In this document: piece after piece, positions 1 to 40,227 of the stretch | Position numbering within the stretch: position 1 is the first letter of the stretch | Layout: each line of letters starts with the position of its first letter | From: a virus | DNA length: 40,227 bases | Virus genome (UHGV): UHGV-0148877 | Direction: 5' to 3' (one strand) | Notes under the pieces: generated by a model | Seen by the model: only the letters and a program-made list of their open reading frames with translations | What the model was told of the DNA's origin: nothing | Database searches by the model: none | Position numbers and translations under genes: made by a program

Positions 1-483
1 CTATCTGGTCAGGGTGTCGTACTGTTTTTCACAGACTCTTCCGGCTTCGGCTGCCCGGTCAGCATACTCTGCCAGTTGTCTGTTTCTCTCGAGAGATTTA
101 CTGAGCACGTCGGCAAGCAAAACTCCGGTGTCTGCGGCTGACGTCCCAGCGCCGACAATGGCGTTATACTGCCTGAGCTGCTCACGGATGGCAACGAGCT
201 GTTGCTGCAACCGGCCAGCGCGAGCGGCAGCATCAAGAGCATCATTGCGCGCCTGGTCGATCCTCTGCTGCGCTTCACGTTCATTGATCGCTTTCTCCTG
301 TTCGTAGTGCTGACGAATTCTCTCATCTTCGGTTTTGCGGTCTTCTTTCGCCTGCGCATACCCGGCGTCGTACTGACGACTGCCGTGTACACTCCAGGCA
401 ACAACTCCTGATATGACCAGAACAGCAAGCACCGCCATGATAATCAACTGTTTCCGGTATGCTTTTACGAATGCCCAGATCAT
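1..483 (-). CDS. Rz-like inner-membrane spanin (i-spanin)
   Basis: 160 aa; N-terminal TM segment ([17 protein letters not shown]) followed by a charged coiled-coil-like region; ATG at 483 overlaps the endolysin stop (ATGA); contains an embedded +1-frame lipoprotein ORF. Stop codon is at positions 1-3. Confidence 0.6.
9..284 (-). CDS. Rz1-like outer-membrane spanin lipoprotein, embedded in the Rz gene
   Basis: Alternative frame inside Rz; ATG at 284 gives [26 protein letters not shown], i.e. a basic n-region, hydrophobic core and LAGC lipobox, then a Pro/Ser-rich mature part. Embedded architecture as in lambda Rz/Rz1. Confidence 0.55.
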   Translation of the reverse strand: MNVKRSRGSTRRAMMLLMLPLALAGCSNSSLPSVSSSGSITPLSALGRQPQTPEFCLPTCSVNLSRETDNWQSMLTGQPKPEESVKNSTTP

Positions 484-1109
484 ACCGCCAGCACCTTACT
501 GGCATTGATGTATCGCGCGCGCCGGTCGTCGATGCCGTTCCGGCCACCATTGATAATCAGAGTTACACGTGCAATATCGCCGGTATACTTCATGCATCCT
601 TTGCTGGCAAAGAACCACGCCGCGCTACGAGCCGCGTATTCGTCCTGCGCCAGCAGTTCAGGACTCTCCAGCAGGTCAACCTTAAGACCGTTTCCACAGT
701 CACGATAGTTATTCAAACCGGTAACCTGGATAAGCCCGCGCCCACGGTAGTTCCAGCCATCACCAGGGGCATTGTTCCCCATGCGTTTGCTGTACACCAG
801 ATTGGCAATCGCTCTCTGGCGCTCAAGTGGCAATGGTGGTTCGCCTGCACGTCGCCCCAATGCGTTGGCCTGTCCCTGAGTGAGACGCCCAGCCCGAACA
901 AAGTTAGCCAGTCCGCTGACGCTGTAGTTGAAATTCTCCTGCAACCGGGTGAAGCCTCCAGACTCATGCCCGACCTGAGCAATAAACATAGCCTGATCTT
1001 CTGGTTTGCTGATACCAAACTCTTTCATCGCAGAAGTTATATGCGAGAACCAGCGTGCGGCCAGTGCCTCGCTGATACCAGCAGCTCGCTGGAATTGTTT
1101 AATCTCCAT
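480..1109 (-). CDS. Endolysin, GH19 (chitinase-like) family
   Basis: 209 aa; motifs [24 protein letters not shown] and INGG recalled as typical of GH19-type phage endolysins; ATG with GAGG RBS; last gene before Rz/Rz1. Confidence 0.85.
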
Positions 1110-1407
1110 GTTTAGACCTCGATACTTTGAAAATTTGAACGACGTTACCGCGCGTTTTAATAACCGCAGCTAGCATGACAGCGTTGATAATGACCTCAGA
1201 TAAATCCACAGCCATTGGCGTACGTAACCAGATTGCATAGGCGACACGAACAGGAATACTGGCCGCAGCAACAATCAGGAAATAAGCAAGCCATCCTCCC
1301 CACCTTCGGTGTTGAGAGCCGTTACGCCGGAATGTGACAACGCGAATTGCTATGCCAGTGCAAATAACTGCATTGGTGATAAGCAAAAAAAACTCATGCG
1401 TTACCAT
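1099..1407 (-). CDS. Holin-like small membrane protein (holin or antiholin)
   Basis: 102 aa with about 3 predicted TM helices; ATG at 1407 with GGAG RBS; overlaps the endolysin start by 11 nt. Confidence 0.5.
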
Positions 1408-1798
1408 CGTCTTTTCTCCCCGGAATTAACTCGCGTGGATTATCGGAACGGTGATAGAGCCATATACCAATACGCACAGCGACAATTGCTGACACGAATG
1501 CGCCTGCAGAGAAAACAATCCCTTTTTCAAAAGAGTCCTGCGTGATGGTAGGGATCAGGCTGGCTATGCCGATAAGAATTGATGCTGCTGGTTTGTAAAA
1601 GAGAAGGCCGCAAAGAAAGCTGAGCATCGACAGGAGCACCCGGCGACGGATGGGGTACTCTACTGCAGAGGTAACAAAAATTACCGCTCCAGCCAAAGCA
1701 CCCAAAGCAACCTCAGGAGGAACTCCTGCTATCACCGCCGCCAGAGAACTCATGCTAAGCCACTGATTTAAAGTTTCACTGGTTAGTTGAGCTGACAT
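1394..1798 (-). CDS. Putative holin (membrane protein)
   Basis: About 134 aa with several TM helices, immediately upstream of the lysis genes; ATG at 1798 preferred over the track's GTG at 1807. Confidence 0.5.
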   Translation of the reverse strand: MSAQLTSETLNQWLSMSSLAAVIAGVPPEVALGALAGAVIFVTSAVEYPIRRRVLLSMLSFLCGLLFYKPAASILIGIASLIPTITQDSFEKGIVFSAGAFVSAIVAVRIGIWLYHRSDNPRELIPGRKDDGNA

Positions 1799-2000
1799 GT
1801 TTTCCACCGTTTATATGCATAACAACCTCCTGAACAGTAAAGCATTACGCATAATAAACCATTTATGGTTTTTTGTTACTTTAACATCGTCAATTCCCTG
1901 TTTTTCATGCCGAGAATAAAGCTCACCTTTTACATGACTCTGAAGAAACAAACAGTGAAGAGCAGGTTGAATACCGCACCATTTAATGGCGCGGTAGCAG

Positions 2001-2297
2001 TCAAATAGAGAAATAAACACAAAAACAAAAAACAACAGGAACAGCAAAATCCAACAGACTTCCCACATCCCACACGCGTGGATCAAAACCTCCCCACCAC
2101 GGCATGTTGATACGTTTCCCTTTCCCAAACTTTTCTATCCAGCGATATTCTGCCTGGGTGTGTTCACGCGCAATGAAGAACGTACAACCGGCTATCGCAC
2201 CGTAAGCCCAGTTTCCGGTAAAAATACCAACCAGTACCTGAGCCACAAAAGCGCAAAGCGAGTGAAGAAATGGAGTGACATCAATGCTCTTAATCAT
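2001..2297 (-). CDS. Small membrane protein translationally coupled to the tailspike gene
   Basis: 98 aa; ATG overlaps the tailspike stop (ATGA); two hydrophobic segments; function unknown. Confidence 0.45.
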   Translation of the reverse strand: MIKSIDVTPFLHSLCAFVAQVLVGIFTGNWAYGAIAGCTFFIAREHTQAEYRWIEKFGKGKRINMPWWGGFDPRVWDVGSLLDFAVPVVFCFCVYFSI

Positions 2298-4483
2298 GAA
2301 ACTTCCCCATTGGTTGAAAATATGGCTCCTCCAACGCCAAGTGTATTTCGTGTTGTGCTCAACCTCAGAGGGCTGGAGTCAGAATTAGAATATCCTGTAG
2401 CAGAAATAAAAGATCCTCCACTAATAGTCAACTGCGGAACATCGGCTATATCTGAATAAGTTCTGTCAGCAACAGTATTATTTATAGCCACATATGATCC
2501 AAAAAAACTTCTTATTGTTTGGTTTTTAACTTTACTTCCTTCAATGGTTATCCTACTACCACAGTCGGCAATAAATCCTGAATCTGCATCCAGCGTTGCA
2601 TTCATAAAAGAAGCTTCAGCTCTCTCTACATCAATCCATCTAATATCTTTTGTGGGATTTGCACCAAATACATGACAAATATTAGAGTTAAACCTTACAC
2701 CATCTTGGAGGTGCATTAATTTTTTTATATCTGTACCCCATAGCCTTGGAAAATTAACAGATGCTCCTGCATGGCAATCAAATCCCAGCTCAGCCCCTGA
2801 GATATCTACAGCCTTTCCTGAAATAACAGCACCAGTGTCTGCATTAACGGCTGTTCCACAATTGCGCATATCATTACCAGCAACATCAACGCAACCCGCA
2901 CCATCAATACGCACACCAAGTGCACATCCATAAAAACCTTTTTCAATATTTGGTTCAAGGACTTTACCACTTGTTTCTGCATCACTTTCTTCAACGTCAT
3001 GTCGTCTTGCATCAACATATGCTGTATGAATGCAGGTTAATCCACGATATGAGCAATGTATAGTTTTATGGTCGCGTATATTAACATTTGAACCATCTCT
3101 TACATTCCATCCTATATAACAATAGCTTGCACTTGACCCCTGAAAATCTGCTTTAACATTATAAATACAATTAACTGACGCAACCGTACTCTCTGTGCAC
3201 CGTTCAAACTTGCTTACAGGCATTGATGCCTTGACATTATTTACCAGTTGCAGGGAAGAGTATCTGCTATAAGAAAAATCACATACGTAATACCCTTCTG
3301 GCATATATGCAGCAACACTTTCCTCATCAGGAGCACATCCGGTATGATATGCACTAATTTTTGCACCAAAACTACCATGAATTCCAACGTAGAACTTTCG
3401 AGCACCTGAATACGGATAGAAATTAAGTTCAGCTTTTTGAGTTACAATAAATGCACAAACATCGCTATCATCTCTATTTTCTTCGATCTGAATAGCAAAT
3501 ACAGGACTTTTTGCTGCATCGCAAATGTAAAATAAATACTTGTATTCGTAATACGTTCTAACGATTTTAGTAAACAAACGAGTGTCAGAGAAAACCACTG
3601 AGTCTTCTGATGTTATTTTAATCCAAGACAAATCAACACCTGAACTGAATTCAATTTGATAGTTGATAATATGCCCGGTCTTAATTCTTATTTCGCAGAA
3701 AGCATTACCACCATCCCACATAGGTCTCATTGACTGGGCTGCAATGATTGCATCTTTGAGTGTAGGGTAATCACCCCATTCGCCAACAGTAATAACAAAA
3801 GTATAATATGAGTTAAAAACAGCGGCATTTTTGCCTTTGGATATCAACTCCTTAATCATAAAAATATTATCTTCGTAATCACAAGGAGAAATTATATCCC
3901 TCATTTTGCTTTGAAATGTTCGTTGTCTTGCCCCGCTTCCTGACGGTATAAACCAACCAAAACCACCAACAACCCCGGCGATTGCAGCATCGACATAATT
4001 ACGCATTGAGCGATTATTTACAGCGTCCTGCTCAAATGATGGATCTGCAAGGTTAGAAATTTTGTTTTGCTTTGCATCGTAATATTTTGCAAGCAAAGAT
4101 GGTTTCATCAATGCACGTCTGAACCACCCAAAACATCGCTGGATCAGCATCGTCAGGTAGTCAAATGCATCTTCATGAACTTCGGGGAAAAATTTTCCCT
4201 GATTGCGAAGATCAGTCTCCTGCACCACATCAAGCACACGCTCTATCGTAATTCGCCAGCCAGCAGCAAGCGGAGACGGAAGAACCACAGAACCGCCACT
4301 ATAAGTGCCCGCCCCAGTTACCGTATAACCGGTATCCAGAACCAATTCTGTTACGTTCCCGTTCAGGTCAGACACCTGAACAACCAGGTCTGATTTTTTG
4401 AAAATACGAAAAGTATACGGAAACGATGTCGTAACGCCGTTACCTGTGTATTCGTTGTGGTCAACTTCGGTTGAGACCGTCAT
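2294..4483 (-). CDS. Tailspike / receptor-binding protein
   Basis: 729 aa; N-terminus MTVSTEVDHNEYTGNGVTTSFPYTF resembles the conserved particle-binding domain of podovirus tailspikes; rest is Gly/Ser/Asn-rich as in beta-helix depolymerases; ATG with GGAG RBS; the C-terminal two thirds is visibly more AT-rich than flanking DNA. Confidence 0.8.
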   Translation of the reverse strand: MTVSTEVDHNEYTGNGVTTSFPYTFRIFKKSDLVVQVSDLNGNVTELVLDTGYTVTGAGTYSGGSVVLPSPLAAGWRITIERVLDVVQETDLRNQGKFFPEVHEDAFDYLTMLIQRCFGWFRRALMKPSLLAKYYDAKQNKISNLADPSFEQDAVNNRSMRNYVDAAIAGVVGGFGWFIPSGSGARQRTFQSKMRDIISPCDYEDNIFMIKELISKGKNAAVFNSYYTFVITVGEWGDYPTLKDAIIAAQSMRPMWDGGNAFCEIRIKTGHIINYQIEFSSGVDLSWIKITSEDSVVFSDTRLFTKIVRTYYEYKYLFYICDAAKSPVFAIQIEENRDDSDVCAFIVTQKAELNFYPYSGARKFYVGIHGSFGAKISAYHTGCAPDEESVAAYMPEGYYVCDFSYSRYSSLQLVNNVKASMPVSKFERCTESTVASVNCIYNVKADFQGSSASYCYIGWNVRDGSNVNIRDHKTIHCSYRGLTCIHTAYVDARRHDVEESDAETSGKVLEPNIEKGFYGCALGVRIDGAGCVDVAGNDMRNCGTAVNADTGAVISGKAVDISGAELGFDCHAGASVNFPRLWGTDIKKLMHLQDGVRFNSNICHVFGANPTKDIRWIDVERAEASFMNATLDADSGFIADCGSRITIEGSKVKNQTIRSFFGSYVAINNTVADRTYSDIADVPQLTISGGSFISATGYSNSDSSPLRLSTTRNTLGVGGAIFSTNGEVS

Positions 4484-4586
4484 GTTAAATCTCCAGATAG
4501 TCGCAGCACCCGTTGCGCCGCATATCTGGTTATTCTATTACCTGAAAAACCACATATGGATAGAAAGGATGTAAATACGAATAGAT

Positions 4587-4603
4587 ATTACCTTTCGGGT
4601 AAT
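4587..4603. promoter_or_regulatory. Operator palindrome ATTACC-TTTCG-GGTAAT
   Basis: Perfect 6+6 inverted repeat, about 75 nt upstream of the SOS-regulated small gene; an upstream hybrid copy ATTACC-TGAAA-AACCAC lies at 4538-4554. Confidence 0.55.
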
Positions 4604-4639
4604 TTGCAAAACGTGCTGGATAGCAAACAAATTATTTGC

Positions 4640-4659
4640 TACTGTATAAATATACAGTT
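4640..4659 (+). promoter_or_regulatory. LexA (SOS) box TACTGTATAAATATACAGTT
   Basis: Perfect CTGT-N8-ACAG with AT-rich spacer and TA flanks (core 4642-4657), 23 nt upstream of the ATG at 4680. Confidence 0.7.
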
Positions 4660-4679
4660 ATTGCATGGAGAAGATTAAG

Positions 4680-4937
4680 ATGCAGCAGTATCACTATCCA
4701 CTGGAAGACGGATTTACCGAAAGGATTCACACGCCAGAAGGCGTCAGGTCACTGGTGGAGGGATCGCACTTGATGAAATTACTCCGGGATCTCGATAAGG
4801 ATGGATTTAATGTCGATGGCCCACTTGCCGAACTGACTGCACTGATTAACTACGTCACCAGCTCACAGATGTCTATGCAGGATCTGCAAACACATCTCGA
4901 CTATTGTGCCGAACAATTACGAAAACAAACCCGGTAA
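4680..4937 (+). CDS. Small SOS-regulated protein paralogous to the antirepressor C-terminal domain (candidate antirepressor)
   Basis: 85 aa from the ATG at 4680 (GGAGAAG RBS); LexA box directly upstream; aligns by eye (about 40% identity over about 40 residues) with the C-terminal about 70 aa of the Bro-N antirepressor at 6083-6769 (IHTPEGV/IHSPSGV, AELTALINYV/AELTTMFCYI, DLQTHLDY/DIQTHAEY). Confidence 0.5.
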   Translation: MQQYHYPLEDGFTERIHTPEGVRSLVEGSHLMKLLRDLDKDGFNVDGPLAELTALINYVTSSQMSMQDLQTHLDYCAEQLRKQTR

Positions 4938-4939
4938 AT

Positions 4940-4975
4940 TTAAAGGCCGCAAGAGCGGCCTATCGTTTCGCTTTG
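4940..4975. terminator. Bidirectional hairpin terminator between convergent genes
   Basis: AGGCCGC-AAGA-GCGGCCT hairpin flanked by A/T-rich runs on both sides, between the 4680-4937 (+) and 4960-5688 (-) genes. Confidence 0.5.
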
Positions 4976-5688
4976 TGCTCATCCCAGCACGTTTTGCACC
5001 ATGCCATTAAGCCGTCCGCATTTTGATTATTAGGGTAAAAGCTGGTTCGTTTTCTGCGGACATTACAAATTGGGCACCACTTCATATGGCGTGTATTCTT
5101 TGGGCCATCGAGACACCTTGCACACCACTTAGTCAATCCATCTGGATTTTTTGACGATTTCCTGAATTTTTCATATGGAAGGTTTATTCTGCATCGCAAG
5201 CACTGCTTGCTACCACTTGAAACTCTGTTAGCTGATTCTTCTTTTGGCGGCGATACAGAAGGTATTCTTGCTGGCTCTGATACTGCCTGAGGTGCTTTTT
5301 TAGATGACTGAGACGATATGTCATCACCAGGGAATCTTCCATGATATGCCGGACGCGTTGACACTCCAGGTGGAAGCTCAGCTGTAAACGGCTTTGGCTG
5401 AATCAGTTGCCTCTCTTTTGCTAACTCCTGCTGTTTATAATATGTCTGGATTACCGCACTATCATAAGCAGGAGGTGCGGAAATATTAGGCGCATTACCT
5501 CCAGTTTTTTGAAACTGAGTAGAGGTGTGTTCTATCACCTGTGTACGATTAATCGTTATCTCCCCATCTTCGGTCTTTATCGTTTTGTTATGATTAACGA
5601 CCGTACGATCAGAGATCTTAGTCTTGTTCTGGTTGATAACGTAAATAATCACCGCAACCACACCAACAACTATCCAGAAAACTTCCAT
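4960..5688 (-). CDS. Membrane-anchored protein with tandem Cys-rich (zinc-ribbon-like) C-terminal repeats
   Basis: 242 aa; N-terminal TM helix (VFWIVVGVVAVIIYVI), Pro/Ser-rich linker, then two repeats of C-x2-C ... DGL-x2-WC-x2-C (CLRC...DGLTKWCARC; CPIC...DGLMAWCKTC); AT-rich; no family recognised. Confidence 0.55.
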   Translation of the reverse strand: MEVFWIVVGVVAVIIYVINQNKTKISDRTVVNHNKTIKTEDGEITINRTQVIEHTSTQFQKTGGNAPNISAPPAYDSAVIQTYYKQQELAKERQLIQPKPFTAELPPGVSTRPAYHGRFPGDDISSQSSKKAPQAVSEPARIPSVSPPKEESANRVSSGSKQCLRCRINLPYEKFRKSSKNPDGLTKWCARCLDGPKNTRHMKWCPICNVRRKRTSFYPNNQNADGLMAWCKTCWDEHKAKR

Positions 5689-5707
5689 TGCTTTTCCTCA
5701 CAATAAC

Positions 5708-5724
5708 ATTACTTTAAAGGTAAT
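5708..5724. promoter_or_regulatory. Operator-like palindrome ATTACT-TTAAA-GGTAAT
   Basis: 9/10 core match, 20 nt upstream of the start of the minus-strand membrane-protein gene (5688). Confidence 0.4.
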
Positions 5725-5800
5725 ATCTTGCTTTCAGGTGATCAAGCGTTAAACGCAATCAACCAAATACGGTTGATTTTAATATTTCTTCGCGTTTATC

Positions 5801-5817
5801 ATTACCTTTGCGGTAAA
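5801..5817. promoter_or_regulatory. Operator palindrome ATTACC-TTTGC-GGTAAA
   Basis: Perfect TTACC-N5-GGTAA core in the divergent region between the membrane-protein gene and the antirepressor gene. Confidence 0.5.
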
Positions 5818-6082
5818 TTTACATCGCACTCCTCTTGTGCCATAGTAATCGGGCACTGGCAAAATCCAGTGCCGGGATTGGCGTCCCGAGTTACTACAGA
5901 GGCACATATGCCGCATAAGCGGTTTTTTTATGTGTAAAGCGCACCTATTCTATGGTGGGCTGTGTGGGGGCACCGAAAGGTGCGCCGGGTCCTTTGTAGC
6001 CGGTTACGCCAACCCTGCACAGTTCACCACCAACCGATTGGCGTCGGTAGTGGTGATTAACCTAACTACAAAGGTGATCGCT

Positions 6083-6769
6083 ATGACTGCTAACGTAACC
6101 CCATCTGTTTTTCATTTTGAATCAGAAGCAACCATTCGAGCCATTGTTATTGATGGAAATCCTTGGTTTGTTGCCAAAGACGTTATTAAAGCTCTTCAAC
6201 TGACAAACCCCACTATGTCAATAAAATCTCTTGATGATGATGAAAGGGCTAAATTTAACTTAGGCCGTCAAGGCGAAACCAATATTATCAACGAGTCAGG
6301 CCTCTACACACTGATCCTCCGCTGCCGCGACGCAGTGACACCAGGCACTATCCCCTACCGCTTTCGTAAATGGGTTACAGGTGAGGTTCTTCCTCAGATC
6401 CGCCGCACCGGAAGTTACATTAAAAACTCGCTCCCGCAGGAAGAACGCATAAAGATGGTTGCCGACCAGGTAGCCAACGCCACGGCGTCAGCAGTAATGC
6501 AGGCGATGAAGATAGAGAACAAAACCTACAGTGCCCCACTGAAGCCCGGCTACCGCAGCCTGATTCATTCGCCGTCTGGTGTTCTCGGCCTGACGGAGAA
6601 CTCACTGCTGATGAATCTGCTGAACCAGTTACAGGACGACGGGCACGACGTATCGGGCGCGGCGGCGGAGCTGACCACCATGTTCTGCTACATCGTCGGT
6701 GTGAGCAAATGCCTGCGTGATATCCAGACGCACGCGGAGTACATCAACGACAAGGCAGGGTTCTTCTGA
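6083..6769 (+). CDS. Antirepressor with Bro-N domain
   Basis: 228 aa from the ATG at 6083 (AAGGTGA RBS); N-terminus IRAIVIDGNPWFVAKDVIKAL matches the Bro-N pattern; C-terminal domain paralogous to the 4680-4937 product. Confidence 0.8.
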   Translation: MTANVTPSVFHFESEATIRAIVIDGNPWFVAKDVIKALQLTNPTMSIKSLDDDERAKFNLGRQGETNIINESGLYTLILRCRDAVTPGTIPYRFRKWVTGEVLPQIRRTGSYIKNSLPQEERIKMVADQVANATASAVMQAMKIENKTYSAPLKPGYRSLIHSPSGVLGLTENSLLMNLLNQLQDDGHDVSGAAAELTTMFCYIVGVSKCLRDIQTHAEYINDKAGFF

Positions 6770-6777
6770 CGGGCGGC

Positions 6778-6800
6778 GGCACAGGGATGTGCCTTTAAAT
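6778..6800 (+). terminator. Possible intrinsic terminator after the antirepressor gene
   Basis: GGCACA-GGGA-TGTGCC hairpin followed by TTTAAAT. Confidence 0.35.
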
Positions 6801-6813
6801 AATTCTGTACAGA

Positions 6814-6842
6814 TTGCAGACTGTGGGTGAATAGCGTACTAT
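6814..6842 (+). promoter_or_regulatory. Sigma70-like promoter (TTGCAG-17-TACTAT) overlapping an operator
   Basis: -35 TTGCAG at 6814-6819, 17-bp spacer, -10 TACTAT at 6837-6842; the palindrome at 6841-6857 overlaps the -10 and start region. Confidence 0.45.
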
Positions 6843-6857
6843 TACCTCAAGGGTAAA
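6841..6857. promoter_or_regulatory. Operator palindrome ATTACC-TCAAG-GGTAAA
   Basis: Perfect TTACC-N5-GGTAA core overlapping the -10 of the promoter that reads into the toxin-antitoxin-like pair. Confidence 0.5.
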
Positions 6858-6916
6858 CGGATTGGTTTCATTTTTATTAATCCGTGTAATGAACTTATGA
6901 GATATGAGGTAATGTC

Positions 6917-7096
6917 ATGCGAAACGAAAAATTGCAGATGCGTAGAGCGCAAGCTGCCGCAAGACGTTCTTTCAATGGAAGCGTAGAGTGCGTAAAAGTT
7001 ACTATGACAAAAGATCACGCAAGTCGCGTATCCCGCGCTTTCTTTGATTCTCGTAACAATAAGGAAAATTATGAGTTCGTCTGCGTCGCAGAATGA
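6917..7096 (+). CDS. Small basic protein, candidate antitoxin (below the ORF-track cut-off)
   Basis: 59 aa (MRNEKLQMRRAQAAARRSF...), ATG with GAGGTAAT RBS; overlaps the start of the downstream toxin-like gene by 26 nt, the usual antitoxin-toxin arrangement. Confidence 0.3.
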   Translation: MRNEKLQMRRAQAAARRSFNGSVECVKVTMTKDHASRVSRAFFDSRNNKENYEFVCVAE

Positions 7097-7616
7097 TAAA
7101 AATCAAATTGTCAGATATAAGGGTCGAGTATTGCATACGCAAAATTTCTCGGCCCTTTGTGCATCTGATCTTGAGCTGAAGAAAGTATCTGATGCCTTTA
7201 CCCAGTATTGGAAAACGGGATACCATCCATCTCTTGGTAAAGATGCTGCATTTGCTCGTCCGACAGAAATGCTTAAACTAAATGTCAGGCATACTCATGT
7301 CGATAACCAAGACTATATTCCAGAAGATAGTGATAAAAAACACACTGGTAAAAAATCATCTTGGGATGCATGGAAAAAAATAGCGTCTGTGCAAGTAAAA
7401 TGCATACCAACAAGTAATTGCTTTTTAGTTTATTCGGTAAATCACAATCGTGATGCGCTGGTTATGTTTTTTGTTGACGCAGATGCCCACAACATAACTG
7501 AGCAAGAAGAGTTTAAAGAGGCAGCAATCACTATCAGTTATCAATTCTTTGAGAAAACAAAAACAGAACCAATGCCTTTAGAAGAAGATCTTTTTTCTGA
7601 TAAATGGAAGGAATAA
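7071..7616 (+). CDS. YafO-like toxin-family protein (putative ribosome-dependent mRNA interferase)
   Basis: 181 aa from the ATG at 7071 (AAGGAAAA RBS); segments DAFTQYWKTGYHPSLGKDAAF, LKLNVRHTHV and CFLVYSVNHNRDALVMFFV resemble the conserved blocks I recall for YafO-family toxins; AT-rich; family assignment is from memory. Confidence 0.45.
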   Translation: MSSSASQNDKNQIVRYKGRVLHTQNFSALCASDLELKKVSDAFTQYWKTGYHPSLGKDAAFARPTEMLKLNVRHTHVDNQDYIPEDSDKKHTGKKSSWDAWKKIASVQVKCIPTSNCFLVYSVNHNRDALVMFFVDADAHNITEQEEFKEAAITISYQFFEKTKTEPMPLEEDLFSDKWKE

Positions 7617-7711
7617 GCCCGCGCCGCGGGCTTTTTTGTGGACGAAACAAAAGTCAGTGCTACACTCATTGACGCCACATTGAGGTGGATTATAGATGGA
7701 AATTTTTCACA

Positions 7712-7873
7712 ATGAAAAAAGCATTTGCTGCACTGTTCGTTTTGTTGTCTCTGGTAGCTTCAACTCAGGCCTTTGCCGGTCGTTGTCAGCACGACAGCGA
7801 TACTGCCGCTGACGGCTCCCGCTGCGGTGGGCGTTCTGCGGATTCCCGTCCGGGCGGCGGTGGCATTCGTTAA
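7712..7873 (+). CDS. Small secreted peptide (signal peptide plus about 31-aa Gly/Arg/Asp-rich mature part with 2 Cys)
   Basis: MKKAFAALFVLLSLVASTQAFA then GRCQHDSDTAADGSRCGG...; classical signal peptide with AFA-G cleavage site; followed at once by a hairpin terminator. Confidence 0.4.
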   Translation: MKKAFAALFVLLSLVASTQAFAGRCQHDSDTAADGSRCGGRSADSRPGGGGIR

Positions 7874-7900
7874 AAACAAGGCCGCGAAAGCGGCCTGTTT
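7872..7900. terminator. Bidirectional intrinsic terminator
   Basis: AAGGCCGC-GAAA-GCGGCCT hairpin with A-run upstream and T-run downstream, between convergent genes 7712-7873 (+) and 7903-8754 (-). Confidence 0.6.
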
Positions 7901-7902
7901 GA

Positions 7903-8754
7903 TCACTGTGCAGTTTTCGCTGATCGATTTTCAGCTCTAAATTCAAGAACCGTTTCAATATTTCTTTCCTTCAGCATATCAATAACATTTTTATTCATTT
8001 GACTATCACTGGTTAATAACTGGTAAACGTTGCTTCTCTCTTTATCAGAGTTTTCTTTAACAGCTGCTTTGCATGCCAAATGCTTATTGAAATTTTCTAC
8101 ATCGCTAGTACAGGAATTTACGGCTGCTGATGAAATATCAGACGCTGAAGAAACACCGTCATCCAAACGTTTTATAGCATTTTCTATACATGAGTTAAGG
8201 GAATAAACGACAACTGAGCGATACCCTTCAGACGCACACCATTCTAAATTTCTTGAAGGATCGAGTGGTTTTACTTCGCTGGATTGAATTAACTTGTCAA
8301 AAACTGACTTATATTCAATCTGTTTTTTATCTATAGCCCATACTTCAGTAGCTGATTTATAATTCCCCGTATGCCTATTAACATCAAATCCATGTTTTAT
8401 AAGCAAATCTGCCCATGAAAGATTTATTGATTCATTGTTATGAGGCCATTTTCCTGTCAGAACCGCCCCCATAGACCCCATATATCCGCCATATGATGGT
8501 ATAGCACCATGGCTCAGTAACTTCTCTGCAACCACAGGGCAATTAATTACATAAGAGGCGTAAAGCCCATTCCATAAAGCCCCTCTATAGTAATCGCCAC
8601 GATTAGGTTCTTTTAAGTCGATAGCCTTTGATAATTGTTCGCACGTTTTGCATGCATCAAAGTTATCCTTATTGCATTGCAATGAACTGGCAGCTGTAGG
8701 ATTTACAGAGACTATTGAAAGCACTATGCCAAAAAACAAATTTATTTTTTTCAT
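7903..8754 (-). CDS. Secreted Cys-containing protein of unknown function
   Basis: 283 aa; N-terminal signal peptide MKKINLFFGIVLSIVSVNPTAASS; about 8 Cys; strongly AT-rich relative to the structural genes; ATG 1 nt after the stop of the 1129-aa protein gene. Confidence 0.6.
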   Translation of the reverse strand: MKKINLFFGIVLSIVSVNPTAASSLQCNKDNFDACKTCEQLSKAIDLKEPNRGDYYRGALWNGLYASYVINCPVVAEKLLSHGAIPSYGGYMGSMGAVLTGKWPHNNESINLSWADLLIKHGFDVNRHTGNYKSATEVWAIDKKQIEYKSVFDKLIQSSEVKPLDPSRNLEWCASEGYRSVVVYSLNSCIENAIKRLDDGVSSASDISSAAVNSCTSDVENFNKHLACKAAVKENSDKERSNVYQLLTSDSQMNKNVIDMLKERNIETVLEFRAENRSAKTAQ

Positions 8755-8755
8755 C

Positions 8756-11700
8756 CTATTTCATCTGCTCTTCAACTTTATTTAGTAATGGTGATATCGC
8801 CCACAGATTCTGAAAAGGTAGCATTTTACGGACAGCGTGGGTTTGCTGGCTGTCAAATTCTCCGTTAAGTACACCATTTGCAACCGTCGCGGCATCACCG
8901 CCAAGATCAAAGGTAGGACCAAGTAAAGCACCAATAGCATTACGACTCTGAAACCTTGATACCGGAGGCGCACCAAACATCGCGCCAAGACCAAACCTAC
9001 CGCCGCTTATGTTCTCAACGGTATTCAGCGGCTCAGAGAGCCAGCCAAGCATTCCGCCCCGGTCGATCCCCTCTTTCACAAGGTTATTCCAGCTGTAGTC
9101 GATATCGCGACCGCTTAACTTCTGTTTCATCATATAGACCATTGAGCCAAGCGCAATCGTGCCAAGCGCACCAAGATAGAATGCAGCATCGCCCTGCTGG
9201 ATACCAGATACCAGCACCCTGTTATGCTGTGCGAAGATAAACGTTTTGAACTGCGTGATCATCTTCCAGCCTTCTTTACTAAAAAACAGCGGTGTATCAC
9301 CTACGCCAGGCGTTACAATCACTGAGTCTACATCTTTCAGCACTGCAGACTGGAAAATCTCTCTAGCGAAACGGTCATCCCACAGATGACTATGCCCGGT
9401 TAACAGCCCGTCCATATCCTCTCCGTGCTTCCCGAATTGCTCCCCGATTCGGCGCAGAACATCTTCATTGATGCCGACCTGTGCCATCTTCCGCATTTCA
9501 CTTTTGGAGAGCGTGCCACCAGCAGAAACTTGGCGAGCCGCGTCAAGTATCCTCGACTGCACTATCATCCCAGACCATGATTTAAGTGCGCTGTTCCACT
9601 GATTCATCAGCGTCCAGTTACCGAATTTCTGCGTCATCCAGTTCAGACCTCGCTCAGCGGCGCTTCTCCGGCTATAGGGGTCAGTAAGATCCGCTATAGC
9701 CTTTGTACGCGTAGACAGGACATAATCAAGCCCAACTGCCATTTCTCGCAAATCCCTGGTTGCAATTTTCACTGAGTCCATATTTTTAAGCATGCTTACC
9801 ATTGGTCCGAGAGATTTTCTCAGGCCATGCTGCATCATCGGTCGCATCAGATCAGTTGCAGCGGAGACAGTCATTCCACCAAGCAAACGGAGGAAGTTAA
9901 TATTCCTAGCAACTCGCCCGGCACGAACAAAGAAACTGCGTGGATCTTGAGGTGCACCGTAAGTACCAAGCAGTCGATCACGCATAGCCGTAATATCCCT
10001 AATATCAGCCTCCCGTTGCTTCTCAAGAACTGCACGTCGTTTAGGTGTTTTAGCCTCTTTTATTAGCCGGGTATATTCCTCACTAACCTGACGGATTTGC
10101 TCCCCCATATCTTTACGGCCAAACTGCGCAGTCAGCTCAATTTCTGGTGCCACCTGCCGGAGATAACTTTCCATGATGTAGTTAACATCTGATTCAAGAA
10201 AATCTTCTATACGCTCATCAGGAATAAGCAGCGTTCTGCTTTTAGTGAAACCAGCCCGACCAACGAGTCTCTCTGGGATAATATCGGCTGGTACAAGCCC
10301 GGAAGGTGCGCCTATTATTTTATTCACGATCTCGTCAGCAGCGTCCTCTGCTTCCTCTCGGGATAGAGGCTCCATCTGCTTCAGTGCTCGCTCGCGGCTT
10401 GCATTCAGCCTTGTGGTTGAATTTGCCCGTTTTTGCAGTCGGCGAAGCTCAGAACGATATTTCCGTGGATTATCCAGCAACTCCATATGGCGCTGATAGA
10501 CAGGAAGCTCACTCTTTGCCTGCGCTATATCATCAAGGCGTGTTTTAAGGTCAGAGCTTTCTTTCATCATTCTTGCCTGAAGTTTTTCTGATGAAGTCTC
10601 GGCCAACTCTTTTTCTATTCTTGTAAGACGCGCCTGTGTGTCAGTCTCCTGAGATATAAGCTTATTTCGTTTATCCAGTTCTTCCATGAGTAGAATTTTT
10701 TTACCAGACCATTTCTCCGCTTCAGCGATTTCACTAGCGAGAGCATCAGCGCGCGGTGCTGATTCCTCTGCAGTTTTTAGCAATGAATTTATCTTTTCAA
10801 TTCGCTGACCTGCTTTGTCAGCACCTTTGGCACTAATCACTTGTATCCAGTTGGCAATTCGCCCTCTGAATTCAGTGCGGTCGGAAAGTATCTTATCGAA
10901 CTTATAAATGCGGGGAAGATAACTCTTCGCCGTCACGACATCGATATCCTCAGGAAGGATCCCCAATTCCTGCATACGGGCTTTTGTGGTCTCAAAAATG
11001 GGGCGGATTCTGGCGGCTGCTTGTGAAACCTCAGGAATATCACTCTGATCACCACGGCGCATAGCCATGCCAACAGCTTCATTGAAATCAATAAAGTTCA
11101 TCCTCTTCACGCCGCGGGCGCTGACAGATTTGCTGTACTGCTGGTAAGCATCACGAGTAGCTTCCATCTGCTTATAAAGCATGGCGTCGTATTGCTTAAT
11201 CTTAGTCTCGACTGCCGTAAACGTAGCCAACCCCTCATCATTTTTGGCGAAGAAATAGTTATTTTCGGCAAGCTGCTGGTTAATCTGACGGGAGACAAGA
11301 GATGGTGATTGCGCCAAGCGGCCAGCAGGAGTGACACTCAACGTTTTGTTAGCAAGTCCAAGTCCAGCGAGCTGTTCCTGATCGAGTGTGGTATTGAAAA
11401 CCTGAGCTGCACCAATGCTTTGAGGAGAATCCATACCTCGCAAATGATTACCTACTGAGTTAACCACTGCCTCGCGCGCGCTAGGTCCAGCAAGTAGCTG
11501 TGCACCAGCACCAAGGATCCCACCAACGAGAGCATCAACAACAACGTTCGATACGCTCTCCATCGGTGAGCGAGCTTCCTGAGTGGCCTGTAATGCGGCT
11601 TCTGATACTCCCCCACCAGCAGCATTCGCCAGGGCAAAACGCCCTGCCGTCTCAGCAATACTTCCTCCACGCGCTACCGCCCCTACAGGGATGAACATTG

Positions 11701-12145
11701 CAGCCACATTAACCGGGTCTATCATTCCCATTGCTAAGCTTGAAATAGTACCAGCACCACCCATTTCAGATAGATATTCTCTATCTGTTCTTTGCTTATC
11801 GATTCGATGTTTAATTGCCATTGTTTCTTCATGCGAACCGGAGTTGATAAACGAATCTGCAAAATCTTCATAGCCTTTAATATCTGCTGCATCGTTATCA
11901 AATGGGTTATATCCTTCAACCCTGTCAAACTGACTGAAAGGAGCACTGGCAATAAAGCTACCCAGCGTGTTATCTATACGAAATGCTGCTTGTCTAGACC
12001 TTTGAACGCGTTGATCACTGGTAAATGGGTTCACAGCAGAAAGCAAAGAAGGTGTTTCCATATAGAAATTACTGTCATCAGGTGCTGCTATTTGCTGAAT
12101 ATCCTCGCCAAGCAACTCTTTAGGATCCTGTTCATATATCGGCAT
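8756..12145 (-). CDS. Large internal virion / ejection protein
   Basis: 1129 aa, largest of three consecutive big proteins after the tail-tube genes, the arrangement used for podovirus internal core (ejection) proteins; long coiled-coil-like central region. Confidence 0.65.
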   Translation of the reverse strand: MPIYEQDPKELLGEDIQQIAAPDDSNFYMETPSLLSAVNPFTSDQRVQRSRQAAFRIDNTLGSFIASAPFSQFDRVEGYNPFDNDAADIKGYEDFADSFINSGSHEETMAIKHRIDKQRTDREYLSEMGGAGTISSLAMGMIDPVNVAAMFIPVGAVARGGSIAETAGRFALANAAGGGVSEAALQATQEARSPMESVSNVVVDALVGGILGAGAQLLAGPSAREAVVNSVGNHLRGMDSPQSIGAAQVFNTTLDQEQLAGLGLANKTLSVTPAGRLAQSPSLVSRQINQQLAENNYFFAKNDEGLATFTAVETKIKQYDAMLYKQMEATRDAYQQYSKSVSARGVKRMNFIDFNEAVGMAMRRGDQSDIPEVSQAAARIRPIFETTKARMQELGILPEDIDVVTAKSYLPRIYKFDKILSDRTEFRGRIANWIQVISAKGADKAGQRIEKINSLLKTAEESAPRADALASEIAEAEKWSGKKILLMEELDKRNKLISQETDTQARLTRIEKELAETSSEKLQARMMKESSDLKTRLDDIAQAKSELPVYQRHMELLDNPRKYRSELRRLQKRANSTTRLNASRERALKQMEPLSREEAEDAADEIVNKIIGAPSGLVPADIIPERLVGRAGFTKSRTLLIPDERIEDFLESDVNYIMESYLRQVAPEIELTAQFGRKDMGEQIRQVSEEYTRLIKEAKTPKRRAVLEKQREADIRDITAMRDRLLGTYGAPQDPRSFFVRAGRVARNINFLRLLGGMTVSAATDLMRPMMQHGLRKSLGPMVSMLKNMDSVKIATRDLREMAVGLDYVLSTRTKAIADLTDPYSRRSAAERGLNWMTQKFGNWTLMNQWNSALKSWSGMIVQSRILDAARQVSAGGTLSKSEMRKMAQVGINEDVLRRIGEQFGKHGEDMDGLLTGHSHLWDDRFAREIFQSAVLKDVDSVIVTPGVGDTPLFFSKEGWKMITQFKTFIFAQHNRVLVSGIQQGDAAFYLGALGTIALGSMVYMMKQKLSGRDIDYSWNNLVKEGIDRGGMLGWLSEPLNTVENISGGRFGLGAMFGAPPVSRFQSRNAIGALLGPTFDLGGDAATVANGVLNGEFDSQQTHAVRKMLPFQNLWAISPLLNKVEEQMK

Positions 12146-14892
12146 TATTTGCCCCCTGCGTATATATTGCTCGGAAGGTAATTGGCTGAACCATAACCGA
12201 ATGGTTTGGTCAGATCTGGAGGAGTATATCCATCTTTATTGCTGAACTGCGGCAGCGGATTGCCTTCTCTCCGCACTCTAGCCTCATCAACACGCTGTTG
12301 CTGGAACTGAATGGTTTGCCTGTACATTGGAGATGTCAGCTGATCCGGCTTGAAACGAACAGGGAGACCATTTTCTCCAATATAATTTCTCGGTTCTATC
12401 GCTCCGTTTGCGTCAGGCTGTAAAACCATAACAGCATAACTCCTATCCCTTGCCGTAAGGCCATCAGAAACAAGTATTAAGTCCGTATCACTGCGAGGAC
12501 CGCCAAAGGATTTTGATTTAAGCTCGCGTTTTTCCTGCTCCCACTGCCCCTGTATCCAGTTACCAGCACCATTATTTACTCCGTACAATGCCTCAGGTGC
12601 ATACTTCATAACCTCTGCTTTGCCATTAACTGTAGAAACTCCCCAGGTGGTTCTGATCATGGCATTGGTCATTTTCTCAGCCTGTTCTGCATCGCCACCT
12701 GTCTGTACAAAGTTAGCATCGTAAATTGTCTGGTAATCTCGCTGATAGGCCGCATTTGATTTTCCTGGATCGGTAATATCCGGAGACCACGAACCAAAGG
12801 AAGTCAGACTGCTGGCGTTATTTTGTGCAGCAGTTGCCCTCGCCGCGACATATTTTTTGTCTCGCATGGCAGTGGAAAGCATCTGTTTCATTCGGTCATC
12901 CTGTTGGAACACCTGGCTGTAAGCCATATCAACAGCCTTATCCTCCGGCACGCCAGCGCGGGAATAATCGTAAACCTTGCCGTAAAATGCCATCGTACTT
13001 TTATCAAGTGTTGCCGCTGCCGCCGGATTATTATCGAATAACTGACCGTAGAATTTTGCCATCGGGACAACCAGCGCAGGATCTCTTGATGTTGCTCCAC
13101 TGTTAAGCATTGTTTTAACCTGAGTTGGTATCATGCCGCTTTTAGTTGTGGCGGTGACCAGTGTATTGATGCTCTGCGGATCAGATATGGAAAACGAAGG
13201 CGCGATATCCTGCGCGAAATAACGGTCTACCGCTGCCTGATTGTTTTTGTCGTTAGGGTCCAGCGGGAAGTTATTTTGCATTGAAGACACGAACCTGTTT
13301 CTTCCCTGCTGAATCTCCCACTCCCTATCCATCTCTTTAAATTTGGCCTGCATTTTCTCCCAGCGTTGCTGGTTAGCTGCAAATCCAGGAGCATTTGGAT
13401 CCTGTGGACGTAAACGTTCAAGAATGTCTTGTCGTCCTTCTGGAGTGAGGTCTTTAGCGGCACCAATGACACCTCCATATTGTATCTGCGCCTGCATATC
13501 CTTCCACTTCATAGCGCCAATGCGCGGACCATTGGCCCGGATAAAATCGTCCTCAGAAGGTAACTTCTCAGGTTTCAATCCTTCATCAAGGGCTGAATAT
13601 GCATCTTTAACTACGGTGCTAAGCTGGTCCGCATACTGCTGGCGGTACTGATTTCTCAGCTCATTAGCCTGCCTCAATGCCTGTATTTGCATTTGAGGGC
13701 TCATAGCGTCAAATGCCGCATTGCCCGTATAACGCTTAGGTGAATCAAGGTTAGTTAGACCAAGGGCTGCCGAGATACCAGTTTCAAGCTGTTCGGTGCT
13801 ATAAGGCATACTGCCATTTTCGTGTTTAATAATCCCAGCACATAAAGCAGCTAGTGTCTTTGGGTTAGAGATATCAAGCTGATCATTCTCCCCAACACCA
13901 AGCTCACTACACAATGCCCTAATATAAGCATCAGTATTATTACCATCACTAGCCGGAGCATAGCGATTAACAATCTCGCTAACGGTGTCATAGCCTTGAC
14001 GCTGGTAAGACAACATATTTTTACCCAACGCGCGGATTCCATGCTCAGGGGTAGCAAACGTTGCAAAACGTCCATCGCTACCGATCTGACCTTCCCACGG
14101 GTTAGATTTGCTCGCTTCAATATTACCAGGGTTATTATTACGTAAACCACGAGCATCCAATGAATTACCATGTGATATTGCACGACTCACACCATCAAGA
14201 TCCCCTGGCTCTCCATTAACCTGAAGAAACTCGTTGTATTTTTGAGCGATATTTCCTATCCATGCTTGCTGCCCCATTTGTTCCTTGAGCTGAGTTTTCT
14301 GCTGAACACGCCACTCATCAGGAAGCCCATGCGCATCAGCGTATTGATCAATAGATTCAAATCGCTGCTTGGCTAAATCGACAAATGCTTGGTTATCGCT
14401 ATATAGCCCCGCAGACTGAGTGACAGCCAATGCATTTCCTGACAAATACGTTTGATCTTGGAATTGCTGAAACTGCCCAACTTCATATCGACGTGCCTGA
14501 TTGTAATAAGACTGCATAGACTGCTGGAGTTGAAAGGATAATTTATTCCTTTCCTCACTTTCAGGAATTGAGCCTAATAATGCCTGAGCCCTTTCCTGCA
14601 TATTTTTCATAACAGCGTCACTCTGACCAAGAGCGTTTTTACCCTGTTTAGAAATCAGCCCATTTTCAGGGTTGTTAATCTGGTCATCTGCAAATTGGTT
14701 AAATTGCAGTAACGCCTCCTGGGCCATAGCAACATTCGCTTTCTGCCTAGCTTCACCATATGCCACCGCATACTGATCTGCGACATTCGCCAGCACCTGA
14801 CCTGCTTGAGGAACATCGAAGGTCTGAAAACCACCGGTTTGCACACCACGACTTTGCACCTGGCGTCCGGATGTAGTAGGAACAACAGGCAT
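12145..14892 (-). CDS. Internal virion protein with putative peptidoglycan-hydrolase domain
   Basis: 915 aa; contains GLRNNNPGNIEASKSNPWEGQ...FATFATPEHGIRALGKNML, recalled as a virion-associated muralytic-domain signature; start overlaps the downstream gene stop. Confidence 0.65.
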   Translation of the reverse strand: MPVVPTTSGRQVQSRGVQTGGFQTFDVPQAGQVLANVADQYAVAYGEARQKANVAMAQEALLQFNQFADDQINNPENGLISKQGKNALGQSDAVMKNMQERAQALLGSIPESEERNKLSFQLQQSMQSYYNQARRYEVGQFQQFQDQTYLSGNALAVTQSAGLYSDNQAFVDLAKQRFESIDQYADAHGLPDEWRVQQKTQLKEQMGQQAWIGNIAQKYNEFLQVNGEPGDLDGVSRAISHGNSLDARGLRNNNPGNIEASKSNPWEGQIGSDGRFATFATPEHGIRALGKNMLSYQRQGYDTVSEIVNRYAPASDGNNTDAYIRALCSELGVGENDQLDISNPKTLAALCAGIIKHENGSMPYSTEQLETGISAALGLTNLDSPKRYTGNAAFDAMSPQMQIQALRQANELRNQYRQQYADQLSTVVKDAYSALDEGLKPEKLPSEDDFIRANGPRIGAMKWKDMQAQIQYGGVIGAAKDLTPEGRQDILERLRPQDPNAPGFAANQQRWEKMQAKFKEMDREWEIQQGRNRFVSSMQNNFPLDPNDKNNQAAVDRYFAQDIAPSFSISDPQSINTLVTATTKSGMIPTQVKTMLNSGATSRDPALVVPMAKFYGQLFDNNPAAAATLDKSTMAFYGKVYDYSRAGVPEDKAVDMAYSQVFQQDDRMKQMLSTAMRDKKYVAARATAAQNNASSLTSFGSWSPDITDPGKSNAAYQRDYQTIYDANFVQTGGDAEQAEKMTNAMIRTTWGVSTVNGKAEVMKYAPEALYGVNNGAGNWIQGQWEQEKRELKSKSFGGPRSDTDLILVSDGLTARDRSYAVMVLQPDANGAIEPRNYIGENGLPVRFKPDQLTSPMYRQTIQFQQQRVDEARVRREGNPLPQFSNKDGYTPPDLTKPFGYGSANYLPSNIYAGGK

Positions 14893-15467
14893 CAGTAACC
14901 TCCTATTTTGAATCGGGAGTCAGAATTCATAAAACCTGAGTTAGATAACATTGGCGTCCCACCACTAGATGTACTTCCTTTAGAGAACGGACTCCACGTC
15001 CCACCAAACATCTGGTACGCACCGTATGCCTTCAGAGGCGCAGTGAGCAATGTTGTTGCTGCTCCCACATTCCCCTGTTTACGGGCTGAACTGGCTTCTG
15101 CTTTATAGTTGGCAGCCTGAACCTGATAACCGTAAGCCTCGCGTTGCGCGTTATTCACCGTCGTCAGAGAATCAAGAGCGCCAAACTGGGCAGTGTCGCC
15201 AAATATATCCAGCGCGTTACCTGTAGATAAATCAGCGCCGGTAGCCCCCATTGTCGCCGCCTGTGTACCAAGCCGCTGTCGGGTCTCTCTGCGCCGTTGC
15301 TCAGCTTCAGCGTTACCTCTGTTTATTGCATCATTTGCCTGAGCAGTGGCTATATCTGCGTTCGCTTCTGCAACCTTCGAGGCATACTTTCCCTGTTGGT
15401 ACTGGGTGTATGCCTGAATGCCACTCATGGCGAGCATTGCGCCACCAGCAATAACCGGATCGCACAT
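14892..15467 (-). CDS. Internal virion protein (small core protein)
   Basis: 191 aa, Ala/Gly/Gln-rich; position between tail-tube gene and the large ejection proteins. Confidence 0.5.
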   Translation of the reverse strand: MCDPVIAGGAMLAMSGIQAYTQYQQGKYASKVAEANADIATAQANDAINRGNAEAEQRRRETRQRLGTQAATMGATGADLSTGNALDIFGDTAQFGALDSLTTVNNAQREAYGYQVQAANYKAEASSARKQGNVGAATTLLTAPLKAYGAYQMFGGTWSPFSKGSTSSGGTPMLSNSGFMNSDSRFKIGGY

Positions 15468-15931
15468 TATTTTCTCTCCATGTGAAATCTGTGGAAATTA
15501 AGACCAAGAGCACCATAAGGCGCGGCCTCTTCAAGCCTGAATCCAAGCCAGTGCAGCCATGCTTTGGCAACATGGTTTCGCTCGTCGACGTAGTTTTCCA
15601 GGCGCGGATAAATTGCCAGCATCTGCTGCAATACCGGGCGGCAGTGGCGCAGAAATGTCTTCTGATATTTTTCAATACGGCTTGTCCCGACCAGCCATGG
15701 CGTACCATTGCCACCGATCATTGACGCCGGAGATACACCAAACATGGTTACCAGTTCTCCGTTCGCAAATCCTGACCAGGCCATAGTCGCAGTGCGCAGA
15801 CCAACACGCAGCGCATCTTCGGTAGTCATCAGCGATACCGCATACAGTTCGTCAATATCAGCCTGACGAACATCCGGCAAAATCATCTGAAGATGCTCTT
15901 CGGTTGCGGGAATAATTTGAACATCGATCAT
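15467..15931 (-). CDS. Hypothetical virion-module protein
   Basis: 154 aa ORF tightly packed (overlapping start/stop) within the structural operon; no family recognised. Confidence 0.45.
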   Translation of the reverse strand: MIDVQIIPATEEHLQMILPDVRQADIDELYAVSLMTTEDALRVGLRTATMAWSGFANGELVTMFGVSPASMIGGNGTPWLVGTSRIEKYQKTFLRHCRPVLQQMLAIYPRLENYVDERNHVAKAWLHWLGFRLEEAAPYGALGLNFHRFHMERK

Positions 15932-18396
15932 CAGAATCCCCCAACAGTAAGGCGAGGAATAACGGCAAGAACAGACAGCGGCAACGGATCAAGCTGACGG
16001 ATTTTTACACGCCCGTTTTTGCCCCAGTTACTGTCCAGTTTCACTTCTACTTTTCCGGTAGCATCATCAACAGGATCATCGTAGAACTCGAATTCACGCT
16101 GTGGATATTCGTACCATTTACCGCCGGGCGTAGTCGCCCAGATGCCGCGACTGGCATTCACAACCAGAGTAACGGAGGGGATCACCTGTTTTTTGTCCAG
16201 CAGCGTTTCCTGTCCGTTAATGTTGATATCCAGTGTTTCGAATTCAGCAGTTATTGGCAGGCCGATGTGCACTACAGCCCCCGGAGATTCCAGCGTGACG
16301 GCACCTCCGGAAACCACTTTCTGTGGTTCCACGTTCGCATCAGAGAGAATGTTTACGGTCTGGCCTTCAAGATGAGACAGGCCTCCAAATGTCCGGCGCG
16401 CCATCTGCCAGTTCGTGGTGGCCACATTCCTGAGGGATGGCGGGACGTTCCTGTTAGCACGAACCACTACAGCGGTATTACTGGTTACAGAAATAATGTC
16501 GCAACGTAATTCTTTTGACACCTCATCGCCAGTATCAGGTCCGGTATAAGGGAACTGTAGTTGCGCGCCGACATCACTACTGGTGAAGTACGCACCACCA
16601 GAAACACTGATTGTATATTCCGCGCGGTAATCCCATTCGCCAGAACCACCAGTGATGATCATCGTTCTGTCAGACGTATTTCTTCCATCATAGCTAAGGC
16701 CAGAATCAACAAAGAAAGCATCTTCATCGCTGGTAAATAAACGGCTGGACAGTCGCTCGATGTATCTCACTGTTTGCCCGTTAACGGTTCGGTTAACGAC
16801 GAAATACACCGCATCTTCATTGCCTTCGCTGATACTGCATGTGCTTTCATATTTTCCGGTACTGGATTGTGGTGCCCATGCAAAAACCTGCTGATCACGC
16901 AAATAGGTCATCACCAGTAATTTACCGTCATCACGAATGCAGAAGGCACTGGAGTAAGGGACAATCGAGAAGCACCAGTCAACAATGCTGTGCTTCTGAA
17001 AAAGATGATTGGCAAGGATGGTCAGGTCGTTCCCCTGATAGCCGTCAACATCGAATGAGTAGGCCAGATCACGGACAATGCTGCCTTTCTCCTGGACGAA
17101 CAGAGCAATATTCGCCACGGCAATTGGCGGGACGTTGCTTGAGCCATTTGATCCCTGAGAGCTGAATGCAAATGATGATGGGGTTAACACTTTGTTCTGG
17201 TCGCCGGTGATGACGTACTCACCTCCGGAAGTCAGCGCCACCAGAGAACCAACATCAATCAGGTGGCGGATCTCATTAACCTGACGTCCGGCATAGGTGT
17301 AGATAATTCTGTCGTCATCCTGCGTAGGATTGCTTTTGCCAAAATCCTTATAATCCCCGGTACGGCTGGCCCAGATAGTCTGAGGAAACGCAGTCGATGC
17401 GGCGAAGTAAAGACGTTGTTGATAATAAACAACAGTGCCAGGATAACCATTAACACTGTTCCAGGCATATTTAGCCCATTTATAGCTGGCATTATCCTCG
17501 CCAACGACCTGCGAAGGGATATAGGAAATCACCTCGGCAGTTGCAGTAGTTCCATTTGCAGCAGTGATACGGGCAATGCCAAAACCACTGTGCAGATATT
17601 CCCACTCAATGCCAGTATCATCATCACCGGATCCGCCCCAGCCATCCCATGATGTGCCTTCTGTATGCGAAGGGCGCAAAGTACCTGTTTTGCCTGCTGT
17701 AACGGCGCGATAGTAGTTACTGTCTGCACGGCGAATATCGCCAATCGACGTACTCTTACTGGTTTCCCATACCGGCACAGAATCCACTGCAGGCTGTTCC
17801 AGATAGAACAATTTGCCTACCTGCTCCGCGCCAAAAATAGAGGCGCTTGCCGTTAACGTAATTGTCCCGGTGCTGGCGCTGGCATAAACCGTCACTGACT
17901 CGTCAATATTGATATCTTCAAATGGCCCGTTCTTCGTTACCACATCAACCAGTTGCCAGTTGTCATGAGCATATCGGCGCAACTCTTTCGGCGGGTATGC
18001 CGGGTGAACCAGCGTAAGCACGTCGGCGCTTTGCGTGAATTTAATTCGGAACAGATCGGCTTCAGTATATGGCGTGGCAATTTCATAAATAACATTGCTG
18101 CTGTTCAGCACCAACGCACCATCTTTGATAACGCGCATGTACTGGTGTCCGAACTCCAGAGCATAGGTCTGAACCGTCGAGAACTGGAACGGGATCAGGC
18201 GGCATTTCCGATTTGGGTATTTGGCGGCACCGACAAAACGCGTACCAGGTCGATTCTCAACGCCGCCATACTGCCGCACGATAAAGTTATCGCACTTGCG
18301 CAATGCCACCTGGTACTTCGCCATGTCAATACGCCCGTACAACGACGGTCCAATCTCACCACCGGCAAAGCTGGGCTGGATCCAACTGATAGCCAT
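15931..18396 (-). CDS. Tail tube / nozzle protein (tail tubular protein B-like)
   Basis: 821 aa, directly after the 202-aa adaptor-like gene, size and order as in podovirus tail tubular protein B; assignment by synteny. Confidence 0.55.
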   Translation of the reverse strand: MAISWIQPSFAGGEIGPSLYGRIDMAKYQVALRKCDNFIVRQYGGVENRPGTRFVGAAKYPNRKCRLIPFQFSTVQTYALEFGHQYMRVIKDGALVLNSSNVIYEIATPYTEADLFRIKFTQSADVLTLVHPAYPPKELRRYAHDNWQLVDVVTKNGPFEDINIDESVTVYASASTGTITLTASASIFGAEQVGKLFYLEQPAVDSVPVWETSKSTSIGDIRRADSNYYRAVTAGKTGTLRPSHTEGTSWDGWGGSGDDDTGIEWEYLHSGFGIARITAANGTTATAEVISYIPSQVVGEDNASYKWAKYAWNSVNGYPGTVVYYQQRLYFAASTAFPQTIWASRTGDYKDFGKSNPTQDDDRIIYTYAGRQVNEIRHLIDVGSLVALTSGGEYVITGDQNKVLTPSSFAFSSQGSNGSSNVPPIAVANIALFVQEKGSIVRDLAYSFDVDGYQGNDLTILANHLFQKHSIVDWCFSIVPYSSAFCIRDDGKLLVMTYLRDQQVFAWAPQSSTGKYESTCSISEGNEDAVYFVVNRTVNGQTVRYIERLSSRLFTSDEDAFFVDSGLSYDGRNTSDRTMIITGGSGEWDYRAEYTISVSGGAYFTSSDVGAQLQFPYTGPDTGDEVSKELRCDIISVTSNTAVVVRANRNVPPSLRNVATTNWQMARRTFGGLSHLEGQTVNILSDANVEPQKVVSGGAVTLESPGAVVHIGLPITAEFETLDININGQETLLDKKQVIPSVTLVVNASRGIWATTPGGKWYEYPQREFEFYDDPVDDATGKVEVKLDSNWGKNGRVKIRQLDPLPLSVLAVIPRLTVGGF

Positions 18397-19004
18397 CAGG
18401 ACAACCTCGCAATGGTAAACTCATCAACCGGTGGCTGTGGTTCCTGTGATTCATTCTGGCTATGCGAGCCAGCACTAAGAATCACGCGATTGTACATATT
18501 GAGGGCAAACGTACCGAGGTCTGCATTCCCAGTCAGCGCCATGTTAATGGCTGCCGCAAGACGCCAGGCCAACGCCTCCATAAAAATGGCATCAAACATG
18601 TTCACATCTGTAACGCGAGAGACATACTTGAGCCATGCCTGAGGCTGGTCTGTGTAGATCAACTTTCCTGTTCCGTTGGTGTCTGCACCAACTTCGTACT
18701 GAACGCGCATTGCTGCTGTTGGATTGCGTACACCAGGAAGCATAATTTCAGTAATGCGCAGACAATCTGACGGGTACTGGTACGCATATTCCCAGTCAGG
18801 CGGTGGATTGCTCGTATCTGCAAGCGCCACGCGTTTGGTAGCAAAGTTCCAGTCAAAATCAGAAAGCACAGCATCACGGCAGGCCTCAAAGTGCAGCGAA
18901 CATTCCCCCGCTTCCTTGCTGGCTTCCGTCAGGCTGTTAATGCTGCGGCTGTTGCCAATATTGGACAGCGCACGATTACAGATCTCTACTACAGAGGCCA
19001 TCAC
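18396..19004 (-). CDS. Head-tail adaptor / tail tubular protein A-like
   Basis: 202 aa; size and position match gp11-type tail tubular protein A. Confidence 0.5.
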   Translation of the reverse strand: MMASVVEICNRALSNIGNSRSINSLTEASKEAGECSLHFEACRDAVLSDFDWNFATKRVALADTSNPPPDWEYAYQYPSDCLRITEIMLPGVRNPTAAMRVQYEVGADTNGTGKLIYTDQPQAWLKYVSRVTDVNMFDAIFMEALAWRLAAAINMALTGNADLGTFALNMYNRVILSAGSHSQNESQEPQPPVDEFTIARLS

Positions 19005-19330
19005 TCACCTCCGTTACCGTACAGAGTTTCAGCCGCTGATTTTTCTACATCCCCGGAAACAGGAGCGATCGCCATATCAGTGATCTGCAGATCGGCGCTG
19101 CGATTAACACCATCGTCAGTTTCTCTGGCAGACAGGCCTCGAATAACAGCCTTTGCAGTTATCATCACTTCTGTTCCGACGCCCTGAGGTTGCGCCTTCA
19201 GCTTATTCAATGTGTCGTTATTAAGAGTGATGCACAGCCCCCACGGGTATTCATCGCGAGTTCTGGTTTCTCCGCTCTCATCCTGGTAGCTGTCAGTGCC
19301 GGTTTTGAGGTTTACGAGTTCCATATACAC
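19001..19330 (-). CDS. Small head-associated structural protein (possible decoration/staple)
   Basis: 109 aa ORF in the capsid-to-tail gene block; function by position only. Confidence 0.4.
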   Translation of the reverse strand: MYMELVNLKTGTDSYQDESGETRTRDEYPWGLCITLNNDTLNKLKAQPQGVGTEVMITAKAVIRGLSARETDDGVNRSADLQITDMAIAPVSGDVEKSAAETLYGNGGE

Positions 19331-19374
19331 TCCTGCAATAAAGGGGCCGAAGCCCCTTGTCTGATCCGCGAGGC

Positions 19375-19719
19375 TTACACGCCCAGTTCTTTACGCTTAT
19401 CTGCGATCTTCTCGCGGAGCGTTTCGGCTTTGGCGTTATGGTGTGGCTTCTCGTTAAAGAGCAATTCGTACTCTTCACGGAGCTTATCCAGTTCACCATC
19501 ATCTGACACATCGTTGATGATTTTGGTGCTGGTTGCTGCCATTGACACCTTTCCTGCAACTTTTGCTTTTGCCTGTCTGGCTGCATCGTTAACAGGTTCC
19601 AGTGCGCTACCAGGCTCACCTTCGTATTCGATTTCTGCCCCCTCCGGCCACAGAGTGTTATGGATATGAGAGAGGCGCAGAACGCGGTATCTTGGTTTCT
19701 CACCTGACATCGATATCAC
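19375..19719 (-). CDS. Hypothetical structural-module protein
   Basis: 114 aa ORF immediately downstream of the 145-aa gene; no motif recognised. Confidence 0.4.
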   Translation of the reverse strand: MISMSGEKPRYRVLRLSHIHNTLWPEGAEIEYEGEPGSALEPVNDAARQAKAKVAGKVSMAATSTKIINDVSDDGELDKLREEYELLFNEKPHHNAKAETLREKIADKRKELGV

Positions 19720-19720
19720 C

Positions 19721-20158
19721 TTAACCAGTTACTTTTGAGCGGATCGGATACGGCGTATTGGCATCAACATCAAGACTGATACCAGCAGTGAATTCGCCAG
19801 CCGTTAGTGGGCCAGTTGCGACGGAGTAGTTAACACGCAGATATCGCTGAACACCGGCAGGCACCTTTGCAGAAACAACTCGTTTACCTGCTGTCAGGGC
19901 GGTCTTTGCCAGTGCGCCACTATCATAAATAGTGGTCCATGAGCTGTTATCCTCACTCGTCTGCAACTGGATGTTTACAGTTGCATCACCGCTTGCCGCG
20001 GCGGCTGTGTTAACCAGCGCCCAAAACTCAAGCGGGTAACCCACGCCGATATCACGACGTTTTCCGTCAATTGGACCGAGATCGATTACGTCAGTAGAAG
20101 CCGCGGTATTCGTAACCGCCTGAGCTTCGGAGAACATCAACAGTTTGTCGGTGATCAT
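19721..20158 (-). CDS. Putative capsid decoration / structural protein
   Basis: 145 aa, Ala/Thr/Gly-rich beta-type composition, directly downstream of the major capsid gene. Confidence 0.45.
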   Translation of the reverse strand: MITDKLLMFSEAQAVTNTAASTDVIDLGPIDGKRRDIGVGYPLEFWALVNTAAAASGDATVNIQLQTSEDNSSWTTIYDSGALAKTALTAGKRVVSAKVPAGVQRYLRVNYSVATGPLTAGEFTAGISLDVDANTPYPIRSKVTG

Positions 20159-20209
20159 CTTCTTTCTCCATTAGTGGGTCTGTTACGACCCACAGGTTAA
20201 TAACAGGCG

Positions 20210-21196
20210 TTACACCACGCGGGCTTCTGTTTCCAGAAGCGCATCAGTTTCACGGATTGGTACACCACGGAATGAAGTCCACCACTCGCCTTCAGTCTCT
20301 TTTACGCTGATAGCCAGAGATGTTTTCTCCAGAGATTGCAGATCAAGAGCCTGGCCTACAGTGCGGTTCATGTAGAACACCGGGCGGCCCATGCCACGGT
20401 TTGGAATGCGATGCAGTGCTTTAACCATCAACTTCGCAATATTTGCGGCAGAGGAAGGTTCTGAAAGATTGCTGACATTGATGTTTGCAATGCGAACAAC
20501 ATAACGCCAGTCACGCAGAGCAAGTCCGTTATCCCATTTGTAATGGGTGCGATAGCCTTCGTACTTGCCGCCATTAGCATCTTCCAGTGTCACCTGGCCT
20601 TTATCTTCCATCTGGATGCCAGCCTTCTGCCCTTTCGGGAAGATGCCATGCACGGTGTTTTCGCCCCACACCACTAACCAGATTGAGGTGTTATCTGTAC
20701 CCGTGCCACCAGCATCAATGATGTTCTGAGCATTACCCGCAGACAGGCTGGAATAGCGGGAGGACAATCCCATAAACTGCTGAGGGTTAACGCTGGAATC
20801 ACCATAAAACAACGTCTGCGCCATCTGCTGATTCATCGCTTCAATAAATGCGCGGTCTTCAGACAGGCGGAATTCGGCGGTATTACCGTTCAGATCAGCC
20901 AGTGACTTATCGACTTCAGCATAGGTTTCCAACATGCCAACGGAATCGGTGACCTGCACTGTGGTTGATTTGCTTGGTTGTACGCCATAGTTCAACAAAC
21001 GCCAGGTAGCTGAAGGTAAACCAGAACGAATGGTGGTTCGGTGTCCGGTAGGAAGGTTCCCTTCGACAAAAGGCATATCCTGAAGGATCGGGTTAGTTTG
21101 ACCGAGAAGCTCGATAATCTTATCGACTTTCCCGTTTGGATCGACGCGCTTACCCCAGTCAGCCAGCGTTAGCGCAGTTAAGCCTTTAACAGCCAT
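20210..21196 (-). CDS. Major capsid protein
   Basis: 328 aa; immediately follows the scaffolding gene; composition and size consistent with an HK97-fold podovirus coat protein. Confidence 0.8.
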   Translation of the reverse strand: MAVKGLTALTLADWGKRVDPNGKVDKIIELLGQTNPILQDMPFVEGNLPTGHRTTIRSGLPSATWRLLNYGVQPSKSTTVQVTDSVGMLETYAEVDKSLADLNGNTAEFRLSEDRAFIEAMNQQMAQTLFYGDSSVNPQQFMGLSSRYSSLSAGNAQNIIDAGGTGTDNTSIWLVVWGENTVHGIFPKGQKAGIQMEDKGQVTLEDANGGKYEGYRTHYKWDNGLALRDWRYVVRIANINVSNLSEPSSAANIAKLMVKALHRIPNRGMGRPVFYMNRTVGQALDLQSLEKTSLAISVKETEGEWWTSFRGVPIRETDALLETEARVV

Positions 21197-21210
21197 TGTT
21201 ATTTCCTCTC

Positions 21211-21906
21211 TTATTTGCCATAGAGCACTTCGGCCGCACTACGCTGGCCTTCATTACCACCGGTGACCATGCCATCTTCAGACATAGCCTTTCCGATTTT
21301 CACAAACGTTTTGACCAGATCAGGGTGATTACCCAGCCCGGTGGTGTTCAGATATTCTTTGAGTTCAGGTGTCCCGAACTGGTCAAGCGCACGCTGTGCG
21401 GCGCTAAGGTTAGAAATCAACTTGTCGCCACCGATTTCTTTGTCAGCTTTTACATCCGCAGCCCACTGCTCGGTTGTTTTCTGCCAGGCTTCTGCCTGGC
21501 GCTGCTGAACACCTGCCAGAATCTTCGGATAAGCATCAACCAGCTTTTGCGCTTGCTCGTTGGTCAGGTTAAGTTCTCGCGCCACCGGCTCGAATTCCTT
21601 CAACGCTTCTGTATCCAGCTCTACGCCTTCGGCAGCCTGAAACTCGTACTTCTCAGGCGCACCCTCTGGTTTATCGCCGTCCTTTTTTTCATCCTGCTTA
21701 TCGTTTTCAGGCTTTTTGTCATCAGCAGGTTTATCGCCATCAGCAACAGGTTGTGGCTTATCACCTTCATGTTGTGATGGATCACCAACTGGAGCAGGGT
21801 TATCACCTGCAGGCGCTGACGGTTCTGACGCAGCCGGAGCTGCTCCACCATCGACTGGTTGCTCATTGCAAAGACGGTAGTTAATTAAAGAATCAAATAA
21901 ACTCAC
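21211..21906 (-). CDS. Scaffolding protein
   Basis: 231 aa; acidic, Pro/Asp/Lys-rich low-complexity N-terminal half and helical C-terminal half; sits between portal and capsid genes. Confidence 0.65.
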   Translation of the reverse strand: MSLFDSLINYRLCNEQPVDGGAAPAASEPSAPAGDNPAPVGDPSQHEGDKPQPVADGDKPADDKKPENDKQDEKKDGDKPEGAPEKYEFQAAEGVELDTEALKEFEPVARELNLTNEQAQKLVDAYPKILAGVQQRQAEAWQKTTEQWAADVKADKEIGGDKLISNLSAAQRALDQFGTPELKEYLNTTGLGNHPDLVKTFVKIGKAMSEDGMVTGGNEGQRSAAEVLYGK

Positions 21907-21917
21907 GATCTTTCCCC

Positions 21918-22205
21918 TTAAGCCATAATCCCGGCTGCCTTTAACTTGGCCAGCAGAGAATTAAAATCAGCAACGACTCCACTAACATCGCTCGCGACAG
22001 AATTAGCTTGTGTTGCAGCTTTCTTGACGCCACCTATAACTGATTCAGTTGCCGCAGGCGGCGTAAATGTTTCAGGCTTTTCCTGAATATCACTCCAGGA
22101 AACAGAAGCATCATCACCAATGACACTTACTTCAGCGATGGTGCTGTCTCCATCAAGCCTGATCGGTCTAATTTTATTTAAAGACATTTGCCTACCTCTG
22201 TTCAC
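21918..22205 (-). CDS. Hypothetical head-module protein
   Basis: 95 aa ORF between portal and scaffold genes. Confidence 0.4.
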   Translation of the reverse strand: MNRGRQMSLNKIRPIRLDGDSTIAEVSVIGDDASVSWSDIQEKPETFTPPAATESVIGGVKKAATQANSVASDVSGVVADFNSLLAKLKAAGIMA

Positions 22206-22488
22206 TGGCCTCTTTGGCCATCTTTAAATACTGTTCAGGGCAATGCGCCATAACGCGCTGAAACAGTTCCAGCGCCAGATTGCGTTGCCCCTCATTAAAT
22301 GCCATAGCCATAGCGTCCATCGGTGAGATAGCAGAAAACACACGGCCTTTCTCCAGCACCGACCAGACAACGCGACGCCCCTGTTCACTGCTCATGACAA
22401 AGCGAATGTCATCAATTTCACGCTGTGCCATGTCACGTTGCTTACGGGCGTTTTCTTCTTTCAGTTGATCGTCTTCGTAATCTGTCAT
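22192..22488 (-). CDS. Hypothetical head-module protein
   Basis: 98 aa ORF whose start overlaps the portal stop. Confidence 0.4.
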   Translation of the reverse strand: MTDYEDDQLKEENARKQRDMAQREIDDIRFVMSSEQGRRVVWSVLEKGRVFSAISPMDAMAMAFNEGQRNLALELFQRVMAHCPEQYLKMAKEASEQR

Positions 22489-24164
22489 TGTGATTGCCCA
22501 CCCTGACCACTAACTGCATTCGCCATAGCTGACAAAACACTCGGATCCGAAGTTTTAGCTTCGCTTAGCGTCTTGGCACCCTGTGCCGCCGCCATCCCCA
22601 TCGCCATCATTTGTTGCTGCTGTTGTTGCTGTGCCCGTTGCTGGCGAGCCTGCTCAACCTGTTCCTGCGGAACAATGACGGTTGGAGACACTCCGGACAT
22701 ATCAGCGAATGCATCGATCGCCTGATCAACGTTGAGTTTGTCGAGAGCTTCTGGTTTCGCTTGCGCAAGTTGACCAATGAAGTTGACCGTGGATGCCAGA
22801 CTGGACAGGCCGATAGACTTCTGCGCCTGAGCCATGACGGAAATGTATTCGACCTTCAGGGGCATACCTTCCATCGCGTCAGGCGGTGGCGGCAGCATGT
22901 TTTTACGCACCATCATCGAGAAAGCGCGGTCAATGAGAGGATTAAGACATTCGTCGTTCAGACGCTCCAGAACCGGCCCCAACATCAGAAGTTTTTCTTC
23001 TTTCATTTCGATCACCGCTTCAACAGGCATCGAGCGGGTATTGATGTTCTGCAACATCATGAACAGATCGACAAAGTAGGCGCTGTTAATGATTTGGCGA
23101 GTGTCCTGAATGTCTGCCACCAGATCTGCTGTACTGGGGTTAACCAGATAAGCAGGCCTGAAACCATCCTGACCAGTAATCTGATCGATATACGTGATGT
23201 CGCCAGGAAGAAGGGAGGCGCGCTGATTCTTGAGGGAAGTCGGAGCAACCATCGGCGGATTGGTGGCTTTATCAATCAACTGCGACTTGCGCTTCTGGAG
23301 AAGCTGCAATGCCTTAACAGGTCCAAGCGCCAGCATACCCGGGCATGATGATCCATAAACATCTTCGCCATTAACTTCCCAGCGCGGAGCCATAATTGGA
23401 AACTCATCGAATCCGGACTCACGCAACAACTTGTCGTTATCGCCACCAACCTCGTAATAAACCGATTTGAATGGCTTGTTCTTGCTATCCAGCTTCGATG
23501 TATCGCGGTCAATGTTCGGGTAAACCGAATGCATCACTTCGATCCACTTCTCGTAGGTGCCGCTTTCCCACATGCTTTTTACGGATTCGCTGACGTTATT
23601 TAGCCCGAACTCCTGAACAAGCTGACGAACAGTCATAGAGAACTTGCGAAAACAGGTGTCAACACTGCCACGAGGTGAGTTAGCCAGGTAGTAACTGCCT
23701 ATCGGGAATGGCATTGTGCGAATGATGTCCTCGTCATCCTCCAGCACTGCCATTGCACCGGTGCTGTATGTGCCGAGGCTTCCGTATAACTGCGGAAGAG
23801 ACTGGTAGAGATTCGACTTATTGAACATATCGTTCATGCGGTTCTGCACCGCCTCAAGCCACAACTTAACAGGGCCATAATCCATCATTTCAGGATCTGG
23901 CGTAGCCAGGCGAAACCACGGACGCGCGGGGCTTGTGATGCCTGACATCATGCCGCTGGCGAGAGTGCGCGCCGCCATAGTCCCGGTCGAATCAATAATA
24001 CGTGTATTGCGTCGATCGTTACGGTTGACCTCAGAAGTCAGAAAGCGGGAACCACGCGGGTTGATGTAATCACTCAACTCGCGCCAGTGCGGCTCGAACG
24101 ACTGACGCTCGCTTTCAAGTTGTGCGAACTGTTTGTTCAATCGCTCTTTAGTTGTTTCCGCCAT
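22485..24164 (-). CDS. Portal protein
   Basis: 559 aa; placed after TerL; C-terminal poly-Gln/Ala tail (QARQQRAQQQQQQQMMAMGMAAAQGA). Confidence 0.8.
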   Translation of the reverse strand: MAETTKERLNKQFAQLESERQSFEPHWRELSDYINPRGSRFLTSEVNRNDRRNTRIIDSTGTMAARTLASGMMSGITSPARPWFRLATPDPEMMDYGPVKLWLEAVQNRMNDMFNKSNLYQSLPQLYGSLGTYSTGAMAVLEDDEDIIRTMPFPIGSYYLANSPRGSVDTCFRKFSMTVRQLVQEFGLNNVSESVKSMWESGTYEKWIEVMHSVYPNIDRDTSKLDSKNKPFKSVYYEVGGDNDKLLRESGFDEFPIMAPRWEVNGEDVYGSSCPGMLALGPVKALQLLQKRKSQLIDKATNPPMVAPTSLKNQRASLLPGDITYIDQITGQDGFRPAYLVNPSTADLVADIQDTRQIINSAYFVDLFMMLQNINTRSMPVEAVIEMKEEKLLMLGPVLERLNDECLNPLIDRAFSMMVRKNMLPPPPDAMEGMPLKVEYISVMAQAQKSIGLSSLASTVNFIGQLAQAKPEALDKLNVDQAIDAFADMSGVSPTVIVPQEQVEQARQQRAQQQQQQQMMAMGMAAAQGAKTLSEAKTSDPSVLSAMANAVSGQGGQSQ

Positions 24165-24178
24165 TTCAATGACTCCGG

Positions 24179-24385
24179 TTACTGACCAAGTAGCGTTTTA
24201 CCGCTGGTATTAGCGGTTGATGTGTCGCCCTGAGAACCGGTAAGCAGCGTAGAACTACGACCAGCAGCAGCGCGACGGCGACGTGTTTCTTCGTCGCGGG
24301 CATCAACAACGGCGGCATCCTGCTCCTGTGGTGCTGCCTGAACTTCTGGTGTTGCAGGCACTGATGGTGAGCTACCCATGCACAT
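24179..24385 (-). CDS. Small low-complexity protein upstream of portal
   Basis: 68 aa, Ala/Arg/Pro/Thr-rich; ATG with GGAG RBS 9 nt upstream; ends 12 nt before the portal start. Confidence 0.3.
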   Translation of the reverse strand: MCMGSSPSVPATPEVQAAPQEQDAAVVDARDEETRRRRAAAGRSSTLLTGSQGDTSTANTSGKTLLGQ

Positions 24386-24474
24386 ATCAATGACTCCGTA
24401 CGCAATTAAATTATTACCAATTTAACCACATATGATTTATTTATCGTAGATAGTTGACATTTAACGCACAAATT

Positions 24475-24491
24475 ATTACCTTTCAGGTAAC
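24475..24491. promoter_or_regulatory. Operator palindrome ATTACC-TTTCA-GGTAAC, with a TTGACA hexamer at 24454-24459
   Basis: Perfect TTACC-N5-GGTAA core; same TTGACA-then-palindrome arrangement as at 34689-34733; oriented toward the plus-strand tRNA. Confidence 0.55.
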
Positions 24492-24812
24492 TAAAGAGTT
24501 CATTCCGGTTGCTAACCTGACTGGCTTGTCGTTAAATTGAACAGGTGGAGTGAGCTTTTGTTTTGAGCAGTACGGCGTATGGCACATGCGCCGATAGCGG
24601 TCTGGATACGTTTAAGGGGCACCCTCCCTTGCTCGGGCAAACGAACCAGGTAGCCGGAATGTGCAAGTCGAGCGGTTTTATTCCGCGCACGGGGATTCAC
24701 CATCCCGGCGATTCGGTGTGACGCCTCGGAAGAGACGAGGGTACAACGATGAGAGCATTTATGGAGCCGCGACAAAGTGTGGCGCCTTAACAGGCTAAGT
24801 GCTCTCAGCGTT

Positions 24813-24889
24813 GTGGCATTAGCTCAGTTGGACAGAGCAACCGCCTTCTAAGCGGTTGGTCGCAGGTTCGAATCCTGCATGCCACGCCA
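24813..24889 (+). tRNA. tRNA-Arg (anticodon UCU)
   Basis: 77 nt folded by hand: 7-bp acceptor stem GTGGCAT/ATGCCAC, D stem GCTC/GAGC, anticodon stem ACCGC/GCGGT with loop CTTCTAA (anticodon TCT), T stem GCAGG/CCTGC with loop TTCGAAT, discriminator G, encoded CCA. Confidence 0.9.
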
Positions 24890-24932
24890 GAATCACGCCT
24901 AAGGACCGTGATGCCAGAAGTTCCAGGTGCTT

Positions 24933-24975
24933 GGCGGTGATGGTTTCCCTTGAAGGACTATCACCGCCCTTTTTA
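24933..24975 (+). terminator. Intrinsic terminator downstream of the tRNA
   Basis: GGCGGTGAT...ATCACCGCC inverted repeat followed by CTTTTT. Confidence 0.5.
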
Positions 24976-25052
24976 CAGCAGGACGCCATTGCGATGACTT
25001 CATGCTGTAAACCAGTACAGCCACGGAAGGCATAACTCATTGCTTCCAGTTC

Positions 25053-25076
25053 GCCCGGTTCGCCGGGCATTTTTTT
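25053..25076 (+). terminator. Intrinsic terminator (second, stronger)
   Basis: GCCCGG-TTCG-CCGGGC perfect 6-bp stem with tetraloop, followed by A and TTTTTTT. Confidence 0.6.
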
Positions 25077-25205
25077 AAGGTGTGAATCATGAAATACGAA
25101 TTCGATGGATTTTGATGTCGTGACATGTCACAAACAGCCAGCCGATGAGCTGGCTTTGTTTTATCCTCACCAGAGGATATCAGCAGCATTATCCCCTCCA
25201 GAGGA

Positions 25206-26681
25206 TTAAGCATAGGGATCGTAATCTGTAATGGCCTTGCCTTGCTGGTTCTGCTGACCGGGAATTCGCAGACGCTTCGACACCGGGAAAGCAAACGTCA
25301 GCAGTAGCGCATCGCCTTTACCCGGCGAACGCCCAAGCCGCTCCTTGATATCTTCCTTCGGTTCGATAACGATTTTACCGTCCACGCGAACTTTGTACTC
25401 TGCCGCCGACAGGTCGTCCGCTGTTTCCTGGTCATCCAGCATGCCGCCCAGCCTCAGCCATGTCTTGCATGCATTGAACATCTCCCCACGCTTGTTAAGC
25501 ATCTGCGGGTCAGTGGACGCACCGCCGAACGGAACAAGTTGCCATGTACGTCCCCAGCCATCACCGATTGACTTCAAACCGGTTCCGTAACCGAAGTCGA
25601 TGAACACCGCGTCAGCCTGGTACTGGTCTTCAAAGTCAGCGATACGCTTCGCCATAATCAGATCGTCGGTGGTCTTGTTGCCAGTCCACAACACCTTACT
25701 GTGCAGCCCCTGCCGCAGGTATATCACAGCGTCATCAACGCCGGAGTATGCAGGGTCAACGCCGATTATCACCGGAGCATGTGCCACCTGCGCAGCAGTT
25801 ACCACCCGTTTCATTGCCTCGTCAGTAAGACCGGTAGGGATAAACTGCAATTCAGATGCATCAGGGAATATGCCGCGCACACGGATTTTAACGAAGTCGC
25901 TGTCTTCCCCGTAGTCATCAACCCATTTCTGCAACTGCTGTTTGTTGGTGCCTTCCACCGTCCGGCTGTCAATCTGCGCAGTTTTCCAGCGGTGTTTATA
26001 TTTGCGGAAACATTCGCGGAAACGCCCGGTATTACGCGTCGGGTTCCCGAACGCCACCCAGATGATTTCGGTGTCTTCGTCCGTCAGCGCACCCTCTGCT
26101 ACCTCCCACACCAGATCGGCAATGTTGGATGCTTCGTCGAAAACCACGATGATGCGTTTGCGCTCGTTGTGTAGTCCGGCGAATGCCTCAGTGTTGTGCT
26201 CAGACCAGGGGATTGCGTCAGCTCGCCACCGCTTGTCGTGCCCAGGATCATTGCTGTACATCGCGGTAGCGGTACAGGTAAACCAGTCTTTCGTGATGGC
26301 AAGGTTCGACCACTTGATAATTTCCGGCCAGGTCTTCGTTCGTAGCTGGTTGTCGGTGTTGGCGGTCACCACGACCTTACAATCCTCGCAAGTGGACATG
26401 CCCCAGTTGATCAGCATTGAGATGAATGCGGATTTACCAATACCGTGACCAGAAGCGCGTGCCAGCATAAGCGGCTGATATCGCGTCTCTGGATTCTGCA
26501 GGTGATCACGTATCTCTCGGAACGCATCGGCCTGCCACTGACGTGGACCGGTGGCATGTGCCAGTTCAGTACCCTCTTCCCCCCACGGGAACGCATAGAG
26601 GGCATAGCCAAGCGGATCGTGAGTGAACCCTGCAATATCCTCGATCAACTGCTCTTCAGGAGATAACGCTGTATCTGTCAC
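25206..26681 (-). CDS. Terminase large subunit
   Basis: 491 aa; N-terminal ATPase region with a Walker A-like GHGIGKS and C-terminal nuclease-like region; start (GTG with AGGATGG RBS) overlaps the TerS stop. Confidence 0.85.
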   Translation of the reverse strand: MTDTALSPEEQLIEDIAGFTHDPLGYALYAFPWGEEGTELAHATGPRQWQADAFREIRDHLQNPETRYQPLMLARASGHGIGKSAFISMLINWGMSTCEDCKVVVTANTDNQLRTKTWPEIIKWSNLAITKDWFTCTATAMYSNDPGHDKRWRADAIPWSEHNTEAFAGLHNERKRIIVVFDEASNIADLVWEVAEGALTDEDTEIIWVAFGNPTRNTGRFRECFRKYKHRWKTAQIDSRTVEGTNKQQLQKWVDDYGEDSDFVKIRVRGIFPDASELQFIPTGLTDEAMKRVVTAAQVAHAPVIIGVDPAYSGVDDAVIYLRQGLHSKVLWTGNKTTDDLIMAKRIADFEDQYQADAVFIDFGYGTGLKSIGDGWGRTWQLVPFGGASTDPQMLNKRGEMFNACKTWLRLGGMLDDQETADDLSAAEYKVRVDGKIVIEPKEDIKERLGRSPGKGDALLLTFAFPVSKRLRIPGQQNQQGKAITDYDPYA

Positions 26682-27274
26682 TGATTACCATCCTGACGTT
26701 CTTTGAGTCGCTTCCTGGCTGCTGCTATGCGATCAGCAATTGTCACATTCACATTAACATCCAGACGTTCTTTGAACGCGTTGACATCAACATGCTTACC
26801 AATCAGTTCTAGGTTCTTCACCTTGTCAGGCCATTTAATTTTTTTGAGGATTGTCTCTATCGAATCCTCGTTCATGTTCATGATGGTCGATGACAGATCA
26901 AAGCCACTAAGCGTAGTGCGCCAGATTTTCGGCCACTCACGGATTGGTTTAAGGCTCCCATCGTCGTTGAGGATGTCGATCACGTCCATCTGGTCGATCT
27001 CCACCAGGCGCATGAGAACGTAATCAGCACTGACGCGCATTCGTTTGTTGCGCTCCTCCATCAACTCGGCAATCCGTTTCTGAATGCGTTCATCGCGCAT
27101 CATGACACTGGCTTTAACTGCCGCTGTATTTGGGGAGAATCCTGCGTTAATCGCTGCCTGAGTCTGGTTTTCAGGCGTTTTGATGTATGACTGGCAATAA
27201 GCCTCCTGCATTGCAGTTAGTGGCTTAAATTGCGTTGATTTGCGTTTATAGGTTTTAGGTTCAGCAGGCATCAT
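26678..27274 (-). CDS. Terminase small subunit
   Basis: About 198 aa from the internal ATG pair at 27274/27271 (MMPAEPKTYKRK...); immediately upstream of TerL and overlapping its start; the track's longer N-terminus would run through operator-like repeats. Confidence 0.6.
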   Translation of the reverse strand: MMPAEPKTYKRKSTQFKPLTAMQEAYCQSYIKTPENQTQAAINAGFSPNTAAVKASVMMRDERIQKRIAELMEERNKRMRVSADYVLMRLVEIDQMDVIDILNDDGSLKPIREWPKIWRTTLSGFDLSSTIMNMNEDSIETILKKIKWPDKVKNLELIGKHVDVNAFKERLDVNVNVTIADRIAAARKRLKERQDGNQ

Positions 27275-27290
27275 AACCACCGTGGTAATA

Positions 27291-27307
27291 GTTACCGTTG
27301 TGGTAAT
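27291..27307. promoter_or_regulatory. Operator palindrome GTTACC-GTTGT-GGTAAT before the late (terminase) genes
   Basis: Perfect TTACC-N5-GGTAA core; part of a 14-bp direct repeat (GGTA(C/A)CTATTACCAC x2 on the minus strand) between an early-operon terminator and the TerS start. Confidence 0.5.
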
Positions 27308-27316
27308 AGTACCATG

Positions 27317-27346
27317 CAAAATAAAGCCGCCATAGTTGGCGGCAGT
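27317..27346 (-). terminator. Intrinsic terminator between the early/nin-like block and the terminase genes
   Basis: On the minus strand GCCGCC-AACTAT-GGCGGC hairpin followed by TTTATTTTG. Confidence 0.5.
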
Positions 27347-27392
27347 ATTCAAAACCCATCAAATTCATCATGCATAATCTACTCGTGACATT

Positions 27393-27734
27393 TCACACTA
27401 TTAATTTCGTTTCATGCCAGCCTTTAGTCACCCAGCATTGCGAGTCACCATTACAAGGGCATGAATTAACTGGAACTCTCTCGCCGCACTTACCGCAACG
27501 TTTTCTGCTGATCGATTTTATACGCCCGCGCACGCGTGCATCATCCTGGCGGATCAGTAACGCTATATACTCACCAAATTCGTAAGGCGCACGCCCGGGG
27601 CGACGCGTGGCACAGTTACGCTCCAGCATTTCAATTTCCTGAGCATCAAGCACAATTTCCAGCTTACGCACACCAGATGCAGCTTGTCTTGCTCTCTGAG
27701 CGGCTTTGCGCTCTGCTGCTGATTTAGCCATCAA
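27393..27734 (-). CDS. Small regulator-like protein with Cys-rich zinc-finger-like C-terminus
   Basis: 113 aa; basic N-terminal region then CGKCGERVPVNSCPCNGDSQC; last gene before the terminator that precedes TerS. Confidence 0.45.
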   Translation of the reverse strand: MMAKSAAERKAAQRARQAASGVRKLEIVLDAQEIEMLERNCATRRPGRAPYEFGEYIALLIRQDDARVRGRIKSISRKRCGKCGERVPVNSCPCNGDSQCWVTKGWHETKLIV

Positions 27735-28005
27735 TATTTACCTTTATCGCGTACACCTTTACCGGCTTATCGCCGAAGTGCGGATGTGTGATTGTTTTCA
27801 CTTCATATCCGTTATACGGGACATCAATTCTGCGACTGAAGTCGTCGCGCTTCGGATATCCCTTTGTGATAATCAGGCGGTCATACTTACGGTTAACGAG
27901 GCGCTTTTTCCAGTAGTCATTACACAGGCGATACTCTTCCGTTTTCTCTCCGCGAATCATGGCATCGAAGTATTCACCTTTAACGGCAAGTTGCAGGTTA
28001 GCCAC
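27724..28005 (-). CDS. DUF3850-like (ASCH-fold) protein
   Basis: About 93 aa from the GTG at 28005 (AGGTGG RBS), which removes the track's 137-nt overlap with the upstream gene; LAVKGEYFDAMIRGEKTEEYR matches the recalled DUF3850 N-terminal pattern. Confidence 0.45.
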   Translation of the reverse strand: MANLQLAVKGEYFDAMIRGEKTEEYRLCNDYWKKRLVNRKYDRLIITKGYPKRDDFSRRIDVPYNGYEVKTITHPHFGDKPVKVYAIKVNIDG

Positions 28006-28801
28006 GGTTAACCACCTGCTTCGGTGCTGCTGGCATTTCACGCCAGTGCGTAACTGAGTGCGGATCCGGATATTCGGTGCCATCATCCCAGCGATTACCA
28101 TTCCACATTGCAGACCACATCTCACCGTCTTCATACATGACCATTACCGGAATTAACTTATCCGGCATTCGCTCACTACAGCTTATCCAAGCATCCGGAG
28201 TTACCGGAGAATTGCCACCCTGAACAGTAGGCATATCCGGACCTTTGCGAATCGCCCTGGCAAGATCGATTGGGTCGTCGTACAACCAGTCACCTGTTTG
28301 CGGATGATTGGCTTCTGCCAATTGTGCAGCCCACTCCAGGCCGTCTTTGTGTCCTTGCAGATAGTCCAGCGGTAACTCATCACTATTACTTACAGGTTCG
28401 GCCTGAAGCATGGCGGCGCGATAGGCGTTCCAGCCGACAGCTTTTCCGTGTTCAAACGCGCTGTCAAAGTCATCATCCATTTCCATCGCAGCGGGCACAG
28501 ATACCGGCGCTGGAGGGACGGTGTAGAGCGGCATTACCTCAATATTGAAGATATCCCCCTCGCTTGGACACGCCTCTGCGCTACCGTAAACCCAAGGGTG
28601 AACGACTCCGTTACGCTTGTTGATTAATCTGTGCGCCCACGCCACAGGCTCCGCTTCGAGCGATGCCAGCGCGATACGCGCATTATTAATCAGGAGGCTA
28701 TCAGCAGGAGATAAAACAACATGAGCGTTTCCCTCCGCATCAATTTCAGAATTCGTAATTTTTCTGAACAGCTTTGCCAGTTCTTTGGTAATAGTGCTCA
28801 T
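27998..28801 (-). CDS. DUF551-domain protein
   Basis: 267 aa; C-terminal WISCSERMP...WDDGTEYP...VTHWREMP resembles the DUF551 signature recalled from lambdoid accessory regions. Confidence 0.55.
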   Translation of the reverse strand: MSTITKELAKLFRKITNSEIDAEGNAHVVLSPADSLLINNARIALASLEAEPVAWAHRLINKRNGVVHPWVYGSAEACPSEGDIFNIEVMPLYTVPPAPVSVPAAMEMDDDFDSAFEHGKAVGWNAYRAAMLQAEPVSNSDELPLDYLQGHKDGLEWAAQLAEANHPQTGDWLYDDPIDLARAIRKGPDMPTVQGGNSPVTPDAWISCSERMPDKLIPVMVMYEDGEMWSAMWNGNRWDDGTEYPDPHSVTHWREMPAAPKQVVNRG

Positions 28802-28804
28802 GGG

Positions 28805-29239
28805 TTAGTCCTCACCTTTCTGTTGCACTACCGGAACCGATAAATCGACGCACCAGGAGATAACGCCGAATTGATCATCGTTCTGCGCTTCACCCCAAAC
28901 GTAATATTTTGATCCTGGCCGACCCATTGCCGGGTCAAATACTTCTATGCCGCGTTCTGCCGTTAACGACATCAGAATCTGATGCAGGCCGCCTTTGATG
29001 TTCAGTGACGGAACGGTCAGGAAGTAAATAAACCCGTAAAGCAATTCGGCCTTGCGCTGGCTTCCGTAAAAATACGGGATTTTGTAATAATCCAGCGCGT
29101 CGTCGAGCCAGTCTGTTTTGTCGTGGAATTTCTGATGCCAGCGTTCCACTACCTCATCGACAGGTTGACCGGCAACCATTGCAACGCAGGTAGCCATGCA
29201 GGTGTTAAATGTTGGCTGCATTTGATGTTGAAGCATCAC
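28805..29239 (-). CDS. Hypothetical protein
   Basis: 144 aa ORF packed tightly in the nin-like block; N-terminal Cys cluster (NTCMATCVAM); no family recognised. Confidence 0.45.
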   Translation of the reverse strand: MMLQHQMQPTFNTCMATCVAMVAGQPVDEVVERWHQKFHDKTDWLDDALDYYKIPYFYGSQRKAELLYGFIYFLTVPSLNIKGGLHQILMSLTAERGIEVFDPAMGRPGSKYYVWGEAQNDDQFGVISWCVDLSVPVVQQKGED

Positions 29240-29931
29240 TCCCCCTTACCGATGCCGGCGGCGCGGTCTATGCGTTCGATTTCAGCCAGAATTAAAGCCC
29301 CTGCTTTTACCAGGTTGCGACGGCGGGCATTTGGCTTCCACCATGAAGCATCCCAAGGCCACCCCCACGGCTTGCCACCATTGCGGTTAACAGTTTCTGT
29401 TTCGTTTATGTAACAAACCGCCGCCATTGCCAGTTCCCCGTTGCAGTGTTCGTCATCATGCTCTGGCATCCACCCATCAACCGATTGTTGCCGCTGGCGC
29501 TCTGCTATCACATCCAGAATTGCAGGATTGAATGCACGCGCTTCCAGTTCAGCGATTCGCTTCTCTGCGGCTTCCAGCTCAACACGCAGCTTCCCTACAG
29601 TTAGCGCAATTTCCTCGTTCTCCTGATCGCGGCGTTTTATGTATTGCTGGTTTCTTTCCCGTTCATCCAGCAGCGCCAGCACGGTAGCTGGATTGGCTGC
29701 GGCGATGAATTCAGCATTGGCCTGCTGTTCCATTTGGAAATCTTCATAGAAACGGCTTTCTGGATGCGCTCCTTCAATTCTGCAAATAGGAATATATCCA
29801 GCAACCTCGCGATGAATTAGTGCATCATCACCATCAAATCGTCCCTCTCCATATTCGAGCGACCACACACCACACGTTGCTTTCTCTGCCTTTTCACGCA
29901 GTGCCTGATAGTCAATTGTCATTCTCGCCAT
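29236..29931 (-). CDS. Ead/Ea22-like protein
   Basis: 231 aa; central coiled-coil (KLRVELEAAEKRIAELEA) and C-terminal Trp-rich WGWPWDASWWKP, recalled as typical of Ead/Ea22-like proteins. Confidence 0.55.
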   Translation of the reverse strand: MARMTIDYQALREKAEKATCGVWSLEYGEGRFDGDDALIHREVAGYIPICRIEGAHPESRFYEDFQMEQQANAEFIAAANPATVLALLDERERNQQYIKRRDQENEEIALTVGKLRVELEAAEKRIAELEARAFNPAILDVIAERQRQQSVDGWMPEHDDEHCNGELAMAAVCYINETETVNRNGGKPWGWPWDASWWKPNARRRNLVKAGALILAEIERIDRAAGIGKGE

Positions 29932-30596
29932 CCTTCACAGTTGTAATCACTACAGCCTTCAAAATCATATGGGCTGTACTGCCAGGTTATTTTTCCGCAA
30001 TGCGGACAATTCCAACGCACCTTCCCGCTTCGCGACTTCTTTCTTCTGTTCTGCTCTTTCAACCAGTCAGGCATGACCAAACCTGCGCCCTGAACCATTG
30101 TTCTGCGATTAAAGTTATTGATATTGAACGTCCGGCGCTTTGCTGAATCAGCAATGGAAAATGGCAACCAAACTATTCCTGGTTCGTTTTTGTTGGCGAC
30201 GCTAAAGATGGTCGCTTTACTGAAGTCATCTGTTGGCAATCCACCGTGTTGAAGCCAGTAAACATCGTTGCCGTTCCAGCTACCTTTTTTGTAGGCCACA
30301 TACGCAGTGCAATCTGGCTCAATCAGGTTTTCTGTAGGGATGTACTGGCAATCAACGTGCCACACAGCCATTGCATCCACGATATCAGCGCAAACAGGCT
30401 GATCGATATCTCGACCACAATTCCAGGCTTTTTGGGCTTCTTCCAGCGTGTAAACATGAGCGCGATCGATATTAGAACTGTAACCATTGCCGTTATGGCA
30501 ATGGAATGAAGCGTTATTACCCACAGTTTCACGCAAGCACATCATGTAAAAGCGGTTATTCACTGGCTGCTTCCTTTGCGAATCTGTTCCGCCCAT
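29919..30596 (-). CDS. Hypothetical Cys-rich protein
   Basis: 225 aa (start uncertain; an internal ATG pair at 30545/30542 is an alternative); C-terminal WNCPHCGKITW...CSDYNCEGW zinc-ribbon-like motifs. Confidence 0.45.
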   Translation of the reverse strand: MGGTDSQRKQPVNNRFYMMCLRETVGNNASFHCHNGNGYSSNIDRAHVYTLEEAQKAWNCGRDIDQPVCADIVDAMAVWHVDCQYIPTENLIEPDCTAYVAYKKGSWNGNDVYWLQHGGLPTDDFSKATIFSVANKNEPGIVWLPFSIADSAKRRTFNINNFNRRTMVQGAGLVMPDWLKEQNRRKKSRSGKVRWNCPHCGKITWQYSPYDFEGCSDYNCEGWRE

Positions 30597-31141
30597 TCTT
30601 CAAGGGATTTCTCCGCATATTCACCAGACAGGCCATCAATCGGATGCGCTTCATTAGCCAACTCTTCTTTCGCTGACAAAATCATGCGTGTAACGTCGAA
30701 AACTTCACGCAAAGACTTATTGATAAATCCGTGATTGAACGCAGCAGCAAGACGGCTGGCGGTATAGTTAATCCCCTCGTTGCGTGCTTCCGCACGAATT
30801 TCAGACAGGAAAGCATCGGTGGCTGGGGTGTCTGATTGCATAGACTTTGCGCGATAATCATTCCACCCTCTTGCATATATGGGATTAACTTGCACCCCAT
30901 CTTTTACGCAATATGCCTGACCTCCACGGTTGATAACCTTGATTTCGTCCATAGCGCCAGACTTCAGCCCCGCATTCTCCGCCGCCAGCGCATTAGCACG
31001 CACCAGTTGCACTTCCAGTTGCGTTGCCAAATCGCTGATCAGCTTTGCCACACTACGCATATCAACGGCACCACATTCAGCTTTCAGTTCCGAAGCCATC
31101 TCATGCCCGGCGGCAACTAACCCTTTGATATTACTTTCCAT
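30560..31141 (-). CDS. Hypothetical protein
   Basis: 193 aa ORF in the nin-like block; no motif recognised. Confidence 0.45.
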   Translation of the reverse strand: MESNIKGLVAAGHEMASELKAECGAVDMRSVAKLISDLATQLEVQLVRANALAAENAGLKSGAMDEIKVINRGGQAYCVKDGVQVNPIYARGWNDYRAKSMQSDTPATDAFLSEIRAEARNEGINYTASRLAAAFNHGFINKSLREVFDVTRMILSAKEELANEAHPIDGLSGEYAEKSLEEWAEQIRKGSSQ

Positions 31142-31202
31142 CTTTACCCTCGCTTATCCACATAACTTATTGATTACATTGATAACTAAAAAGATCGTCG
31201 AT

Positions 31203-31547
31203 TCAGAACTTTTCGATGTTCCAGCCACCACCTGCTTTCTTTGGTTTAACCGTTACCCCGATGATTCGGAACGGATACTGATCTGCGGCGACTTTGGTTT
31301 TCACTCTGGCGTCGTCGGTCCAGAAACCTTTCACTTCGTGCAGTTCCATCTCGCCGGAGGCGAGCATCACAGCGAAATCGGGCGTATAAAACGTGTTATC
31401 AGCTAACCGCAGCTTGATACCCTCGAACCGATACCAGGCGATTTCCCCTGCACGTTTACGCTGCTCAAGGTGCTGGCAATACGCAGATTCTGTTTTGTTC
31501 ATCTGGCCTGTTTTGAGTCGACCAAGAGCCTGTATCTGTTTTCTCAT
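31203..31547 (-). CDS. Hypothetical protein (possibly DUF1064-like)
   Basis: 114 aa; first gene downstream of P; two operator palindromes lie at and just upstream of its start. Confidence 0.45.
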   Translation of the reverse strand: MRKQIQALGRLKTGQMNKTESAYCQHLEQRKRAGEIAWYRFEGIKLRLADNTFYTPDFAVMLASGEMELHEVKGFWTDDARVKTKVAADQYPFRIIGVTVKPKKAGGGWNIEKF

Positions 31548-31549
31548 GA

Positions 31550-31566
31550 TTTACCCCTGAGGTAAT
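31550..31566. promoter_or_regulatory. Operator palindrome TTTACC-CCTGA-GGTAAT
   Basis: Perfect TTACC-N5-GGTAA core abutting the start codon of the 31203-31547 gene. Confidence 0.5.
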
Positions 31567-31611
31567 TAAAAACCACATAAGACACGAAATCAATAGATTT
31601 TAGAATATTTT

Positions 31612-31628
31612 ATTACCCAGCAGGTAAT
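31612..31628. promoter_or_regulatory. Operator palindrome ATTACC-CAGCA-GGTAAT
   Basis: Perfect 6+6 inverted repeat with 5-bp spacer in the P to nin intergenic region. Confidence 0.55.
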
Positions 31629-31664
31629 CATCGAGACGTAAAAAAATGCGCTATCGCGCTGGTA

Positions 31665-32465
31665 TTACTTGATAAATCCTGCCGCCTTTCCCCGCCTGTA
31701 TTCCTCCATCAGCCACTGCGCCGGTGTTATTCCCCCAAGGGTGGCGGCGTTAGGCATGCACCCGAAACTTCGCCCTGGTGGATGGTAAACGTCTCTCCCT
31801 GTGTCCGGAGGTGTACTCATGGGTTCTGGCTTTGCCTGTATGCTGATCACCGGATCGGGTATCTGCTGTCCGGAAGCCACCTTTTTCGCCCAATCATCGA
31901 GCAGCCTGCGCGCGTGTTTCTCAACCTCAATCTCGCTAAGCTGGCGCTGATACATTGCACGGCGGGTATCACATACGACCCAGTACATAACCGGATGCCG
32001 CCACGGGAATCTTTCGGGACCACCAGGATATAAACTTTTTTCCTTGCTGTACCGGTGAAACTCCGCCATCACATCGTCAATGGTGACGCCAAGAACCATC
32101 TTGCTGTCTTTACACCACTTGATAAATTGCCCTGGCGACGGCCAGAACGGAGATTCACTGGCGCGGGCGTGGCGCATACCAGCAGAAACCTGTTCACGGG
32201 TTCGGATCCCCCCTTCGGCAAACGCAGCAATCCACTGCTGTTTTGCAGCAACTTCCTGCTCTGGCGTCTTCAGGTTGGTTACCACTGCCGCCGGAAACAG
32301 TTGTTTCAGCTGTTTGAAAAGGGCATCAACAAGCCTCTCTGCTGACATGTTCACTACGTTGTCATTGTTGGTGTACTGATGCTCATAACCTGACATGCGA
32401 GAAAGGGCTTCTCCGTCACGGTTTTGTATTGCGGTAAAAACGTTGTTCACAAGAAATCCTCCCAC
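31665..32465 (-). CDS. Replication protein P-like (DnaB helicase loader)
   Basis: 266 aa; block LFPAAVVTNLKTPEQEVAAKQQWIAAFAEGGIRTREQVSAGMRHARASESPFWPSPGQFIKWC closely parallels my recollection of lambda P. Confidence 0.75.
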   Translation of the reverse strand: MGGFLVNNVFTAIQNRDGEALSRMSGYEHQYTNNDNVVNMSAERLVDALFKQLKQLFPAAVVTNLKTPEQEVAAKQQWIAAFAEGGIRTREQVSAGMRHARASESPFWPSPGQFIKWCKDSKMVLGVTIDDVMAEFHRYSKEKSLYPGGPERFPWRHPVMYWVVCDTRRAMYQRQLSEIEVEKHARRLLDDWAKKVASGQQIPDPVISIQAKPEPMSTPPDTGRDVYHPPGRSFGCMPNAATLGGITPAQWLMEEYRRGKAAGFIK

Positions 32466-33262
32466 GCTTCAGGGCTGTTCCAGTGCGGAACGTTGTTATC
32501 AGGTAATGTTGATTGCTTCTGTCTGCTAATCTGCAGCCGCCTTGCCAGCTTCTGCTCCCACTGTGCCTGATGGTATGCCTTACCCTCAGCCATCCAGTAA
32601 ATTCTGAACTCTGCAAGTTCCTGTGCCGTTGGCAGACTGTCCAGGTAGATCCCCTGCAATGAGCTTTTCCGAAGAAAGTCATCTGATGGCTGCCATTTTT
32701 CATGCATGACAAATTTGCCTAATTGCCCTGGCCCACCAGGAGGAACAAAGTTATTCATCACGGCGTTGTTTGCGCCGGGGTCATGATGCACAGAATCCCC
32801 GTTTTTTGTCCTGCTCTCCCTCTCTTGGTTAAATGACTGGTTATATGACTGGTTCTGGATCCCGTTTTTGGGATCATTCAACATCCCGTTTTTGGGATCA
32901 TTCAACATCCCGTTTTTGGGTATATTCCCGTTTTCGGTAACATTACCGTTTTCGGGTTCATTGCCCCCCTCTCGGTTGCCTTTAATGTTCCCGTTTTTGG
33001 TTATATTAAGAGAGAAAACCCGCACTCTTTTTGTCGCTCCCTTTCTCTCCCCGGTATCTGAAATAAGCCCCATTTTCATGAGCGATATAAGTCCGGCCTG
33101 CACGGTTTTTTTATTCAGGCAAGTGTCTTTAACGAGGCGTTCTATGCTGGGGTAGCAGAGGTTATATTCATCGGCTCTGTCAGCCATCGAGAGCAGTATG
33201 AGCTTTAATGACGAGCTACCTGGATCTGTCTCCCAGGCCCAATCTGTTGCATGTCTGCTCAT
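32447..33262 (-). CDS. Replication initiator O-like protein (iteron-binding) with internal origin
   Basis: 271 aa; N-terminal HTH-like domain, central repetitive Asn/Gly-rich linker encoded by the iterons, C-terminal domain; directly upstream of and overlapping the P-like gene. Confidence 0.7.
   Translation of the reverse strand: MSRHATDWAWETDPGSSSLKLILLSMADRADEYNLCYPSIERLVKDTCLNKKTVQAGLISLMKMGLISDTGERKGATKRVRVFSLNITKNGNIKGNREGGNEPENGNVTENGNIPKNGMLNDPKNGMLNDPKNGIQNQSYNQSFNQERESRTKNGDSVHHDPGANNAVMNNFVPPGGPGQLGKFVMHEKWQPSDDFLRKSSLQGIYLDSLPTAQELAEFRIYWMAEGKAYHQAQWEQKLARRLQISRQKQSTLPDNNVPHWNSPEAWEDFL
32859..33005. repeat. Replication-origin iterons inside the O-like gene
   Basis: At least five direct repeats with core CCGTTTT(T/C)GG at roughly 24-bp spacing; the first two 24-mers ATCCCGTTTTTGGGATCATTCAAC are identical (32859-32882, 32883-32906). 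Confidence 0.7.
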
Positions 33263-33277
33263 GATTAATCTCCGCTA

Positions 33278-33478
33278 TCAGCTTGAATGTTGTGGGGAGG
33301 AATTAATCATGATCTGCTTAATCTCTGCCCTGATACGACGGTTTGATTCCATGGTGCACTCAACACAGTGTCCGTTGTAAACCCAGCGTTCACTGTCATG
33401 TCCGTGCTTACATGTTTTTCCGGTGTAGTAGCGTTTAAGTCCGCGCTTTGCGGCATCAATACGTGTAATGATTTCCAT
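33278..33478 (-). CDS. Small Cys-containing protein between cro-like and O genes (cII position)
   Basis: About 66 aa from the internal ATG at 33478 (MEIITRIDAAKRGLKRYYTGKTCKHGHDSERWVYNGHCVEC...); C-x3-H ... C-x2-C spacing suggests a zinc-binding motif. Confidence 0.4.
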   Translation of the reverse strand: MEIITRIDAAKRGLKRYYTGKTCKHGHDSERWVYNGHCVECTMESNRRIRAEIKQIMINSSPQHSS

Positions 33479-33557
33479 GGTAAGCCCTGTTATTAGTATT
33501 GGGATTACGGTTATTTTGTGCTGACACAAAAAAAAGATCAACCACATTTGGTTTTTT

Positions 33558-33574
33558 ATTACCTTTGAGGTGCG
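33558..33574. promoter_or_regulatory. Operator variant ATTACC-TTTGA-GGTGCG
   Basis: Perfect left half, variant right half (GGTGC, also seen at 33937-33942); upstream of the 33278-33478 gene. Confidence 0.35.
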
Positions 33575-33628
33575 AATAGATATGAAAAGACCGCCGGATG
33601 GCGGTCTACAGAGGGTTGTGGCTGGATA

Positions 33629-33859
33629 TCATGAGTAGAAGAAGTATGCCAGTTCTGCTTTTGAGCGCAGCCATTGTCTTGATTTACAGGCTTTAAAAAG
33701 CCCATCCATCAATACCTTACCTGGCATTTTGCGCTTACCTGTTAAGTGAGTCTGGATATAGTGACTCGTCGTTCCGGCTTCCTGTGCGAAGGCTTCACGC
33801 TCATCCGGAGTAAGTGCAAGCCAGTGCTTTTTGAAATCGAAATGTCCGTTATCGCTCAT
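33629..33859 (-). CDS. Cro-like early regulator (HTH)
   Basis: 76 aa; divergent from the repressor gene across a region with three operator palindromes; HTH-like segment EREAFAQEAGTTSHYIQTHLTG. Confidence 0.6.
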   Translation of the reverse strand: MSDNGHFDFKKHWLALTPDEREAFAQEAGTTSHYIQTHLTGKRKMPGKVLMDGLFKACKSRQWLRSKAELAYFFYS

Positions 33860-33894
33860 AGCTATTGCCTGATATTTATTTCAGATAATAAATA

Positions 33895-33959
33895 TTCACC
33901 TATAAGGTAACAAAAATCAAGGATAGTTACCCATGAGGTGCATTTACCTGTTGGGTAAT
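33895..33959. promoter_or_regulatory. Tripartite operator cluster between the cro-like and repressor genes
   Basis: Three palindrome copies: TTCACC-TATAA-GGTAAC (33895-33911), GTTACC-CATGA-GGTGCA (33926-33942), TTTACC-TGTTG-GGTAAT (33943-33959), in the 154-bp divergent intergenic region. Confidence 0.6.
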
Positions 33960-34013
33960 ATTGCTTTAAATTGAATCATCTTCTGATTCAGATATGAGGC
34001 GATTTTCCAGAAA

Positions 34014-34598
34014 ATGAAAAGTATCCAGGACGTCCGCAGGCAAAATCTCAACGACTTGATCGACCGTGAATTCAATGGTGTTCAGACGCGGATGGCTGAA
34101 AAACTTGGAACTCAGGCAAATCTGGTAAACCGCTGGGCTCTTGGCAAGAAGGTTATCGGCGACCAGGTTGCGCGAAAAATTGAAGCTGCCGCCAATAAAC
34201 CCCGTAACTGGCTTGATATCGATCGCTCGCTTTCTCAGGAAGGTTTTCAGCCTGTCGGCCCGAGTGATATAGGTCAGCTGGCTGCTCACAACCTGGAACG
34301 CTGGATGAGCGAAAGCCGCGACCTTTCAACGCAGGGAAAACTACACCGCGCATCCGGCGTCGCCCAGGTGACAATCAGCCGCCTGTTAAACAATGAGGTC
34401 AGCGTTTCCATTTCCACCCTGGAGAATGTTGCATCCGCATTCGGGCGTCATGGCTATGAATTACTGATTCACCCGCACGACCCTGCGACTATCAACTATG
34501 ACCGCTCGCGCTACGCATTGTTACCCGAAACCGAGAAAGCAAAGATCGAAAGTTACATTGAATTTGTCATCAACCAGAACGAAAAAAACAAACAATAA
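34014..34598 (+). CDS. Prophage repressor (CI-like, HTH; no S24 peptidase domain evident)
   Basis: 194 aa; N-terminal HTH (GVQTRMAEKLGTQANLVNRWALGKK) and a second HTH-like segment (ASGVAQVTISRLLNNE); divergent from cro-like gene; flanked by operator clusters; followed by a terminator. Confidence 0.7.
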   Translation: MKSIQDVRRQNLNDLIDREFNGVQTRMAEKLGTQANLVNRWALGKKVIGDQVARKIEAAANKPRNWLDIDRSLSQEGFQPVGPSDIGQLAAHNLERWMSESRDLSTQGKLHRASGVAQVTISRLLNNEVSVSISTLENVASAFGRHGYELLIHPHDPATINYDRSRYALLPETEKAKIESYIEFVINQNEKNKQ

Positions 34599-34616
34599 AA
34601 TCATATTTTTCAGTAA

Positions 34617-34643
34617 GTAAGCCGCCTTCTGGCGGCTTTTTTA
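34617..34643 (+). terminator. Intrinsic terminator after the repressor gene
   Basis: GCCGCC-TTCT-GGCGGC hairpin followed by TTTTTTATT. Confidence 0.65.
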
Positions 34644-34654
34644 TTGCCTACTCG

Positions 34655-34671
34655 ATTACCTAACGGGTAAT
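34655..34671. promoter_or_regulatory. Operator palindrome ATTACC-TAACG-GGTAAT
   Basis: Perfect 6+6 inverted repeat immediately after the repressor terminator. Confidence 0.55.
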
Positions 34672-34688
34672 TTTTTTAACTCATATCT

Positions 34689-34733
34689 ATTGACATCAAA
34701 CCAGATACGCATAATTATTACCTCAACGGTAAC
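34689..34733 (+). promoter_or_regulatory. Left-arm promoter region with TTGACA and operator ATTACC-TCAAC-GGTAAC
   Basis: TTGACA at 34689-34694; palindrome at 34717-34733; extra GGTAAC half-site at 34741-34746; precedes the first plus-strand early ORF. Confidence 0.5.
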
Positions 34734-34751
34734 AGACCGAGGTAACAAGTT

Positions 34752-34904
34752 ATGCAGTGGAAAATCATCAACGGTTGGTACTGCGTTACTGCATGCGGAT
34801 TCATGAGCTGGAAGTTCCGCACATTACAGGAAGGCATTAAGTGGGCTTTCGTCAGCAAAGAAGCTCGCGATGTAGCCAACGATAACGAGATATGGGAGGG
34901 CTGA
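34752..34904 (+). CDS. Small ORF, first in the left-arm early operon (below the ORF-track cut-off)
   Basis: 50 aa (MQWKIINGWYCVTACGFMSW...), GAGGTAACAAGTT upstream of the ATG; stop 2 nt before the next gene start. Confidence 0.25.
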   Translation: MQWKIINGWYCVTACGFMSWKFRTLQEGIKWAFVSKEARDVANDNEIWEG

Positions 34905-34906
34905 TA

Positions 34907-35206
34907 ATGAACGTTAATCAGCAGAAAAATCTTCAAAAAATCATGCTGGCATTCGACAAGGACTACCGTCTGTCAGAACAGCTATATGACCGACAAGTTG
35001 AACTGATTGAGAGTATCCGGCTTCATCAACTGGCATCAACTTTCGACGTTGTAACAGTTAAAGGCGTTCGCCAGGAAGTACTGGAGGCCGCTAAAGACAG
35101 CCCTGAGTTCGAAGAACTAATGGATGCCTACCGGCGCGAGGCAATGGCAATTATCGCCCGCTGGGATCTGGCTGATCAGCTTGATGGGCAGAGGGACGCG
35201 GCATGA
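34907..35206 (+). CDS. Hypothetical early protein
   Basis: 99 aa from the ATG at 34907 (GGGAGGG RBS); stop overlaps the start of the exonuclease gene (ATGA). Confidence 0.5.
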   Translation: MNVNQQKNLQKIMLAFDKDYRLSEQLYDRQVELIESIRLHQLASTFDVVTVKGVRQEVLEAAKDSPEFEELMDAYRREAMAIIARWDLADQLDGQRDAA

Positions 35207-36024
35207 AACCGGGAATTTATTTCGACATCAGCAACGAAGACTACCACGCCGGTGACGGCGTGAGTAAGTCGCAACTGGACATGGTTGCCAAGAATCCGGC
35301 GCTTCTTAAATGGGTTCAGGCAGCACCAGAAGACGAAGAGAAAAAGTCTGCACTGGATATGGGAACCGCATTGCACTGTCTGCTTCTGGAGCCTGGAGAG
35401 TTCGACAAACGCTTCATTGTTTCACCGAAATTCGATCGTCGGACGAAACAAGGTAAAGCTGACGAAGAGGAATTTCTTCGTGATGTGGCGGATATGGGGA
35501 TTACGGTACTTGATGCCGAGCAGTGGCGGAAACTGGAGCTGATGCGTGATAGCGCAATGGCTCACCCGGCGGCACGCTGGATGCTGGAAGCACCTGGTTA
35601 CTGCGAAGCATCAATGTACTGGAACGATGAAGAGACGGGGGAGTTGTGCCGAATTCGTCCAGACAAATGGCTGAACGAGCACAACGTGATCGTCGACGTG
35701 AAAAAGGTTGCAGATATGGACCGTTTTGCACGCCACATCGAGGAATTCCGCTACCACGTGCAGGACGCAATGTACCGCGAAGGCGCAATGAGGGTTACTG
35801 GTCAGCCGCATGGTTTTTTCTTTCTTGCCGTGAGCGAAAGCATTGATTGTGGTCGGTATCCGGTACGCGTGTTCGAGCTGGATGCGCAGGATGTCGATGC
35901 CGGGCACGCTCTGTTCCGCCGGGATCTGAATACCTATCACGAATGCCGCATCAATGATGAATGGGGCGGTGTGGAAATCATTAAACGCCCTGAGTGGGCA
36001 CGCAAACAGGATATGTACATATGA
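35203..36024 (+). CDS. PD-(D/E)XK-family exonuclease (RecE-like recombination partner)
   Basis: 273 aa; motif IRPDKW...VIVDVKKV consistent with a PD-(D/E)XK nuclease; translationally coupled (ATGA) to the RecT gene. Confidence 0.65.
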   Translation: MKPGIYFDISNEDYHAGDGVSKSQLDMVAKNPALLKWVQAAPEDEEKKSALDMGTALHCLLLEPGEFDKRFIVSPKFDRRTKQGKADEEEFLRDVADMGITVLDAEQWRKLELMRDSAMAHPAARWMLEAPGYCEASMYWNDEETGELCRIRPDKWLNEHNVIVDVKKVADMDRFARHIEEFRYHVQDAMYREGAMRVTGQPHGFFFLAVSESIDCGRYPVRVFELDAQDVDAGHALFRRDLNTYHECRINDEWGGVEIIKRPEWARKQDMYI

Positions 36025-36962
36025 GCAACGACATCGCAAACATCAACGCACCAGTAGACACAGCAATCGCTGGAACTGCTGCAACTATTTTCAGCCCAGA
36101 CGGCTTGAACCAACTGATGAAATTCGCCGAGGTAATGGCGCAAAGCCGCGTAACTGTACCGGCGCACCTCGCCGGGAAACCAGCTGATTGCATGGCCGTG
36201 GCAATGCAGGCTGCGCAGTGGGGAATGAACCCGTTTGCCGTGGCTCAGAAAACCCATGTTGTGAACGGCACGCTAGGTTATGAAGCCCAATTAGTAAACG
36301 CAGTTATCTCAACGATGTCGCCAACAAAAGATCGCATCAACTACGAGTGGTTCGGGCCGTGGGAACGCGTGATCGGTAAGTTTGTTGAGAAAACATCCAA
36401 AAACGGCAATCCATATATCGCACCAGGCTGGACTCTAAAAGACGAAGAAGGCTGCGGTGTTCGCGTATGGGCAACCATGAAGGGCGAGGATCAACCTCGA
36501 GTGCTTGAGTTAATGCTGTCTCAAGCACAGGTAAGAAACTCCACACTTTGGGCCAGTGATCCGAAACAACAACTCGCATACCTTGCGACAAAACGCTGGT
36601 CTCGCCTGCACTGTCCTGACGTAATCATGGGCGTCTACACCCCAGACGAATTACAGGAAACGGCACCGCGCGTTGAGCGAGACATTACTCCGCAAACGAC
36701 CACTGCTGCGGGAATGAACAGTCTGATCAACGCTAAACCAGCGAAAAAGCCTGATGAGCAAACGCGTAAATCGGACAGCCGTGATCCAGAAGAAATGCTG
36801 ATGGCCTTTACCAGCGCAGCGATTAATTACAGCACTGTCTCCGAACTGGATAAGGCTTACAAATACATTGCACAAAAACTTTCAGATGATGACGAACTGC
36901 TGGCAAAAGCCACCGACGTTTACAGCGTTCGTCGGGAAGAATTAAACGAAACATCTATGTAA
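36021..36962 (+). CDS. recT: RecT-family single-strand annealing protein
   Basis: About 313 aa from the ATG at 36021; conserved-looking RecT core (NPFAVAQKTHVVNGTLGYEAQL..., LWASDPKQQLAYLATKRW) and acidic C-terminus; paired with the upstream exonuclease. Confidence 0.8.
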   Translation: MSNDIANINAPVDTAIAGTAATIFSPDGLNQLMKFAEVMAQSRVTVPAHLAGKPADCMAVAMQAAQWGMNPFAVAQKTHVVNGTLGYEAQLVNAVISTMSPTKDRINYEWFGPWERVIGKFVEKTSKNGNPYIAPGWTLKDEEGCGVRVWATMKGEDQPRVLELMLSQAQVRNSTLWASDPKQQLAYLATKRWSRLHCPDVIMGVYTPDELQETAPRVERDITPQTTTAAGMNSLINAKPAKKPDEQTRKSDSRDPEEMLMAFTSAAINYSTVSELDKAYKYIAQKLSDDDELLAKATDVYSVRREELNETSM

Positions 36963-37011
36963 CCACCACCGCGGCGCCACGCGCGCCGCACTGCAACCAA
37001 GAGAGGTATTT

Positions 37012-37260
37012 ATGAAAGGTGCATTAGGTAAGAAGGAACTCCTGGCGGTGGTTCCACTGTCATGGAGCACTATCGACCGTATGGAGCGCGCAGGGGAATT
37101 TCCTAAACGCTGGTATATCACCGATAAACGCTGCGCATGGAACCGTGATGAAGTTGAGCGTTGGCTTGATGAACGTCAGGCAGCAAGCCCGGCAGAGTTC
37201 CAGGGTAAAAAGCCTCCTGTTCAGCAACGTGTATATCGTCCCGTGAGCAACGCTGCATGA
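37012..37260 (+). CDS. AlpA-family transcriptional regulator / excisionase-like protein
   Basis: 82 aa; LLAVVPLSWSTIDRMERAGEFPKRWYITDKRCAWNRDEVERWL matches the AlpA/Xis small HTH pattern. Confidence 0.7.
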   Translation: MKGALGKKELLAVVPLSWSTIDRMERAGEFPKRWYITDKRCAWNRDEVERWLDERQAASPAEFQGKKPPVQQRVYRPVSNAA

Positions 37261-37373
37261 GTGAGCTGCTAAGGCACTGGAGCAAATGGTCAGGATGGTA
37301 CTTATTCCTGGCCTCTGTTTCAGCATGGCTTTATCTACTGGCATTAATTTTCAGAGAGGGTTGGATTAAGTGA
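37257..37373 (+). CDS. Small hydrophobic peptide (below the ORF-track cut-off)
   Basis: 38 aa (MSELLRHWSKWSGWYLFLASVSAWLYLLALIFREGWIK), one predicted TM helix; ATG overlaps the AlpA stop (ATGA) and its stop overlaps the next start (GTGA). Confidence 0.25.
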   Translation: MSELLRHWSKWSGWYLFLASVSAWLYLLALIFREGWIK

Positions 37374-37669
37374 GAAAGTTAAGCCGACTTGAAAAATATC
37401 ACATGAATAAGGTTTCAATGCGCAGTCCGTCAAAGATTGTCGCCGTTACTCCTGCGGCGATAGAGATCGAAAAACGCGCGATTGAAAGAGAGAAAAAAGG
37501 GCAATTCCGCATTGCCGCTCACCTTTGGCTTCAGTGTATGGATGTTGCTTCTGGTGATGTTGAACGTGCAAGGATCGCGGTTCGCAGGGACCAATGTATC
37601 ACAAAAGGTAACGGCCTTCGCCGTGGCGACTATAGCGGAATAGGATGTTGTGGGGTGGTTTATGACTAA
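37370..37669 (+). CDS. Small regulator-like protein (PerC/ANR-like pattern)
   Basis: 99 aa; AAHLWLQCMDVASGDVERARIAVRRDQCI resembles the A-x2-LW-x2-C...ER...AR...C pattern I recall for small PerC/ANR-type regulators; low-confidence family call. Confidence 0.35.
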   Translation: MRKLSRLEKYHMNKVSMRSPSKIVAVTPAAIEIEKRAIEREKKGQFRIAAHLWLQCMDVASGDVERARIAVRRDQCITKGNGLRRGDYSGIGCCGVVYD

Positions 37670-38312
37670 GAAATACACACTAATCTATGCAGATCCACCC
37701 TGGGTATACCGGGACAAAGCCGCAGATGGTAATCGCGGTGCCGGTTTTAAATATCCGGTTATGAGTGTGCTGGATATCTGCCGCCTTCCTGTGTGGGATT
37801 TGGCCGATGAAAACTGTCTGTTGGCCATGTGGTGGGTGCCAACACAACCACTCGAAGCACTAAAAGTTGTTGAAGCCTGGGGATTCCGTCTGATGACGAT
37901 GAAGGGCTTCACGTGGATAAAATGTGGTAGTCGACAACCAGATAAACTGGTTATGGGTATGGGACACATGACTCGCGCCAATAGTGAAGATTGCCTGTTT
38001 GCGGTAAAGGGAAAACTACCTACGCGCATTAATGCAGGGATCGTTCAGTCATTTACCGCACCGCGGCTTGAGCATTCAAGAAAGCCAGATATCGTTCGTG
38101 AAAAACTTGTGCAATTATTAGGCGATGTTTCTCGCATTGAACTGTTCGCCCGCCAGACGTCTCATGGATTCGATGTTTGGGGTAATCAGTGCGAAGACCC
38201 GGCAGTGCAACTACACCCTGGATACGCGTTGGATATCGGCGGATTAACAAATGCATTCAGCAATGCTCCGCTGTCACCAACAGACAACCAGGGGCGGGAG
38301 CGTGCAGCATGA
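37662..38312 (+). CDS. MT-A70-family N6-adenine DNA methyltransferase (orphan)
   Basis: About 216 aa from the ATG at 37662; catalytic DPPW motif (YADPPWVY) near the N-terminus; no restriction-endonuclease-like gene adjacent. Confidence 0.85.
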
Positions 38313-38968
38313 ACCTATATCAACGCATCAATGGCGCTGACTGGTGCAATATCTTCGTCGTCGGCGATCTGCATGGGTGCTACACGCTGCTGATGAACGA
38401 ACTCGACAAAGTTTCATTCGACCCGGCGCGCGATTTGCTTATTTCCGTTGGTGACCTTGTTGACCGCGGCGCTGAAAACGTCGAATGCCTGGATTTGATT
38501 ACTATGCCGTGGTTCCGAGCTGTTCGTGGCAACCATGAGCAGATGATGCTGGATGCACTGGTCAACGGCGGAAGTTTCGGACATTGGATGTCAAACGGCG
38601 GTGGATGGTGGCACCAACTTGATTCTGAGCAGGATGTGCAACTCAAATACCTTCTGCCAAAGGTTGCCAACCTCCCGATGATTATCGAACTGGTTACCGG
38701 CAATAAGAAGGTCGTCATCTGCCACGCAGACTACCCGCACAACGAATACGCATTCGATAAGCCAGTACCGGAAGAAATGGTGATATGGAATCGTGAGCGG
38801 GTTAGCGACGCGCAGGACGGTATTGTCTCGGAGATAACCGGTGCCGATTTGTTCATCTTCGGTCATACGCCAGCACATCACCCACTGGTGTATGCAAACC
38901 AAATGTACATCGACACCGGCGCAGTGTTCTGCGGAAATCTGACGCTTACCAAAGTCCAGGAAGGATAG
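38309..38968 (+). CDS. Ser/Thr protein phosphatase (lambda-phosphatase / calcineurin-like family)
   Basis: About 219 aa from the ATG at 38309 (overlaps MTase stop); metallophosphatase motifs GDLHG, GDLVDRG, GNHE. Confidence 0.85.
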
Positions 38969-38970
38969 AA

Positions 38971-40227
38971 TTATTTATTACTGTCTTCCATCCACTTCTC
39001 AAACTTCGACGGGGAGAACGGAATCAGATCCGTATGCTCCCCGTCAATCCAGGAATCAATCATATCTGCCCACTGCTGCAACATGTAGGCGCGCTGTCTG
39101 GCGTATTCCGCTTTGTTATATACGGCGCGCACACCTTTCTGCTCATGTGCCAGAGCCTTTTCAATCCAGTCTGAAGGATAACCAGCCTCATGCAACAACG
39201 TACTGGCTGTACGGCGCATATCGTGTACGGTGAAGTCCTGAATATGCTCACCATCTTCATTTATTATTTTCACCGTTCTGTCGATCAGAGAGTTCAACGC
39301 GGCATTAGATAATGGCTTACGGAAATTGTAACGACCAGGAACCAGGTATTCACTTCCACCAGCGCACATCTGCAACCCGACCAATATATCCTGTGCCTGT
39401 TTAGGCAGGTAAATAACGTGCGCCCGGCTTCCTTTCATGCGGTCTGAAGGAATTGTCCATGTCCATTTTTTAAAATCTATTTCATCCCACGTTGCATTGG
39501 TGAATTCGCCTTTACGAACCATAGTGATAAGCACCAACTTTAAAGCCATTTTCATAGTGCCCATAGCACCAATGGCATCCAGCGTGCGGAAGAACAGGCC
39601 AATTTCTTCTGGCGTCAGTGTTCGCTCTCGTGGTTTAAATATGGCGATAGACGAAGGTTTAATGTCAGCCGCAGGATTAAACAAACCATGACCACGGTCA
39701 TTGGCGTGACGGTATACGCTGCTGATGATCTCCCTGGCCTGCACTGCTGTTGCCCGACCACCGCGTTCGACAATCCGGTCACACAAATCACGAACCATCG
39801 ATGTGGTAATTTCAGTCATCATTTTGTTGCCAAGAACCGGAAGTATGTCACGGTCGATCACCGCCTGCTTCATTGCGCGGGTACTGTCAGCCAGGATGAC
39901 ATGTTTCATATAACTGTCGGTATGTACCGCAAACGTCTCGGCACCACGAATCTTTTTGATACCGTCACGTTTAGCCGCAGCCGGCGACTGGCCTGCTTTA
40001 AGCAGCTTCTTTGCAGCAATCAGTTCTTCTCGCGCTTCTGCCAGGCTGATACCGTCACGCCCATACTGCCCGATTACCAGTGTTTCGCGGCGACCGTTGA
40101 TACGGTAGTCATAGCGAAACGAGACCGTGCCTGACGTAAGCACAGCTACATACAGCCCGTCACGATCGGAGACCTTATAAAGTTTGTCCTGCGGCTTGAG
40201 GTTTTTTAATTTTGTATCGGTAAGCAC
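38971..40227 (-). CDS. int: Tyrosine integrase (site-specific recombinase)
   Basis: 418 aa; N-terminus LTDTKLKNLKPQDK...SFRYDYRINGRRETL and C-terminal catalytic region (HDMRRT...HE...Y) typical of phage integrases; ORF starts at the window edge (GTG), so the first codon is uncertain. Confidence 0.85.
   Translation of the reverse strand: MLTDTKLKNLKPQDKLYKVSDRDGLYVAVLTSGTVSFRYDYRINGRRETLVIGQYGRDGISLAEAREELIAAKKLLKAGQSPAAAKRDGIKKIRGAETFAVHTDSYMKHVILADSTRAMKQAVIDRDILPVLGNKMMTEITTSMVRDLCDRIVERGGRATAVQAREIISSVYRHANDRGHGLFNPAADIKPSSIAIFKPRERTLTPEEIGLFFRTLDAIGAMGTMKMALKLVLITMVRKGEFTNATWDEIDFKKWTWTIPSDRMKGSRAHVIYLPKQAQDILVGLQMCAGGSEYLVPGRYNFRKPLSNAALNSLIDRTVKIINEDGEHIQDFTVHDMRRTASTLLHEAGYPSDWIEKALAHEQKGVRAVYNKAEYARQRAYMLQQWADMIDSWIDGEHTDLIPFSPSKFEKWMEDSNK

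Follow-up and report, generated by a model that had tools for sequence, protein, structure and literature searches.

The window analysed here, a stretch of DNA of 40,227 nucleotides, belongs to a phiV10/epsilon15-like (Uetakevirus) E. coli phage that shares 96-98% identity over long stretches with EC.W1-9, TL-2011b and phiV10. Its antirepressor gene ant is separated by 265 nt (5818-6082) from an operator-like palindrome, and a preliminary description had portrayed this interval as a GC-rich, hairpin-dense untranslated leader within AT-rich surroundings. The length and the composition are as described, with a GC content of 0.50-0.62 within 5800-6100 against 0.31-0.41 in both flanks, and the perfect stems that had been named were all found again: GGCACTGG/CCAGTGCC at 5852-5859/5866-5873, GGCACC-GAAA-GGTGC at 5969-5983 and CCGC-ATAA-GCGG at 5911-5922 followed by T7 at 5923-5929. 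The structure of the 5818-6082 region is far above chance expectation, the fold z-scores against shuffled copies being -3.0 for 5853-5929, -4.3 for 5954-6031 and -4.9 for 5853-6100. An Rfam scan of the whole window returned two full-length plus-strand matches inside 5818-6082, isrK and C4, both above their gathering scores, and the Rfam scans left the minus strand of the stretch without any match. The features of the locus are listed in Table 1.

Table 1. Features of the ant locus and of its operator-like palindromes (coordinates of the window)
Feature	Position	Strand	Remarks
Operator-like palindrome TTACC-N5-GGTAA (TTACCTTTGCGGTAA)	5802..5816	.	right half-site ends 1 nt before the -35 hexamer
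Perfect copies of TTACC-N5-GGTAA	4588, 5802, 6842, 24476, 27292, 31551, 31613, 33944, 34656, 34718		
One-mismatch copies of TTACC-N5-GGTAA	5709, 27274, 33896		
Sigma-70 promoter (predicted)	5818..5846	+	-35 TTTACA 5818-5823, 17-nt spacer, TG-extended -10 CATAGT 5841-5846; 9/12 match (promoter scan)
IsrK-type sRNA, the a1/b1 leader of the C4 system	5853..5929	+	RF01394, 74.2 bits against a gathering score of 50, model 1-77
IsrK hairpin 1	5853-5872	+	fold and alignment
IsrK hairpin 2	5873-5888	+	a1 exposed in the loop
a1 UUGGCGU	5878-5884	+	loop of IsrK hairpin 2
b1 CUACAGAGG	5894-5902	+	single-stranded
Intrinsic terminator GCCGC-AUAA-GCGG + U7	stem-loop 5910-5922, U7 5923-5929	+	terminator scan
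C4 antisense RNA, Rfam match	5948-6034	+	RF01695, 79.5 bits against a gathering score of 45, model 1-87
Mature C4 RNA (predicted)	5954..6031	+	ends inferred from the P1 annotation and the GGW rule
C4 GAAA tetraloop hairpin	5970-5983	+	
C4 second hairpin	5984-6004	+	carries the b' loop
b' loop CCUUUGUAG	5991-5999	+	
a' ACGCCAA	6006-6012	+	single-stranded
a2 UUGGCGU	6038..6044	+	complementary to a', 7 bp
GUGGUGA	6050..6056	+	complementary to UCACCAC 6024-6030 (3' strand of the C4 basal stem)
b2 CUACAAAGG	6066..6074	+	complementary to the b' loop, 9 bp; overlaps the ant Shine-Dalgarno
ant Shine-Dalgarno AAGGUGA	6071-6077	+	5 nt 5' of ATG 6083
ant, Bro-N antirepressor, 228 aa	6083..6769	+	Pfam Bro-N E = 5e-20; phrog_130 'anti-repressor Ant' E = 5e-56

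A 90 aa ORF (4665-4937, plus strand) with an operator copy upstream at 4588 shares 40% identity over 82 residues with the C-terminal domain of Ant (residues 143-224), both of them matching phrog_450, and judging from this likeness it could be a stand-alone paralogue of the effector or partner domain of Ant. The divergent gene at 4960-5688 (minus strand) encodes a 242 aa protein with an N-terminal hydrophobic segment and C-terminal Cys-rich repeats, which shows a weak likeness to Stc1, endonuclease VII and Lar zinc fingers and is assigned to phrog_6762, a family of unknown function. On the 3' side of ant, an operator copy at 6842-6856 is accompanied by a small ORF (6917-7096, plus strand) and then by a YafO-family toxin-like gene (7071-7616, plus strand) that scores 23.4 bits against Pfam YafO, just below the cutoff, and whose TL-2011b homologue is annotated as a YafO toxin. 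The two reading frames may constitute a toxin-antitoxin pair controlled by the same operator. A tRNA-Arg(UCU) gene is located at 24813-24889 (plus strand) and is annotated in related O157 typing phages too; ARAGORN finds only this tRNA, far off, and a tRNA-like element or attachment site in the stretch was rejected.

The palindrome TTACC-N5-GGTAA occurs in 10 perfect copies in the window, where 0.02 would be expected, and the copies that were compared with the ORF list fall in, or at the edge of, gaps between long ORFs. In related phages the half-sites are kept and the centre is variable. The dispersed palindromes look like operators served by a single dimeric repressor, much like the C1 operators in P1, and the HTH_3 protein encoded at 34014-34598, whose gene is flanked by pairs of palindrome copies, is the obvious candidate to bind them. 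The P1 C1 operator is presumably asymmetric, unlike the symmetric palindrome of the window. A CRISPR-DR57 match on the operator has an E value of 0.62 and was dismissed as noise.

The promoter scan predicts a single promoter for the cassette and places the transcription start at G5853, which coincides with position 1 of the Rfam isrK model. The nATAGT -10 element is kept at equal distance in P1 and other loci, and no minus-strand promoter was found between 5500 and 7000. The designation of the whole of 5818-6082 as an untranslated leader thus holds for the part that would be transcribed, from 5853 onwards, and fails for the first 35 nt (5818-5852), which are promoter. Three roles had been suggested for the stretch (attenuator, small RNA, antisense target), and all of them are present in a known combination, namely the terminator at 5910-5929, the C4 gene at 5954-6031 and the target formed by a2 and b2.

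The RNA that begins at 5853 contains the complete isrK family structure, that is two 5' hairpins, a spacer and a Rho-independent terminator, as seen by folding, terminator scan and alignment. The end of b1 is 7 nt away from the terminator stem. The sequence of the IsrK-type RNA shows one feature of a putative Hfq ligand, the terminator hairpin with its U7 tail, which is a usual Hfq-binding module. A laxer scan also gave a match to RF03163, 'a1, b1 targets of C4' (c4-a1b1), at 5840-5892 (model 1-53, E = 6.9e-10), its 44.3 bits being just below the gathering score of 46.7. This model scores 51.0 bits on the P1 leader, and on 11 homologous phage loci (L001-L011) it reached the gathering score only in L011 (50.1 bits), with the other ten at 36-46.4. 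The terminator is flanked by GCACAUA (5902-5908) and UAUGUGU (5929-5935), which lengthen its helix; pairing of these flanks in a run of at least 6 nt is found in 83% of cognate loci versus 45% of non-cognate pairs, a weak to moderate signal.

The second RNA, C4, is composed of a basal stem of 16 bp that encloses two hairpins and the single-stranded a' segment, and the MFE fold of the region (z = -4.3) is the Rfam family structure. The RNase P site of P1 C4 has its counterpart in UAU|GGU at 5951-5956, where cleavage is predicted to occur; the 3' end reads ACC(A), with ACCA at 6029-6032. In the P1 annotation C4 spans 48343-48419, inside an Rfam match of 48337-48422, so that its mature ends fall at model positions equivalent to those predicted in the window. 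An RNase P 5' end at a GGW motif, a tRNA-like acceptor stem and an ACC(A) 3' end are features of P1 C4 (PMC5320573). The 3' strand of the basal stem has a second potential partner downstream (6024-6030 with 6050-6056), and this alternative helix is 97.1% paired over 70 loci, with four of its seven pairs compensatory. An inner stem (6034-6037 with 6044-6047) goes with it. The alternative helix would set a2 in a hairpin loop, like a1, in unprocessed transcripts only, and it may serve as a folding switch or have a role in 3'-end processing.

The predicted 3' end of C4 is 51 nt from the start of ant. This gene is preceded by a Shine-Dalgarno of its own, with b2 ending 8 nt before the ATG, and the ORF list of the window contains no icd-like ORF between C4 and ant. 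All four target sites in the window match their C4 partners, over 7 nt for a and 9 nt for b. A second bipartite C4 target was not found elsewhere in the window, in which only isolated, unpaired single-site matches occur at 14950, 18989 and 33606. The duplex energies of b' and a' with their targets are beaten by 2-8% of shuffles, which for a single sequence is weakly significant, and co-folding of C4 with its targets in RNAcofold gave no net gain (ddG about 0), as the calculation takes the C4 loops to be closed. Since the energetics of one sequence are too weak alone, the comparative evidence was relied upon.

A protein-coding role for the region, either as an extension of Ant from the ATG at 5930 or as an orf45-like leader peptide coupled to ant, appears extremely unlikely. 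The in-frame extension had already been described as a weak ORF that lacks an RBS, and this was confirmed: the frame from ATG 5930 is open through to 6083 and would add 51 codons to Ant, but it has no Pfam match, is not preceded by a Shine-Dalgarno sequence and starts only a few nt from where the terminator U-run ends. The leader peptide has a precedent in Gifsy-1, where a 45-codon ORF over the equivalent region is translated and coupled to anrP (PMC4825925), but in the window the ORF opened by the invariant AUG(GUGG) at 5952 runs for just 15 codons before it meets a TAG (5997-5999) in the b' loop. An ORF of orf45 length that reaches the next gene is present in only about six of 104 loci, and conservation tracks base-pairing rather than codons.

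The comparative evidence comes from viral contigs, which were scanned with a pattern made of invariant parts (the hairpin 1 loop, CGG, AUGGU and CCACC) from which the a and b sites were excluded. The 120 loci so obtained were merged with earlier loci into 109 unique regions, 104 of which could be parsed, and among these a' takes 26 forms and b' takes 56. A site complementary to its cognate partner over 7 nt or more was found for a1 in 102 of the 104 loci, for a2 in 103, for b1 in 98 and for b2 in 93. The a'/a1/a2 and b'/b1/b2 sites therefore co-vary three ways, the match being present in 89-99% of loci for cognate partners versus 7-24% for non-cognate ones. In 75 of the 93 loci with a matching b2, its 3' end lies 6-11 nt 5' of the ATG.

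Structure prediction and covariation across homologous loci had been proposed as a check on the leader, and they yielded folds that match the families and helices that are 93-99% paired in 70 loci, each with its own a'/b' combination, that were aligned with MAFFT. Pairing is highest in the C4 basal stem (99.4%, with 10 of 16 pairs changed on both sides), followed by C4 hairpin 2 (98.9%, 3/5), IsrK hairpin 1 (98%, 6/7), the a'-a2 helix (96.9%, 6/7), C4 hairpin 1 (95.6%, 5/5), the a1-a' helix (94.3%, 6/7) and IsrK hairpin 2 (93%, 2/5). Control helices in which one partner was slid by 1-3 columns are 30-50% paired. This alignment fails to bring the b sites and the terminator into register, the terminator helix scoring only 56% paired, and b pairing was therefore scored per locus by a direct search for the complement. 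The downstream genes are of antirepressor type throughout (Bro-N, ORF6N, Rha, AntA, P22_AR_N, KilA-N or Icd), so that the RNA cassette is a portable control unit for such genes; Icd homologues were found in 8 of 83 cases and in P1-like loci only.

The cassettes of four loci (L131, L112, L017 and L125) are mosaics, each with one target site out of four that is mismatched to its C4 partner, which suggests recombination breakpoints inside the cassette. L131 has an a1 of UUGGUCU, whereas its a' and a2 are of the UUGGAAC type, and L112 and L017 have lost b2. Such relatives lend some colour to the notion that the cassette of the window is an inert relic, its RNAs recognisable by homology and its regulation lost in this phage. 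This is very unlikely, as the four sites of the window match C4, both models are matched at full length, the promoter and the terminator are intact and near-identical copies occur in many E. coli prophages.

The GC-rich leader 5' of the antirepressor gene is thus very probably a two-RNA immunity cassette of a known type, in which an IsrK-type sRNA is followed by a C4 antisense RNA that masks the RBS of the antirepressor. Read from the sequence, the order of the cassette is a1/b1 - c4 - a2/b2, as in the immI operon of phage P1. The two RNAs belong to named Rfam families and are homologous to P1 immI and Gifsy-1 isrK, and the regulator and its targets are on the same strand, in one transcript, points that go beyond the preliminary description.

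A mechanism for this cassette can be proposed in which the start site, the RNase P processing, the translational repression and the de-repression by IsrK are inferred from P1, P7 and Gifsy-1. Transcription would begin at about 5853 from a promoter that abuts a repressor-type operator, and many or most transcripts would stop at 5910-5929 to give an IsrK-type sRNA of about 77 nt bearing a1 and b1. Read-through past the terminator would be needed to reach ant, and the read-through RNA would contain the C4 precursor, from which an RNase P cut 5' of G5954 would release a C4 RNA of about 78 nt. The b' loop of C4 would then pair with b2 over the ant Shine-Dalgarno while a' pairs with a2 for added specificity, and ribosome entry would be blocked. 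If Ant is not made, the prophage repressor would remain active, and silencing would extend to superinfecting phages that share the a/b type. Pairing of the IsrK-type RNA with C4, or with a'/b' of the long transcript, would relieve the block, so that the ratio of terminated to read-through RNA would set the output of Ant. With icd and orf45 both absent, C4 would act on the RBS of ant itself, and since these are the coupling ORFs of P1 and Gifsy-1, respectively, control may not be the same in every detail. Should the repressor, bound at the operator, close the only predicted promoter in a lysogen, C4 would be scarce, and the cassette might then act mainly in infection or induction.

In Salmonella Gifsy-1 the isrK promoter drives isrK-orf45 (STnc1160)-anrP, and the long RNA is translationally silent; when IsrK is supplied in trans it pairs with the 'orf45' region, and translation of anrP increases by a factor of more than 100 (Hershko-Shalev et al. 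2016, PMC4825925). A different emphasis is conceivable, in which the cassette acts mainly on transcription in the manner of satellite phage P4: C4 would pair with nascent a1/b1 5' of the terminator at 5910-5929 and so set the read-through to ant, and the a1/b1 copies would be a cis autoregulatory sensor rather than a trans decoy. Indeed a1 and b1 always lie directly upstream of an intrinsic terminator, an arrangement kept in about 100 loci, and the Gifsy-1 authors raise the same idea for STnc1160, citing the P4 CI/seqA analogy, and report that IsrK in trans raised fusion transcription 8-fold (PMC4825925). On the other hand, b2 lies on the RBS in most loci, which argues for translational control, the translational effect in Gifsy-1 is 139-fold and far exceeds the 8-fold transcriptional one, and constitutive STnc1160 did not reduce the toxicity of IsrK (PMC4825925). 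By inspection, there is also no obvious antiterminator alternative to the terminator hairpin. Control exerted chiefly through termination is therefore rather improbable, although the decoy and termination mechanisms are not mutually exclusive.

Masking of the ant RBS by C4 remains the preferred reading. The family membership of the two RNAs, their structures, the three-way co-variation of their sites and the position of b2 on the RBS are all observed here, and there is a high probability that the locus is the immI-type RNA immunity cassette of this phiV10/epsilon15-like E. coli phage. More tentatively, and with rather less than even confidence, IsrK-type RNAs that stop at the terminator may act in general as target mimics, soaking up C4 RNAs as an 'anti-antisense' sponge, so that every immI-type cassette would be a programmable switch of three parts, a decoy, an antisense RNA and a target. 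If this is true, read-through at one weak terminator would fix the decoy-to-repressor ratio and thereby decide prophage induction, 'orf45' of Gifsy-1 would be an accidental ORF over the C4 gene, and the window would contain a stripped-down form in which C4 acts directly on the ant RBS.

The c4/ant system dates from 1990. IsrK and AnrP were described in 2016 (PMC4825925), and a 2025 review still gives IsrK and c4 as separate, unrelated sRNAs (PMC12197685). Both RNA families are already curated in Rfam, and the locus adds no new principle. It would account for the silencing of the antirepressor in the phage of the window and its relatives, and a = UUGGCGU with b = CUACAAAGG would define cross-immunity with other prophages. 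A stretch similar to 5790-6100 is present in 941 of 5426 complete E. coli genomes (~17%), in up to 3 copies per genome. At the E. coli copies H53-H60, RefSeq annotates only the Bro-N CDS and no ncRNA feature; RNA genes being absent from RefSeq at these places, the annotation can be improved.

Among the known systems that invite comparison, the immI region of P22 (mnt, arc, ant and sar RNA) is similar in having an antirepressor near tail genes with an extra layer of control at the RNA level. The sar RNA is read from the opposite strand. In the window ant and both RNAs share one strand, and the interval from the promoter to ant, which in P22 accommodates arc, is free of any separate gene. A P22-type sar arrangement was rejected, as no minus-strand promoter was found in 5500-7000, no minus-strand Rfam match was obtained and no Arc or Mnt match was present in the neighbouring ORFs, which match other families or none.

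The likeness to satellite phage P4 is one of arrangement. In P4 a processed antisense RNA, CI RNA, is flanked by upstream and downstream copies of its target in one transcript, and the Gifsy-1 authors cite it as a structural homologue (PMC4825925). Unlike the proposed action of C4, CI RNA pairs with seqA and seqC to cause premature transcription termination and not masking of an RBS. In the APSE phages of Hamiltonella defensa, isrK and c4 are located directly 5' of a Bro-N gene, with a'/b' matching its upstream region (Rouil et al. 2020, PMC7313666). These phages are of another lineage and host, and they differ in their a/b sequences, which are UUGACCU and CUAACAAGG; the phiV10-type b' loop is CCUUUUAG.

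The immI operon of P1 and P7, of the order c4 - icd - ant1/2, is reportedly the subject of studies by Citron and Schuster from 1990 and 1992 and by Hartmann et al. from 1995. The GenBank annotation of P1 gives the order C1 operator Oc4, two c4 promoters, a1, b1, a 77-nt C4 RNA, a2, b2, icd and ant. The window has an operator-like palindrome, a promoter, a1, b1, a hairpin with a U-run, C4, a2, b2 on the RBS and an antirepressor in the same order, and its palindrome at 5802-5816 occupies the place of Oc4, upstream of the c4 promoters. The fold of C4, its RNase P-type GGU 5' end and the logic of a' and b' are likewise shared, and the a and b sequences vary between phages, as they do between P1 and P7. 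Unlike P1, the window has no icd, and b2 lies on the Shine-Dalgarno of ant itself and not on that of an upstream coupled ORF. The two further differ in their antirepressors, a 228 aa Bro-N protein in the window and Ant1/Ant2 in P1, in the number of promoters, one predicted against two, and in lifestyle, the phage of the window being a 40-kb integrating podovirus and P1 a plasmid prophage. The P1 leader itself scores 35 bits against the isrK model and has the same two hairpins and a terminator-like hairpin, which identifies IsrK as the a1/b1 leader of a C4 system.

Gifsy-1 shares with the window the isrK family, the architecture, identical a1, a' and a2 (UUGGCGU/ACGCCAA) and an antirepressor downstream, and in both the long mRNA would arise by read-through of the IsrK terminator. 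Its IsrK-orf45 pairing is supported by the compensatory pairs G28-C162 and G31-C159 (PMC4825925); in the RNA of the window G28 and G31 lie in a1 and have C158 and C155 of a' as partners. The viral contig L098 reproduces every numbered nucleotide of the Gifsy-1 paper (PMC4825925) as well as the 45-codon ORF, and in L098, L052 and L108 positions 1-245 of the extracted region match the isrK-orf45-anrP numbering exactly. The published compensatory mutants therefore sit in the a1-a' helix, and orf45 overlaps the C4 gene, its first AUG being the invariant AUG of the RNase P site. The window differs from Gifsy-1 in the specificity of b and in having no 45-codon ORF, which is cut at 15 codons, and its antirepressor is of the Bro-N and not the ORF6N type. 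Moreover, it has no Q-like antQ upstream, and its cassette is placed between tail-fibre and virion genes, whereas the Gifsy-1 locus adjoins antQ. That IsrK is the a1/b1 leader and orf45 the C4 gene is a modest clarification and not the discovery of a principle, the wider value of which is that it joins the work on P1 c4 to that on Gifsy-1 IsrK, with the co-variation of the sites surveyed over about 100 phage lineages.

What the first reader, a model, noticed from the sequence alone, without database searches (positions are those of the whole stretch)
6814..7616. Toxin-antitoxin-like pair (small basic ORF plus YafO-like toxin) behind a promoter overlapped by a phage operator
The 181-aa protein has blocks that match my recollection of YafO-family toxins, and a 59-aa basic ORF that the ORF track missed overlaps its start by 26 nt, the classic antitoxin-toxin layout. 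The predicted promoter (TTGCAG-17-TACTAT) has a perfect operator palindrome over its -10, so the phage regulator may control the module rather than only antitoxin autoregulation. Both genes are AT-rich. This could serve prophage maintenance or abortive infection.
Basis: partly seen in the sequence, partly recalled or inferred. Interest (0 to 1): 0.6.

Follow-up and report, generated by a model that had tools for sequence, protein, structure and literature searches.

The report
Repressor-gated YafO-like toxin–antitoxin cassette in prophage
A two-gene cassette in an epsilon15/phiV10-like E. coli prophage encodes a distant, enlarged relative of the mRNA-cutting toxin YafO and a small basic partner protein that always travels with it, in an exchangeable cargo slot whose promoter carries the phage repressor's binding site. 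It is a fairly ordinary toxin–antitoxin module with an undescribed partner family and an unusual control arrangement.

Summary
ORFs 6917..7096 (59 aa, pI 9.9) and 7071..7616 (181 aa) overlap by 26 nt, are AT-rich (38% vs 48.5% GC) and end at an intrinsic terminator. TTGCAG-17-TACTAT is present but weak (7/12). The palindrome TTACC-N5-GGTAA (6842-6856) abuts the -10 and covers the start site. It occurs 13 times in the window (0.52 expected) and is the motif annotated as the repressor site in phage epsilon15.

The small ORF is a real gene (pN/pS 0.41). A homolog precedes the toxin in every locus examined, including four or more unrelated phage contexts, and it belongs to no known antitoxin family.

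In related phages the same promoter, operator and terminator frame different cargo.

Toxicity, neutralisation and repression are all inferred. RefSeq already names the toxin, so novelty lies in the partner family and the repressor-gated slot. Interest is moderate.

The parts
6814..6819 (+). -35-like hexamer TTGCAG
   Evidence: Read. It matches consensus at 3 of 6 positions. TTGnnn sits at the same distance from the operator in 8 diverged loci.
6837..6842 (+). -10-like hexamer TACTAT; its last T is the first base of the operator
   Evidence: Read. Relatives have TAATAT or TATACT at the same place. The ant promoter has the same junction, TATCAT|TACC.
6842..6856 (.). Operator TTACCTCAAGGGTAA (epsilon15-type repressor site), covering about -7 to +8 of the predicted promoter
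   Evidence: 13 sites in the window against 0.52 expected. The identical motif is annotated 'protein_bind: repressor' in NC_004775. It is present 207-239 nt upstream of the toxin start in all epsilon15-like contexts.
6857..7614 (+). Exchangeable cargo cassette (38% GC) between the operator and the terminator
   Evidence: Homology with phiv142-3, AR_0086 and EC.W1-9 stops right after the operator and resumes at the terminator. GC.
6917..7096 (+). Gene for the 59-aa basic partner protein (probable antitoxin); SD GAGG at 6906-6909
   Evidence: phrog_6685, E 1.4e-44. 13 homolog clusters, 11 of them exactly 59 aa. pN/pS 0.41, with variable columns 29/29/44 of 50 by codon position. Always upstream of the toxin. 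No Pfam, NCBIfam or PADLOC family.
7071..7616 (+). Gene for the 181-aa long-form YafO-family (RelE/BECR-fold) toxin; SD AAGGA at 7061-7065
7071..7096 (+). 26-nt overlap of the two genes (the toxin is in the +1 frame), suggesting translational coupling
   Evidence: Within the overlap the small-ORF frame is the constrained one (pN/pS 0.20 against 0.85 for the toxin frame).
7615..7640 (+). Intrinsic terminator (8-bp GC-rich stem, loop of 3, T run), shared by all cargo variants of the slot
   Evidence: The same terminator is present in L002 and L057.
34014..34598 (+). Prophage repressor gene (HTH, 194 aa), the inferred trans-acting regulator of the operator
   Evidence: Operators lie upstream (33896, 33944) and downstream (34656, 34718) of it. 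The region is 98% identical to that of vB_EcoP_ZX5, whose repressor blocks lytic growth when overexpressed (PMC9782041). PHROG transcriptional repressor and regulator families.

Best explanation
The region is a two-gene, type II toxin-antitoxin-like cassette carried as cargo by an epsilon15/phiV10-like (Uetakevirus) prophage.

The 181-aa protein is an enlarged, divergent member of the YafO family. It has a RelE/ParE (BECR) fold core with conserved His74, His76, Tyr121 and His140. It also has an N-terminal extension, a ~25-residue insertion and a conserved C-terminal tail. By homology it should stop translation by cutting mRNA.

The 59-aa basic protein encoded just upstream is translationally coupled to it through a 26-nt overlap. 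It is the toxin's dedicated partner and most probably the neutralising antitoxin. Its constrained C-terminus (YEFVCVAE) is a likely contact surface.

The cassette fills an exchangeable slot of the phage backbone. A weak promoter, whose start site is covered by the phage repressor's operator, opens the slot, and an intrinsic terminator closes it. The module is therefore expected to be shut off in a stable lysogen. It should be transcribed when the repressor is absent or inactivated: on infection of a naive cell, or on SOS induction through the phage's antirepressors.

Shown here: gene structure, conservation of the pair, homology and fold of the toxin, over-representation of the operator and its conservation with the slot.

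Inferred: RNase activity, neutralisation by the small protein, repression by the 34014..34598 product, and any biological role.

For: Partner. A small upstream ORF similar to the 59-aa or 63-aa form is detected by tblastn in 53 of 54 loci, and the 54th has a diverged 55-aa copy. Small basic partners of 57-69 aa (pI 9.1-11.1), sharing a motif and an invariant Ser, also precede toxin homologs of 30-45% identity in siphovirus, myovirus and P2-like tail regions. Selection is purifying. Partner identity falls in step with toxin identity. One natural locus has an 8-nt frameshift in the toxin gene with the partner gene intact.

Control. Operator statistics. The depositors' repressor-site annotation in epsilon15. 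The same promoter, operator and terminator around four different cargos. 61 of 5426 complete E. coli genomes carry this cassette, and a further ~113 share only the promoter/operator segment.
Against: The Pfam score (23.4 bits) is below the family's gathering cut-off of 25.

BLASTP against K-12 YafO finds nothing (E 50), and the family profile against K-12 YafO alone gives only 6% probability.

Foldseek finds no significant PDB or viral match; HigB2 and YoeB appear only at E about 1.

The good AF2 model depends on an alignment that already includes YafO orthologs; with the family alone pLDDT was 52.

The partner is basic, whereas YafN is acidic. It matches no known antitoxin family and no solved structure, and neutralisation was not tested.

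In one distant locus a HicB-like gene lies downstream of the toxin homolog.

The promoter is weak by consensus. Repressor binding to this motif is a prediction or annotation, not an experiment I could find.

A module that is silent in lysogens does not fit classical addiction or abortive-infection roles.
Confidence: 0.6

Rival explanations
1. The same toxin-antitoxin pair is expressed in the lysogen, because the operator at this weak promoter is poorly occupied or an unseen internal promoter exists. It would then act as a classical prophage 'moron': abortive-infection defence against other phages, or stabilisation of the prophage.
For: The cassette has typical moron anatomy: its own promoter and terminator, low GC, and a variable slot between conserved phage genes. 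In siphovirus, myovirus and P2-like contexts the same pair sits among late tail genes without this operator, so repressor gating is not intrinsic to the module. RelE-superfamily TA modules are known to act in phage defence (PMC11980606).
Against: The operator covers the predicted start site. Its fusion to the -10 is conserved in 8 diverged loci and in slots with other cargo, which argues that it is functional. No internal sigma-70-like promoter was called between 6857 and 6916. There is no PADLOC defence-system hit.
Confidence: 0.2
2. The 181-aa RelE-fold protein is a lytic-phase effector that the phage uses after derepression, for example to degrade host mRNA or to interfere with competing or co-induced phages. 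The 59-aa basic protein is a timer, chaperone or nucleic-acid-binding cofactor rather than an antitoxin in the addiction sense.
For: Repressor-gated expression alongside the antirepressor unit. The partner is basic, unlike typical acidic antitoxins, and the toxin is near neutral. The toxin carries extra conserved elements absent from YafO: the W98/W101 insertion and the PMPLEEDLFSDKW tail.
Against: A ribosome-linked mRNase would also cut phage messages. Tight 1:1 synteny, gene overlap and co-divergence are the hallmark of toxin-antitoxin pairs. The gene order matches YafN-YafO.
Confidence: 0.15
3. The small ORF is not a gene and the overlap is accidental; the 181-aa gene is a solitary or decaying YafO-like remnant.
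For: RefSeq (PGAP) does not annotate the small ORF in E. coli chromosomes. It has no Pfam or NCBIfam family.
Against: The length is kept at 59-60 codons across sequences with pS about 0.5. pN/pS is 0.41 and the third codon position varies most. It belongs to a PHROG family and is annotated in phage TL-2011b. Recognisable homologs lie upstream of toxin homologs only 30-45% identical. There is a good SD at correct spacing.
Confidence: 0.03

Closest known systems
E. coli K-12 YafN-YafO (dinB-yafN-yafO-yafP operon)
   Same: The toxin is homologous to YafO at profile level over essentially the whole of YafO. It shares the FGxD, HxH, (T)SD-x-LVY and AH motifs. The gene order is small upstream gene then toxin, tightly packed. 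Expression is probably tied to the SOS response in both: directly through LexA for yafNO (Singletary et al. 2009, listed as ref 44 in PMC3337138), and indirectly here through the antirepressor and repressor (inference).
   Different: 181 aa against 132 aa, with an N-terminal extension, a ~25-aa insertion and a conserved C-terminal tail. No BLASTP similarity, and below the Pfam cut-off. The partner is a 59-aa basic protein with no Phd/YefM domain, whereas YafN is 97 aa, acidic and Phd/YefM-type. It is phage-borne cargo under a phage operator, with no LexA box at its promoter.
HigB/RelE/YoeB/YafQ ribosome-dependent mRNA endonuclease toxins (RelE/ParE BECR-fold superfamily)
   Different: Sequence identity is only 3-16%. 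Foldseek is not significant. The protein is about twice the size of these toxins. higBA has the reverse gene order.
Phage P1/P7 C1-controlled transcription units and the immI (c4-icd-ant) region
   Same: One repressor has many operators scattered over the genome, each gating a separate unit (13 sites). The unit next door is a c4 antisense RNA/ant module recognised by Rfam.
   Different: The operator is a symmetric TTACC-N5-GGTAA site, whereas P1's is an asymmetric 17-mer (own knowledge). The gated unit here carries exchangeable accessory cargo.
Prophage 'morons' and accessory or defence-gene hotspots (for example P2/P4 hotspots; own knowledge)
   Same: A fixed position between conserved phage genes holds different, compositionally foreign genes in different relatives.
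   Different: Promoter, operator and terminator belong to the backbone and are retained while only the coding cargo is swapped. The promoter carries the lysogeny repressor's site, so expression in the lysogen is not expected.

Membership tests
YafO toxin family (Pfam PF13957) | Score at or above the Pfam gathering threshold (25 bits) | tested here: not met
   23.4 bits, E 6.6e-5, residues 46-148 against profile positions 3-88 of 101. All 24 relatives hit at E<=0.01, best 2.9e-6. K-12 YafO scores 135 bits.
YafO toxin family (Pfam PF13957) | Homology to bona fide YafO orthologs detectable at profile level | tested here: met
   Long-form family (44 sequences) against 17 YafO orthologs collected independently: Prob 96.9%, E 1.8e-10, 111 columns. 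Close family only: Prob 70.7%, E 3.8e-5. Semi-circular set: 99.6%. K-12 YafO as a single sequence: 6%.
YafO toxin family (Pfam PF13957) | Conserved family motifs (F..Y, P..FG+D, HxH, (T)SD..LVY, AH) | tested here: met
   F43, P53, H74, H76, Y121, H140 and F159 are invariant in the joint alignment of both groups. G56 and H76 are invariant over 59 diverse sequences.
YafO toxin family (Pfam PF13957) | Cognate antitoxin of YafN (Phd/YefM) type encoded upstream | tested here: not met
   The upstream 59-aa protein has no PhdYeFM hit or any other family. YafN hits PF02604. The gene order antitoxin-then-toxin is kept.
YafO toxin family (Pfam PF13957) | Translation inhibition by mRNA cleavage; growth arrest reversed by the antitoxin | not testable with these tools
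   Known for K-12 YafO (PMC2814082).
RelE/ParE (BECR-fold) toxin superfamily | RelE-like alpha/beta fold | tested here: met
Type II toxin-antitoxin module | Two adjacent co-oriented, co-transcribed small genes with conserved pairing | tested here: met
   26-nt overlap with a single promoter and terminator. Partner detected in 53 of 54 loci by tblastn, plus a diverged copy in the last. The pairing persists in five further distant lineages.
Type II toxin-antitoxin module | Protein antitoxin binds and neutralises the toxin and is more labile | not testable with these tools
   There is only indirect support: the constrained C-terminus of the partner, and a natural toxin frameshift with an intact partner gene.
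Type II toxin-antitoxin module | Autoregulation by the antitoxin at its own promoter | tested here: inconclusive
   The only over-represented site at the promoter is the phage repressor operator. The 6857-6885 hairpin or palindrome is not significant. The partner has no recognisable DNA-binding domain.
Epsilon15-type repressor operator regulon | Match to the ATTACC-N5-GGTAAT site in a promoter region | tested here: met
   Perfect TTACC-N5-GGTAA at 6842-6856, fused to the -10. The same motif is annotated as the repressor-binding site in NC_004775. Actual binding was not tested.
Known anti-phage defence systems (PADLOC-DB v2) | Hit to a defence-system protein model | tested here: not met
   No hit for either protein or for the neighbours at E<=1.

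The most novel reading that the evidence does not exclude
The long-form YafO-like toxin and its small basic partner form a distinct, so far undescribed toxin-partner family that is restricted to tailed-phage genomes and moves between them as a unit. In Uetakeviruses it has been captured in a repressor-gated cargo slot. The toxin would then be silent in the lysogen and made only when the repressor is lifted, acting as an induction- or infection-phase weapon (against competing phages, or for host shut-off) rather than as an addiction or lysogen-defence module. The basic partner may work differently from classical acidic antitoxins.
Probability: 0.25. Interest if true: 0.6.

Novelty: new variant of a known kind. 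Interest (0 to 1): 0.4.

Why it matters
If confirmed, three things would follow.

First, the YafO family, which is small (about 1K members in Pfam according to PMC11980606) and has no solved structure, would gain a phage-borne long-form clade. This clade has a confident RelE-like model and a clear set of candidate catalytic residues (H74, H76, Y121, H140).

Second, a new small basic partner or antitoxin family would be defined. Genome annotation pipelines currently skip it: it is unannotated in RefSeq E. coli chromosomes.

Third, epsilon15/phiV10-like prophages, which are common in E. coli including EHEC-associated strains, would be shown to hold a plug-in slot where promoter, repressor operator and terminator are fixed and the cargo is swapped. 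That gives a simple experimental handle, since one repressor and one promoter control diverse unknown cargo genes. It would allow a direct test of what temperate phages express only at the moment the repressor is lifted.

None of this overturns current understanding of toxin-antitoxin systems.

Tried and rejected
- BLASTP of the 181-aa protein against K-12 YafO found no similarity, so pairwise comparison is too weak at this distance.
- NCBIfam and PADLOC gave no family for either protein.
- Sequence searches of the PDB with the protein, the family profile, the partner profile and the YafO profile found nothing meaningful.
- The first AF2 run, with only the 24 close relatives, gave pLDDT 52 and was discarded.
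- Foldseek against the PDB and BFVD was not significant. The afdb50 library was unavailable.
- A scan of GTDB representative genomes found no relative.
- Scans with distant homologs or broad alignments were unproductive.
- I tested whether the alternative 146-aa cargo of phiv142-3 is also YafO-like. hhalign aligned the HxH and S..IHY motifs but gave only 4.8% probability, so this is not claimed.
- I looked for a LexA box at the cassette promoter, as in the yafNO operon, and found none.
- I tested whether the 5'UTR inverted repeat at 6857-6885 is a significant structure; it is not (z -0.94).
- I considered an RHH antitoxin for the partner because of its VKVTMTKDHA..RVSRAF segment. The protein is too short for the second helix and there was no Pfam or PDB support, so this is left open.
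- Rfam found no RNA family inside the cassette itself, which gives no support for a type I or type III RNA antitoxin.
- I searched the literature for this module and for the operator in Uetakeviruses. I found no paper on the module.

Full report
**Context.** The window is an epsilon15/phiV10-like (Uetakevirus) prophage of E. coli. Region 6700-7700 is 98.7% identical to phage TL-2011b, where the two ORFs are annotated as gp45 (hypothetical) and gp44. RefSeq names gp44 'type II toxin-antitoxin system YafO family toxin'. A 100% identical copy lies in E. coli S1-CAM-04-C, in a prophage beside guaA. The finding sits between a Bro-N antirepressor gene (6074..6769) and a small conserved secreted or membrane protein gene (7709..7873).

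**Observation.** Both ORFs exist as described: 6917..7096 (59 aa) and 7071..7616 (181 aa), overlapping by 26 nt. Each has a Shine-Dalgarno sequence at proper spacing. The small protein is basic (pI 9.9) and the large one near neutral (pI 6.4). The cassette has 38.3% GC against 48.5% for the window. A strong intrinsic terminator follows the stop codon (7615-7633 plus a T run).

The hexamers TTGCAG-17-TACTAT are present but match consensus at only 7 of 12 positions, and the scan did not call them.

The palindrome TTACCTCAAGGGTAA (6842-6856) shares one base with the -10 hexamer and covers the expected start site. With at most one mismatch the motif occurs 13 times in the window against 0.52 expected. 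By position relative to the ORFs, 11 of the 13 sites are intergenic. Pairs lie upstream and downstream of the HTH repressor gene 34014..34598, the upstream pair in the divergent region it shares with a cro-like gene.

**Is the toxin a YafO relative?** Direct tests are marginal:
- PF13957 gives E 6.6e-5 and 23.4 bits, just under the 25-bit cut-off.
- BLASTP against K-12 YafO finds nothing.
- The family profile against K-12 YafO alone gives 6% probability.

Family-level tests are clear:
- All 24 close relatives hit PF13957.
- An exhaustive profile search of 1.84 billion representatives returns 70 proteins. These grade from 160-200-aa long forms into 130-150-aa YafO-like proteins, and 32 of 59 of them hit PF13957 at E<=1e-3.
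- To avoid circularity I collected YafO orthologs separately, starting from K-12 YafO. The 44-sequence long-form alignment matches them with hhalign probability 96.9%, E 1.8e-10, over 111 columns covering YafO residues 12-129. The 24 close relatives alone give 70.7%, E 3.8e-5.
- F43, P53, H74, H76, Y121, H140 and F159 are invariant across both groups.

Relative to YafO the protein has an N-terminal extension, a ~25-residue insertion carrying W98 and W101, and a conserved C-terminal tail (PMPLEEDLFSDKW).

I therefore regard the protein as a genuine, divergent long-form member of the YafO lineage. Formal Pfam membership for this sequence is just missed.

**Is the small ORF real, and is it the partner?**
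- It belongs to a PHROG family (E 1.4e-44) and has 13 homolog clusters, 11 of them exactly 59 aa.
- Over ten diverged loci its non-overlapping part has pS 0.49, pN 0.20 and ratio 0.41. Variable columns number 29, 29 and 44 of 50 at codon positions 1, 2 and 3. The toxin's ratio is 0.25.
- Inside the overlap the small-ORF frame is the constrained one (0.20 against 0.85). This points to a functional C-terminus, YEFVCVAE.
- Among 54 loci holding the toxin gene, tblastn finds a small upstream ORF similar to the 59-aa or 63-aa form in 53. The last (L055) has a diverged 55-aa copy ending NEFCCAE.
- Toxin homologs of only 30-45% identity lie in quite different phage backgrounds. These include siphovirus tail-assembly regions, a myovirus baseplate region and a P2-like tail region. 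They too are preceded by a 57-69-aa basic ORF that overlaps or abuts them.
- All these partners are basic (pI 9.1-11.1). They align with a shared [VM][TS]x[ED]x[SA]xx-hydrophobic-S[RK] motif, an invariant Ser and a hydrophobic-then-acidic C-terminus.
- None matches Pfam, and the family profile finds no related PDB chain.
- One natural locus carries an 8-nt frameshifting deletion in the toxin gene with the partner gene intact.

This is the comparative signature of a cognate toxin-antitoxin pair. Neutralisation itself remains untested, and the partner is unlike YafN, which is acidic and of Phd/YefM type.

**Control.** The epsilon15 reference record annotates exactly this motif (ATTACC-N5-GGTAAT) as 'protein_bind: repressor, lysogeny'. 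The window's immunity region is 98% identical to that of vB_EcoP_ZX5, whose repressor blocks lytic growth when overexpressed (PMC9782041).

In eight diverged epsilon15-like loci carrying the cassette, the flanks differ but TTGnnn-17/18-nAnnAT is fused to a perfect operator 207-239 nt upstream of the toxin start. The Serratia locus has TTGAAA-17-TAATAT with the operator 10 nt downstream.

The same promoter, operator and terminator also frame other cargo:
- a 55-aa plus 146-aa pair in phiv142-3;
- a 108-aa plus DUF2335 membrane-protein pair in EC.W1-9 and ZX5;
- a single 210-aa gene in E. coli AR_0086;
- no comparable cargo gene annotated in phiV10.

In complete E. coli genomes, 61 of 5426 carry this cassette and about 113 more share only the promoter/operator segment. 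The regulatory frame therefore belongs to the phage backbone and the coding cargo is exchangeable. A protein bound at -7 to +8 should block initiation (an established principle). I infer that the module is off in the lysogen and on when the repressor is absent or inactivated.

**Neighbourhood supporting that logic.** Rfam finds c4-a1b1 targets, isrK and a C4 antisense RNA just upstream of ant (5840-6034). That makes it a P1 immI-like unit behind another operator-fused promoter. A perfect LexA-box-like site (CTGTATAAATATACAG, 4642-4657) precedes a 90-aa ORF homologous to the antirepressor's C-terminal domain. An SOS to antirepressor to repressor route would then switch on every operator-gated unit, including this cassette. 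This is inference.

**Verdict.** The toxin's family assignment is already in RefSeq, so that part is not new. Not described in anything I could search are three things: the long-form clade with its dedicated small basic partner, the partner's omission from chromosome annotations, and the repressor-gated plug-in slot. Function remains inferred. Interest is moderate.

Noticed in passing
window 5840-6034 (+), upstream of ant 6074..6769: Rfam finds c4-a1b1 targets (RF03163, 44.3 bits, just under its cut-off), isrK (RF01394, 74.2 bits) and C4 antisense RNA (RF01695, 79.5 bits). The antirepressor unit is therefore organised like the P1/P7 immI region, behind promoter TTGATT-18-TATCAT fused to operator 5802-5816.
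   Followed up: partly
window 4642-4657 and ORF 4665..4937 (+): A perfect LexA-box-like palindrome, CTGTATAAATATACAG, lies 8 nt upstream of a 90-aa ORF. That ORF belongs to phrog_450, the same family as the C-terminal domain of the Bro-N antirepressor, so it may be an SOS-controlled small antirepressor. An operator site at 4588 is nearby. Genome-wide the relaxed LexA pattern is not above chance: 16 matches against 13.4 expected.
   Followed up: partly
L002 3100-3800 (phiv142-3); L009 1600-2500 (EC.W1-9/ZX5); L057 2000-2760 (E. coli AR_0086); L011 (phiV10): The same operator-promoter and terminator frame different cargo. phiv142-3 has a 55-aa ORF plus an unannotated 146-aa ORF (3358-3798, phrog_5954) with HYH and S..IHY motifs that align weakly to YafO motifs (hhalign 4.8%, not significant). 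EC.W1-9 and ZX5 have an overlapping 108-aa plus 167-aa DUF2335 membrane-protein pair. AR_0086 has a single 210-aa gene (phrog_1349). phiV10 has no comparable cargo gene annotated there.
   Followed up: partly
L055 1630-1845 and 1889-2056: In the most diverged podovirus-type locus there are two small ORFs upstream of the toxin homolog. One is the 55-aa partner. The other is a 71-aa ORF whose C-terminal half repeats the partner motif (..PIMTKEQSKSFSDAIHKDMNSNDNHEFVL), which suggests a tandem duplicate of the partner gene.
   Followed up: partly
L053 about 4301-4310 (corresponds to window 7372-7379): An 8-nt deletion (GGAAAAAA) frameshifts the toxin gene after about codon 100, while the promoter, operator and small ORF are intact. 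This is a natural toxin knockout.
   Followed up: yes
L005 4775-4790, L006, L046 and L052 upstream regions: A second palindrome, TGACG-N4-CGTCA, lies at or next to the promoter of the cassette in two siphovirus contexts (just after a TAAACT -10) and in two epsilon15-like contexts (as the -35 TTGACG). It is absent from the window. It could be a cassette-borne autoregulatory site or a coincidence.
   Followed up: no
window 24476-24490 and 24813-24889 (+): An operator site with a consensus TTGACA -35 lies upstream of a phage tRNA-Arg(UCU) gene, so another accessory unit appears to be repressor-gated.
   Followed up: no
window 27274-27306: Two adjacent operator sites fall inside the 5' end of ORF 26678..27352 (-), which is small terminase by analogy with L059. 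Either that gene's start is placed too far upstream or the repressor binds within coding sequence.
   Followed up: no
window 7903..8754 (-): An AT-rich (36-42% GC) 283-aa ORF with a signal-peptide-like N-terminus (phrog_6118, no Pfam) occupies a second variable position. The 100%-identical-cassette strain has a 297-nt gene there, and TL-2011b has an Ant plus Arc-like pair.
   Followed up: no
L063 1488-1808: In a P2-like context a HicB-like antitoxin gene lies directly downstream of the distant toxin homolog P0059, which also has the 69-aa upstream partner. It is unclear whether this belongs to a separate module.
   Followed up: no

Follow-up and report, generated by a model that had tools for sequence, protein, structure and literature searches.

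A two-domain ankyrin-like accessory protein of an epsilon15-like prophage: a possible periplasmic inhibitor of Enc34-type muralytic domains

A temperate podophage integrated in E. coli carries, at the end of its late ejection-protein operon, an accessory gene whose 283-aa product is judged, with high confidence, to be an exported, two-domain, ankyrin-like protein that is independent of the small secreted peptide encoded beside it. On the basis of sequence and gene neighbourhood, this protein is tentatively proposed to inhibit Enc34-type muralytic domains in the periplasm and so to act in superinfection exclusion or immunity, a function that is given slightly less than an even chance of being correct.

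The DNA analysed (the whole 40,227-nt stretch of virus genome UHGV-0148877, hereafter the window) is that of a temperate podophage of the epsilon15/phiV10-like (Uetakevirus-type) group, present as a prophage in E. coli. Phage EC.W1-9 and many E. coli chromosomes match the region at 99.5% identity. The late operon occupies the minus strand and runs from a T7_gp14-family gene (positions 14892-15467) through the genes for a 915-aa ejection protein in the gp15 position (12145-14892; phrog_1044, phrog_992 and phrog_873) and a 1129-aa T7 gp16-like ejection protein (8756-12145; phrog_342) to the 283-aa gene. The 1129-aa protein is matched by profile positions 192-1227 of phrog_342, 'internal virion protein with endolysin domain', and by Pfam DUF919, marginally, over 46 residues. 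Past the 283-aa gene is a variable accessory region containing a 53-aa gene, a YafO-like gene and a BRO-N gene, with the tailspike gene (2294-4483) beyond it. The lysis cassette (holin/GH19/DUF2514) lies at the end of the prophage, and the window's endolysin is a GH19 enzyme.

The 283-aa gene (7903-8754, minus strand; WP_000723561.1, phrog_6118) runs from an ATG at 8754 to a stop codon at 7903, and its product comprises a predicted signal peptide, an ankyrin-like domain and a helical domain. It is AT-rich, with a GC fraction of 0.37 (37%; GC3 0.29) compared with 0.48 for both the 1129-aa gene and the window. The sequence TAGGATG joins the TAG of the 1129-aa gene to the ATG of the 283-aa gene, leaving a gap of 1 nt. 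A scan detected no terminator between the two genes and no sigma70-like site in the roughly 1.8 kb ahead of the 283-aa gene. As neither a promoter nor a terminator separates the genes, the 283-aa gene has no evident means of expression other than read-through of the late operon, and its protein is therefore probably made with the late genes. The lack of a promoter was counted against an exclusion role, since expression in the lysogen is where exclusion would matter most. At its other end, the 283-aa gene converges with the 53-aa gene on a common bidirectional intrinsic terminator (7879-7896; minus-strand scan and folding), whose hairpin (dG -17.5 kcal/mol, z = -5) is kept in phiV10 and is annotated there as a terminator.

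Residues 1-23 of the 283-aa protein (8686-8754, minus strand) form a predicted Sec signal peptide, with a Lys-rich n-region, an h-region whose 9-residue Kyte-Doolittle maximum is 2.84, and candidate cleavage sites at TAA↓S, AAS↓S and ASS↓L. In its orthologs, the first invariant Cys always follows 1-2 residues after the end of the cleavage-type motif (as in ALA↓KC and IAG↓QC). Signal peptides were judged by hydropathy and a small-x-small heuristic only; by this heuristic both convergent gene products resemble substrates of Sec and SPase I, in a pattern that is conserved in orthologs though the sequence is not, and neither protein has a further hydrophobic segment beyond the signal peptide. A lipoprotein was ruled out for the 283-aa product, as it has no lipobox. 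Its Cys residues (27, 35, 38, 72, 173, 189, 215 and 228) are distributed four per module, as expected for a periplasmic protein, and all eight are kept without exception in 16 orthologs, the most distant of which is 39% identical. The first-pass annotation had drawn attention to most of these properties (the predicted Sec signal peptides of both products, the AT-richness, eight Cys, 1-nt gap and probable late expression of the 283-aa gene), and each is borne out, export by heuristic means and late expression as the probable result of read-through.

Homologs of the full-length protein are rare. Only 22 clusters were found in 5.8e9 proteins, all of 270-283 aa and all from Enterobacterales (E. 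coli, Klebsiella, Serratia, Morganella and Providencia), and a second, word-indexed homolog search with a mixed alignment yielded nothing further. The gene occurs in only one of 50,697 phage records, in 106 of the 5,426 E. coli genomes searched and, among the 80 close relatives from IMG/VR, in 12. At every locus examined, it directly follows the gene for the ~1130-aa ejection protein of an epsilon15-like prophage. It is thus a moron, an accessory gene that closes the late ejection-protein operon at its 3′ end. In phiV10, the same slot is taken by gp21, a 46-aa protein with two TM segments. Sister phages carry a 98-aa three-TM protein, a 152-aa protein or a ~134-aa lipoprotein with the motif of the 283-aa C-terminal domain, and a Klebsiella relative has a Rap1a-family T6SS immunity homolog together with a weakly C-domain-like protein. 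The two TM proteins, the lipoprotein and the Rap1a-family homolog are small and envelope-located, a pattern that usually marks exclusion or immunity cargo.

Scans of the 283-aa protein with Pfam and NCBIfam (E<=1) and with PADLOC gave zero matches, as did a Foldseek comparison with viral structures at E<=0.001. The 53-aa protein was likewise without a match in Pfam and NCBIfam (E<=1) and in PADLOC. The lysozyme-inhibitor families Ivy, MliC/PliC, PliG and LprI/DUF1311 had zero Pfam or NCBIfam matches in either protein at E<=1. Both open reading frames nevertheless exceed chance expectation, given the codon conservation in the core of the 53-aa gene and the presence of both proteins in RefSeq as WP_000708858.1 (53 aa) and WP_000723561.1 (283 aa).

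The 53-aa gene (7712-7873, plus strand; WP_000708858.1, phrog_14503) extends from an ATG at 7712 to a TAA at 7873. Its translation, split at the predicted cleavage site, reads MKKAFAALFVLLSLVASTQAFA and then GRCQHDSDTAADGSRCGGRSADSRPGGGGIR. The predicted signal peptide has a Lys-rich n-region, an h-region with a 9-residue Kyte-Doolittle maximum of 3.04 and a small-x-small site, AFA↓G, and cleavage there would release a mature peptide of 31 aa with two Cys, exactly as first described, coordinates included. The statement that neither protein resembled a known family does not hold for the peptide, which matches phrog_14503 end to end (E=2.3e-40 over 1-53/53) and belongs to a named, widespread family of 57 homolog clusters across Enterobacterales (E. 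coli, Shigella, Klebsiella, Citrobacter, Cronobacter, Salmonella, Pectobacterium and Dickeya). NCBI names these homologs 'transmembrane anchored protein', which is doubtful because the only hydrophobic stretch is a cleavable-looking signal peptide. Family databases, structures and literature gave nothing on the function of the family; Excalibur-like and Ivy-like readings may be candidates. In the alignment, the signal peptide varies freely and the mature core is nearly invariant, CQHDSDTAADGSRCGGRSADSRPGG. Comparison of the 25-codon core with Pectobacterium and Klebsiella copies gave a pS of about 0.72 (saturated) and a pN of 0.04-0.09 (pN/pS about 0.05-0.12), with the remaining two frames unconserved. 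Since the differences in the core are almost all synonymous, the open reading frame is a genuine gene under strong purifying selection. An alternative 38-aa reading frame (7696-7812) with a good Shine-Dalgarno sequence was rejected, its frame being broken by stop codons in homologs.

The 53-aa gene is found in about 500 of the 5,426 E. coli genomes. It co-occurs with every variant of the neighbouring slot, including those of phages with SLT-type ejection proteins, and it also adjoins tail genes in an unrelated Pectobacterium prophage. These differing distributions (about 500 against 106 E. coli genomes, and other phage types) make it a separate, widespread secreted-peptide moron that is independent of the 283-aa gene. 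The adjacency of the two convergent genes could otherwise suggest one two-part system, and the position of the 283-aa gene at the end of the ejection-protein operon could suggest that its product is itself a virion or ejection component. Such readings are highly improbable. The pairing implied by the first-pass annotation is contradicted by a 53-aa gene that is about five times commoner and occurs without the 283-aa gene, also in unrelated phage types. A virion or ejection component was set aside, because all but one of 50,697 phage records lack the 283-aa gene, as do most close relatives, and predicted Sec export with disulfides would be incompatible with packaging into a cytoplasmic capsid.

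[quoted passage not shown] Its profile matched Ankyrin-1 (E=5.4e-7) and many DARPins among PDB sequences, and a library search also brought in multi-repeat ankyrin proteins. The domain shows the stacked ~33-residue helix-turn-helix repeats of the ankyrin fold and a likeness to solved ankyrin-repeat structures, so this half of the protein, too, departs from the earlier view that no known family was resembled. The domain is highly divergent, and Pfam Ank models gave no family at E<=1 for either the 283-aa protein or its stand-alone homologs. The ankyrin fold is a protein-binding scaffold, and the domain is predicted to bind Enc34-type muralytic domains. That ankyrin partners can activate instead of inhibit was counted against an inhibitor reading.

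An exhaustive profile search of 1.8 billion representatives retrieved 68 relatives of the 283-aa protein. These relatives split it into two modules, each of which also occurs alone as a small signal-peptide protein. The stand-alone N-domain homologs show 37-55% identity, and all have signal peptides. They originate from Bdellovibrionota (MAGs), Oligoflexia, other Proteobacteria and soil metagenomes, and they have 22 invariant columns in common with the phage proteins, including WNGLY and WPH. Their loci were located with a subset of nine N-domain sequences, an alignment of 31 having proved too diverse for the purpose. An Enc34-type gene without a signal peptide adjoins the stand-alone N-module gene at eight distinct loci of about 18 that were informative, i.e. 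had enough flanking sequence. The partner is either a ~220-aa Enc34-type/DUF3892 fusion (L014/L016, L015 and L105) or a ~178-aa stand-alone Enc34-type enzyme (L099, L103, L106, L192/L193 and L195/L196), with the motif RNNNPGNI...RWAP...HENG, and the paired genes either overlap at their start and stop codons, in either order, or are convergent. At a ninth locus (L013), in a prophage tail module, an Enc34-type domain lies 3 kb away. Effector-immunity systems are typically laid out in this way, with a signal-peptide-bearing binder encoded next to an enzyme that lacks a signal peptide. A ClpV gene (N-domain match to the ClpV1 structure 4uqw, E=1.6e-21) lies 1.3 kb from the pair at L106. A literature search for the NNPGN motif returned nothing relevant.

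About half of the stand-alone N-domain homologs have no Enc34-type neighbour, which counts against the association. The 283-aa protein might then bind something unrelated in the periplasm through its ankyrin-type domain (for instance a receptor, an envelope protein of the host or a factor in host interaction), and the neighbour association of distant homologs would not transfer to it. Ankyrin domains retarget easily, the stand-alone homologs are only 30-45% identical to the phage protein, and the second domain has no known partner. This explanation is considered unlikely, given the invariant columns common to phage and stand-alone proteins and the co-occurrence of the 283-aa gene with Enc34-type domains across five genera and one unassigned lineage.

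A domain of the predicted target type is encoded by the same phage. The 915-aa protein, two genes upstream of the 283-aa gene, contains the window's only Enc34-type (PHA02564) muralytic domain (residues ~247-395; 13708-14154, minus strand; RNNNPGNI ... RYAP ... HENG). The domain HMM matched residues 255-395, in agreement with a motif scan. In phmmer searches of PDB sequences, the domain matched internal protein Gp29 (9vvp_L, E=1.5e-36) and the Enc34 endolysin (7Q47, E=1.3e-16). In the alignment with 7Q47, IIKHENGS is paired with IIRHENGS, so that the glutamate of HENG is kept, and the aromatic residue (RYAP vs RWAP) and Tyr (AYI) are also retained. Muralytic activity and the catalytic glutamate of this type of domain have been shown experimentally (PMC8943055). 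PHROGs labels the family as endolysin or tail-injection transglycosylase. Endolysins, ejection proteins and tape-measure proteins all make use of the domain, and T6SS effectors apparently do so too.

All of the full-length 283-aa orthologs examined co-occur with an Enc34-type ejection protein (in E. coli, Klebsiella L197, Serratia L006, Morganella L003, Providencia L199 and L078/L107). TL-2011b and similar close relatives have an SLT/GH23 module in place of the Enc34-type domain. Among the 80 close relatives, the 283-aa gene is present in 12 of 57 Enc34-type phages and in 0 of 21 SLT-type phages (Fisher p=0.03, uncorrected for phylogeny in a phylogenetically non-independent group). Against a strict association, phiV10 has an Enc34-type domain without the 283-aa gene.

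The endolysins of the lineages that carry the 283-aa gene are, by comparison, variable (GH19, Enc34-type or M15). Co-transcription with the late genes, together with a Morganella relative in which a 158-aa Enc34-type protein follows the holins as the endolysin, could fit a buffer of lysis timing, i.e. a late periplasmic anti-endolysin that would mop up leaked muralytic enzyme until the holin fires. That role is very improbable, as the 283-aa gene lies outside the lysis cassette and is kept in phages whose endolysins are GH19 (the window and Klebsiella) or M15 (Providencia). An inhibitor of the phage's own endolysin was rejected for the window on the same ground, its endolysin being GH19.

The proposed inhibition of Enc34-type domains would begin with Sec export of the 283-aa product, which would form up to four disulfides and stay in the periplasm. 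On arrival of a related phage at an infected or lysogenic cell, its internal proteins would be ejected into the periplasm, and the Enc34-type domain of the gp15-like ejection protein among them would be bound and blocked by the ankyrin module. Local digestion of the wall would be stopped, the ejection conduit could not form or cross the wall, and superinfection would thereby be excluded. Entry-exclusion factors and lysozyme inhibitors had been offered at first pass as general possibilities for periplasmic phage cargo; the evidence points in that direction, with the predicted target narrowed to the Enc34-type muralytic domain. The same activity might also protect against T6SS effectors that bear an Enc34-type domain, as a compatible second role.

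Protection of the latter kind could also be the sole purpose of the gene. As an orphan T6SS immunity protein, the 283-aa product would exert the same inhibition but shield the lysogen from the effectors of neighbouring cells, not from phages. A T6SS effector with an Enc34-like domain has been reported with signal-peptide-bearing immunity proteins (PMC13340143), one stand-alone pair lies beside a ClpV gene, and the Klebsiella relative has its Rap1a-family homolog in the very same slot. Anti-T6SS cargo would, however, have no reason to track the type of ejection protein, as the 283-aa gene does (12/57 vs 0/21), and no promoter for lysogenic expression was detected. A purely anti-T6SS function is therefore thought to have a low probability. 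The T6SS immunity and phage exclusion roles are mutually compatible.

The C-terminal domain (residues 166-283; 7906-8259, minus strand) is helical, contains the other four Cys residues and has the motif C..I..LDDGVSSASDISSAAV..C (more fully, C-x4-I-x2-LDDG[IV]S[PS]ASDI[AS]). Its structure was predicted with a pLDDT above 90, and it has stand-alone secreted homologs. No Pfam family matched it, and a profile search of PDB sequences gave zero matches at E<=10. Assignment to Rap1a/Tai4 (PF18602) was rejected, as hhalign gave a probability of 0.1% against the Klebsiella Rap1a homolog and no Pfam match was obtained. The domain appears to represent an undescribed family and a second, independent periplasmic module. 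A broader and more speculative model, which is possible but doubtful, is that the slot after epsilon15-like ejection genes is a cassette site for 'anti-ejectosome' factors. The 283-aa protein would then be a fusion of two periplasmic immunity modules: an ankyrin-like module from effector-immunity pairs of the T6SS or predator type, which would block Enc34-type domains, and another aimed elsewhere on the incoming ejection machinery.

Periplasmic protein inhibitors of cell-wall hydrolases that serve immunity or exclusion are already a known kind. What would be new, should the proposed inhibition of Enc34-type domains be correct, is the combination of an ankyrin scaffold with an Enc34-type target, its use by temperate podophages, and an immunity family for Enc34-type enzymes; no paper on any of these three points was found in the literature. 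To our knowledge, T4 Spackle is the only understood phage inhibitor of a virion-borne cell-wall hydrolase, and we know of little on how temperate podophages exclude their relatives after adsorption. The 283-aa protein would be the first Spackle-like inhibitor known outside the T-even phages, and it would establish the first family of cognate inhibitors of the Enc34/PHA02564 muralytic domain, itself defined only recently. It would also imply that phages and interbacterial weapons draw on a common pool of immunity genes, and it would be a caveat for Enc34-type enzybiotics and for the host range of phage therapy in E. coli, Klebsiella, Serratia and Morganella lysogens.

The closest functional parallel is T4 Spackle (gp61.3), a periplasmic inhibitor of the gp5 tail lysozyme (PMC7677548). 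Like Spackle, the 283-aa protein is phage-encoded, small and helical, with predicted Sec export and predicted disulfides, and by analogy it would exclude superinfecting phages by blocking the peptidoglycan hydrolase that they carry in the virion. Unlike Spackle, it is built on an ankyrin scaffold plus a second domain, its putative activity would be directed at an Enc34-type domain and not at T4 lysozyme, and it is the product of a late-operon accessory gene in a temperate podophage, in contrast with Spackle's early gene. No sequence or fold relationship between the two proteins was detected.

Exported ankyrin-repeat proteins that act on enzymes are known from bacteria. Bdellovibrio Bd3460 is a periplasmic ankyrin-repeat self-protection protein that binds and neutralises a DD-endopeptidase (PMC4686830). 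Like Bd3460, the 283-aa protein would be an exported ankyrin-repeat protein directed against a cell-wall enzyme, and stand-alone N-domain homologs also occur in Bdellovibrionota MAGs. The partners here are Enc34-type glycosidase-like domains, unlike the DD-endopeptidases of Bd3460, and the likeness is limited to the ankyrin fold. Tli of E. cloacae is a periplasmic ankyrin-repeat protein that binds and neutralises the lipase Tle, and also activates it (PMC11470151). The Tai5a immunity protein of S. rhizophila (WP_137189658.1) has a mass of 18.5 kDa, a size that fits (PMC13340143). As in Tli and T6SS immunity systems, the stand-alone N-domain homologs place an exported binder on an ankyrin scaffold beside an enzyme without a signal peptide, with one pair near ClpV. 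Tli differs in having six repeats and a lipase as its target, and the 283-aa gene has no adjacent effector gene.

HK97 gp15 and Cor of phi80/N15 are envelope-located superinfection-exclusion morons encoded in late operons. Llp of T5 is a further envelope-located moron of this type (PMC9586334). Like the genes for these, the 283-aa gene is an accessory insertion in a run of tail or ejection genes, it has a product that is predicted to be exported, as theirs are exported or membrane-located, and it varies between close relatives. HK97 gp15, Cor and Llp act on receptors or on an inner-membrane step, whereas the proposed target of the 283-aa protein is the muralytic domain of an ejection protein.

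The muralytic modules of the gp15-position ejection protein are interchangeable among epsilon15-like phages. The 915-residue protein of the window (12145–14892, minus strand) carries an Enc34-type module at residues ~247–395, and this module type also occupies the gp15 position in phiV10 and in relatives found in Serratia, Morganella, Klebsiella and Providencia. An SLT/GH23-type module with the motif VESG...GKYQLMPGT...AAYNWGMGN is found at the same position in TL-2011b, where the counterpart is gp37 (locus L084, 7111–9828); of 80 close relatives, 21 likewise carry the SLT/GH23 type. The endolysins also differ in type: GH19 in the window (480–1109, minus strand) and an M15 peptidase in a Providencia relative. 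In a Morganella prophage (L003), a 158-residue Enc34-type protein encoded immediately after two holin genes (12247–12723) serves as the endolysin.

Bdellovibrionota-type genomes encode proteins of ~220–260 residues that join the Enc34-type domain to DUF3892 and lack signal peptides (L015, 5267–5926; L014, 6398–7183; L016, 4839–5498; L105, 141–833). These fusions are paired with an exported ankyrin-like protein, and this pairing suggests an uncharacterised effector–immunity or self-protection pair of predatory bacteria.

The position directly 3′ of the last ejection gene, occupied in the window by the 283-residue accessory gene (7903–8754), is a hot spot at which envelope-directed cargo collects. 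Matching slots lie in related phages at L083 10346–10486, L110 11470–11766, L148 17339–17761, L011 6238–7094 and L111 17157–17612. Slot variants include a 46-residue protein with two transmembrane segments, a 98-residue protein with three, a lipoprotein of ~134 residues bearing the C-domain motif SSASDIAEGAVFEC, in Klebsiella a Rap1a-family homologue accompanied by a weakly C-like protein, and a 152-residue protein.

The leader of the convergent 53-residue gene contains a small hairpin, CCAC...GTGG (7671–7690, plus strand), downstream of a conserved −10-like element, GCTAnnCT. The hairpin is kept in Klebsiella and reads CCGC...GCGG in Pectobacterium, a compensatory change. The 53-residue gene has no obvious Shine–Dalgarno sequence; an overlapping 38-residue ORF (7696–7812, plus strand) has a better one, GAGGTG, 8 nt upstream. 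This ORF is probably not coding, because the homologues from Pectobacterium and Klebsiella have stop codons in its frame. An AT-rich (GC 0.37), 190-residue YafO-like ORF (7044–7616, plus strand) has its own terminator (7615–7633). In RefSeq this ORF is listed as a type II toxin; its YafO match is sub-threshold (23.2 bits versus a Pfam cut-off of 25), and no antitoxin partner was noticed.

The RefSeq label of the 1129-residue ejection protein (8756–12145, minus strand), 'DUF919 family protein', is based on a match to a baculovirus family over 46 residues, scoring 23.4 bits (cut-off 21). Its alignment to phrog_342 spans positions 192–1227 of the profile, so it is an internal virion protein resembling T7 gp16 without the N-terminal lysin part.

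Follow-up and report, generated by a model that had tools for sequence, protein, structure and literature searches.

Virion morphogenesis and DNA-delivery genes of the phiV10/epsilon15 (Uetakevirus) type in a probable 40.2-kb Escherichia coli prophage

This study addressed which type of virus particle is encoded by a block of structural genes at positions 8756-24164 of virus genome UHGV-0148877, and whether the association of this block with a temperate regulatory backbone is unusual. The window, that is, the whole stretch of DNA analyzed (40,227 nucleotides), is cut from the integrase to Rz. A previous sequence-only reading had proposed a short-tailed structural block, and the genes that it named were all identified on the minus strand at the proposed places with strong family matches, in the order portal, scaffold-like, capsid, small head, adaptor, nozzle, and internal (ejection) genes from 24164 down to 8756. 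Gene-by-gene tblastn, read against existing annotations, revealed that the genes for terminase, portal, capsid, adaptor, nozzle, core, tailspike, and lysis, with the integrase and early genes after them, are collinear with those of epsilon15, phiV10, TL-2011b, and EC.W1-9; the whole-genome comparison that the reading had recommended placed the window among named Uetakevirus phages. On the basis of sequence comparison, we consider it very highly probable that the block encodes virion morphogenesis and DNA delivery for a temperate short-tailed phage of the phiV10/epsilon15 type (Uetakevirus), which lies adjacent to guaA in E. coli, and that the window represents essentially the whole prophage in reversed orientation. 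The block is an ordinary epsilon15/phiV10-type particle-building gene set that is already known, except for a few small, rare add-on genes, and nothing was found that speaks against the Uetakevirus-type assignment. The genes from the portal to the ejection proteins fall within 8756-24164, as had been proposed, but the tailspike (2294-4483) and terminase (25206-27352) genes of the virion lie outside it. All of the virion features described below, including the terminator, are on the minus strand.

The terminase small subunit gene (26678-27352; PF03592, E 1.4e-29; 99.6% amino acid identity to phiV10 gp01) lies outside 8756-24164 but opens the same late block. It is followed by the large subunit gene (25206-26681; phrog_2, E 6e-53), whose product is 99% and 94% identical to those of phiV10 and epsilon15, respectively, and by a gene for a 68-aa epsilon15 gp3-like protein (24179-24385; phrog_831, E 2.4e-36; 100% identity to phiV10 and 88% to epsilon15 gp3) located just upstream of the portal gene. 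The portal (22485-24164) belongs to the T7 gp8-type "head-to-tail connecting" family (PF12236, E 1.6e-187; PDB 8ck0_A portal, E 5.7e-179) and is 99% identical to that of phiV10 and 81% identical to epsilon15 gp4. The earlier reading had listed the scaffold next after the portal; two genes lie between them. The first, just downstream of the portal gene, encodes a small Bbp19-like protein equivalent to epsilon15 gp5 (22192-22488; PF25181, E 2.8e-17; 66% identity). The second, between the Bbp19-like and scaffold genes, encodes an 89-aa mini head-fibre-like protein of the phi29 type (21918-22187; PF11133 Phage_head_fibr, E 1.5e-14), in which the family match covers the C-terminal 52 positions at 54.5 bits against a cutoff of 24.6. 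Against phiV10, TL-2011b, and epsilon15, this rare gene stands out as a clean insertion the size of one gene. Of 5,426 E. coli genomes, 3 carry it, under the PGAP name "head fiber protein".

The remaining head genes follow. The 231-aa product of 21211-21906 (phrog_458) is called a "protease" or "peptidase" in databases, and no match to it was found in Pfam, NCBIfam, or the PDB. The protein has a pI of 4.5 with an acidic, proline-rich N-terminal third, and its AlphaFold model is all-helical at low confidence (pLDDT 45.9). Because of this composition, the lack of a protease family match, and the low-confidence helical model, we read it as scaffold-like. The major capsid protein (20210-21196) belongs to the epsilon15 gp7/BPP-1 family with an HK97-like fold (PF20911 GP7, E 8.6e-149); it matched the NCBIfam equivalog NF045672 MCP_gp7_epsi_15 with 411 bits against a cutoff of 75 and the PDB entries 3j4u (BPP-1; E 4.7e-128) and 3j40 (epsilon15; E 9.8e-85). 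Downstream of the capsid gene are genes for a Bbp16-family capsid cement protein equivalent to epsilon15 gp8 (19721-20158; PF21190, E 2.8e-47; also its PGAP name in strain KOr019), a 111-aa epsilon15 gp9-like protein (19375-19710; phrog_590, E 3.5e-61), for which phiV10 and KOr019 have an annotated gene in the corresponding position, and a gp10-type capsid staple (decoration) protein (19001-19330; PF21628, E 1.2e-51; PGAP "capsid staple protein"). An overlapping 136-aa ORF in another frame (19293-19703) was rejected as the gene at the gp9 place; its product has a pI of 11 and no family match.

The tail genes revealed the same relationships. The adaptor (18396-19004), the equivalent of T7 gp11 or tail tubular protein A, matched phrog_394 (E 4.1e-87) and the "Connector Protein" chain 8ck1_E (E 3.9e-26) and is 85% identical to epsilon15 gp11. 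The tail nozzle (15931-18396), the equivalent of T7 gp12 or tail tubular protein B, matched the "Tail Nozzle" chain 8ck1_A (E 3e-218) and is 88% identical to epsilon15 gp12. A solved relative (8ck0, 8ck1) was matched through its portal, nozzle, connector, and tail-fibre chains.

Three large internal or ejection proteins of 191, 915, and 1129 aa had been proposed after the nozzle. All three are present, but the 191-aa protein is not large, and a 154-aa internal virion protein equivalent to epsilon15 gp13 (15467-15931; phrog_308, E 6.6e-62; 62% identity) had been missed. The 191-aa protein (14892-15467) belongs to the T7 gp14 core/ejection family (PF24072, E 4.4e-8, 33.7 bits against a cutoff of 27; phrog_418); it shares 95% identity with phiV10 gp17 over the first 170 aa and diverges from it at the C-terminus. 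The 915-aa ejection protein in the gp15 position (12145-14892) matched phrog_1044 over its full length and carries a peptidoglycan-degrading (muralytic) domain at aa 247-399 (window 13696-14154), which matched PDB 9vvp_L (E 4e-35) and 7q47 "Endolysin" (E 2.8e-15) and aligned through the RNNNPGNI motif. The 1129-aa protein (8756-12145) is of the gp16 type without a lytic domain; it covers positions 192-1227 of the 1235-position profile phrog_342, "internal virion protein with endolysin domain" (E 2.5e-235), has one hydrophobic segment (aa 201-220), and is 98% identical to its EC.W1-9 counterpart and 32-42% identical to TL-2011b gp38. This set, in which a gp14-family protein precedes a pair of large internal proteins and one of the pair bears a peptidoglycan hydrolase domain, matches the T7-type ejectosome gene pattern. 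For the 915- and 1129-aa proteins, we infer a T7-like mechanism through their PHROG families only. Both a model of ejection-protein function and the relocation of the lytic domain, out of gp16 and into gp15 homologues, have been described (PMC8954989).

The relationship of the 915-aa protein to phiV10 gp18 and epsilon15 gp15 is confined to its N-terminal approximately 500 aa (44-45%), and tblastn detected no counterpart of the C-terminal half of this protein or of the 1129-aa protein in phiV10 or epsilon15. The epsilon15-type set gp15/gp16/gp17 is absent from the window: gp15 was matched solely by that N-terminal part (44%), gp16 and gp17 had no match among the window proteins, and the PHROG families differ. 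The 915/1129-aa pair represents an alternative cassette that 120 of the E. coli genomes surveyed carry (5,426 complete, of which 564 match the block), and the sequence relationships indicate that phages of this group exchange at least three such ejection-protein cassettes, this pair among them. The lack of the epsilon15 set does not disqualify the window as a Uetakevirus, because EC.W1-9 shares its cassette and TL-2011b has a third; TL-2011b is counted among Uetakevirus phages in the papers on ZX5 (PMC9782041) and PAS61 (PMC11522302).

A partial match of the 915-aa protein to phrog_2276, "tail length tape measure protein" (E 1.8e-29), could suggest that this protein or the 1129-aa protein is an overlooked tape measure and that the module is long-tailed. 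However, the match spans only aa 194-411, which is the muralytic domain, and the full-length matches of both proteins are to internal virion families. All window ORFs of at least 300 aa were explained, and no tape measure, tube, sheath, baseplate, or tail-assembly chaperone gene was found among the window ORFs, in agreement with the earlier reading. Moreover, relatives have been imaged with short tails: ZX5, a Uetakevirus integrated at the 3' end of guaA, has a 60-nm head and a 15-nm tail by electron microscopy (PMC9782041). The virion families are of the short-tailed type (T7-type portal, epsilon15 gp7 capsid with gp10 staple, adaptor, nozzle, and gp14/15/16-type internal core), and the profile searches of the capsid, portal, nozzle, and ejection proteins reported no siphovirus or myovirus placement. 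A long-tailed module is accordingly left with almost no probability.

The last gene of the late operon encodes a predicted secreted, cysteine-rich accessory protein of 283 aa (7903-8754), which has a cleavable-looking leader and conserved cysteines and usually follows the 915/1129 cassette. A terminator-like hairpin (7879-7896; a 7-pair stem with 6 G-C pairs, then a T-run) marks the operon end. The tailspike (2294-4483) consists of a conserved Uetakevirus N-terminal anchor and an exchangeable receptor-binding part. The anchor (aa 1-165) is 71.5% identical to epsilon15 gp20 and 68% identical to phiV10 gp25, and aa 1-202 matched a PDB tailspike chain also found in 8ck1 (E 5.5e-32); such an anchor is conserved in all Uetakeviruses (PMC11522302). 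The resemblance of the tailspike N-terminus and the endolysin to those of epsilon15, which the earlier reading had suggested, was confirmed (83.7% amino acid identity for the endolysin). The distal part of the tailspike gene has another affinity, in that window positions 2038-3658 share 98% DNA identity with the tailspike region of the P22-like phage JEP4. Together with the layout of ejection proteins, accessory and antirepressor region, and tailspike, this identity might point to a P22-like (Lederbergvirus) virion module. Nevertheless, what JEP4 has in common with the window is limited to the exchangeable receptor-binding part and one small ORF downstream; the families of the portal, capsid, staple, adaptor, and nozzle are of the epsilon15/BPP-1/T7 types, and no P22 gp1 or gp5 family match was found for the window portal or capsid. 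We regard a P22-like module as exceedingly improbable.

The backbone had been described as lambdoid in style. Temperate genes are indeed present, but the initiator, repressor, and antirepressor differ from those of lambda. A lambda P-family helicase loader (31665-32465; PF06992, E 1.5e-56) and iterons within the initiator gene (32859-33008; 4-6 copies, each about 18-24 nt) agree with the proposed O/P replication, but the presumed O is an initiator that matches DnaT DNA-binding and HTH_36 domains and not the lambda O family. The predicted RecET-like recombination was recovered as RecT and a PD-(D/E)XK exonuclease, and the integrase as a tyrosine integrase. A 194-aa repressor gene was likewise found; its product has only helix-turn-helix matches in Pfam, where no CI-type self-cleaving peptidase domain was found. 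A Bro-N/Ant antirepressor is present, with C4 and isrK-type RNA matches ahead of it.

The portal (PF12236), gp14 (PF24072), and gp16-like (phrog_342) families shared with T7, beside a backbone carrying a lambda-P family protein, iterons, and RecT, could be taken as a recent and unusual chimera in which the virion module of a lytic T7-like podovirus was grafted onto a lambdoid prophage. This explanation, to which we assign a very slight probability, is refuted by the whole-genome collinearity with epsilon15-type phages: the entire window, including the backbone, shares 91-99% DNA identity over aligned parts with named Uetakevirus phages. The same combination occurs in epsilon15, phiV10, TL-2011b, EC.W1-9, and approximately 10% of complete E. 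coli genomes, and the backbone and virion halves do not have clearly different nearest relatives. A virion module with a temperate backbone is the normal Uetakevirus architecture and not an unusual chimera, and the sequence comparisons suggest that the association is old and standard.

The DNA comparisons further support the Uetakevirus-type assignment. The block shares 97.8% DNA identity over 96% of its length with phage EC.W1-9, the portal-to-gp14 part shares approximately 98% with phiV10, TL-2011b, ZX5, and PAS61, and ZX5 is 98.5% identical over window 14986-24164. The terminase, portal-to-nozzle, and lysis proteins, encoded in the same order, are 81-100% identical to those of phiV10 and 36-94% identical to those of epsilon15 (95-99% and 36-88%, respectively, for the portal-to-nozzle proteins alone). 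The blastn-based intergenomic similarity of the window was 79% to EC.W1-9, 63% to phiV10, 58% to TL-2011b, and 33% to epsilon15, and the classified species epsilon15 and phiV10 yielded 38% by the same method; the ICTV genus guideline is about 70% nucleotide similarity over the genome. The window is as close to phiV10 as classified Uetakevirus members are to each other, and the formal genus threshold is not cleanly reached. The block was matched in 564 of 5,426 complete E. coli genomes (approximately 10%), 117 times at full length. Many E. coli carry this prophage at guaA; in strain KOr019 it is flanked by guaA and yfgI, and in 2013C-3033 it adjoins guaA. Prophages are frequent at guaA, and some of them are expected to be defective, so that the window could be a decayed, non-inducible remnant; we consider this unlikely, in that the module genes are all full-length and 94-100% identical to those of the plaque-forming phages EC.W1-9 and phiV10, and intact genes are present for the integrase, repressor, replication, packaging, and lysis.

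The gene products were assigned by homology, and a course of assembly and delivery can be proposed from solved relatives. The terminase would pack DNA through the T7-type portal into a shell of gp7-type capsid protein assembled around the 231-aa scaffold-like protein, which is acidic and predicted to be helical. The shell would next be braced by the gp10 "staple" and Bbp16 "cement" proteins, and the small phi29-type head fibre may also decorate it in this rare variant. The portal would be closed by the adaptor ring and nozzle, carrying six tailspikes through their conserved N-terminal anchor. The tailspikes would bind, and probably cut, O-antigen, whereupon the internal core proteins (the 154-aa, gp14-like 191-aa, 915-aa with its cell-wall-cutting domain, and gp16-like 1129-aa proteins) may exit the head and form a channel across the cell envelope.

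Among known systems, EC.W1-9 and the guaA-linked prophages of E. coli strains such as KOr019, 702/18, and 2013C-3033 are the closest, with 97.8-99.1% DNA identity over 96-98% of the block, the same gene order throughout, and the same 191/915/1129/283 cassette at 98-100% amino acid identity. EC.W1-9 and KOr019 lack the 89-aa head-fibre gene, which only 2013C-3033 and two other genomes carry; in EC.W1-9, moreover, a separate gp10 staple match is missing, and the distal tailspike and some early genes differ from those of the window. In phiV10 and its relatives ZX5, PAS61, and phiv142-3, the terminase, portal, scaffold-like, capsid, cement, staple, adaptor, nozzle, and 154-aa proteins are 95-100% identical to those of the window, and the backbone, lysis cassette, and guaA integration are held in common (PMC9782041). 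However, phiV10 carries three ejection proteins (837, 600, and 824 aa) of other PHROG families after gp17. It further differs from the window in having an O-acetyltransferase gene and in the receptor-binding part of its tailspike. The type species epsilon15, whose capsid is PDB 3j40, has the same gene order and families (nozzle 88%, adaptor 85%, endolysin 84%, portal 81%, tailspike anchor 71.5%, and capsid 43% identity) but is far more divergent overall at 33% intergenomic similarity, its ejection set is gp15/16/17, and it carries serotype-conversion genes but no lambda-P homologue. T7 shares the PF12236 portal, the gp14 family, the phrog_342 gp16-type match, and the order of adaptor, nozzle, and core, whereas the window is temperate, has no RNA polymerase, and uses a different capsid family. 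The cell-wall-cutting domain, which is at the gp16 N-terminus in T7, is in the gp15-position protein in the window, as reported for K1E and K1-5 (PMC8954989). The late region of P22 follows the same functional order of ejection genes, envelope-targeted accessory gene, antirepressor under small-RNA or repressor control, and tailspike, but its virion proteins have no sequence relationship to those of the window. P22 SieA, which acts on the ejection proteins gp16 and gp20 (PMC10883804), is a polytopic inner-membrane protein, unlike the 283-aa protein with its apparently cleavable leader and conserved cysteines, and the antirepressor control of the window resembles P1 C4 or Salmonella isrK, in contrast to Mnt/Arc in P22.

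ORF calling in the window revealed a long series of minus-strand ORFs running from approximately 27.3 kb down to 7.9 kb, and their products and order were assigned by family and structure searches. The series begins with the terminase small (26678-27352) and large (25206-26681) subunits, both identified by family matches, and a 68-aa epsilon15 gp3-like protein (24179-24385; PHROG). These are followed by a T7-type portal (22485-24164; PF12236, E 1.6e-187; PDB 8ck0, E 5.7e-179), a Bbp19-like protein (22192-22488; Pfam), an 89-aa head-fibre-like protein (21918-22187; PF11133), a 231-aa scaffold-like protein (21211-21906), an epsilon15 gp7-type capsid protein (20210-21196; Pfam, PDB, and NCBIfam), the Bbp16 cement protein (19721-20158; Pfam), a 111-aa gp9-like protein (19375-19710; PHROG), and the gp10 staple (19001-19330; Pfam). 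The adaptor (18396-19004; PDB) and nozzle (15931-18396; PDB 8ck1_A, E 3e-218) come next, and then a 154-aa internal virion protein (15467-15931; PHROG), a 191-aa protein of the T7 gp14 family (14892-15467; Pfam), a 915-aa protein with an internal muralytic domain (12145-14892; PHROG and PDB), and a 1129-aa gp16-type protein (8756-12145; PHROG). The last gene of this late operon encodes a 283-aa secreted protein (7903-8754), recognized by the leader and cysteines in its sequence, with a terminator-like hairpin (7896-7879) on its 3' side. The tailspike gene (2294-4483), also on the minus strand, lies past a 3.4-kb mixed-strand accessory region.

The sequence-only reading had proposed a short-tailed virion gene order without a tape measure, tail tube, or sheath. 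Because the expected families and structures were found in order, and none of the window's ORFs looks like a gene for a tape measure, tube, or sheath, this observation was confirmed; the block stood as described, and only its boundaries and number of genes required small corrections. A missed tape measure was rejected, as the single PHROG match of that name is confined to the 915-aa protein's muralytic domain. A 136-aa ORF (19293-19703), with no family match and a pI of 11, was likewise rejected, and the annotated 111-aa frame at 19375-19710 is the real gene. NCBIfam returned nothing for the adaptor, nozzle, core proteins, 283-aa protein, tailspike, or small head proteins, and a literature search on PDB entries 8cjz, 8ck0, and 8ck1 found nothing relevant; the entries are known here by their chain names. 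A tRNA-Arg gene (anticodon UCU; 24813-24889, plus strand) is situated between terminase and portal, encoded on the other strand from the late operon, and overlaps an 83-aa minus-strand ORF named 'hypothetical protein' in phage records. A strong terminator-like hairpin (24933-24968) is located near this tRNA gene.

We further analyzed the 231-aa protein, which databases name 'protease' or 'peptidase'. The epsilon15 record indicates that the label originated in similarity to a Salmonella 'putative endoprotease'. The protein had no Pfam, NCBIfam, or PDB match, and none of its 120 listed homologue clusters carried a Pfam domain. It is acidic (pI 4.5), and its N-terminal third is rich in proline and charged residues. 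The AlphaFold model, built on an alignment of 25 sequences whose identity to the query was never below 79%, is all helix past residue 98, with a mean pLDDT of only 45.9. These features of sequence and model argue, with moderate confidence, for a scaffold, as was originally proposed, and the 'peptidase' label on this gene is probably wrong.

Megablast of the block (8756-24164) identified phage EC.W1-9 as sharing 97.8% DNA identity across 96% of its length. Approximately 98% identity over the portal-to-gp14 part was found for phiV10, TL-2011b, ZX5, PAS61, phiv142-3, and O157 typing phages 9 and 10, and 75-82% for epsilon15 and other Salmonella, Enterobacter, and Klebsiella relatives. The remainder of the window matched the same phages. 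In gene-by-gene tblastn, the products from the terminase through the 154-aa protein were 95-100% identical to those of phiV10, and identities to epsilon15 ranged from 36 to 94% (nozzle 88%, adaptor 85%, portal 81%, capsid 43%). The resemblance of the endolysin and tailspike N-terminus to those of epsilon15, noted in the sequence-only reading, was confirmed at 84% and, for tailspike aa 1-165, 71.5% identity (tblastn). Our own blastn-based intergenomic similarity of the window was 79% to EC.W1-9, 63% to phiV10, 58% to TL-2011b, and 33% to epsilon15; by the same method, epsilon15 and phiV10, two ICTV species of Uetakevirus, share 38%. Judged by sequence, this prophage is an ordinary representative of the epsilon15/phiV10 group. 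A recent T7-lambda chimera and a P22-like virion module were both considered and rejected.

The window is limited exactly by the integrase gene (38971-40227) and the Rz gene (1-483) and is therefore the whole prophage, in reverse orientation. The same element adjoins guaA in E. coli KOr019 and 2013C-3033, and guaA is the reported integration site of ZX5 (PMC9782041). The block had matches in 564 complete E. coli genomes out of 5,426, 117 of them at full length, and nearly all matches were chromosomal. The morphological check called for in the sequence-only reading comes from ZX5, to which positions 14986-24164 are 98.5% identical: electron microscopy showed particles with a head of 60 nm and a tail of 15 nm (PMC9782041). 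The initial finding is correct and well described, and the phage type is already known, common, named, and imaged. The module re-identifies a known phage group, and the finding as stated is of little consequence, with side observations that could be of modest importance; its practical use lies in annotation, as gene roles are fixed for a prophage present in approximately 10% of complete E. coli genomes.

The identities of the virion parts are established by homology to solved or characterized proteins, and from these we infer how the particle would work. The terminase would pack DNA via the portal, and the gp7-type shell would assemble on the scaffold and be reinforced by the Bbp16 cement protein and gp10 staples in the manner of epsilon15 (3j40) and BPP-1 (3j4u). 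The adaptor and nozzle would bear the tailspikes through their conserved N-terminal anchor, a homologue of which appears as a tailspike chain in 8ck1, a solved tail entry. On O-antigen binding, the internal proteins would exit the head and form a conduit across the envelope, in line with the model for T7 (PMC8954989).

Family searches of the regulatory backbone identified a tyrosine integrase with an Arm-binding domain, RecT with a PD-(D/E)XK exonuclease, an MT-A70 methyltransferase, and a lambda-P family protein. A series of iterons (32859-33008) lies within the initiator gene, whose domains are DnaT and HTH_36, and the 194-aa repressor had helix-turn-helix matches only. The lambdoid backbone previously described was thus broadly right in its integrase, RecT/exonuclease pair, lambda-P family protein, and iterons, yet less lambda-like than implied, given an initiator outside the lambda O family, the helix-turn-helix-only repressor, and the antirepressor gene described below. 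Next to the integrase gene is a calcineurin-like metallophosphoesterase gene (38189-38968, plus strand; PF00149, E 1.8e-15), annotated by PGAP as a serine/threonine protein phosphatase in 2013C-3033; phiV10 and TL-2011b carry a DUF1382 gene in its place.

Between the ejection genes and the tailspike, a Bro-N/Ant antirepressor ORF (5930-6769, plus strand) was found, and Rfam matched isrK (5853-5929, plus strand; 74.2 bits) and the C4 antisense RNA (5948-6034, plus strand; 79.5 bits) immediately ahead of the sequence coding for the antirepressor. Translation of Ant probably begins downstream of the ATG listed at 5930. This layout resembles P1 immI and the Salmonella isrK-antirepressor system, suggesting RNA control of the antirepressor in their style, and the module is similar by position to P22 immI. 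The backbone and antirepressor features are common to phiV10-type phages. The same region carries a YafO-like toxin ORF (7044-7616, plus strand), with a PF13957 match slightly under the Pfam cutoff and a KOr019 homologue named 'YafO family toxin' by PGAP, and a small secreted or membrane protein (7685-7873, plus strand; phrog_14503, category 'moron'). PADLOC returned no defence model for the ten accessory or early proteins scanned; the YafO-like ORF was among them, and the small membrane protein was not. A 242-aa protein (4960-5688, minus strand), also found in 2013C-3033, has a hydrophobic N-terminal segment and cysteine-rich C-terminal motifs weakly resembling endonuclease VII or a Lar-like zinc finger (phrog_6762 at full length; phrog_1035, E 2.1e-11).

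The distal tailspike gene and a 98-aa ORF downstream of it (2001-3658, minus strand) shared 98% DNA identity with the tailspike region of the P22-like phage JEP4 (Lederbergvirus); the N-terminal anchor is of the Uetakevirus type. By sequence comparison, this looks like a recent exchange of the receptor-binding domain between phage groups. The 89-aa gene sits between the Bbp19-like gene and the scaffold gene as a cleanly bounded insertion of gene size, and the similarity of its product to the phi29 head-fibre family (PF11133, E 1.5e-14) is to that family's C-terminal end. Only 3 of the 5,426 complete E. coli genomes carried the gene, and no Uetakevirus phage record examined did. Among phages, its closest homologues (55-70%) adjoin the capsid genes of Mydovirus myoviruses. 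Species-representative genomes yielded only distant relatives, mostly from Firmicutes, with 36-73% identity over partial segments, and none of these 25 matches was enterobacterial. Through this gene, a head of the epsilon15 type may gain phi29-type fibres. Both the tailspike and head-fibre exchanges exemplify gene traffic between unrelated phage groups.

The two large ejection-protein genes also differed among relatives. After gp14, phiV10 and epsilon15 encode three large proteins (PHROGs 992, 1145, and 684), TL-2011b encodes two that are 29-42% identical to those of the window, and EC.W1-9 shares the 915/1129 pair, which also occurs in Klebsiella phages at approximately 81% DNA identity. A recombination boundary was located at approximately 14.7-15.0 kb, near the junction of the gp14-like and 915-aa genes. 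These comparisons indicate that the ejection genes (8756-14986) are exchanged as a cassette, of which this phage group has at least three types. The cell-wall-cutting domain, with an RNNNPGNI motif, occupies aa 247-399 of the 915-aa protein, at the gp15 position; the 1129-aa protein had no PDB match and matches its PHROG family from profile position 192 on, that is, without the N-terminal lytic domain. A lytic-domain swap of the same kind has been described for K1E and K1-5 (PMC8954989).

The 1129-aa gene was found in 120 E. coli genomes and was directly followed by the 283-aa gene in 106; in the remaining 14 the match ends with the 1129-aa gene, and the one inspected had other small genes in the slot. 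Homologues of the 283-aa protein occupy the same position, after proteins of approximately 915 and 1130 aa, in prophages of Klebsiella, Serratia, and Morganella, with identity down to 40%. Only 22 sequence clusters among 5.8 billion contained it, and all those with named organisms were from Enterobacterales. The protein, encoded at 37% GC, has a signal-peptide-like hydrophobic leader and eight invariant cysteines, and its predicted model (pLDDT 78.6) is only weakly ankyrin-like. In P22, sieA is a neighbour of the genes for the ejection proteins, on which SieA acts (PMC10883804); we propose by analogy, as an idea with a small chance of being right, that the 283-aa protein is a periplasmic superinfection-exclusion factor matched to the 915/1129 cassette. 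It could block incoming phages with the same ejectosome, for example by binding the cell-wall-cutting domain. If linked to such a secreted accessory protein, exchangeable cassettes would provide a testable handle on self-exclusion by short-tailed temperate phages. An exclusion role, if true, would make the 283-aa protein functionally analogous to P22 SieA or T4 Spackle, and both its fold and its location would be new.

Follow-up and report, generated by a model that had tools for sequence, protein, structure and literature searches.

Positions 24454-25076 of the phage genome analysed here, a stretch of 40,227 nucleotides (the window), hold a non-coding transcription unit that is probably controlled by the phage repressor and expressed early. 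The unit represents a mobile RNA module that many enterobacterial temperate phages carry. Its leader contains, at 24570-24812, a member of a widespread structured RNA family that is supported by covariation. The family has no match in Rfam, and no published description of it was found.

The antisense transcription unit and its tRNA

The phage of the window is of the epsilon15/phiV10 type (Uetakevirus). The unit lies on the plus strand between the terminase and portal genes, antisense to all of the genes that flank it: the portal gene (22485-24164; PF12236, E 1.6e-187), a gp3-like ORF between the portal gene and the tRNA unit (24179-24385), and the gene named TerL in the annotation of phiV10 and phiv142-3 (25206-26681), all on the minus strand. 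The main elements described in the earlier note are borne out, namely a plus-strand tRNA-Arg(UCU) inside minus-strand genes, an upstream TTGACA, a perfect operator palindrome, a hairpin-rich non-coding leader of about 320 nt, and two intrinsic terminators.

A candidate sigma-70-type promoter (24454-24482, plus strand) consists of the -35 hexamer TTGACA (24454-24459), which agrees with the consensus at six of six positions, a 17-nt spacer, and the -10 hexamer TACCTT (24477-24482), which agrees at only three of six (A2 and T6 are kept) and for this reason was not called by the promoter scan. The arrangement TTGACA/TTGACC-17-TACCTT/TACCCT is kept 5' of the RNA in all Uetakevirus-type homologues, and the promoter position predicts a transcription start at about 24489. 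The -10 hexamer and the predicted start are overlapped by a phage repressor operator, ATTACC-TTTCA-GGTAAC (24475-24491), with the core palindrome TTACC-N5-GGTAA at 24476-24490. With at most one mismatch, the palindrome occurs 13 times in the window against 0.52 expected, a number reached in none of 100 shuffles; the copies include pairs on either side of an HTH repressor-like ORF (34014-34598), and the GenBank record of epsilon15 annotates the homologous 17-mer as protein_bind 'repressor'. The set is predicted to be the operators of the phage's own repressor. Because the operator overlaps the -10 hexamer, regulated expression is plausible, and a repressor-controlled promoter implies early rather than late expression, a correction to the earlier note. 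The hybrid ATTACC-N5-AACCAC copy reported upstream is indeed present (TTACC-N5-AACCAC, 24414-24429, plus strand), but an equal number of matches was obtained in 3 of 100 shuffles, so that as an operator site it is no better than chance and was rejected. The transcript would begin with a 5' stem-loop (24494-24559, plus strand; MFE fold), whose homologous stretch carries an RNase III site in the epsilon15 annotation.

The tRNA-Arg(UCU) (24813-24889, plus strand, CCA encoded) is the sole tRNA found in the window by ARAGORN, with the anticodon tct at position 35, and the Rfam tRNA model (RF00005) scores 73.3 bits here, well over its gathering score (29). Its identity to E. coli argU is about 84%; the D arm, the anticodon loop, and the T arm are retained, the differences in the acceptor and anticodon stems are compensatory (paired), and G73-CCA is encoded. 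Several genome records show spurious ORFs over the tRNA/RNA region or place the tRNA on the wrong strand, and the annotation of this region is in need of correction. The codons AGA and AGG are roughly three to four times commoner in the phage than in E. coli. Most of them fall in tail, injection, and early genes, and the capsid, portal, and terminase genes have hardly any. The tRNA would be expected to supplement AGA/AGG decoding where these codons are heavily used, and the suggestion that it aids the translation of late genes therefore holds only in part. Phages are known to carry rare-codon tRNAs, including the argO/argN tRNA-Arg(UCU) of Stx phages. The present tRNA resembles these in its anticodon and in the richness of the phage in AGA/AGG; it differs in being embedded in an RNA module, in other copies of which non-tRNA domains fill the slot.

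The 3' trailer of the tRNA carries the hairpin P8, AAUCACG-CCUAAGGA-CCGUGAU (24891-24912, plus strand), which was found in 39 unique homologues from several contexts, 3' of a tRNA or a tRNA-like domain. Two intrinsic terminators follow, both called on the plus strand with T runs by the terminator scan (at 24933-24968 and 25053-25068). T1 (24933-24976), with a 14-bp stem, CUUUUUAC, is part of the conserved module, and lambdoid as well as Uetakevirus copies share its motif GGCGGU...ACCGCC(C)UUUUUACA; T2 (25053-25076) has a GC-rich 6-bp stem and U7. The antisense placement of the unit might, as the earlier note proposed, interfere with read-through from TerL into portal; read from the sequence, neither T1 nor T2 has a T run on the minus strand. 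A third hairpin with a T run (25136-25165; called at 25136-25155) was found by the plus-strand terminator scan at the 3' end of TerL, and the phiV10 annotation gives its counterpart as a minus-strand terminator after TerL. Plus-strand hairpin energies at 24933, 25053, and 25136 are -22, -11, and -10 kcal/mol, respectively.

Alignment with phiV10 places an empty cargo slot on the plus strand at 25077-25135. The same slot in phiV10 holds a 123-aa gene of the gp49/66 family (PF13876), while here it contains only an 8-codon mini-ORF (25089-25115) behind AAGGTG; the idea that this ORF is a stub of phiV10 p03 was ruled out by the alignment, and the slot is simply empty. The cargo behind T2 is exchangeable, being PF13876 in phiV10 and a Tad2-like gene (PF11195) in a Klebsiella phage, and a Tad2-like gene is also found 3' of the core in P1-like elements. 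In relatives the cargo ORFs (gp49/66 family, Tad2-like) begin 8-34 nt past T2 and have no promoter of their own. As the slot is empty in the window, the products of the unit are the RNA and the tRNA only. The unit is not fully self-contained, given the cargo after T2 in relatives, and it is not a private tRNA gene with a long leader, as the RNA also occurs without a tRNA and, in P1, behind another tRNA. Like a moron, the unit has its own promoter and terminators, sits between the terminase and portal genes, and has variable cargo. Unlike morons, which are expressed in the lysogen, it has a repressor-controlled (early) promoter, and its terminators lie upstream of the cargo rather than after it.

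Fold and covariation of the structured RNA

It had been suggested that the leader might hold a second RNA, and 24570-24812 is indeed a member of a covariation-supported RNA family. The leader as a whole (24492-24812, 321 nt) folds better than its shuffles (z = -2.7, none of 100 as good; reverse strand z = -1.6). The RNA is pseudoknotted and measures about 240 nt overall, with a core at 24570-24747 and a P6 domain that extends to 24814. The core is found by covariance model R1 on the plus strand, as a single copy in the window, with 147.9 bits (E 7e-44). The RNA comprises six helices, the pseudoknot included, together with a further long-range helix and an invariant 19-mer. In the core alignment the helices, all on the plus strand, are P1 (24573-80/86-93), P2 (24602-04/47-49 and 24608-12/40-44), the variable P3 (24672-86), P4 (24692-95/24703-06), the pseudoknot (24698-701/24715-18), and P5 (24724-28/36-40). 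The 19-mer, GGUAGCCGGAAUGUGCAAG (24649-24667, plus strand), is identical in 11 homologues that were found by BLAST and chosen without regard to it, and exact matches number at least 120 in viral contigs and 24 in GTDB species representatives.

Across 50 sequences, 93% of the helix cells pair, compared with 31-47% when the partners are slid, and in 17 pairs both partners change (147 cells). Covariation scores 0.33, compared with 0.05-0.07 for slid and 0.15 for shuffled partners, and none of 500 shuffles reached the observed score. In the same 50 sequences the pseudoknot pair is CG in 44 and AU in 6, and helix P1 shows a clean G-C/A-U swap (24 versus 25 sequences). The abundant G-U pairs are compatible with the plus strand only. 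Indels in the core are not multiples of three and lengths vary regardless of codon phase; the indel phase and the substitution pattern rule out the core as a coding region. RNAalifold gave an alternative in which the 19-mer pairs with the helix P1 region, based on invariant columns only. This was rejected as the main fold, since the local P1 hairpin has the support of the swap, and was retained as a possible second conformation.

The 3' domain (24743-24814, plus strand) is formed by helix P6a (ACAAC 24743-47 with GUUGU 24810-14), which overlaps nucleotides 1-2 of the tRNA, and helix P6 (24748-59 with 24798-809), which together close a variable insert (24759-97). Of 134 unique homologues, 82 have this module, and their inserts measure 35-170 nt. 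A per-sequence helix test shows that P6 is kept by compensatory change, with a mean helix of 10.2 bp compared with 8.55 +/- 0.31 bp when partners are swapped. A boxA-like UGCUCUU lies in the 3' strand of P6; being base-paired and varying by covariation, it is unlikely to be a NusB/E site.

At the locus, scans with Rfam 15 (4227 models) at gathering and at permissive thresholds recovered the tRNA alone; the leader matched no curated family in the window even at E <= 10. Nor did the RNA match any Rfam model at E <= 1 at the cdtI, P1, and Klebsiella loci. Literature searches on put-like and antiterminator RNAs, P1 ban/trnI, phiV10/epsilon15, and prophage structured RNAs returned no description of it, and the 19-mer was found in no paper, the only literature matches being unrelated 14-mers in C. 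elegans papers. A preprint on the Pas sRNA was considered as a prior description and set aside; it covers small Hfq sRNAs beside structural genes, and its text has no match to the RNA.

Distribution and genomic settings

The RNA family is present in 1,840 of 5,426 complete E. coli genomes (about one third) and is annotated in none. It occurs in P1, in Stx2c and Stx2a phages, in cdt phages, in epsilon15-like phages, and in a Lastavirus, and by exact 19-mer matches among GTDB species representatives it is confined to the Enterobacterales. The E. coli K-12 prophage CPS-53, which carries the same yfdP-yfdQ-yfdR genes, lacks the RNA, so that K-12 transcript maps are of no help. No protein gene accompanies the RNA as it moves among unrelated phage families, which argues for action on a conserved host machine.

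Where lambdoid phages without an N gene carry the RNA, it lies directly 3' of the terminator of the cI gene and of PL, the early-left promoter. In phage cdtI the cI stop and a terminator are followed by PL (TTGACA-16-CATAAT; its operators resemble those of OR), and the RNA lies about 45 nt further on; no N gene is annotated, and xis and the early-left genes lie behind the terminator that follows the RNA. About 60 lambdoid contexts have the RNA without any tRNA, and the covariance model found no second, PR-side copy in the lambdoid loci and no other copy in the window. In Uetakeviruses the RNA lies 5' of a tRNA-Arg. Overall, a tRNA-Arg is found 3' of the RNA in about 30 loci and a tRNA-Ile2 5' of it in about 17; in many other loci a variable domain closed by GUGG/CCAC adjoins the RNA, in some with a T-arm remnant.

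In P1 the core (137 bits, unannotated) lies between trnI and ban, inside the early ban operon, which is controlled by C1 operators; it is thus a true core homologue under a repressor-controlled promoter, together with tRNAs. This copy has no P6 domain, no 3' tRNA, and no terminators. It is 71 nt 5' of ban with no terminator between, which makes it a leader there and not a separate gene, and the annotated promoter is 2.6 kb away. In epsilon15 the core has shrunk to a 74-nt remnant, and the cargo gene is still behind the terminator.

Among 114 unique loci, a promoter with a strong -35 hexamer lies 4-130 nt 5' of the RNA in lambdoid and Uetakevirus contexts, and the gene 5' of the RNA encodes an S24/HTH repressor from at least four unrelated clusters. 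Most loci other than P1 have an intrinsic terminator 90-230 nt 3' of the core. The next ORF preceded by an SD begins a median of 136 nt past the last terminator (78 loci), a distance of 8-34 nt in many Uetakevirus-type loci. The best promoter-like score in the gap between terminator and ORF has a median of 7.0, compared with a background of 7.5 and with 9.5 upstream of the RNA (78 loci).

Possible functions of the RNA

It is tentatively proposed, with slightly less than an even chance of being right, that the structured RNA acts in cis, carrying RNA polymerase through terminators, as a functional analogue but no relative of HK022 put. The unit would be silent in the lysogen and fire upon infection or induction. 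An RNase P cut at the 5' end of the tRNA (GUU|GUGG) would free the structured RNA from the tRNA. The RNA would act on the same polymerase that makes it, allowing read-through of the module's own intrinsic terminators, and would probably also give Rho resistance along the long untranslated stretch. The polymerase could then reach the early-left operon in N-less lambdoid phages, the Tad2-like and gp49/66 genes in Uetakeviruses, and ban in P1. This proposal is supported by the promoter-proximal site, by terminators followed by promoter-less genes, by the exchangeable cargo, by the lack of an annotated N gene in cdtI, and by the place of the core as a leader of ban in P1. Several observations speak against it. 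The module's own conserved terminator fits a stand-alone RNA gene equally well, and leaky termination could suffice for the downstream genes. There is one copy per genome and none near PR, unlike the putL and putR of HK022, and no likeness to put in sequence or structure. The P1 copy is far from its annotated promoter, epsilon15 has cargo behind a terminator despite its remnant core, and the window keeps an intact RNA although it offers no downstream target for antitermination.

A processed, stable RNA acting in trans on a conserved host component, in host takeover or anti-defence, is the less likely but serious alternative; here the tRNA or tRNA-like domain would set the end of the RNA by serving as a processing handle, the terminator would be the end of the RNA gene, and downstream genes would be reached by leaky termination. 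It would account for the module's own conserved terminator and the conserved hairpin after the tRNA, for the tRNA or tRNA-like domain that adjoins the RNA in most contexts, and for the intact RNA beside an empty cargo slot, and the 19-mer, being long, invariant, and single-stranded, points to a conserved partner that binds it. One precedent is the C4 RNA of P1/P7, which is matured by RNase P. GOLLD and ROOL, large phage RNAs beside tRNAs (PMC12286853), provide another. Action in trans leaves unexplained the near-constant first place of the RNA after a repressor-controlled promoter and the placing of promoter-less genes, among them an entire lambdoid early-left operon that contains xis, directly after one or two strong terminators; moreover, P1 has no terminator, and the RNA there is the 5' leader of ban. 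A layout in which a promoter is followed by a pseudoknotted domain with invariant unpaired nucleotides, an intrinsic terminator, and genes would also suit a riboswitch-like or T-box-like sensor of a metabolite, a tRNA, or the host state that decides whether early transcription stops at the terminators, and the alternative pairing of the 19-mer with helix P1 hints at two conformations. Such a sensor is improbable, given that the terminator is 90-230 nt from the core with a variable domain or a whole tRNA between them and is absent in P1, that inspection revealed no conserved alternative pairing between core and terminator, and that no Rfam riboswitch matched even at E <= 10.

The leader adjoins the tRNA directly, with P6a reaching into it, and is co-transcribed with it, as would be expected of a mere long 5' leader of the tRNA precursor that aids stability or processing; this is very improbable, as copies of the same RNA, with the invariant 19-mer and compensatory changes, stand without a tRNA in lambdoid phages and behind another tRNA in P1, and the leader sequence is conserved as strongly as the tRNA. 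That the conservation reflects a DNA-level site (for recombination or protein binding) or a small protein gene is hardly credible. The module is mobile between phage families, its GUGG/CCAC boundaries resemble recombination joints, and stop-free stretches of about 40 codons occur in a GC-rich segment; against this, helix-specific compensatory changes and strand-specific G-U pairs indicate an RNA, the indels of the core do not respect codon length, and the heavily curated P1 record annotates no ORF here.

Returning to action in cis, the closest comparison is put, which suppresses termination in a factor-independent manner by binding the zinc-binding domain of the RNA polymerase beta' subunit. 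The lambdoid copies of the RNA occupy the putL/nutL position, just 3' of the repressor-controlled PL and 5' of terminators, with no N annotated, and like put the RNA has no dedicated protein gene. In the whole HK022 genome, BLAST with the leader gave chance matches only and the covariance model gave none. The RNA measures 165-240 nt, with six helices and a pseudoknot, whereas put has two stems and a triplex within about 70 nt (PMC9378689). Unlike put, it is a single copy with none at PR, its range extends to Uetakeviruses, P1-like phages, and a Lastavirus, it comes with a tRNA or tRNA-like domain and its own terminator, and its role in antitermination is only proposed. It resembles lambda N/nutL and the rrn boxA as a promoter-proximal signal ahead of terminators, and the rrn leader in that it precedes a long untranslated structured RNA (the tRNA) that would be exposed to Rho; in contrast to lambda N/nutL, it has no boxB hairpin and no N gene. 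Like GOLLD and ROOL, it is phage-borne, non-coding, complex in fold, and often beside tRNA genes, but it is much smaller, has no Rfam match to them, is restricted to Enterobacterales, and is fixed behind early promoters.

It is possible, though we hold this broader claim with slightly more reserve than action in cis itself, that the RNA represents a new class of RNA-only device, not related to put and much commoner than it, which reprograms host RNA polymerase through processive antitermination, Rho resistance, or both. Temperate phages that lack N would use it as the standard 'ignition leader' for their early operons and for anti-defence and tRNA cargo expressed early. To our knowledge, HK022 put and its phage family are essentially the only known source of RNA-only antitermination. 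If the RNA is a second, unrelated RNA-only antiterminator, it would alter the view of how the early programme begins in temperate phages of enterobacteria, among them Stx and cdt phages of medical relevance and the much-used P1, and it would provide a compact genetic part with which expression could be made proof against terminators. If it instead acts in trans, few unannotated structured RNAs in E. coli genomes would be as prevalent, and its tRNA or tRNA-like partner domain would tie it to the unsolved problem of GOLLD and ROOL.

A tRNA-Arg unit under a phage operator

Over the 1.2 kb surrounding the tRNA unit, identity is 97-98% with Escherichia phages phiv142-3, HEMP4 and phiV10 and with other Uetakeviruses, and the window is, judged by its sequence, a Uetakevirus-type (epsilon15-like podovirus) phage. 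The minus-strand neighbours of the unit in Uetakevirus records are the terminase large subunit (TerL), a small gp3-like gene and the portal protein, there annotated as "head-tail adaptor" or "connector"; in the window the portal ORF (559 aa, 22485-24164, minus strand) matches Pfam Head-tail_con (E 1.6e-187). The unit is non-coding, consisting of an operator on a promoter, a structured RNA supported by covariation, a sound tRNA, and terminators. ARAGORN confirmed the tRNA-Arg(UCU) of the earlier note as the only tRNA in the 40 kb window (24813-24889, plus strand, anticodon tct), as did the Rfam scan that the note had proposed (tRNA model, 73.3 bits). This tRNA looks functional because, aligned with E. 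coli argU, it retains the D arm, anticodon loop, and T arm, carries paired changes in the acceptor and anticodon stems, and encodes G73-CCA.

Upstream, the TTGACA described earlier was found at 24454-24459; a predicted -10, TACCTT (24477-24482, plus strand), lies 17 nt 3' of it, but is weak and was rejected by a promoter scan. The operator palindrome, TTACC-N5-GGTAA at 24476-24490, also held up; the window has 13 copies of this palindrome, against 0.5 expected. The -10 hexamer doubles as the left half of the operator, so that binding of repressor and of polymerase should be mutually exclusive here. The 12 other copies, often paired, lie at 4588, 5709, 5802, 6842, 27274/27292, 31551/31613, 33896/33944 and 34656/34718; they flank a helix-turn-helix (HTH) repressor-like ORF (34014-34598) and occupy several other intergenic sites. 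Several adjoin TTGACA, and the one at 34718 is preceded by TTGACA-N17-AATTAT. The epsilon15 GenBank record marks the homologous 17-mer as a site for repressor binding, and the scattered copies recall the dispersed C1 operators of phage P1. The "hybrid" operator copy proposed at 24414, in contrast, amounts to no more than chance. A short motif, AACCACATA, lies beside operator half-sites at 4538-4553, 24414-24429 and about 31566-31580, and is not significant alone.

Elsewhere in the window, the copies at 5709 and 5802 flank an Rfam match to the Hfq-binding RNA isrK (74 bits) followed directly by the antisense RNA C4 (79.5 bits; together 5853-6034, plus strand), extending from just ahead of a 279-aa ORF (5930-6769) into its start. 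Together these make up an antirepressor control module of the P1 immI/Gifsy type; the lambdoid phage cdtI (locus L006, 277-465) likewise carries an isrK and C4 pair.

Downstream of the tRNA, both expected plus-strand terminators, T1 and T2, are present as a hairpin and T run at 24933 and 25053, and a third follows at 25136; this last hairpin is annotated in phiV10 as a minus-strand terminator after TerL. Because T1 and T2 lack a T run on the minus strand, they should not stop late TerL-to-portal transcription. The 86-nt tRNA trailer (24890-24975, plus strand) comprises a hairpin, P8, and T1 with its U tail; in form it resembles a 3'-external-transcribed-spacer-type small RNA, which tRNA processing would release.

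Window ORFs use AGA at 7.6 and AGG at 6.1 per 1000 codons; in E. coli the figures are about 2-3 and 1-2. The excess falls in tailspike-like, injection, and tail genes (2294-4483, 8756-14892) and several early genes, while AGA and AGG are almost absent from the capsid, portal, and terminase genes. The suggestion that the tRNA aids late-gene translation thus fits the tail and injection genes but not the latter group. Given this distribution, an early supply of tRNA-Arg(UCU) could reasonably help translation, without being directed at the most strongly expressed late genes in particular.

A widespread structured RNA in the tRNA leader

The earlier note had also suggested that the leader could hold a second RNA, and the leader indeed belongs to a widespread structured RNA family supported by covariation. 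The structure was tested on an alignment of 50 sequences (A3; 66% mean column identity), and comprises in its plus-strand core a 5' hairpin (P1), a two-part P2, a small P4, a P5 hairpin with a GAAGAGA loop, and a pseudoknot in which the P4 loop pairs with a downstream GGUG. Overall, 93% of cells pair (31-47% when partners are slid), and 17 of 29 pairs are altered on both sides (147 cells). The covariation score is 0.33, against 0.05-0.07 for slid and 0.15 for shuffled controls, and none of 500 shuffles attained it. One pair of helix P1 is A-U in 25 sequences and G-C in 24; a pseudoknot pair is C-G in 44 and A-U in six. In 82 of 134 unique homologues a long-range helix, P6 with P6a (24743-24759 with 24798-24814), encloses an insert that varies from 35 to 170 nt; the helix is maintained through compensatory changes. 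The covariance model derived from this 50-sequence alignment scored the window copy at 147.9 bits and found exactly one copy per locus. In epsilon15 it found a 74-nt deleted remnant (locus L007, NC_004775.2, 2548-2621; internally deleted, 39 bits); the operator, the terminator with a gp49/66-like gene downstream, and the 5' hairpin, which the record labels an RNase III site, all persist in this phage.

On sequence comparison, the unit as far as its first terminator shows itself to be one conserved module. The conserved GUUGUGG is followed either by tRNA-Arg, whose acceptor stem begins at that GUGG, or by a variable domain of 70-150 nt closed by GUGG(U)/(A)CCAC(AAC). Some variable domains hold a T-arm remnant (GGUUCGAUUCC) or a D-arm-like hairpin, and that of cdtI is predicted to fold into a three-hairpin, cloverleaf-like junction. 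From this comparison of what follows P6, the tRNA slot is therefore filled elsewhere by tRNA-like or decayed-tRNA domains. Next come the conserved hairpin P8, AAUCACG...CGUGAU (24891-24912, plus strand), and the module terminator, GGCGGU...ACCGCC(C)UUUUUACA, represented by T1 in the window. The GUU|GUGG junction is a plausible candidate RNase P site, at which cleavage would free the upstream RNA.

BLAST with the leader alone found stretches of 77-83% identity in phages unrelated to Uetakeviruses, including the lambdoid cdtI, mEp460, Ayreon and 2H10, several Stx2c and Stx2a converting phages, P1, P7, D6, SJ46, RCS47, and Klebsiella, Salmonella and Enterobacter phages. Beneath the stretches listed there was almost always no annotation, with occasional "hypothetical protein" calls. 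The 19-mer GGUAGCCGGAAUGUGCAAG (24649-24667) is invariant throughout these homologues; relatives were fetched with it, so that more divergent ones would escape. It has exact matches in at least 120 IMG/VR contigs and in 24 GTDB species representatives, all Enterobacterales except for two MAG bins, which are probably contaminated. These bins are labelled Oscillospiraceae and Bacillota (L144, CAVAHD010000024.1; L156, JAIIAN010000430.1); the covariance model finds a full-scoring copy in L156 (165 bits) and a fragment in L144 (13 bits). "Stenotrophomonas phage BUCT708" (L012, OM816834.1) carries a copy nearly identical to enterobacterial prophage copies, and contamination or host misattribution seems likely for all three. 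The element is present in 1,840 of 5,426 complete E. coli genomes (1,473 at ≥80% coverage), with no annotated feature beneath it in any of the matches listed. Rfam 15 contained no family matching the leader even at E ≤ 10. An incomplete literature search found no description of the element, and an account may exist elsewhere.

Recurring genomic settings

Three settings cover nearly all of about 114 unique loci. In the lambdoid setting (about 60 loci), an S24/HTH cI-type repressor gene, drawn from at least four unrelated clusters, is followed by its terminator, PL, and the RNA. In cdtI the cI stop (2382) and terminator (2394-2411) precede PL (2421-2448, TTGACA-16-CATAAT, overlapped by OR-like operators), the core starts at about 2499, and between a strong terminator (about 2866-2912) and a yfdP-like gene (3049) there is no promoter-like site. 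No N gene is annotated in cdtI, yet its early-left operon, including xis, sits behind this terminator.

In the Uetakevirus setting (about 30 loci, the window included), TTGACA-17-TACCTT with the operator leads into the RNA, tRNA-Arg, T1, and T2, and a variable protein gene starts 8-34 nt past T2. The cargo gene of phiV10 (L002, 3994-4365) belongs to the gp49/Sf6-gp66 family, that of Klebsiella phage ST512-KPC3phi13.3 (L008, 2511-3032) encodes a Tad2-like (Thoeris anti-defence) protein, and other relatives have ORFs of various sizes here; in the window the slot is empty (25077-25135, plus strand; 59 nt with an 8-codon mini-ORF). In the P1-like phage-plasmid setting (about 17 loci), tRNA-Ile2(CAU) precedes the core alone, with ban 71 nt further on or a Tad2-like gene, and these copies lie within the C1-operator-controlled ban operon. 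Across 78 loci, no promoter-like site above background was found between the last terminator and the next ORF preceded by a Shine-Dalgarno sequence; by our own simple scripts, which made the promoter and terminator calls in these comparisons, the median score for this gap was 7.0, compared with 7.5 for random windows and 9.5 for the stretch that precedes the RNA.

Several public records have annotation problems here. In phiv142-3 (L001, MN187550.1, 3720-3788) the tRNA-Arg is annotated on the wrong strand; in phiV10 (NC_007804.2, 3720-3971) the tRNA feature is absent and a hypothetical ORF, p04, covers it on the opposite strand; and in Tyrion (L010, 2211-2372) an ORF is annotated across the RNA 3' domain. 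The upl-tciA intergenic region of the P1 ban operon (L005, NC_005856.1, 1558-1677) holds a match to the sRNA family STnc100 of 33 bits, below the gathering score of 47.

Possible roles of the RNA

We infer that the unit is expressed early and silent in the lysogen. Our leading reading, held tentatively and at somewhat less than even probability, is that the RNA acts in cis on the transcribing polymerase as a functional analogue of put, the RNA-only antitermination RNAs of HK022. It is favoured because in almost all cases the RNA is the first element to be transcribed and terminators follow, because promoter-less genes lie directly behind these, up to a whole N-less lambdoid early-left operon, and because in phage P1 the RNA is simply the ban leader. 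Polymerase would then read through the terminators, and the long untranslated RNA would probably be protected from Rho. The likeness to put would be one of function only, as no homology was found: the covariance model has no match in HK022.

The chief rival account, less probable, is a processed, trans-acting RNA, with the tRNA or tRNA-like neighbour as processing handle and the conserved terminator as gene end. Such an RNA would fit the intact copy in the cargo-less window and would resemble GOLLD and ROOL, large phage-associated RNAs found beside tRNAs, but it leaves the promoter-less genes behind the terminators unexplained. We consider a sensor or riboswitch improbable and a mere tRNA leader very improbable. 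Least credible of all is that the conservation marks a DNA site or a small ORF: many of the G-U pairs would turn into A-C if the opposite strand were transcribed, so that the plus strand is the RNA, and core lengths vary among homologues without regard to codon phase.

The RNA is a mobile module, placed by different phage families behind repressor-controlled early promoters. Because it has spread without an accompanying protein gene, its distribution suggests action on a conserved host machine.

Follow-up and report, generated by a model that had tools for sequence, protein, structure and literature searches.

Segment 27273-27343 of the window, by which we mean the whole stretch of 40,227 nt that was analyzed, separates the early-right operon from the terminase (packaging/late) unit of an epsilon15/phiV10-like (Uetakevirus) prophage whose late genes lie on the minus strand. 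Judged from its sequence, the direct repeat in this segment consists of two binding sites for Rep, the repressor that the phage itself encodes. Such sites are already annotated in epsilon15. The junction runs from a terminator through a repressor-controlled promoter to TerS, an arrangement that is ordinary and essentially known. It is likely that an intrinsic terminator, an extended -10 promoter, and two Rep operators repressing TerS-TerL together account for the junction and that the 112-aa protein encoded next to it targets a nearby palindrome and not the repeats. The prophage would then, like epsilon15, control the packaging and structural units directly through its repressor, rather than through a lambda-style cascade alone. 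Roughly one in ten complete E. coli genomes carries the module. The junction matched no known RNA family in Rfam.

The direct repeat upstream of TerS consists of two Rep operators

An initial annotation of this DNA had described a 14-bp direct repeat, written as GGTA(C/A)CTATTACCAC and present twice within 43 nt of the TerS start. The repeats do lie there, 2 to 43 nt upstream of the ATG at 27271. The exact in-register unit is shorter than proposed, 11 nt (ACTATTACCAC, at 27310-27300 and 27292-27282, with a spacing of 18 nt), and a pair of this kind is far above chance, with about 0.015 expected in 351 nt; both copies of the longer unit exist but are out of register, the first being GGTA-CTATTACCAC and the second GGTAA-CTATTACCAC. 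The operator palindrome noted at 27291-27307 reads GTTACC-GTTGT-GGTAAT. Its 5-bp arms (TTACC/GGTAA) are indeed perfect, but over 6 bp the arms match at five of six positions, so that "perfect" was an overstatement. A second 17-mer of the same kind, at 27273-27289, had been missed. What looks like a direct repeat is two adjacent copies of the 17-bp Rep operator, 18 bp apart from center to center, compared with 62 bp in the other two operator pairs of the window. The distal operator (27291-27307; ATTACC-ACAAC-GGTAAC on the minus strand) has one mismatch to the motif ATTACCNNNNNGGTAAT and shares 2 nt with the end of the -10 hexamer; the predicted start site also falls within it. The proximal operator (27273-27289; ATTACC-ACGGT-GGTTAT on the minus strand), also with one mismatch, includes the Shine-Dalgarno sequence GGTGG (27281-27277) and ends next to the start codon of TerS.

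Conservation was followed in 26 distinct junction sequences from phages of E. coli, Salmonella, and Enterobacter, none of which contained an indel. Among them, the arms of the distal operator were invariant but for the last base (C or T), whereas the spacer varied at three of its five positions (-29, -28, and -26), the pattern of selection on half-sites and not on the spacer. A Klebsiella phage that has an unrelated upstream gene and lacks the terminator retains GCATGGTATTATTACCTAAAAGGTAAT directly before TerS. There is good support for the suggestion that late transcription depends on derepression here: the repeats are two phage-repressor operators that overlap a conserved extended -10 element and the TerS ribosome-binding site.

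Rep operators precede the major transcription units of the phage

The Rep repressor (194 aa; 34014-34598, plus strand), the expected binder of these operators, is homologous over its full length to Rep of phage SPC32H (PDB 5D50; phmmer E = 4e-42), although the identity is only about 50%. SPC32H Rep (PDB 5D50/5D4Z) is reported to bind palindromic sites as a tetramer (PMC9638917). At two mismatches or fewer, the motif ATTACC-N5-GGTAAT has 15 sites in the window, compared with 1.21 +/- 1.13 in shuffled sequences, and none of 100 shuffles reached 15. These sites precede the major transcription units and stand on both sides of the rep gene (33943, 34655, and 34717). The early-left promoter (34655-34733, plus strand; TTGACA, 17 nt, AATTAT) and an internal promoter of the early-right operon (31550-31628, minus strand; TTGATT, 17 nt, TTTAAT) each carry two operators 62 bp apart (34655-34671 and 34717-34733 for the former; 31612-31628 and 31550-31566 for the latter), and in both the -10 hexamer is fused to the proximal operator. 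A single operator at 24475-24491 precedes the gp3-like gene and the portal/structural unit and has orthologues in epsilon15 (2931-2947, annotated) and Tyrion (3968). Another, which matches the motif perfectly, is located at 4587-4603 between the tailspike gene and a small divergent open reading frame (ORF), and its orthologues are at 19895-19911 in epsilon15 (annotated) and at 21775 in Tyrion. Tyrion has 10 operator sites at positions equivalent to those of the window, including the pair of the internal early promoter (37264 and 37326). The small ORF next to the tailspike operator is preceded by a LexA-box-like sequence. In SPC32H, Rep is reportedly inactivated by a LexA-controlled antirepressor, Ant; the window resembles that phage in having both a full-length Rep homologue and a small ORF, preceded by the LexA-box-like sequence, beside an operator.

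In the epsilon15 record (AY150271.2), eight sites are annotated as "protein_bind: repressor, lysogeny," an annotation that may itself be a prediction. They include 12-27 before TerS, 2931-2947 before gp3/portal, 19895-19911 before the tailspike gene, three sites downstream of the repressor gene, and 35906-35922. All five of the site sequences that we examined (the TerS, rep-adjacent, and 35906 sites) fit ATTACC-N5-GGTAAT. The distal operator of the window is the orthologue of the site at 12-27, which is likewise located after the gp49 gene and a terminator and before TerS; the 17-bp motif is identical, and the other locations (immunity region, before gp3/portal, and before tailspike) match as well. 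The epsilon15 record differs in marking only the distal site and in annotating no promoter there, and the proximal site matches the motif better in the window, which is why the direct repeat is visible. A repressor with many sites spread over the genome, late regions included, is known from mycobacteriophage L5, whose gp71 acts on "stoperators." The likeness lies in a single repressor with about a dozen sites over early and late units. However, the sites in the window are symmetric 17-mers placed on promoters, whereas those of L5 are asymmetric 13-mers oriented within transcribed regions, and the repressor proteins are unrelated.

The early operon ends at a terminator directly upstream of a predicted promoter

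The intrinsic terminator that ends the early-right operon, on the minus strand as initially proposed, occupies 27318-27343 and consists of a stem-loop at 27343-27326 (GCCGCCAACTATGGCGGC) and a T-tract at 27325-27318. With a stem of 7 bp, six of them G-C pairs, followed by TTTATTTT, it has the features of a rho-independent terminator; its folding energy is -16.2 kcal/mol (z = -4.1 compared to shuffles). The orthologous element is annotated as a rho-independent terminator in the epsilon15 record. Beyond it lies the gene for the terminase small subunit TerS (197 aa; 26678-27271, minus strand; Pfam PF03592, PHROG 51), the first of the packaging/late unit. Its start is most likely the ATG at 27271 (MPAEPK), as annotated in epsilon15, TL-2011b, and Tyrion and in line with the points at which the Pfam and PHROG matches begin.

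Between the terminator and TerS we infer a promoter with an extended -10 element, TGgTACTAT at 27314-27306 on the minus strand (hexamer TACTAT, 27311-27306), and transcription is predicted to start near 27299. The element has the TGn upstream of a hexamer with A2 and T6 that defines a sigma70 extended -10. There is no -35 element, a consensus promoter scan did not call the promoter, and TGNTAYTAT is not enriched in the window (two found and two expected), so that only conservation and register carry the promoter call. Among the 26 distinct junction sequences, most of the variation affects the n of TGn and the third position of the hexamer (24 C and 2 T), with two single-sequence changes at position 4, and the element is kept in the Klebsiella phage whose upstream sequence is unrelated. 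As for the register, the hexamer ends in the first two bases of an operator at the TerS promoter, the early-left promoter, and the promoter at 31550 alike.

In the model that we favor, early transcription would be stopped at the terminator, and a promoter with only an extended -10 would follow directly. Its -10 and start site would be covered by Rep on the distal operator (27307-27291), and the Shine-Dalgarno sequence, up to the start codon, by Rep on the proximal operator (27289-27273). In a lysogen, Rep occupying both sites would shut off TerS-TerL directly, and it would be expected to act likewise before the portal/structural unit, before the tailspike gene, on the two promoters of the immunity region, and on the promoter inside the early operon. 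In infection, where there is no Rep, or after Rep has been inactivated, the TerS promoter would become available. A promoter under Rep alone gives no built-in delay of the late genes, so an additional factor may be needed.

The last early gene encodes a basic protein with a predicted ribbon-helix-helix domain

The gene that ends the early operon (27393-27731, minus strand) belongs to the epsilon15 gp49/N15 gp46 family (PHROG 536), which comprises about 214 clusters at 50% identity. The ORF at 27393-27734 had been read as a basic, "Zn-finger-like" protein of 113 aa with a C-terminal Cys cluster. The gene, the basicity (pI 9.8; 23 K+R versus 13 D+E), and the Cys residues (40, 79, 82, 91, 93, and 99; the cluster comprising C79, C82, C91/C93, and C99) are as described, but with the ATG at 27731, where homologues start, the length is 112 aa. 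The label is fair; the cluster weakly resembles the TraR/DksA zinc fingers. A first AlphaFold model, built from a shallow alignment, had a pLDDT of 70, and fold searches with it were uninformative; a deeper alignment gave a usable model (pLDDT 90.6) in which the N-terminal part has a ribbon-helix-helix (RHH; beta-alpha-alpha) fold. This DNA-binding fold was invisible to the initial annotation. The protein has no Pfam or PDB sequence match, its match to a LexA-regulated RHH protein of NCBIfam reaches only E = 0.053, and PHROG 536, labeled "transcriptional regulator," is its sole family match.

The zinc-finger likeness is to TraR and DksA. Profile similarity extends over residues 47 to 105 and includes CxxCG..P....F.G...C; hhalign gave a probability of 72% with E = 3.5e-5 for TraR and E = 0.009 for DksA, compared to E = 0.19 for the Ogr control, and PDB profile matches (E = 0.013 to 0.04) included YbiI (0.013) and TraR (0.03). 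TraR of F and Orf73 of lambda are, like the 112-aa protein, small and phage or plasmid borne. The DxxDxA motif, as defined for TraR/DksA (PMC9239242), is absent, and the aligned residues are R44, R47, and P49. The Cys spacing is C79xxC82-8-C91-7-C99 instead of CxxC-17-CxxC, with the fourth TraR Cys aligned to a non-Cys residue, the protein carries an RHH-type N-terminal extension of 46 residues, and neither TraR nor DksA is among the top fold matches of the model. Similarity to the Ogr/Delta late activators of P2/P4 was not found, the hhalign alignment covering five columns.

A 12-bp palindrome accompanies the gene family

The TGA stop codon of the 112-aa gene is overlapped by a 12-bp near-palindrome, GTGAAATGTCAC, at 27385-27396 (family consensus GTGACATGTCAC, that is, GTGAC-N2-GTCAC). 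In most close relatives this palindrome is perfect, and it is kept where the flanks diverge. It adjoins homologues of the gene in epsilon15, Tyrion, PAT1, a Klebsiella phage, ZF40, N15, and metagenomic phages. The genomes of unrelated phages have about three copies each. An exact copy at 25120-25131 is found 4 nt after the hairpin that follows the TerL stop codon, and this site is conserved in place in epsilon15 (2142) and in Tyrion (2702), where it lies past an inserted reverse-strand gene, while the flanking hairpin sequences differ. On this evidence the 112-aa protein probably binds GTGAC-N2-GTCAC, a site distinct from the repeats, and its likely targets would be the copies at its own stop codon and after TerL. 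A third candidate copy at 22425, with one mismatch and inside a coding region, was set aside as probably due to chance, about one site being expected at one mismatch or fewer.

We found no description of the 12-bp palindrome anywhere. [quoted passage not shown] The phage sequence does not fit the matS definition: its spacer is 2 bp and not 3 bp (once 1 bp). All 17 exact sites in seven phages have the 2-bp spacer, and an N3 variant occurs once, in Vibrio K303, and nowhere else. True matS is reportedly absent from 500 prophages (PMC3603311). Sequence similarity between MatP and the 112-aa protein is not significant (E = 0.037 to 0.56), and the latter lacks the N-terminal four-helix bundle and the C-terminal coiled coil of MatP, having the zinc cluster instead.

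Possible role of the 112-aa protein in late transcription

It is possible that the 112-aa protein helps to control late transcription, in a way that does not involve the repeats. As had been noted before, no Q-like antiterminator is recognizable: none was found among the 30 ORFs scanned with Pfam and/or PHROGs, and the 112-aa protein itself has no Pfam or NCBIfam match to a Q family. The broader idea of late control gains some support from the location of the family gene in distant phages, where it stands at the Q position before a promoter-leader-terminator module that precedes lysis and terminase genes. In its most ambitious form, which we regard as speculative and rather unlikely, the 112-aa protein would represent an undescribed regulator family, with a MatP-like RHH domain reading the matS-like palindrome and a TraR/DksA-like zinc module contacting RNA polymerase, that decides whether the adjacent terminators are passed into the late genes. 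In that reading, the palindrome has been retained next to the gene as well as at the ends of one or two other operons. If true, this would be a new type of Q analogue at the Q position in many phages of Enterobacterales and Vibrio and in marine phages, and in epsilon15-like phages it would act on top of direct repression by Rep. Confirmation would explain late-gene control in Uetakevirus-type phages and several others without a recognizable Q and would reveal a phage-borne relative of the matS recognition code. A widespread small protein labeled "hypothetical" or "transcriptional regulator" in any case gains a confident fold, a precise candidate DNA site, and a recurrent position that points to late-gene control.

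A concrete alternative to our model, to which we give a somewhat lower probability again, is that antitermination is the main means of turning on the late genes. The 112-aa protein, bound to the stop-codon palindrome, would engage RNA polymerase that arrives from the early operon or has started at a weak promoter overlapping the palindrome, and would carry it through the terminator at 27343-27318 into TerS; this Q-like switch would combine an RHH domain with a TraR-like zinc module, and the Rep operators would merely be a safety lock for the lysogen. A small regulator gene closes the early region ahead of the terminator and the late genes, as in the Q/qut/PR'-tR' arrangement of lambda, and no canonical Q was found in the window. 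In the distant phages L178, L179, L184, and Vibrio K303, a sigma70-like promoter (near consensus in two cases) comes after the family gene, then a leader of 50 to 100 nt, an intrinsic terminator, and lysis or terminase genes, which is the layout of lambda PR'/tR' with the family gene in the position of Q. The palindromes of epsilon15, Tyrion, and the window adjoin hairpins that resemble terminators at the ends of operons, and the Cys cluster resembles the zinc fingers of TraR/DksA, which bind RNA polymerase. Against this, the protein resembles no Q family in sequence, the hallmarks of TraR are missing, and in N15 and ZF40 the family gene occurs together with an annotated Q-like gene elsewhere in the genome. 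The distance from palindrome to promoter varies (-91.5, -95.5, -110.5, and -138.5), and about 30% of close relatives have an extra gene between palindrome and terminator. The candidate promoter overlapping the palindrome (TTAATA, 17 nt, TAGATT) matches at only 8 of 12 positions and is not conserved, and we rejected it. The window also differs from lambda in having only a terminator, with no clear promoter, between the gene and the late unit, in a candidate DNA site that does not lie between a -35 and a -10, and in a late unit with its own repressor-controlled promoter. A model in which an activator works at a fixed distance from the palindrome was discarded, as the distances differ and extra genes are inserted in close relatives. 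The vB_EcoP_ZX5 paper states nothing on late control.

Other explanations of the repeats

The direct repression by Rep that we prefer has to be weighed against three other readings of the repeats. The initial annotation had proposed that the 113-aa (here 112-aa) protein is a dedicated late activator that binds the GGTA..TATTACCAC units at 27284-27310 to turn on TerS. The gene does adjoin the repeats, and the promoter lacks a -35 element, as is often the case for activator-dependent promoters. However, the repeat is the Rep operator motif, with its 15 sites in the genome, including those around the rep gene, and the family is present where the junctions lack the repeat motif (N15, ZF40, and Vibrio K303) and always together with GTGAC-N2-GTCAC. 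As stated, the proposal is unsupported, and we consider it very improbable.

Slightly less credible still is that the repeats are packaging signals, namely, TerS binding sites like the R sites that lambda cosB has just ahead of Nu1. The TerS gene does follow them directly, and several phage records begin nearby, but the motif occurs all over the genome, with a concentration at the immunity region, and the record starts are annotation conventions that fall at 27353-27392 and differ between records; this reading was rejected.

Least probable of all, and rejected too, is that the repeats are coding sequence within an N-terminal extension of a 224-aa TerS starting at TTG 27352: the frame is open from there and RefSeq gives phiV10 this long form, but its translation would have to cross the terminator hairpin, the matches to Pfam and PHROG start only at residues 45 and 29 of the long ORF, other records use the short form (one with an annotated ribosome-binding site), the substitutions in the operator spacers would alter amino acids, and the Klebsiella relative, with a different upstream sequence, has the same operator.

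Junction of the early and late genes

The 1.6 kb around the junction is 92 to 98% identical to the same region of epsilon15/phiV10-like temperate podophages (Uetakevirus), with E. coli O157 typing phages 9 and 10, PAS61, TL-2011b, and phiV10 as the closest matches. On the minus strand, replication and nin-like genes are followed by the ORF initially given as 113 amino acids, TerS, TerL, and the portal gene. The module is common, as 497 of 5,426 complete E. coli genomes carry it at a query coverage of at least 80%. A tRNA-Arg (TCT; 24813-24889, plus strand) lies on the opposite strand, within the gap separating TerL from the gp3/portal unit.

All elements that the initial annotation placed at the junction exist in the sequence. 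The intrinsic terminator is a 7-bp GC-rich stem-loop (27343-27326) followed by TTTATTTT, with a folding energy of -16.2 kcal/mol (z = -4.1), and the orthologous element in the epsilon15 record is annotated as a rho-independent terminator. The direct repeat is also real, but its exact in-register length is 11 nt (ACTATTACCAC, 18-nt spacing; chance expectation of such pairs, ~0.015) rather than 14 bp, and the "perfect" palindrome has perfect arms of only 5 bp.

The repeat was explained by the epsilon15 GenBank record, in which a repressor-binding site ("protein_bind: repressor") is annotated at bases 12-27, between the terminator and TerS and directly after the terminator, besides seven more repressor sites. 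The motif ATTACC-N5-GGTAAT fits all five epsilon15 sites that were read out, 12-27 among them. In the window, it occurs 15 times with up to two mismatches, versus 1.2 expected and with no shuffle at 15. Both repeat copies are among these matches, so that the direct repeat amounts to two 17-bp operators side by side (distal, 27307-27291; proximal, 27289-27273). Of the other matches, those at 33943, 34655, and 34717 bracket the repressor gene, and those at 31612 and 31550 precede an internal early promoter. The gp3/portal unit and the tailspike gene each have a match ahead of them (24475 and 4587, the latter perfect), and the conversion/antirepressor region has matches at 5708, 5801, and 6841. 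Tyrion has 10 sites in equivalent places. The window repressor (34014-34598, plus strand) is homologous over its full length to SPC32H Rep (PDB 5D50; E = 4e-42), which, according to a published report (PMC9638917), binds to palindromes as a tetramer.

Two promoters carry paired operators whose centres are exactly 62 bp apart (34655/34717 and 31612/31550). The same spacing is found in Tyrion (34194/34256 and 37264/37326) and is thus kept between E. coli and Enterobacter phages, a pattern that points to DNA looping by a single Rep tetramer. The TerS operators, unlike these pairs, are 18 bp apart, centre to centre.

The 83 nt preceding the TerS ATG exist in 26 distinct versions at 141 loci of E. 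coli, Salmonella, and Enterobacter phages, and a comparison of these versions showed no indels. The terminator stem is kept, a single A-to-G change still pairing as a G-T wobble. The arms of the distal operator are invariant save for the last base, while three of its five spacer positions vary; the proximal operator is more variable, yet stays within two mismatches of the consensus. Such variation looks like that of a protein-binding site and not of coding sequence. In a Klebsiella phage, GCATGGTATTATTACCTAAAAGGTAAT precedes TerS despite a different upstream gene and no upstream terminator.

The most likely start of TerS is 27271. RefSeq gives phiV10 a TerS of 224 amino acids (NC_007804.2, 41-715, equal to window 26678-27352) with a TTG start upstream of the terminator; this ORF crosses the hairpin and both operators and is therefore probably a start-codon misannotation, and the operator-like substitutions also argue against it.

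Predicted terminase promoter

Directly upstream of the distal operator is TGgTACTAT (27314-27306), the hexamer of which shares its final two bases with the start of the operator. The early-left promoter (TTGACA, 17 nt, AATTAT running into TACC at 34717) and the internal early promoter (TTGATT, 17 nt, TTTAAT running into TACC at 31550) have their -10 element and operator in this same register. Most changes among relatives affect the n of TGn or hexamer position 3, and position 4 has two further changes, each confined to one sequence, which is what an extended -10 element would be expected to tolerate. There is no -35 element, because its position falls in the terminator, a consensus promoter scan makes no call at the junction, and the TGgTACTAT-type 9-mer is not enriched within the window. 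The TerS promoter, which would start transcription near 27299 and give a leader of ~28 nt, is therefore a reasoned prediction.

The terminator would keep early transcription out of the packaging unit, and Rep would directly repress the predicted promoter lying on its operators, in agreement with the derepression alternative raised initially. The junction is thus an ordinary one, a terminator and then a predicted repressor-controlled terminase promoter, and it is already known in kind, being orthologous to the annotated epsilon15 feature.

The 112-amino-acid protein and the palindrome beside its gene

The gene before the terminator (27393-27734, minus strand) does encode a basic protein (pI 9.8), but homologues place its ATG at 27731, giving 112 rather than 113 amino acids, with cysteines at 40, 79, 82, 91, 93, and 99. 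The protein has no sequence match in Pfam or PDB, and its sole family match is PHROG 536, "transcriptional regulator." Homologues are epsilon15 gp49, N15 gp46, ZF40 gp22, and proteins of Klebsiella, Yersinia, Aeromonas, and many Vibrio phages; an exhaustive profile search yielded just 214 clusters (50% identity), almost all of them with proteins of 100 to 135 amino acids. The family profile weakly matches the zinc-finger proteins YbiI and TraR in PDB (E = 0.013 to 0.04), and hhalign gave a probability of 72% and E = 3.5e-5 for TraR (residues 47-105), E = 0.009 for DksA, and E = 0.19 for the control Ogr. The TraR hallmarks DxxDxA and CxxC-17-CxxC (PMC9239242) are missing, however, which rules out membership in the TraR family. 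Similarity to MatP is not significant, the best alignment falling on the ribbon-helix-helix region of MatP. We predict that this zinc-cluster protein binds DNA through a ribbon-helix-helix fold.

The stop codon of the gene is overlapped by GTGACATGTCAC; the window copy, GTGAAATGTCAC (27396-27385), has one mismatch. This palindrome is kept in 42 of 45 distinct downstream contexts, and two of the other three are loci ending at the stop codon. It also stays with the gene when the stop codon is a different one (ZF40, TAA TT GTGACATGTCACA; the L135 group), and GTGACTGGTCAC is present at the stop codon of N15 gp46. In whole genomes, exact GTGAC-N2-GTCAC occurs three times each in epsilon15 (2142, 19517, and 39612), Tyrion (2702, 20377, and a copy spanning the record ends), N15 (28550, 33237, and 39269), ZF40 (5125, 7622, and 14944), and Vibrio K303 (21342, 33227, and 35942), once each in the window (whose copies, mismatched one included, are 27385-27396 and 25120-25131) and a Yersinia P2-like phage, and not at all in the control genome, lambda. 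About 0.04 per genome are expected, and other spacings are essentially absent. Unrelated phages that encode the gp49/gp46 family have about three copies per genome, one of them at or beside the family gene.

The association holds in metagenomic members only ~30% identical: GTGACAGGTCAC overlaps the stop codon (L178), lies 14 nt past it (L179 to L181) or 4 nt ahead of the start codon (L182), or sits on the annotated start codon (L184); L186 has GTGACGGTCAC, with a 1-bp spacer, 13 nt past the stop codon, and L185 has only one-mismatch copies. The arms are identical to those of matS (GTGACRNYGTCAC; PMC3603311), the site of the ribbon-helix-helix protein MatP, and the spacer is one base shorter. 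From this co-occurrence, we infer that the palindrome, and not the operator repeat, is the candidate binding site, and the protein probably reads its own matS-like 12-bp palindrome.

The palindrome also marks a mosaic joint. The flanks diverge right after GTGACATGTCACGA, and an extra small gene is inserted exactly there in ~30% of close relatives (window ~27368-27385; loci L100, L105, L122, L132, and L165), and Klebsiella-type relatives have a LexA-box promoter and a UmuD-like gene at this spot.

Possible role in late-gene control

As noted initially, there is no recognizable Q-like gene, and we found none in the 30 ORFs examined. The wider idea that the 112-amino-acid protein takes part in late-gene control draws some support from distant homologues. 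Downstream of the family gene in L178 (4435-4545), L179 (4467-4580), L184 (~480-640), and Vibrio K303 (33336-33500) come, in order, a sigma70-like promoter (such as TTGACG, 18 nt, TATAGT; near consensus in L179 and L184), a leader of 50 to 100 nt, an intrinsic terminator, and lysis or terminase genes. This resembles the layout of lambda PR'/6S RNA/tR', with the family gene in the position of Q, and a GTGGTGTTG-like stretch of the leader is common to three of the four (L178, L179, and K303). On the other hand, proteins annotated as Q-like exist in N15 and ZF40 as well, palindrome and promoter are spaced differently from phage to phage, and close relatives tolerate a gene inserted between palindrome and terminator. 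Ribbon-helix-helix proteins are, moreover, mostly repressors. The palindromes of epsilon15, Tyrion, and the window are found next to terminator-like hairpins where operons end. One site follows gp49 and another the TerL unit (in Tyrion, past an inserted reverse-strand gene), and epsilon15 and Tyrion have a further one after the last structural-operon gene.

Other features of the window

A second small Cys-rich early protein is encoded between the cro-like and replication genes (33278-33547, minus strand; CxH..CxxC cluster, PHROG 1081). The early-left operon contains a homologue of PerC-family transcriptional activators (37370-37669, plus strand; PF06069, PHROG 868). Rfam matches at 5853-5929 (isrK, an RNA that binds Hfq) and 5948-6034 (C4 antisense RNA) form a pair resembling the P1/P7 immI region. 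They lie upstream of a Bro-N antirepressor-like gene (5930-6769) and overlap its start, and the Rep operators at 5708 and 5801 are nearby. The perfect operator at 4587 is followed by a sequence whose first bases resemble a LexA box (TACTGTATA) and then by a 90-amino-acid ORF (4665-4937). The SPC32H antirepressor is reportedly controlled by LexA, and this ORF is a candidate counterpart.
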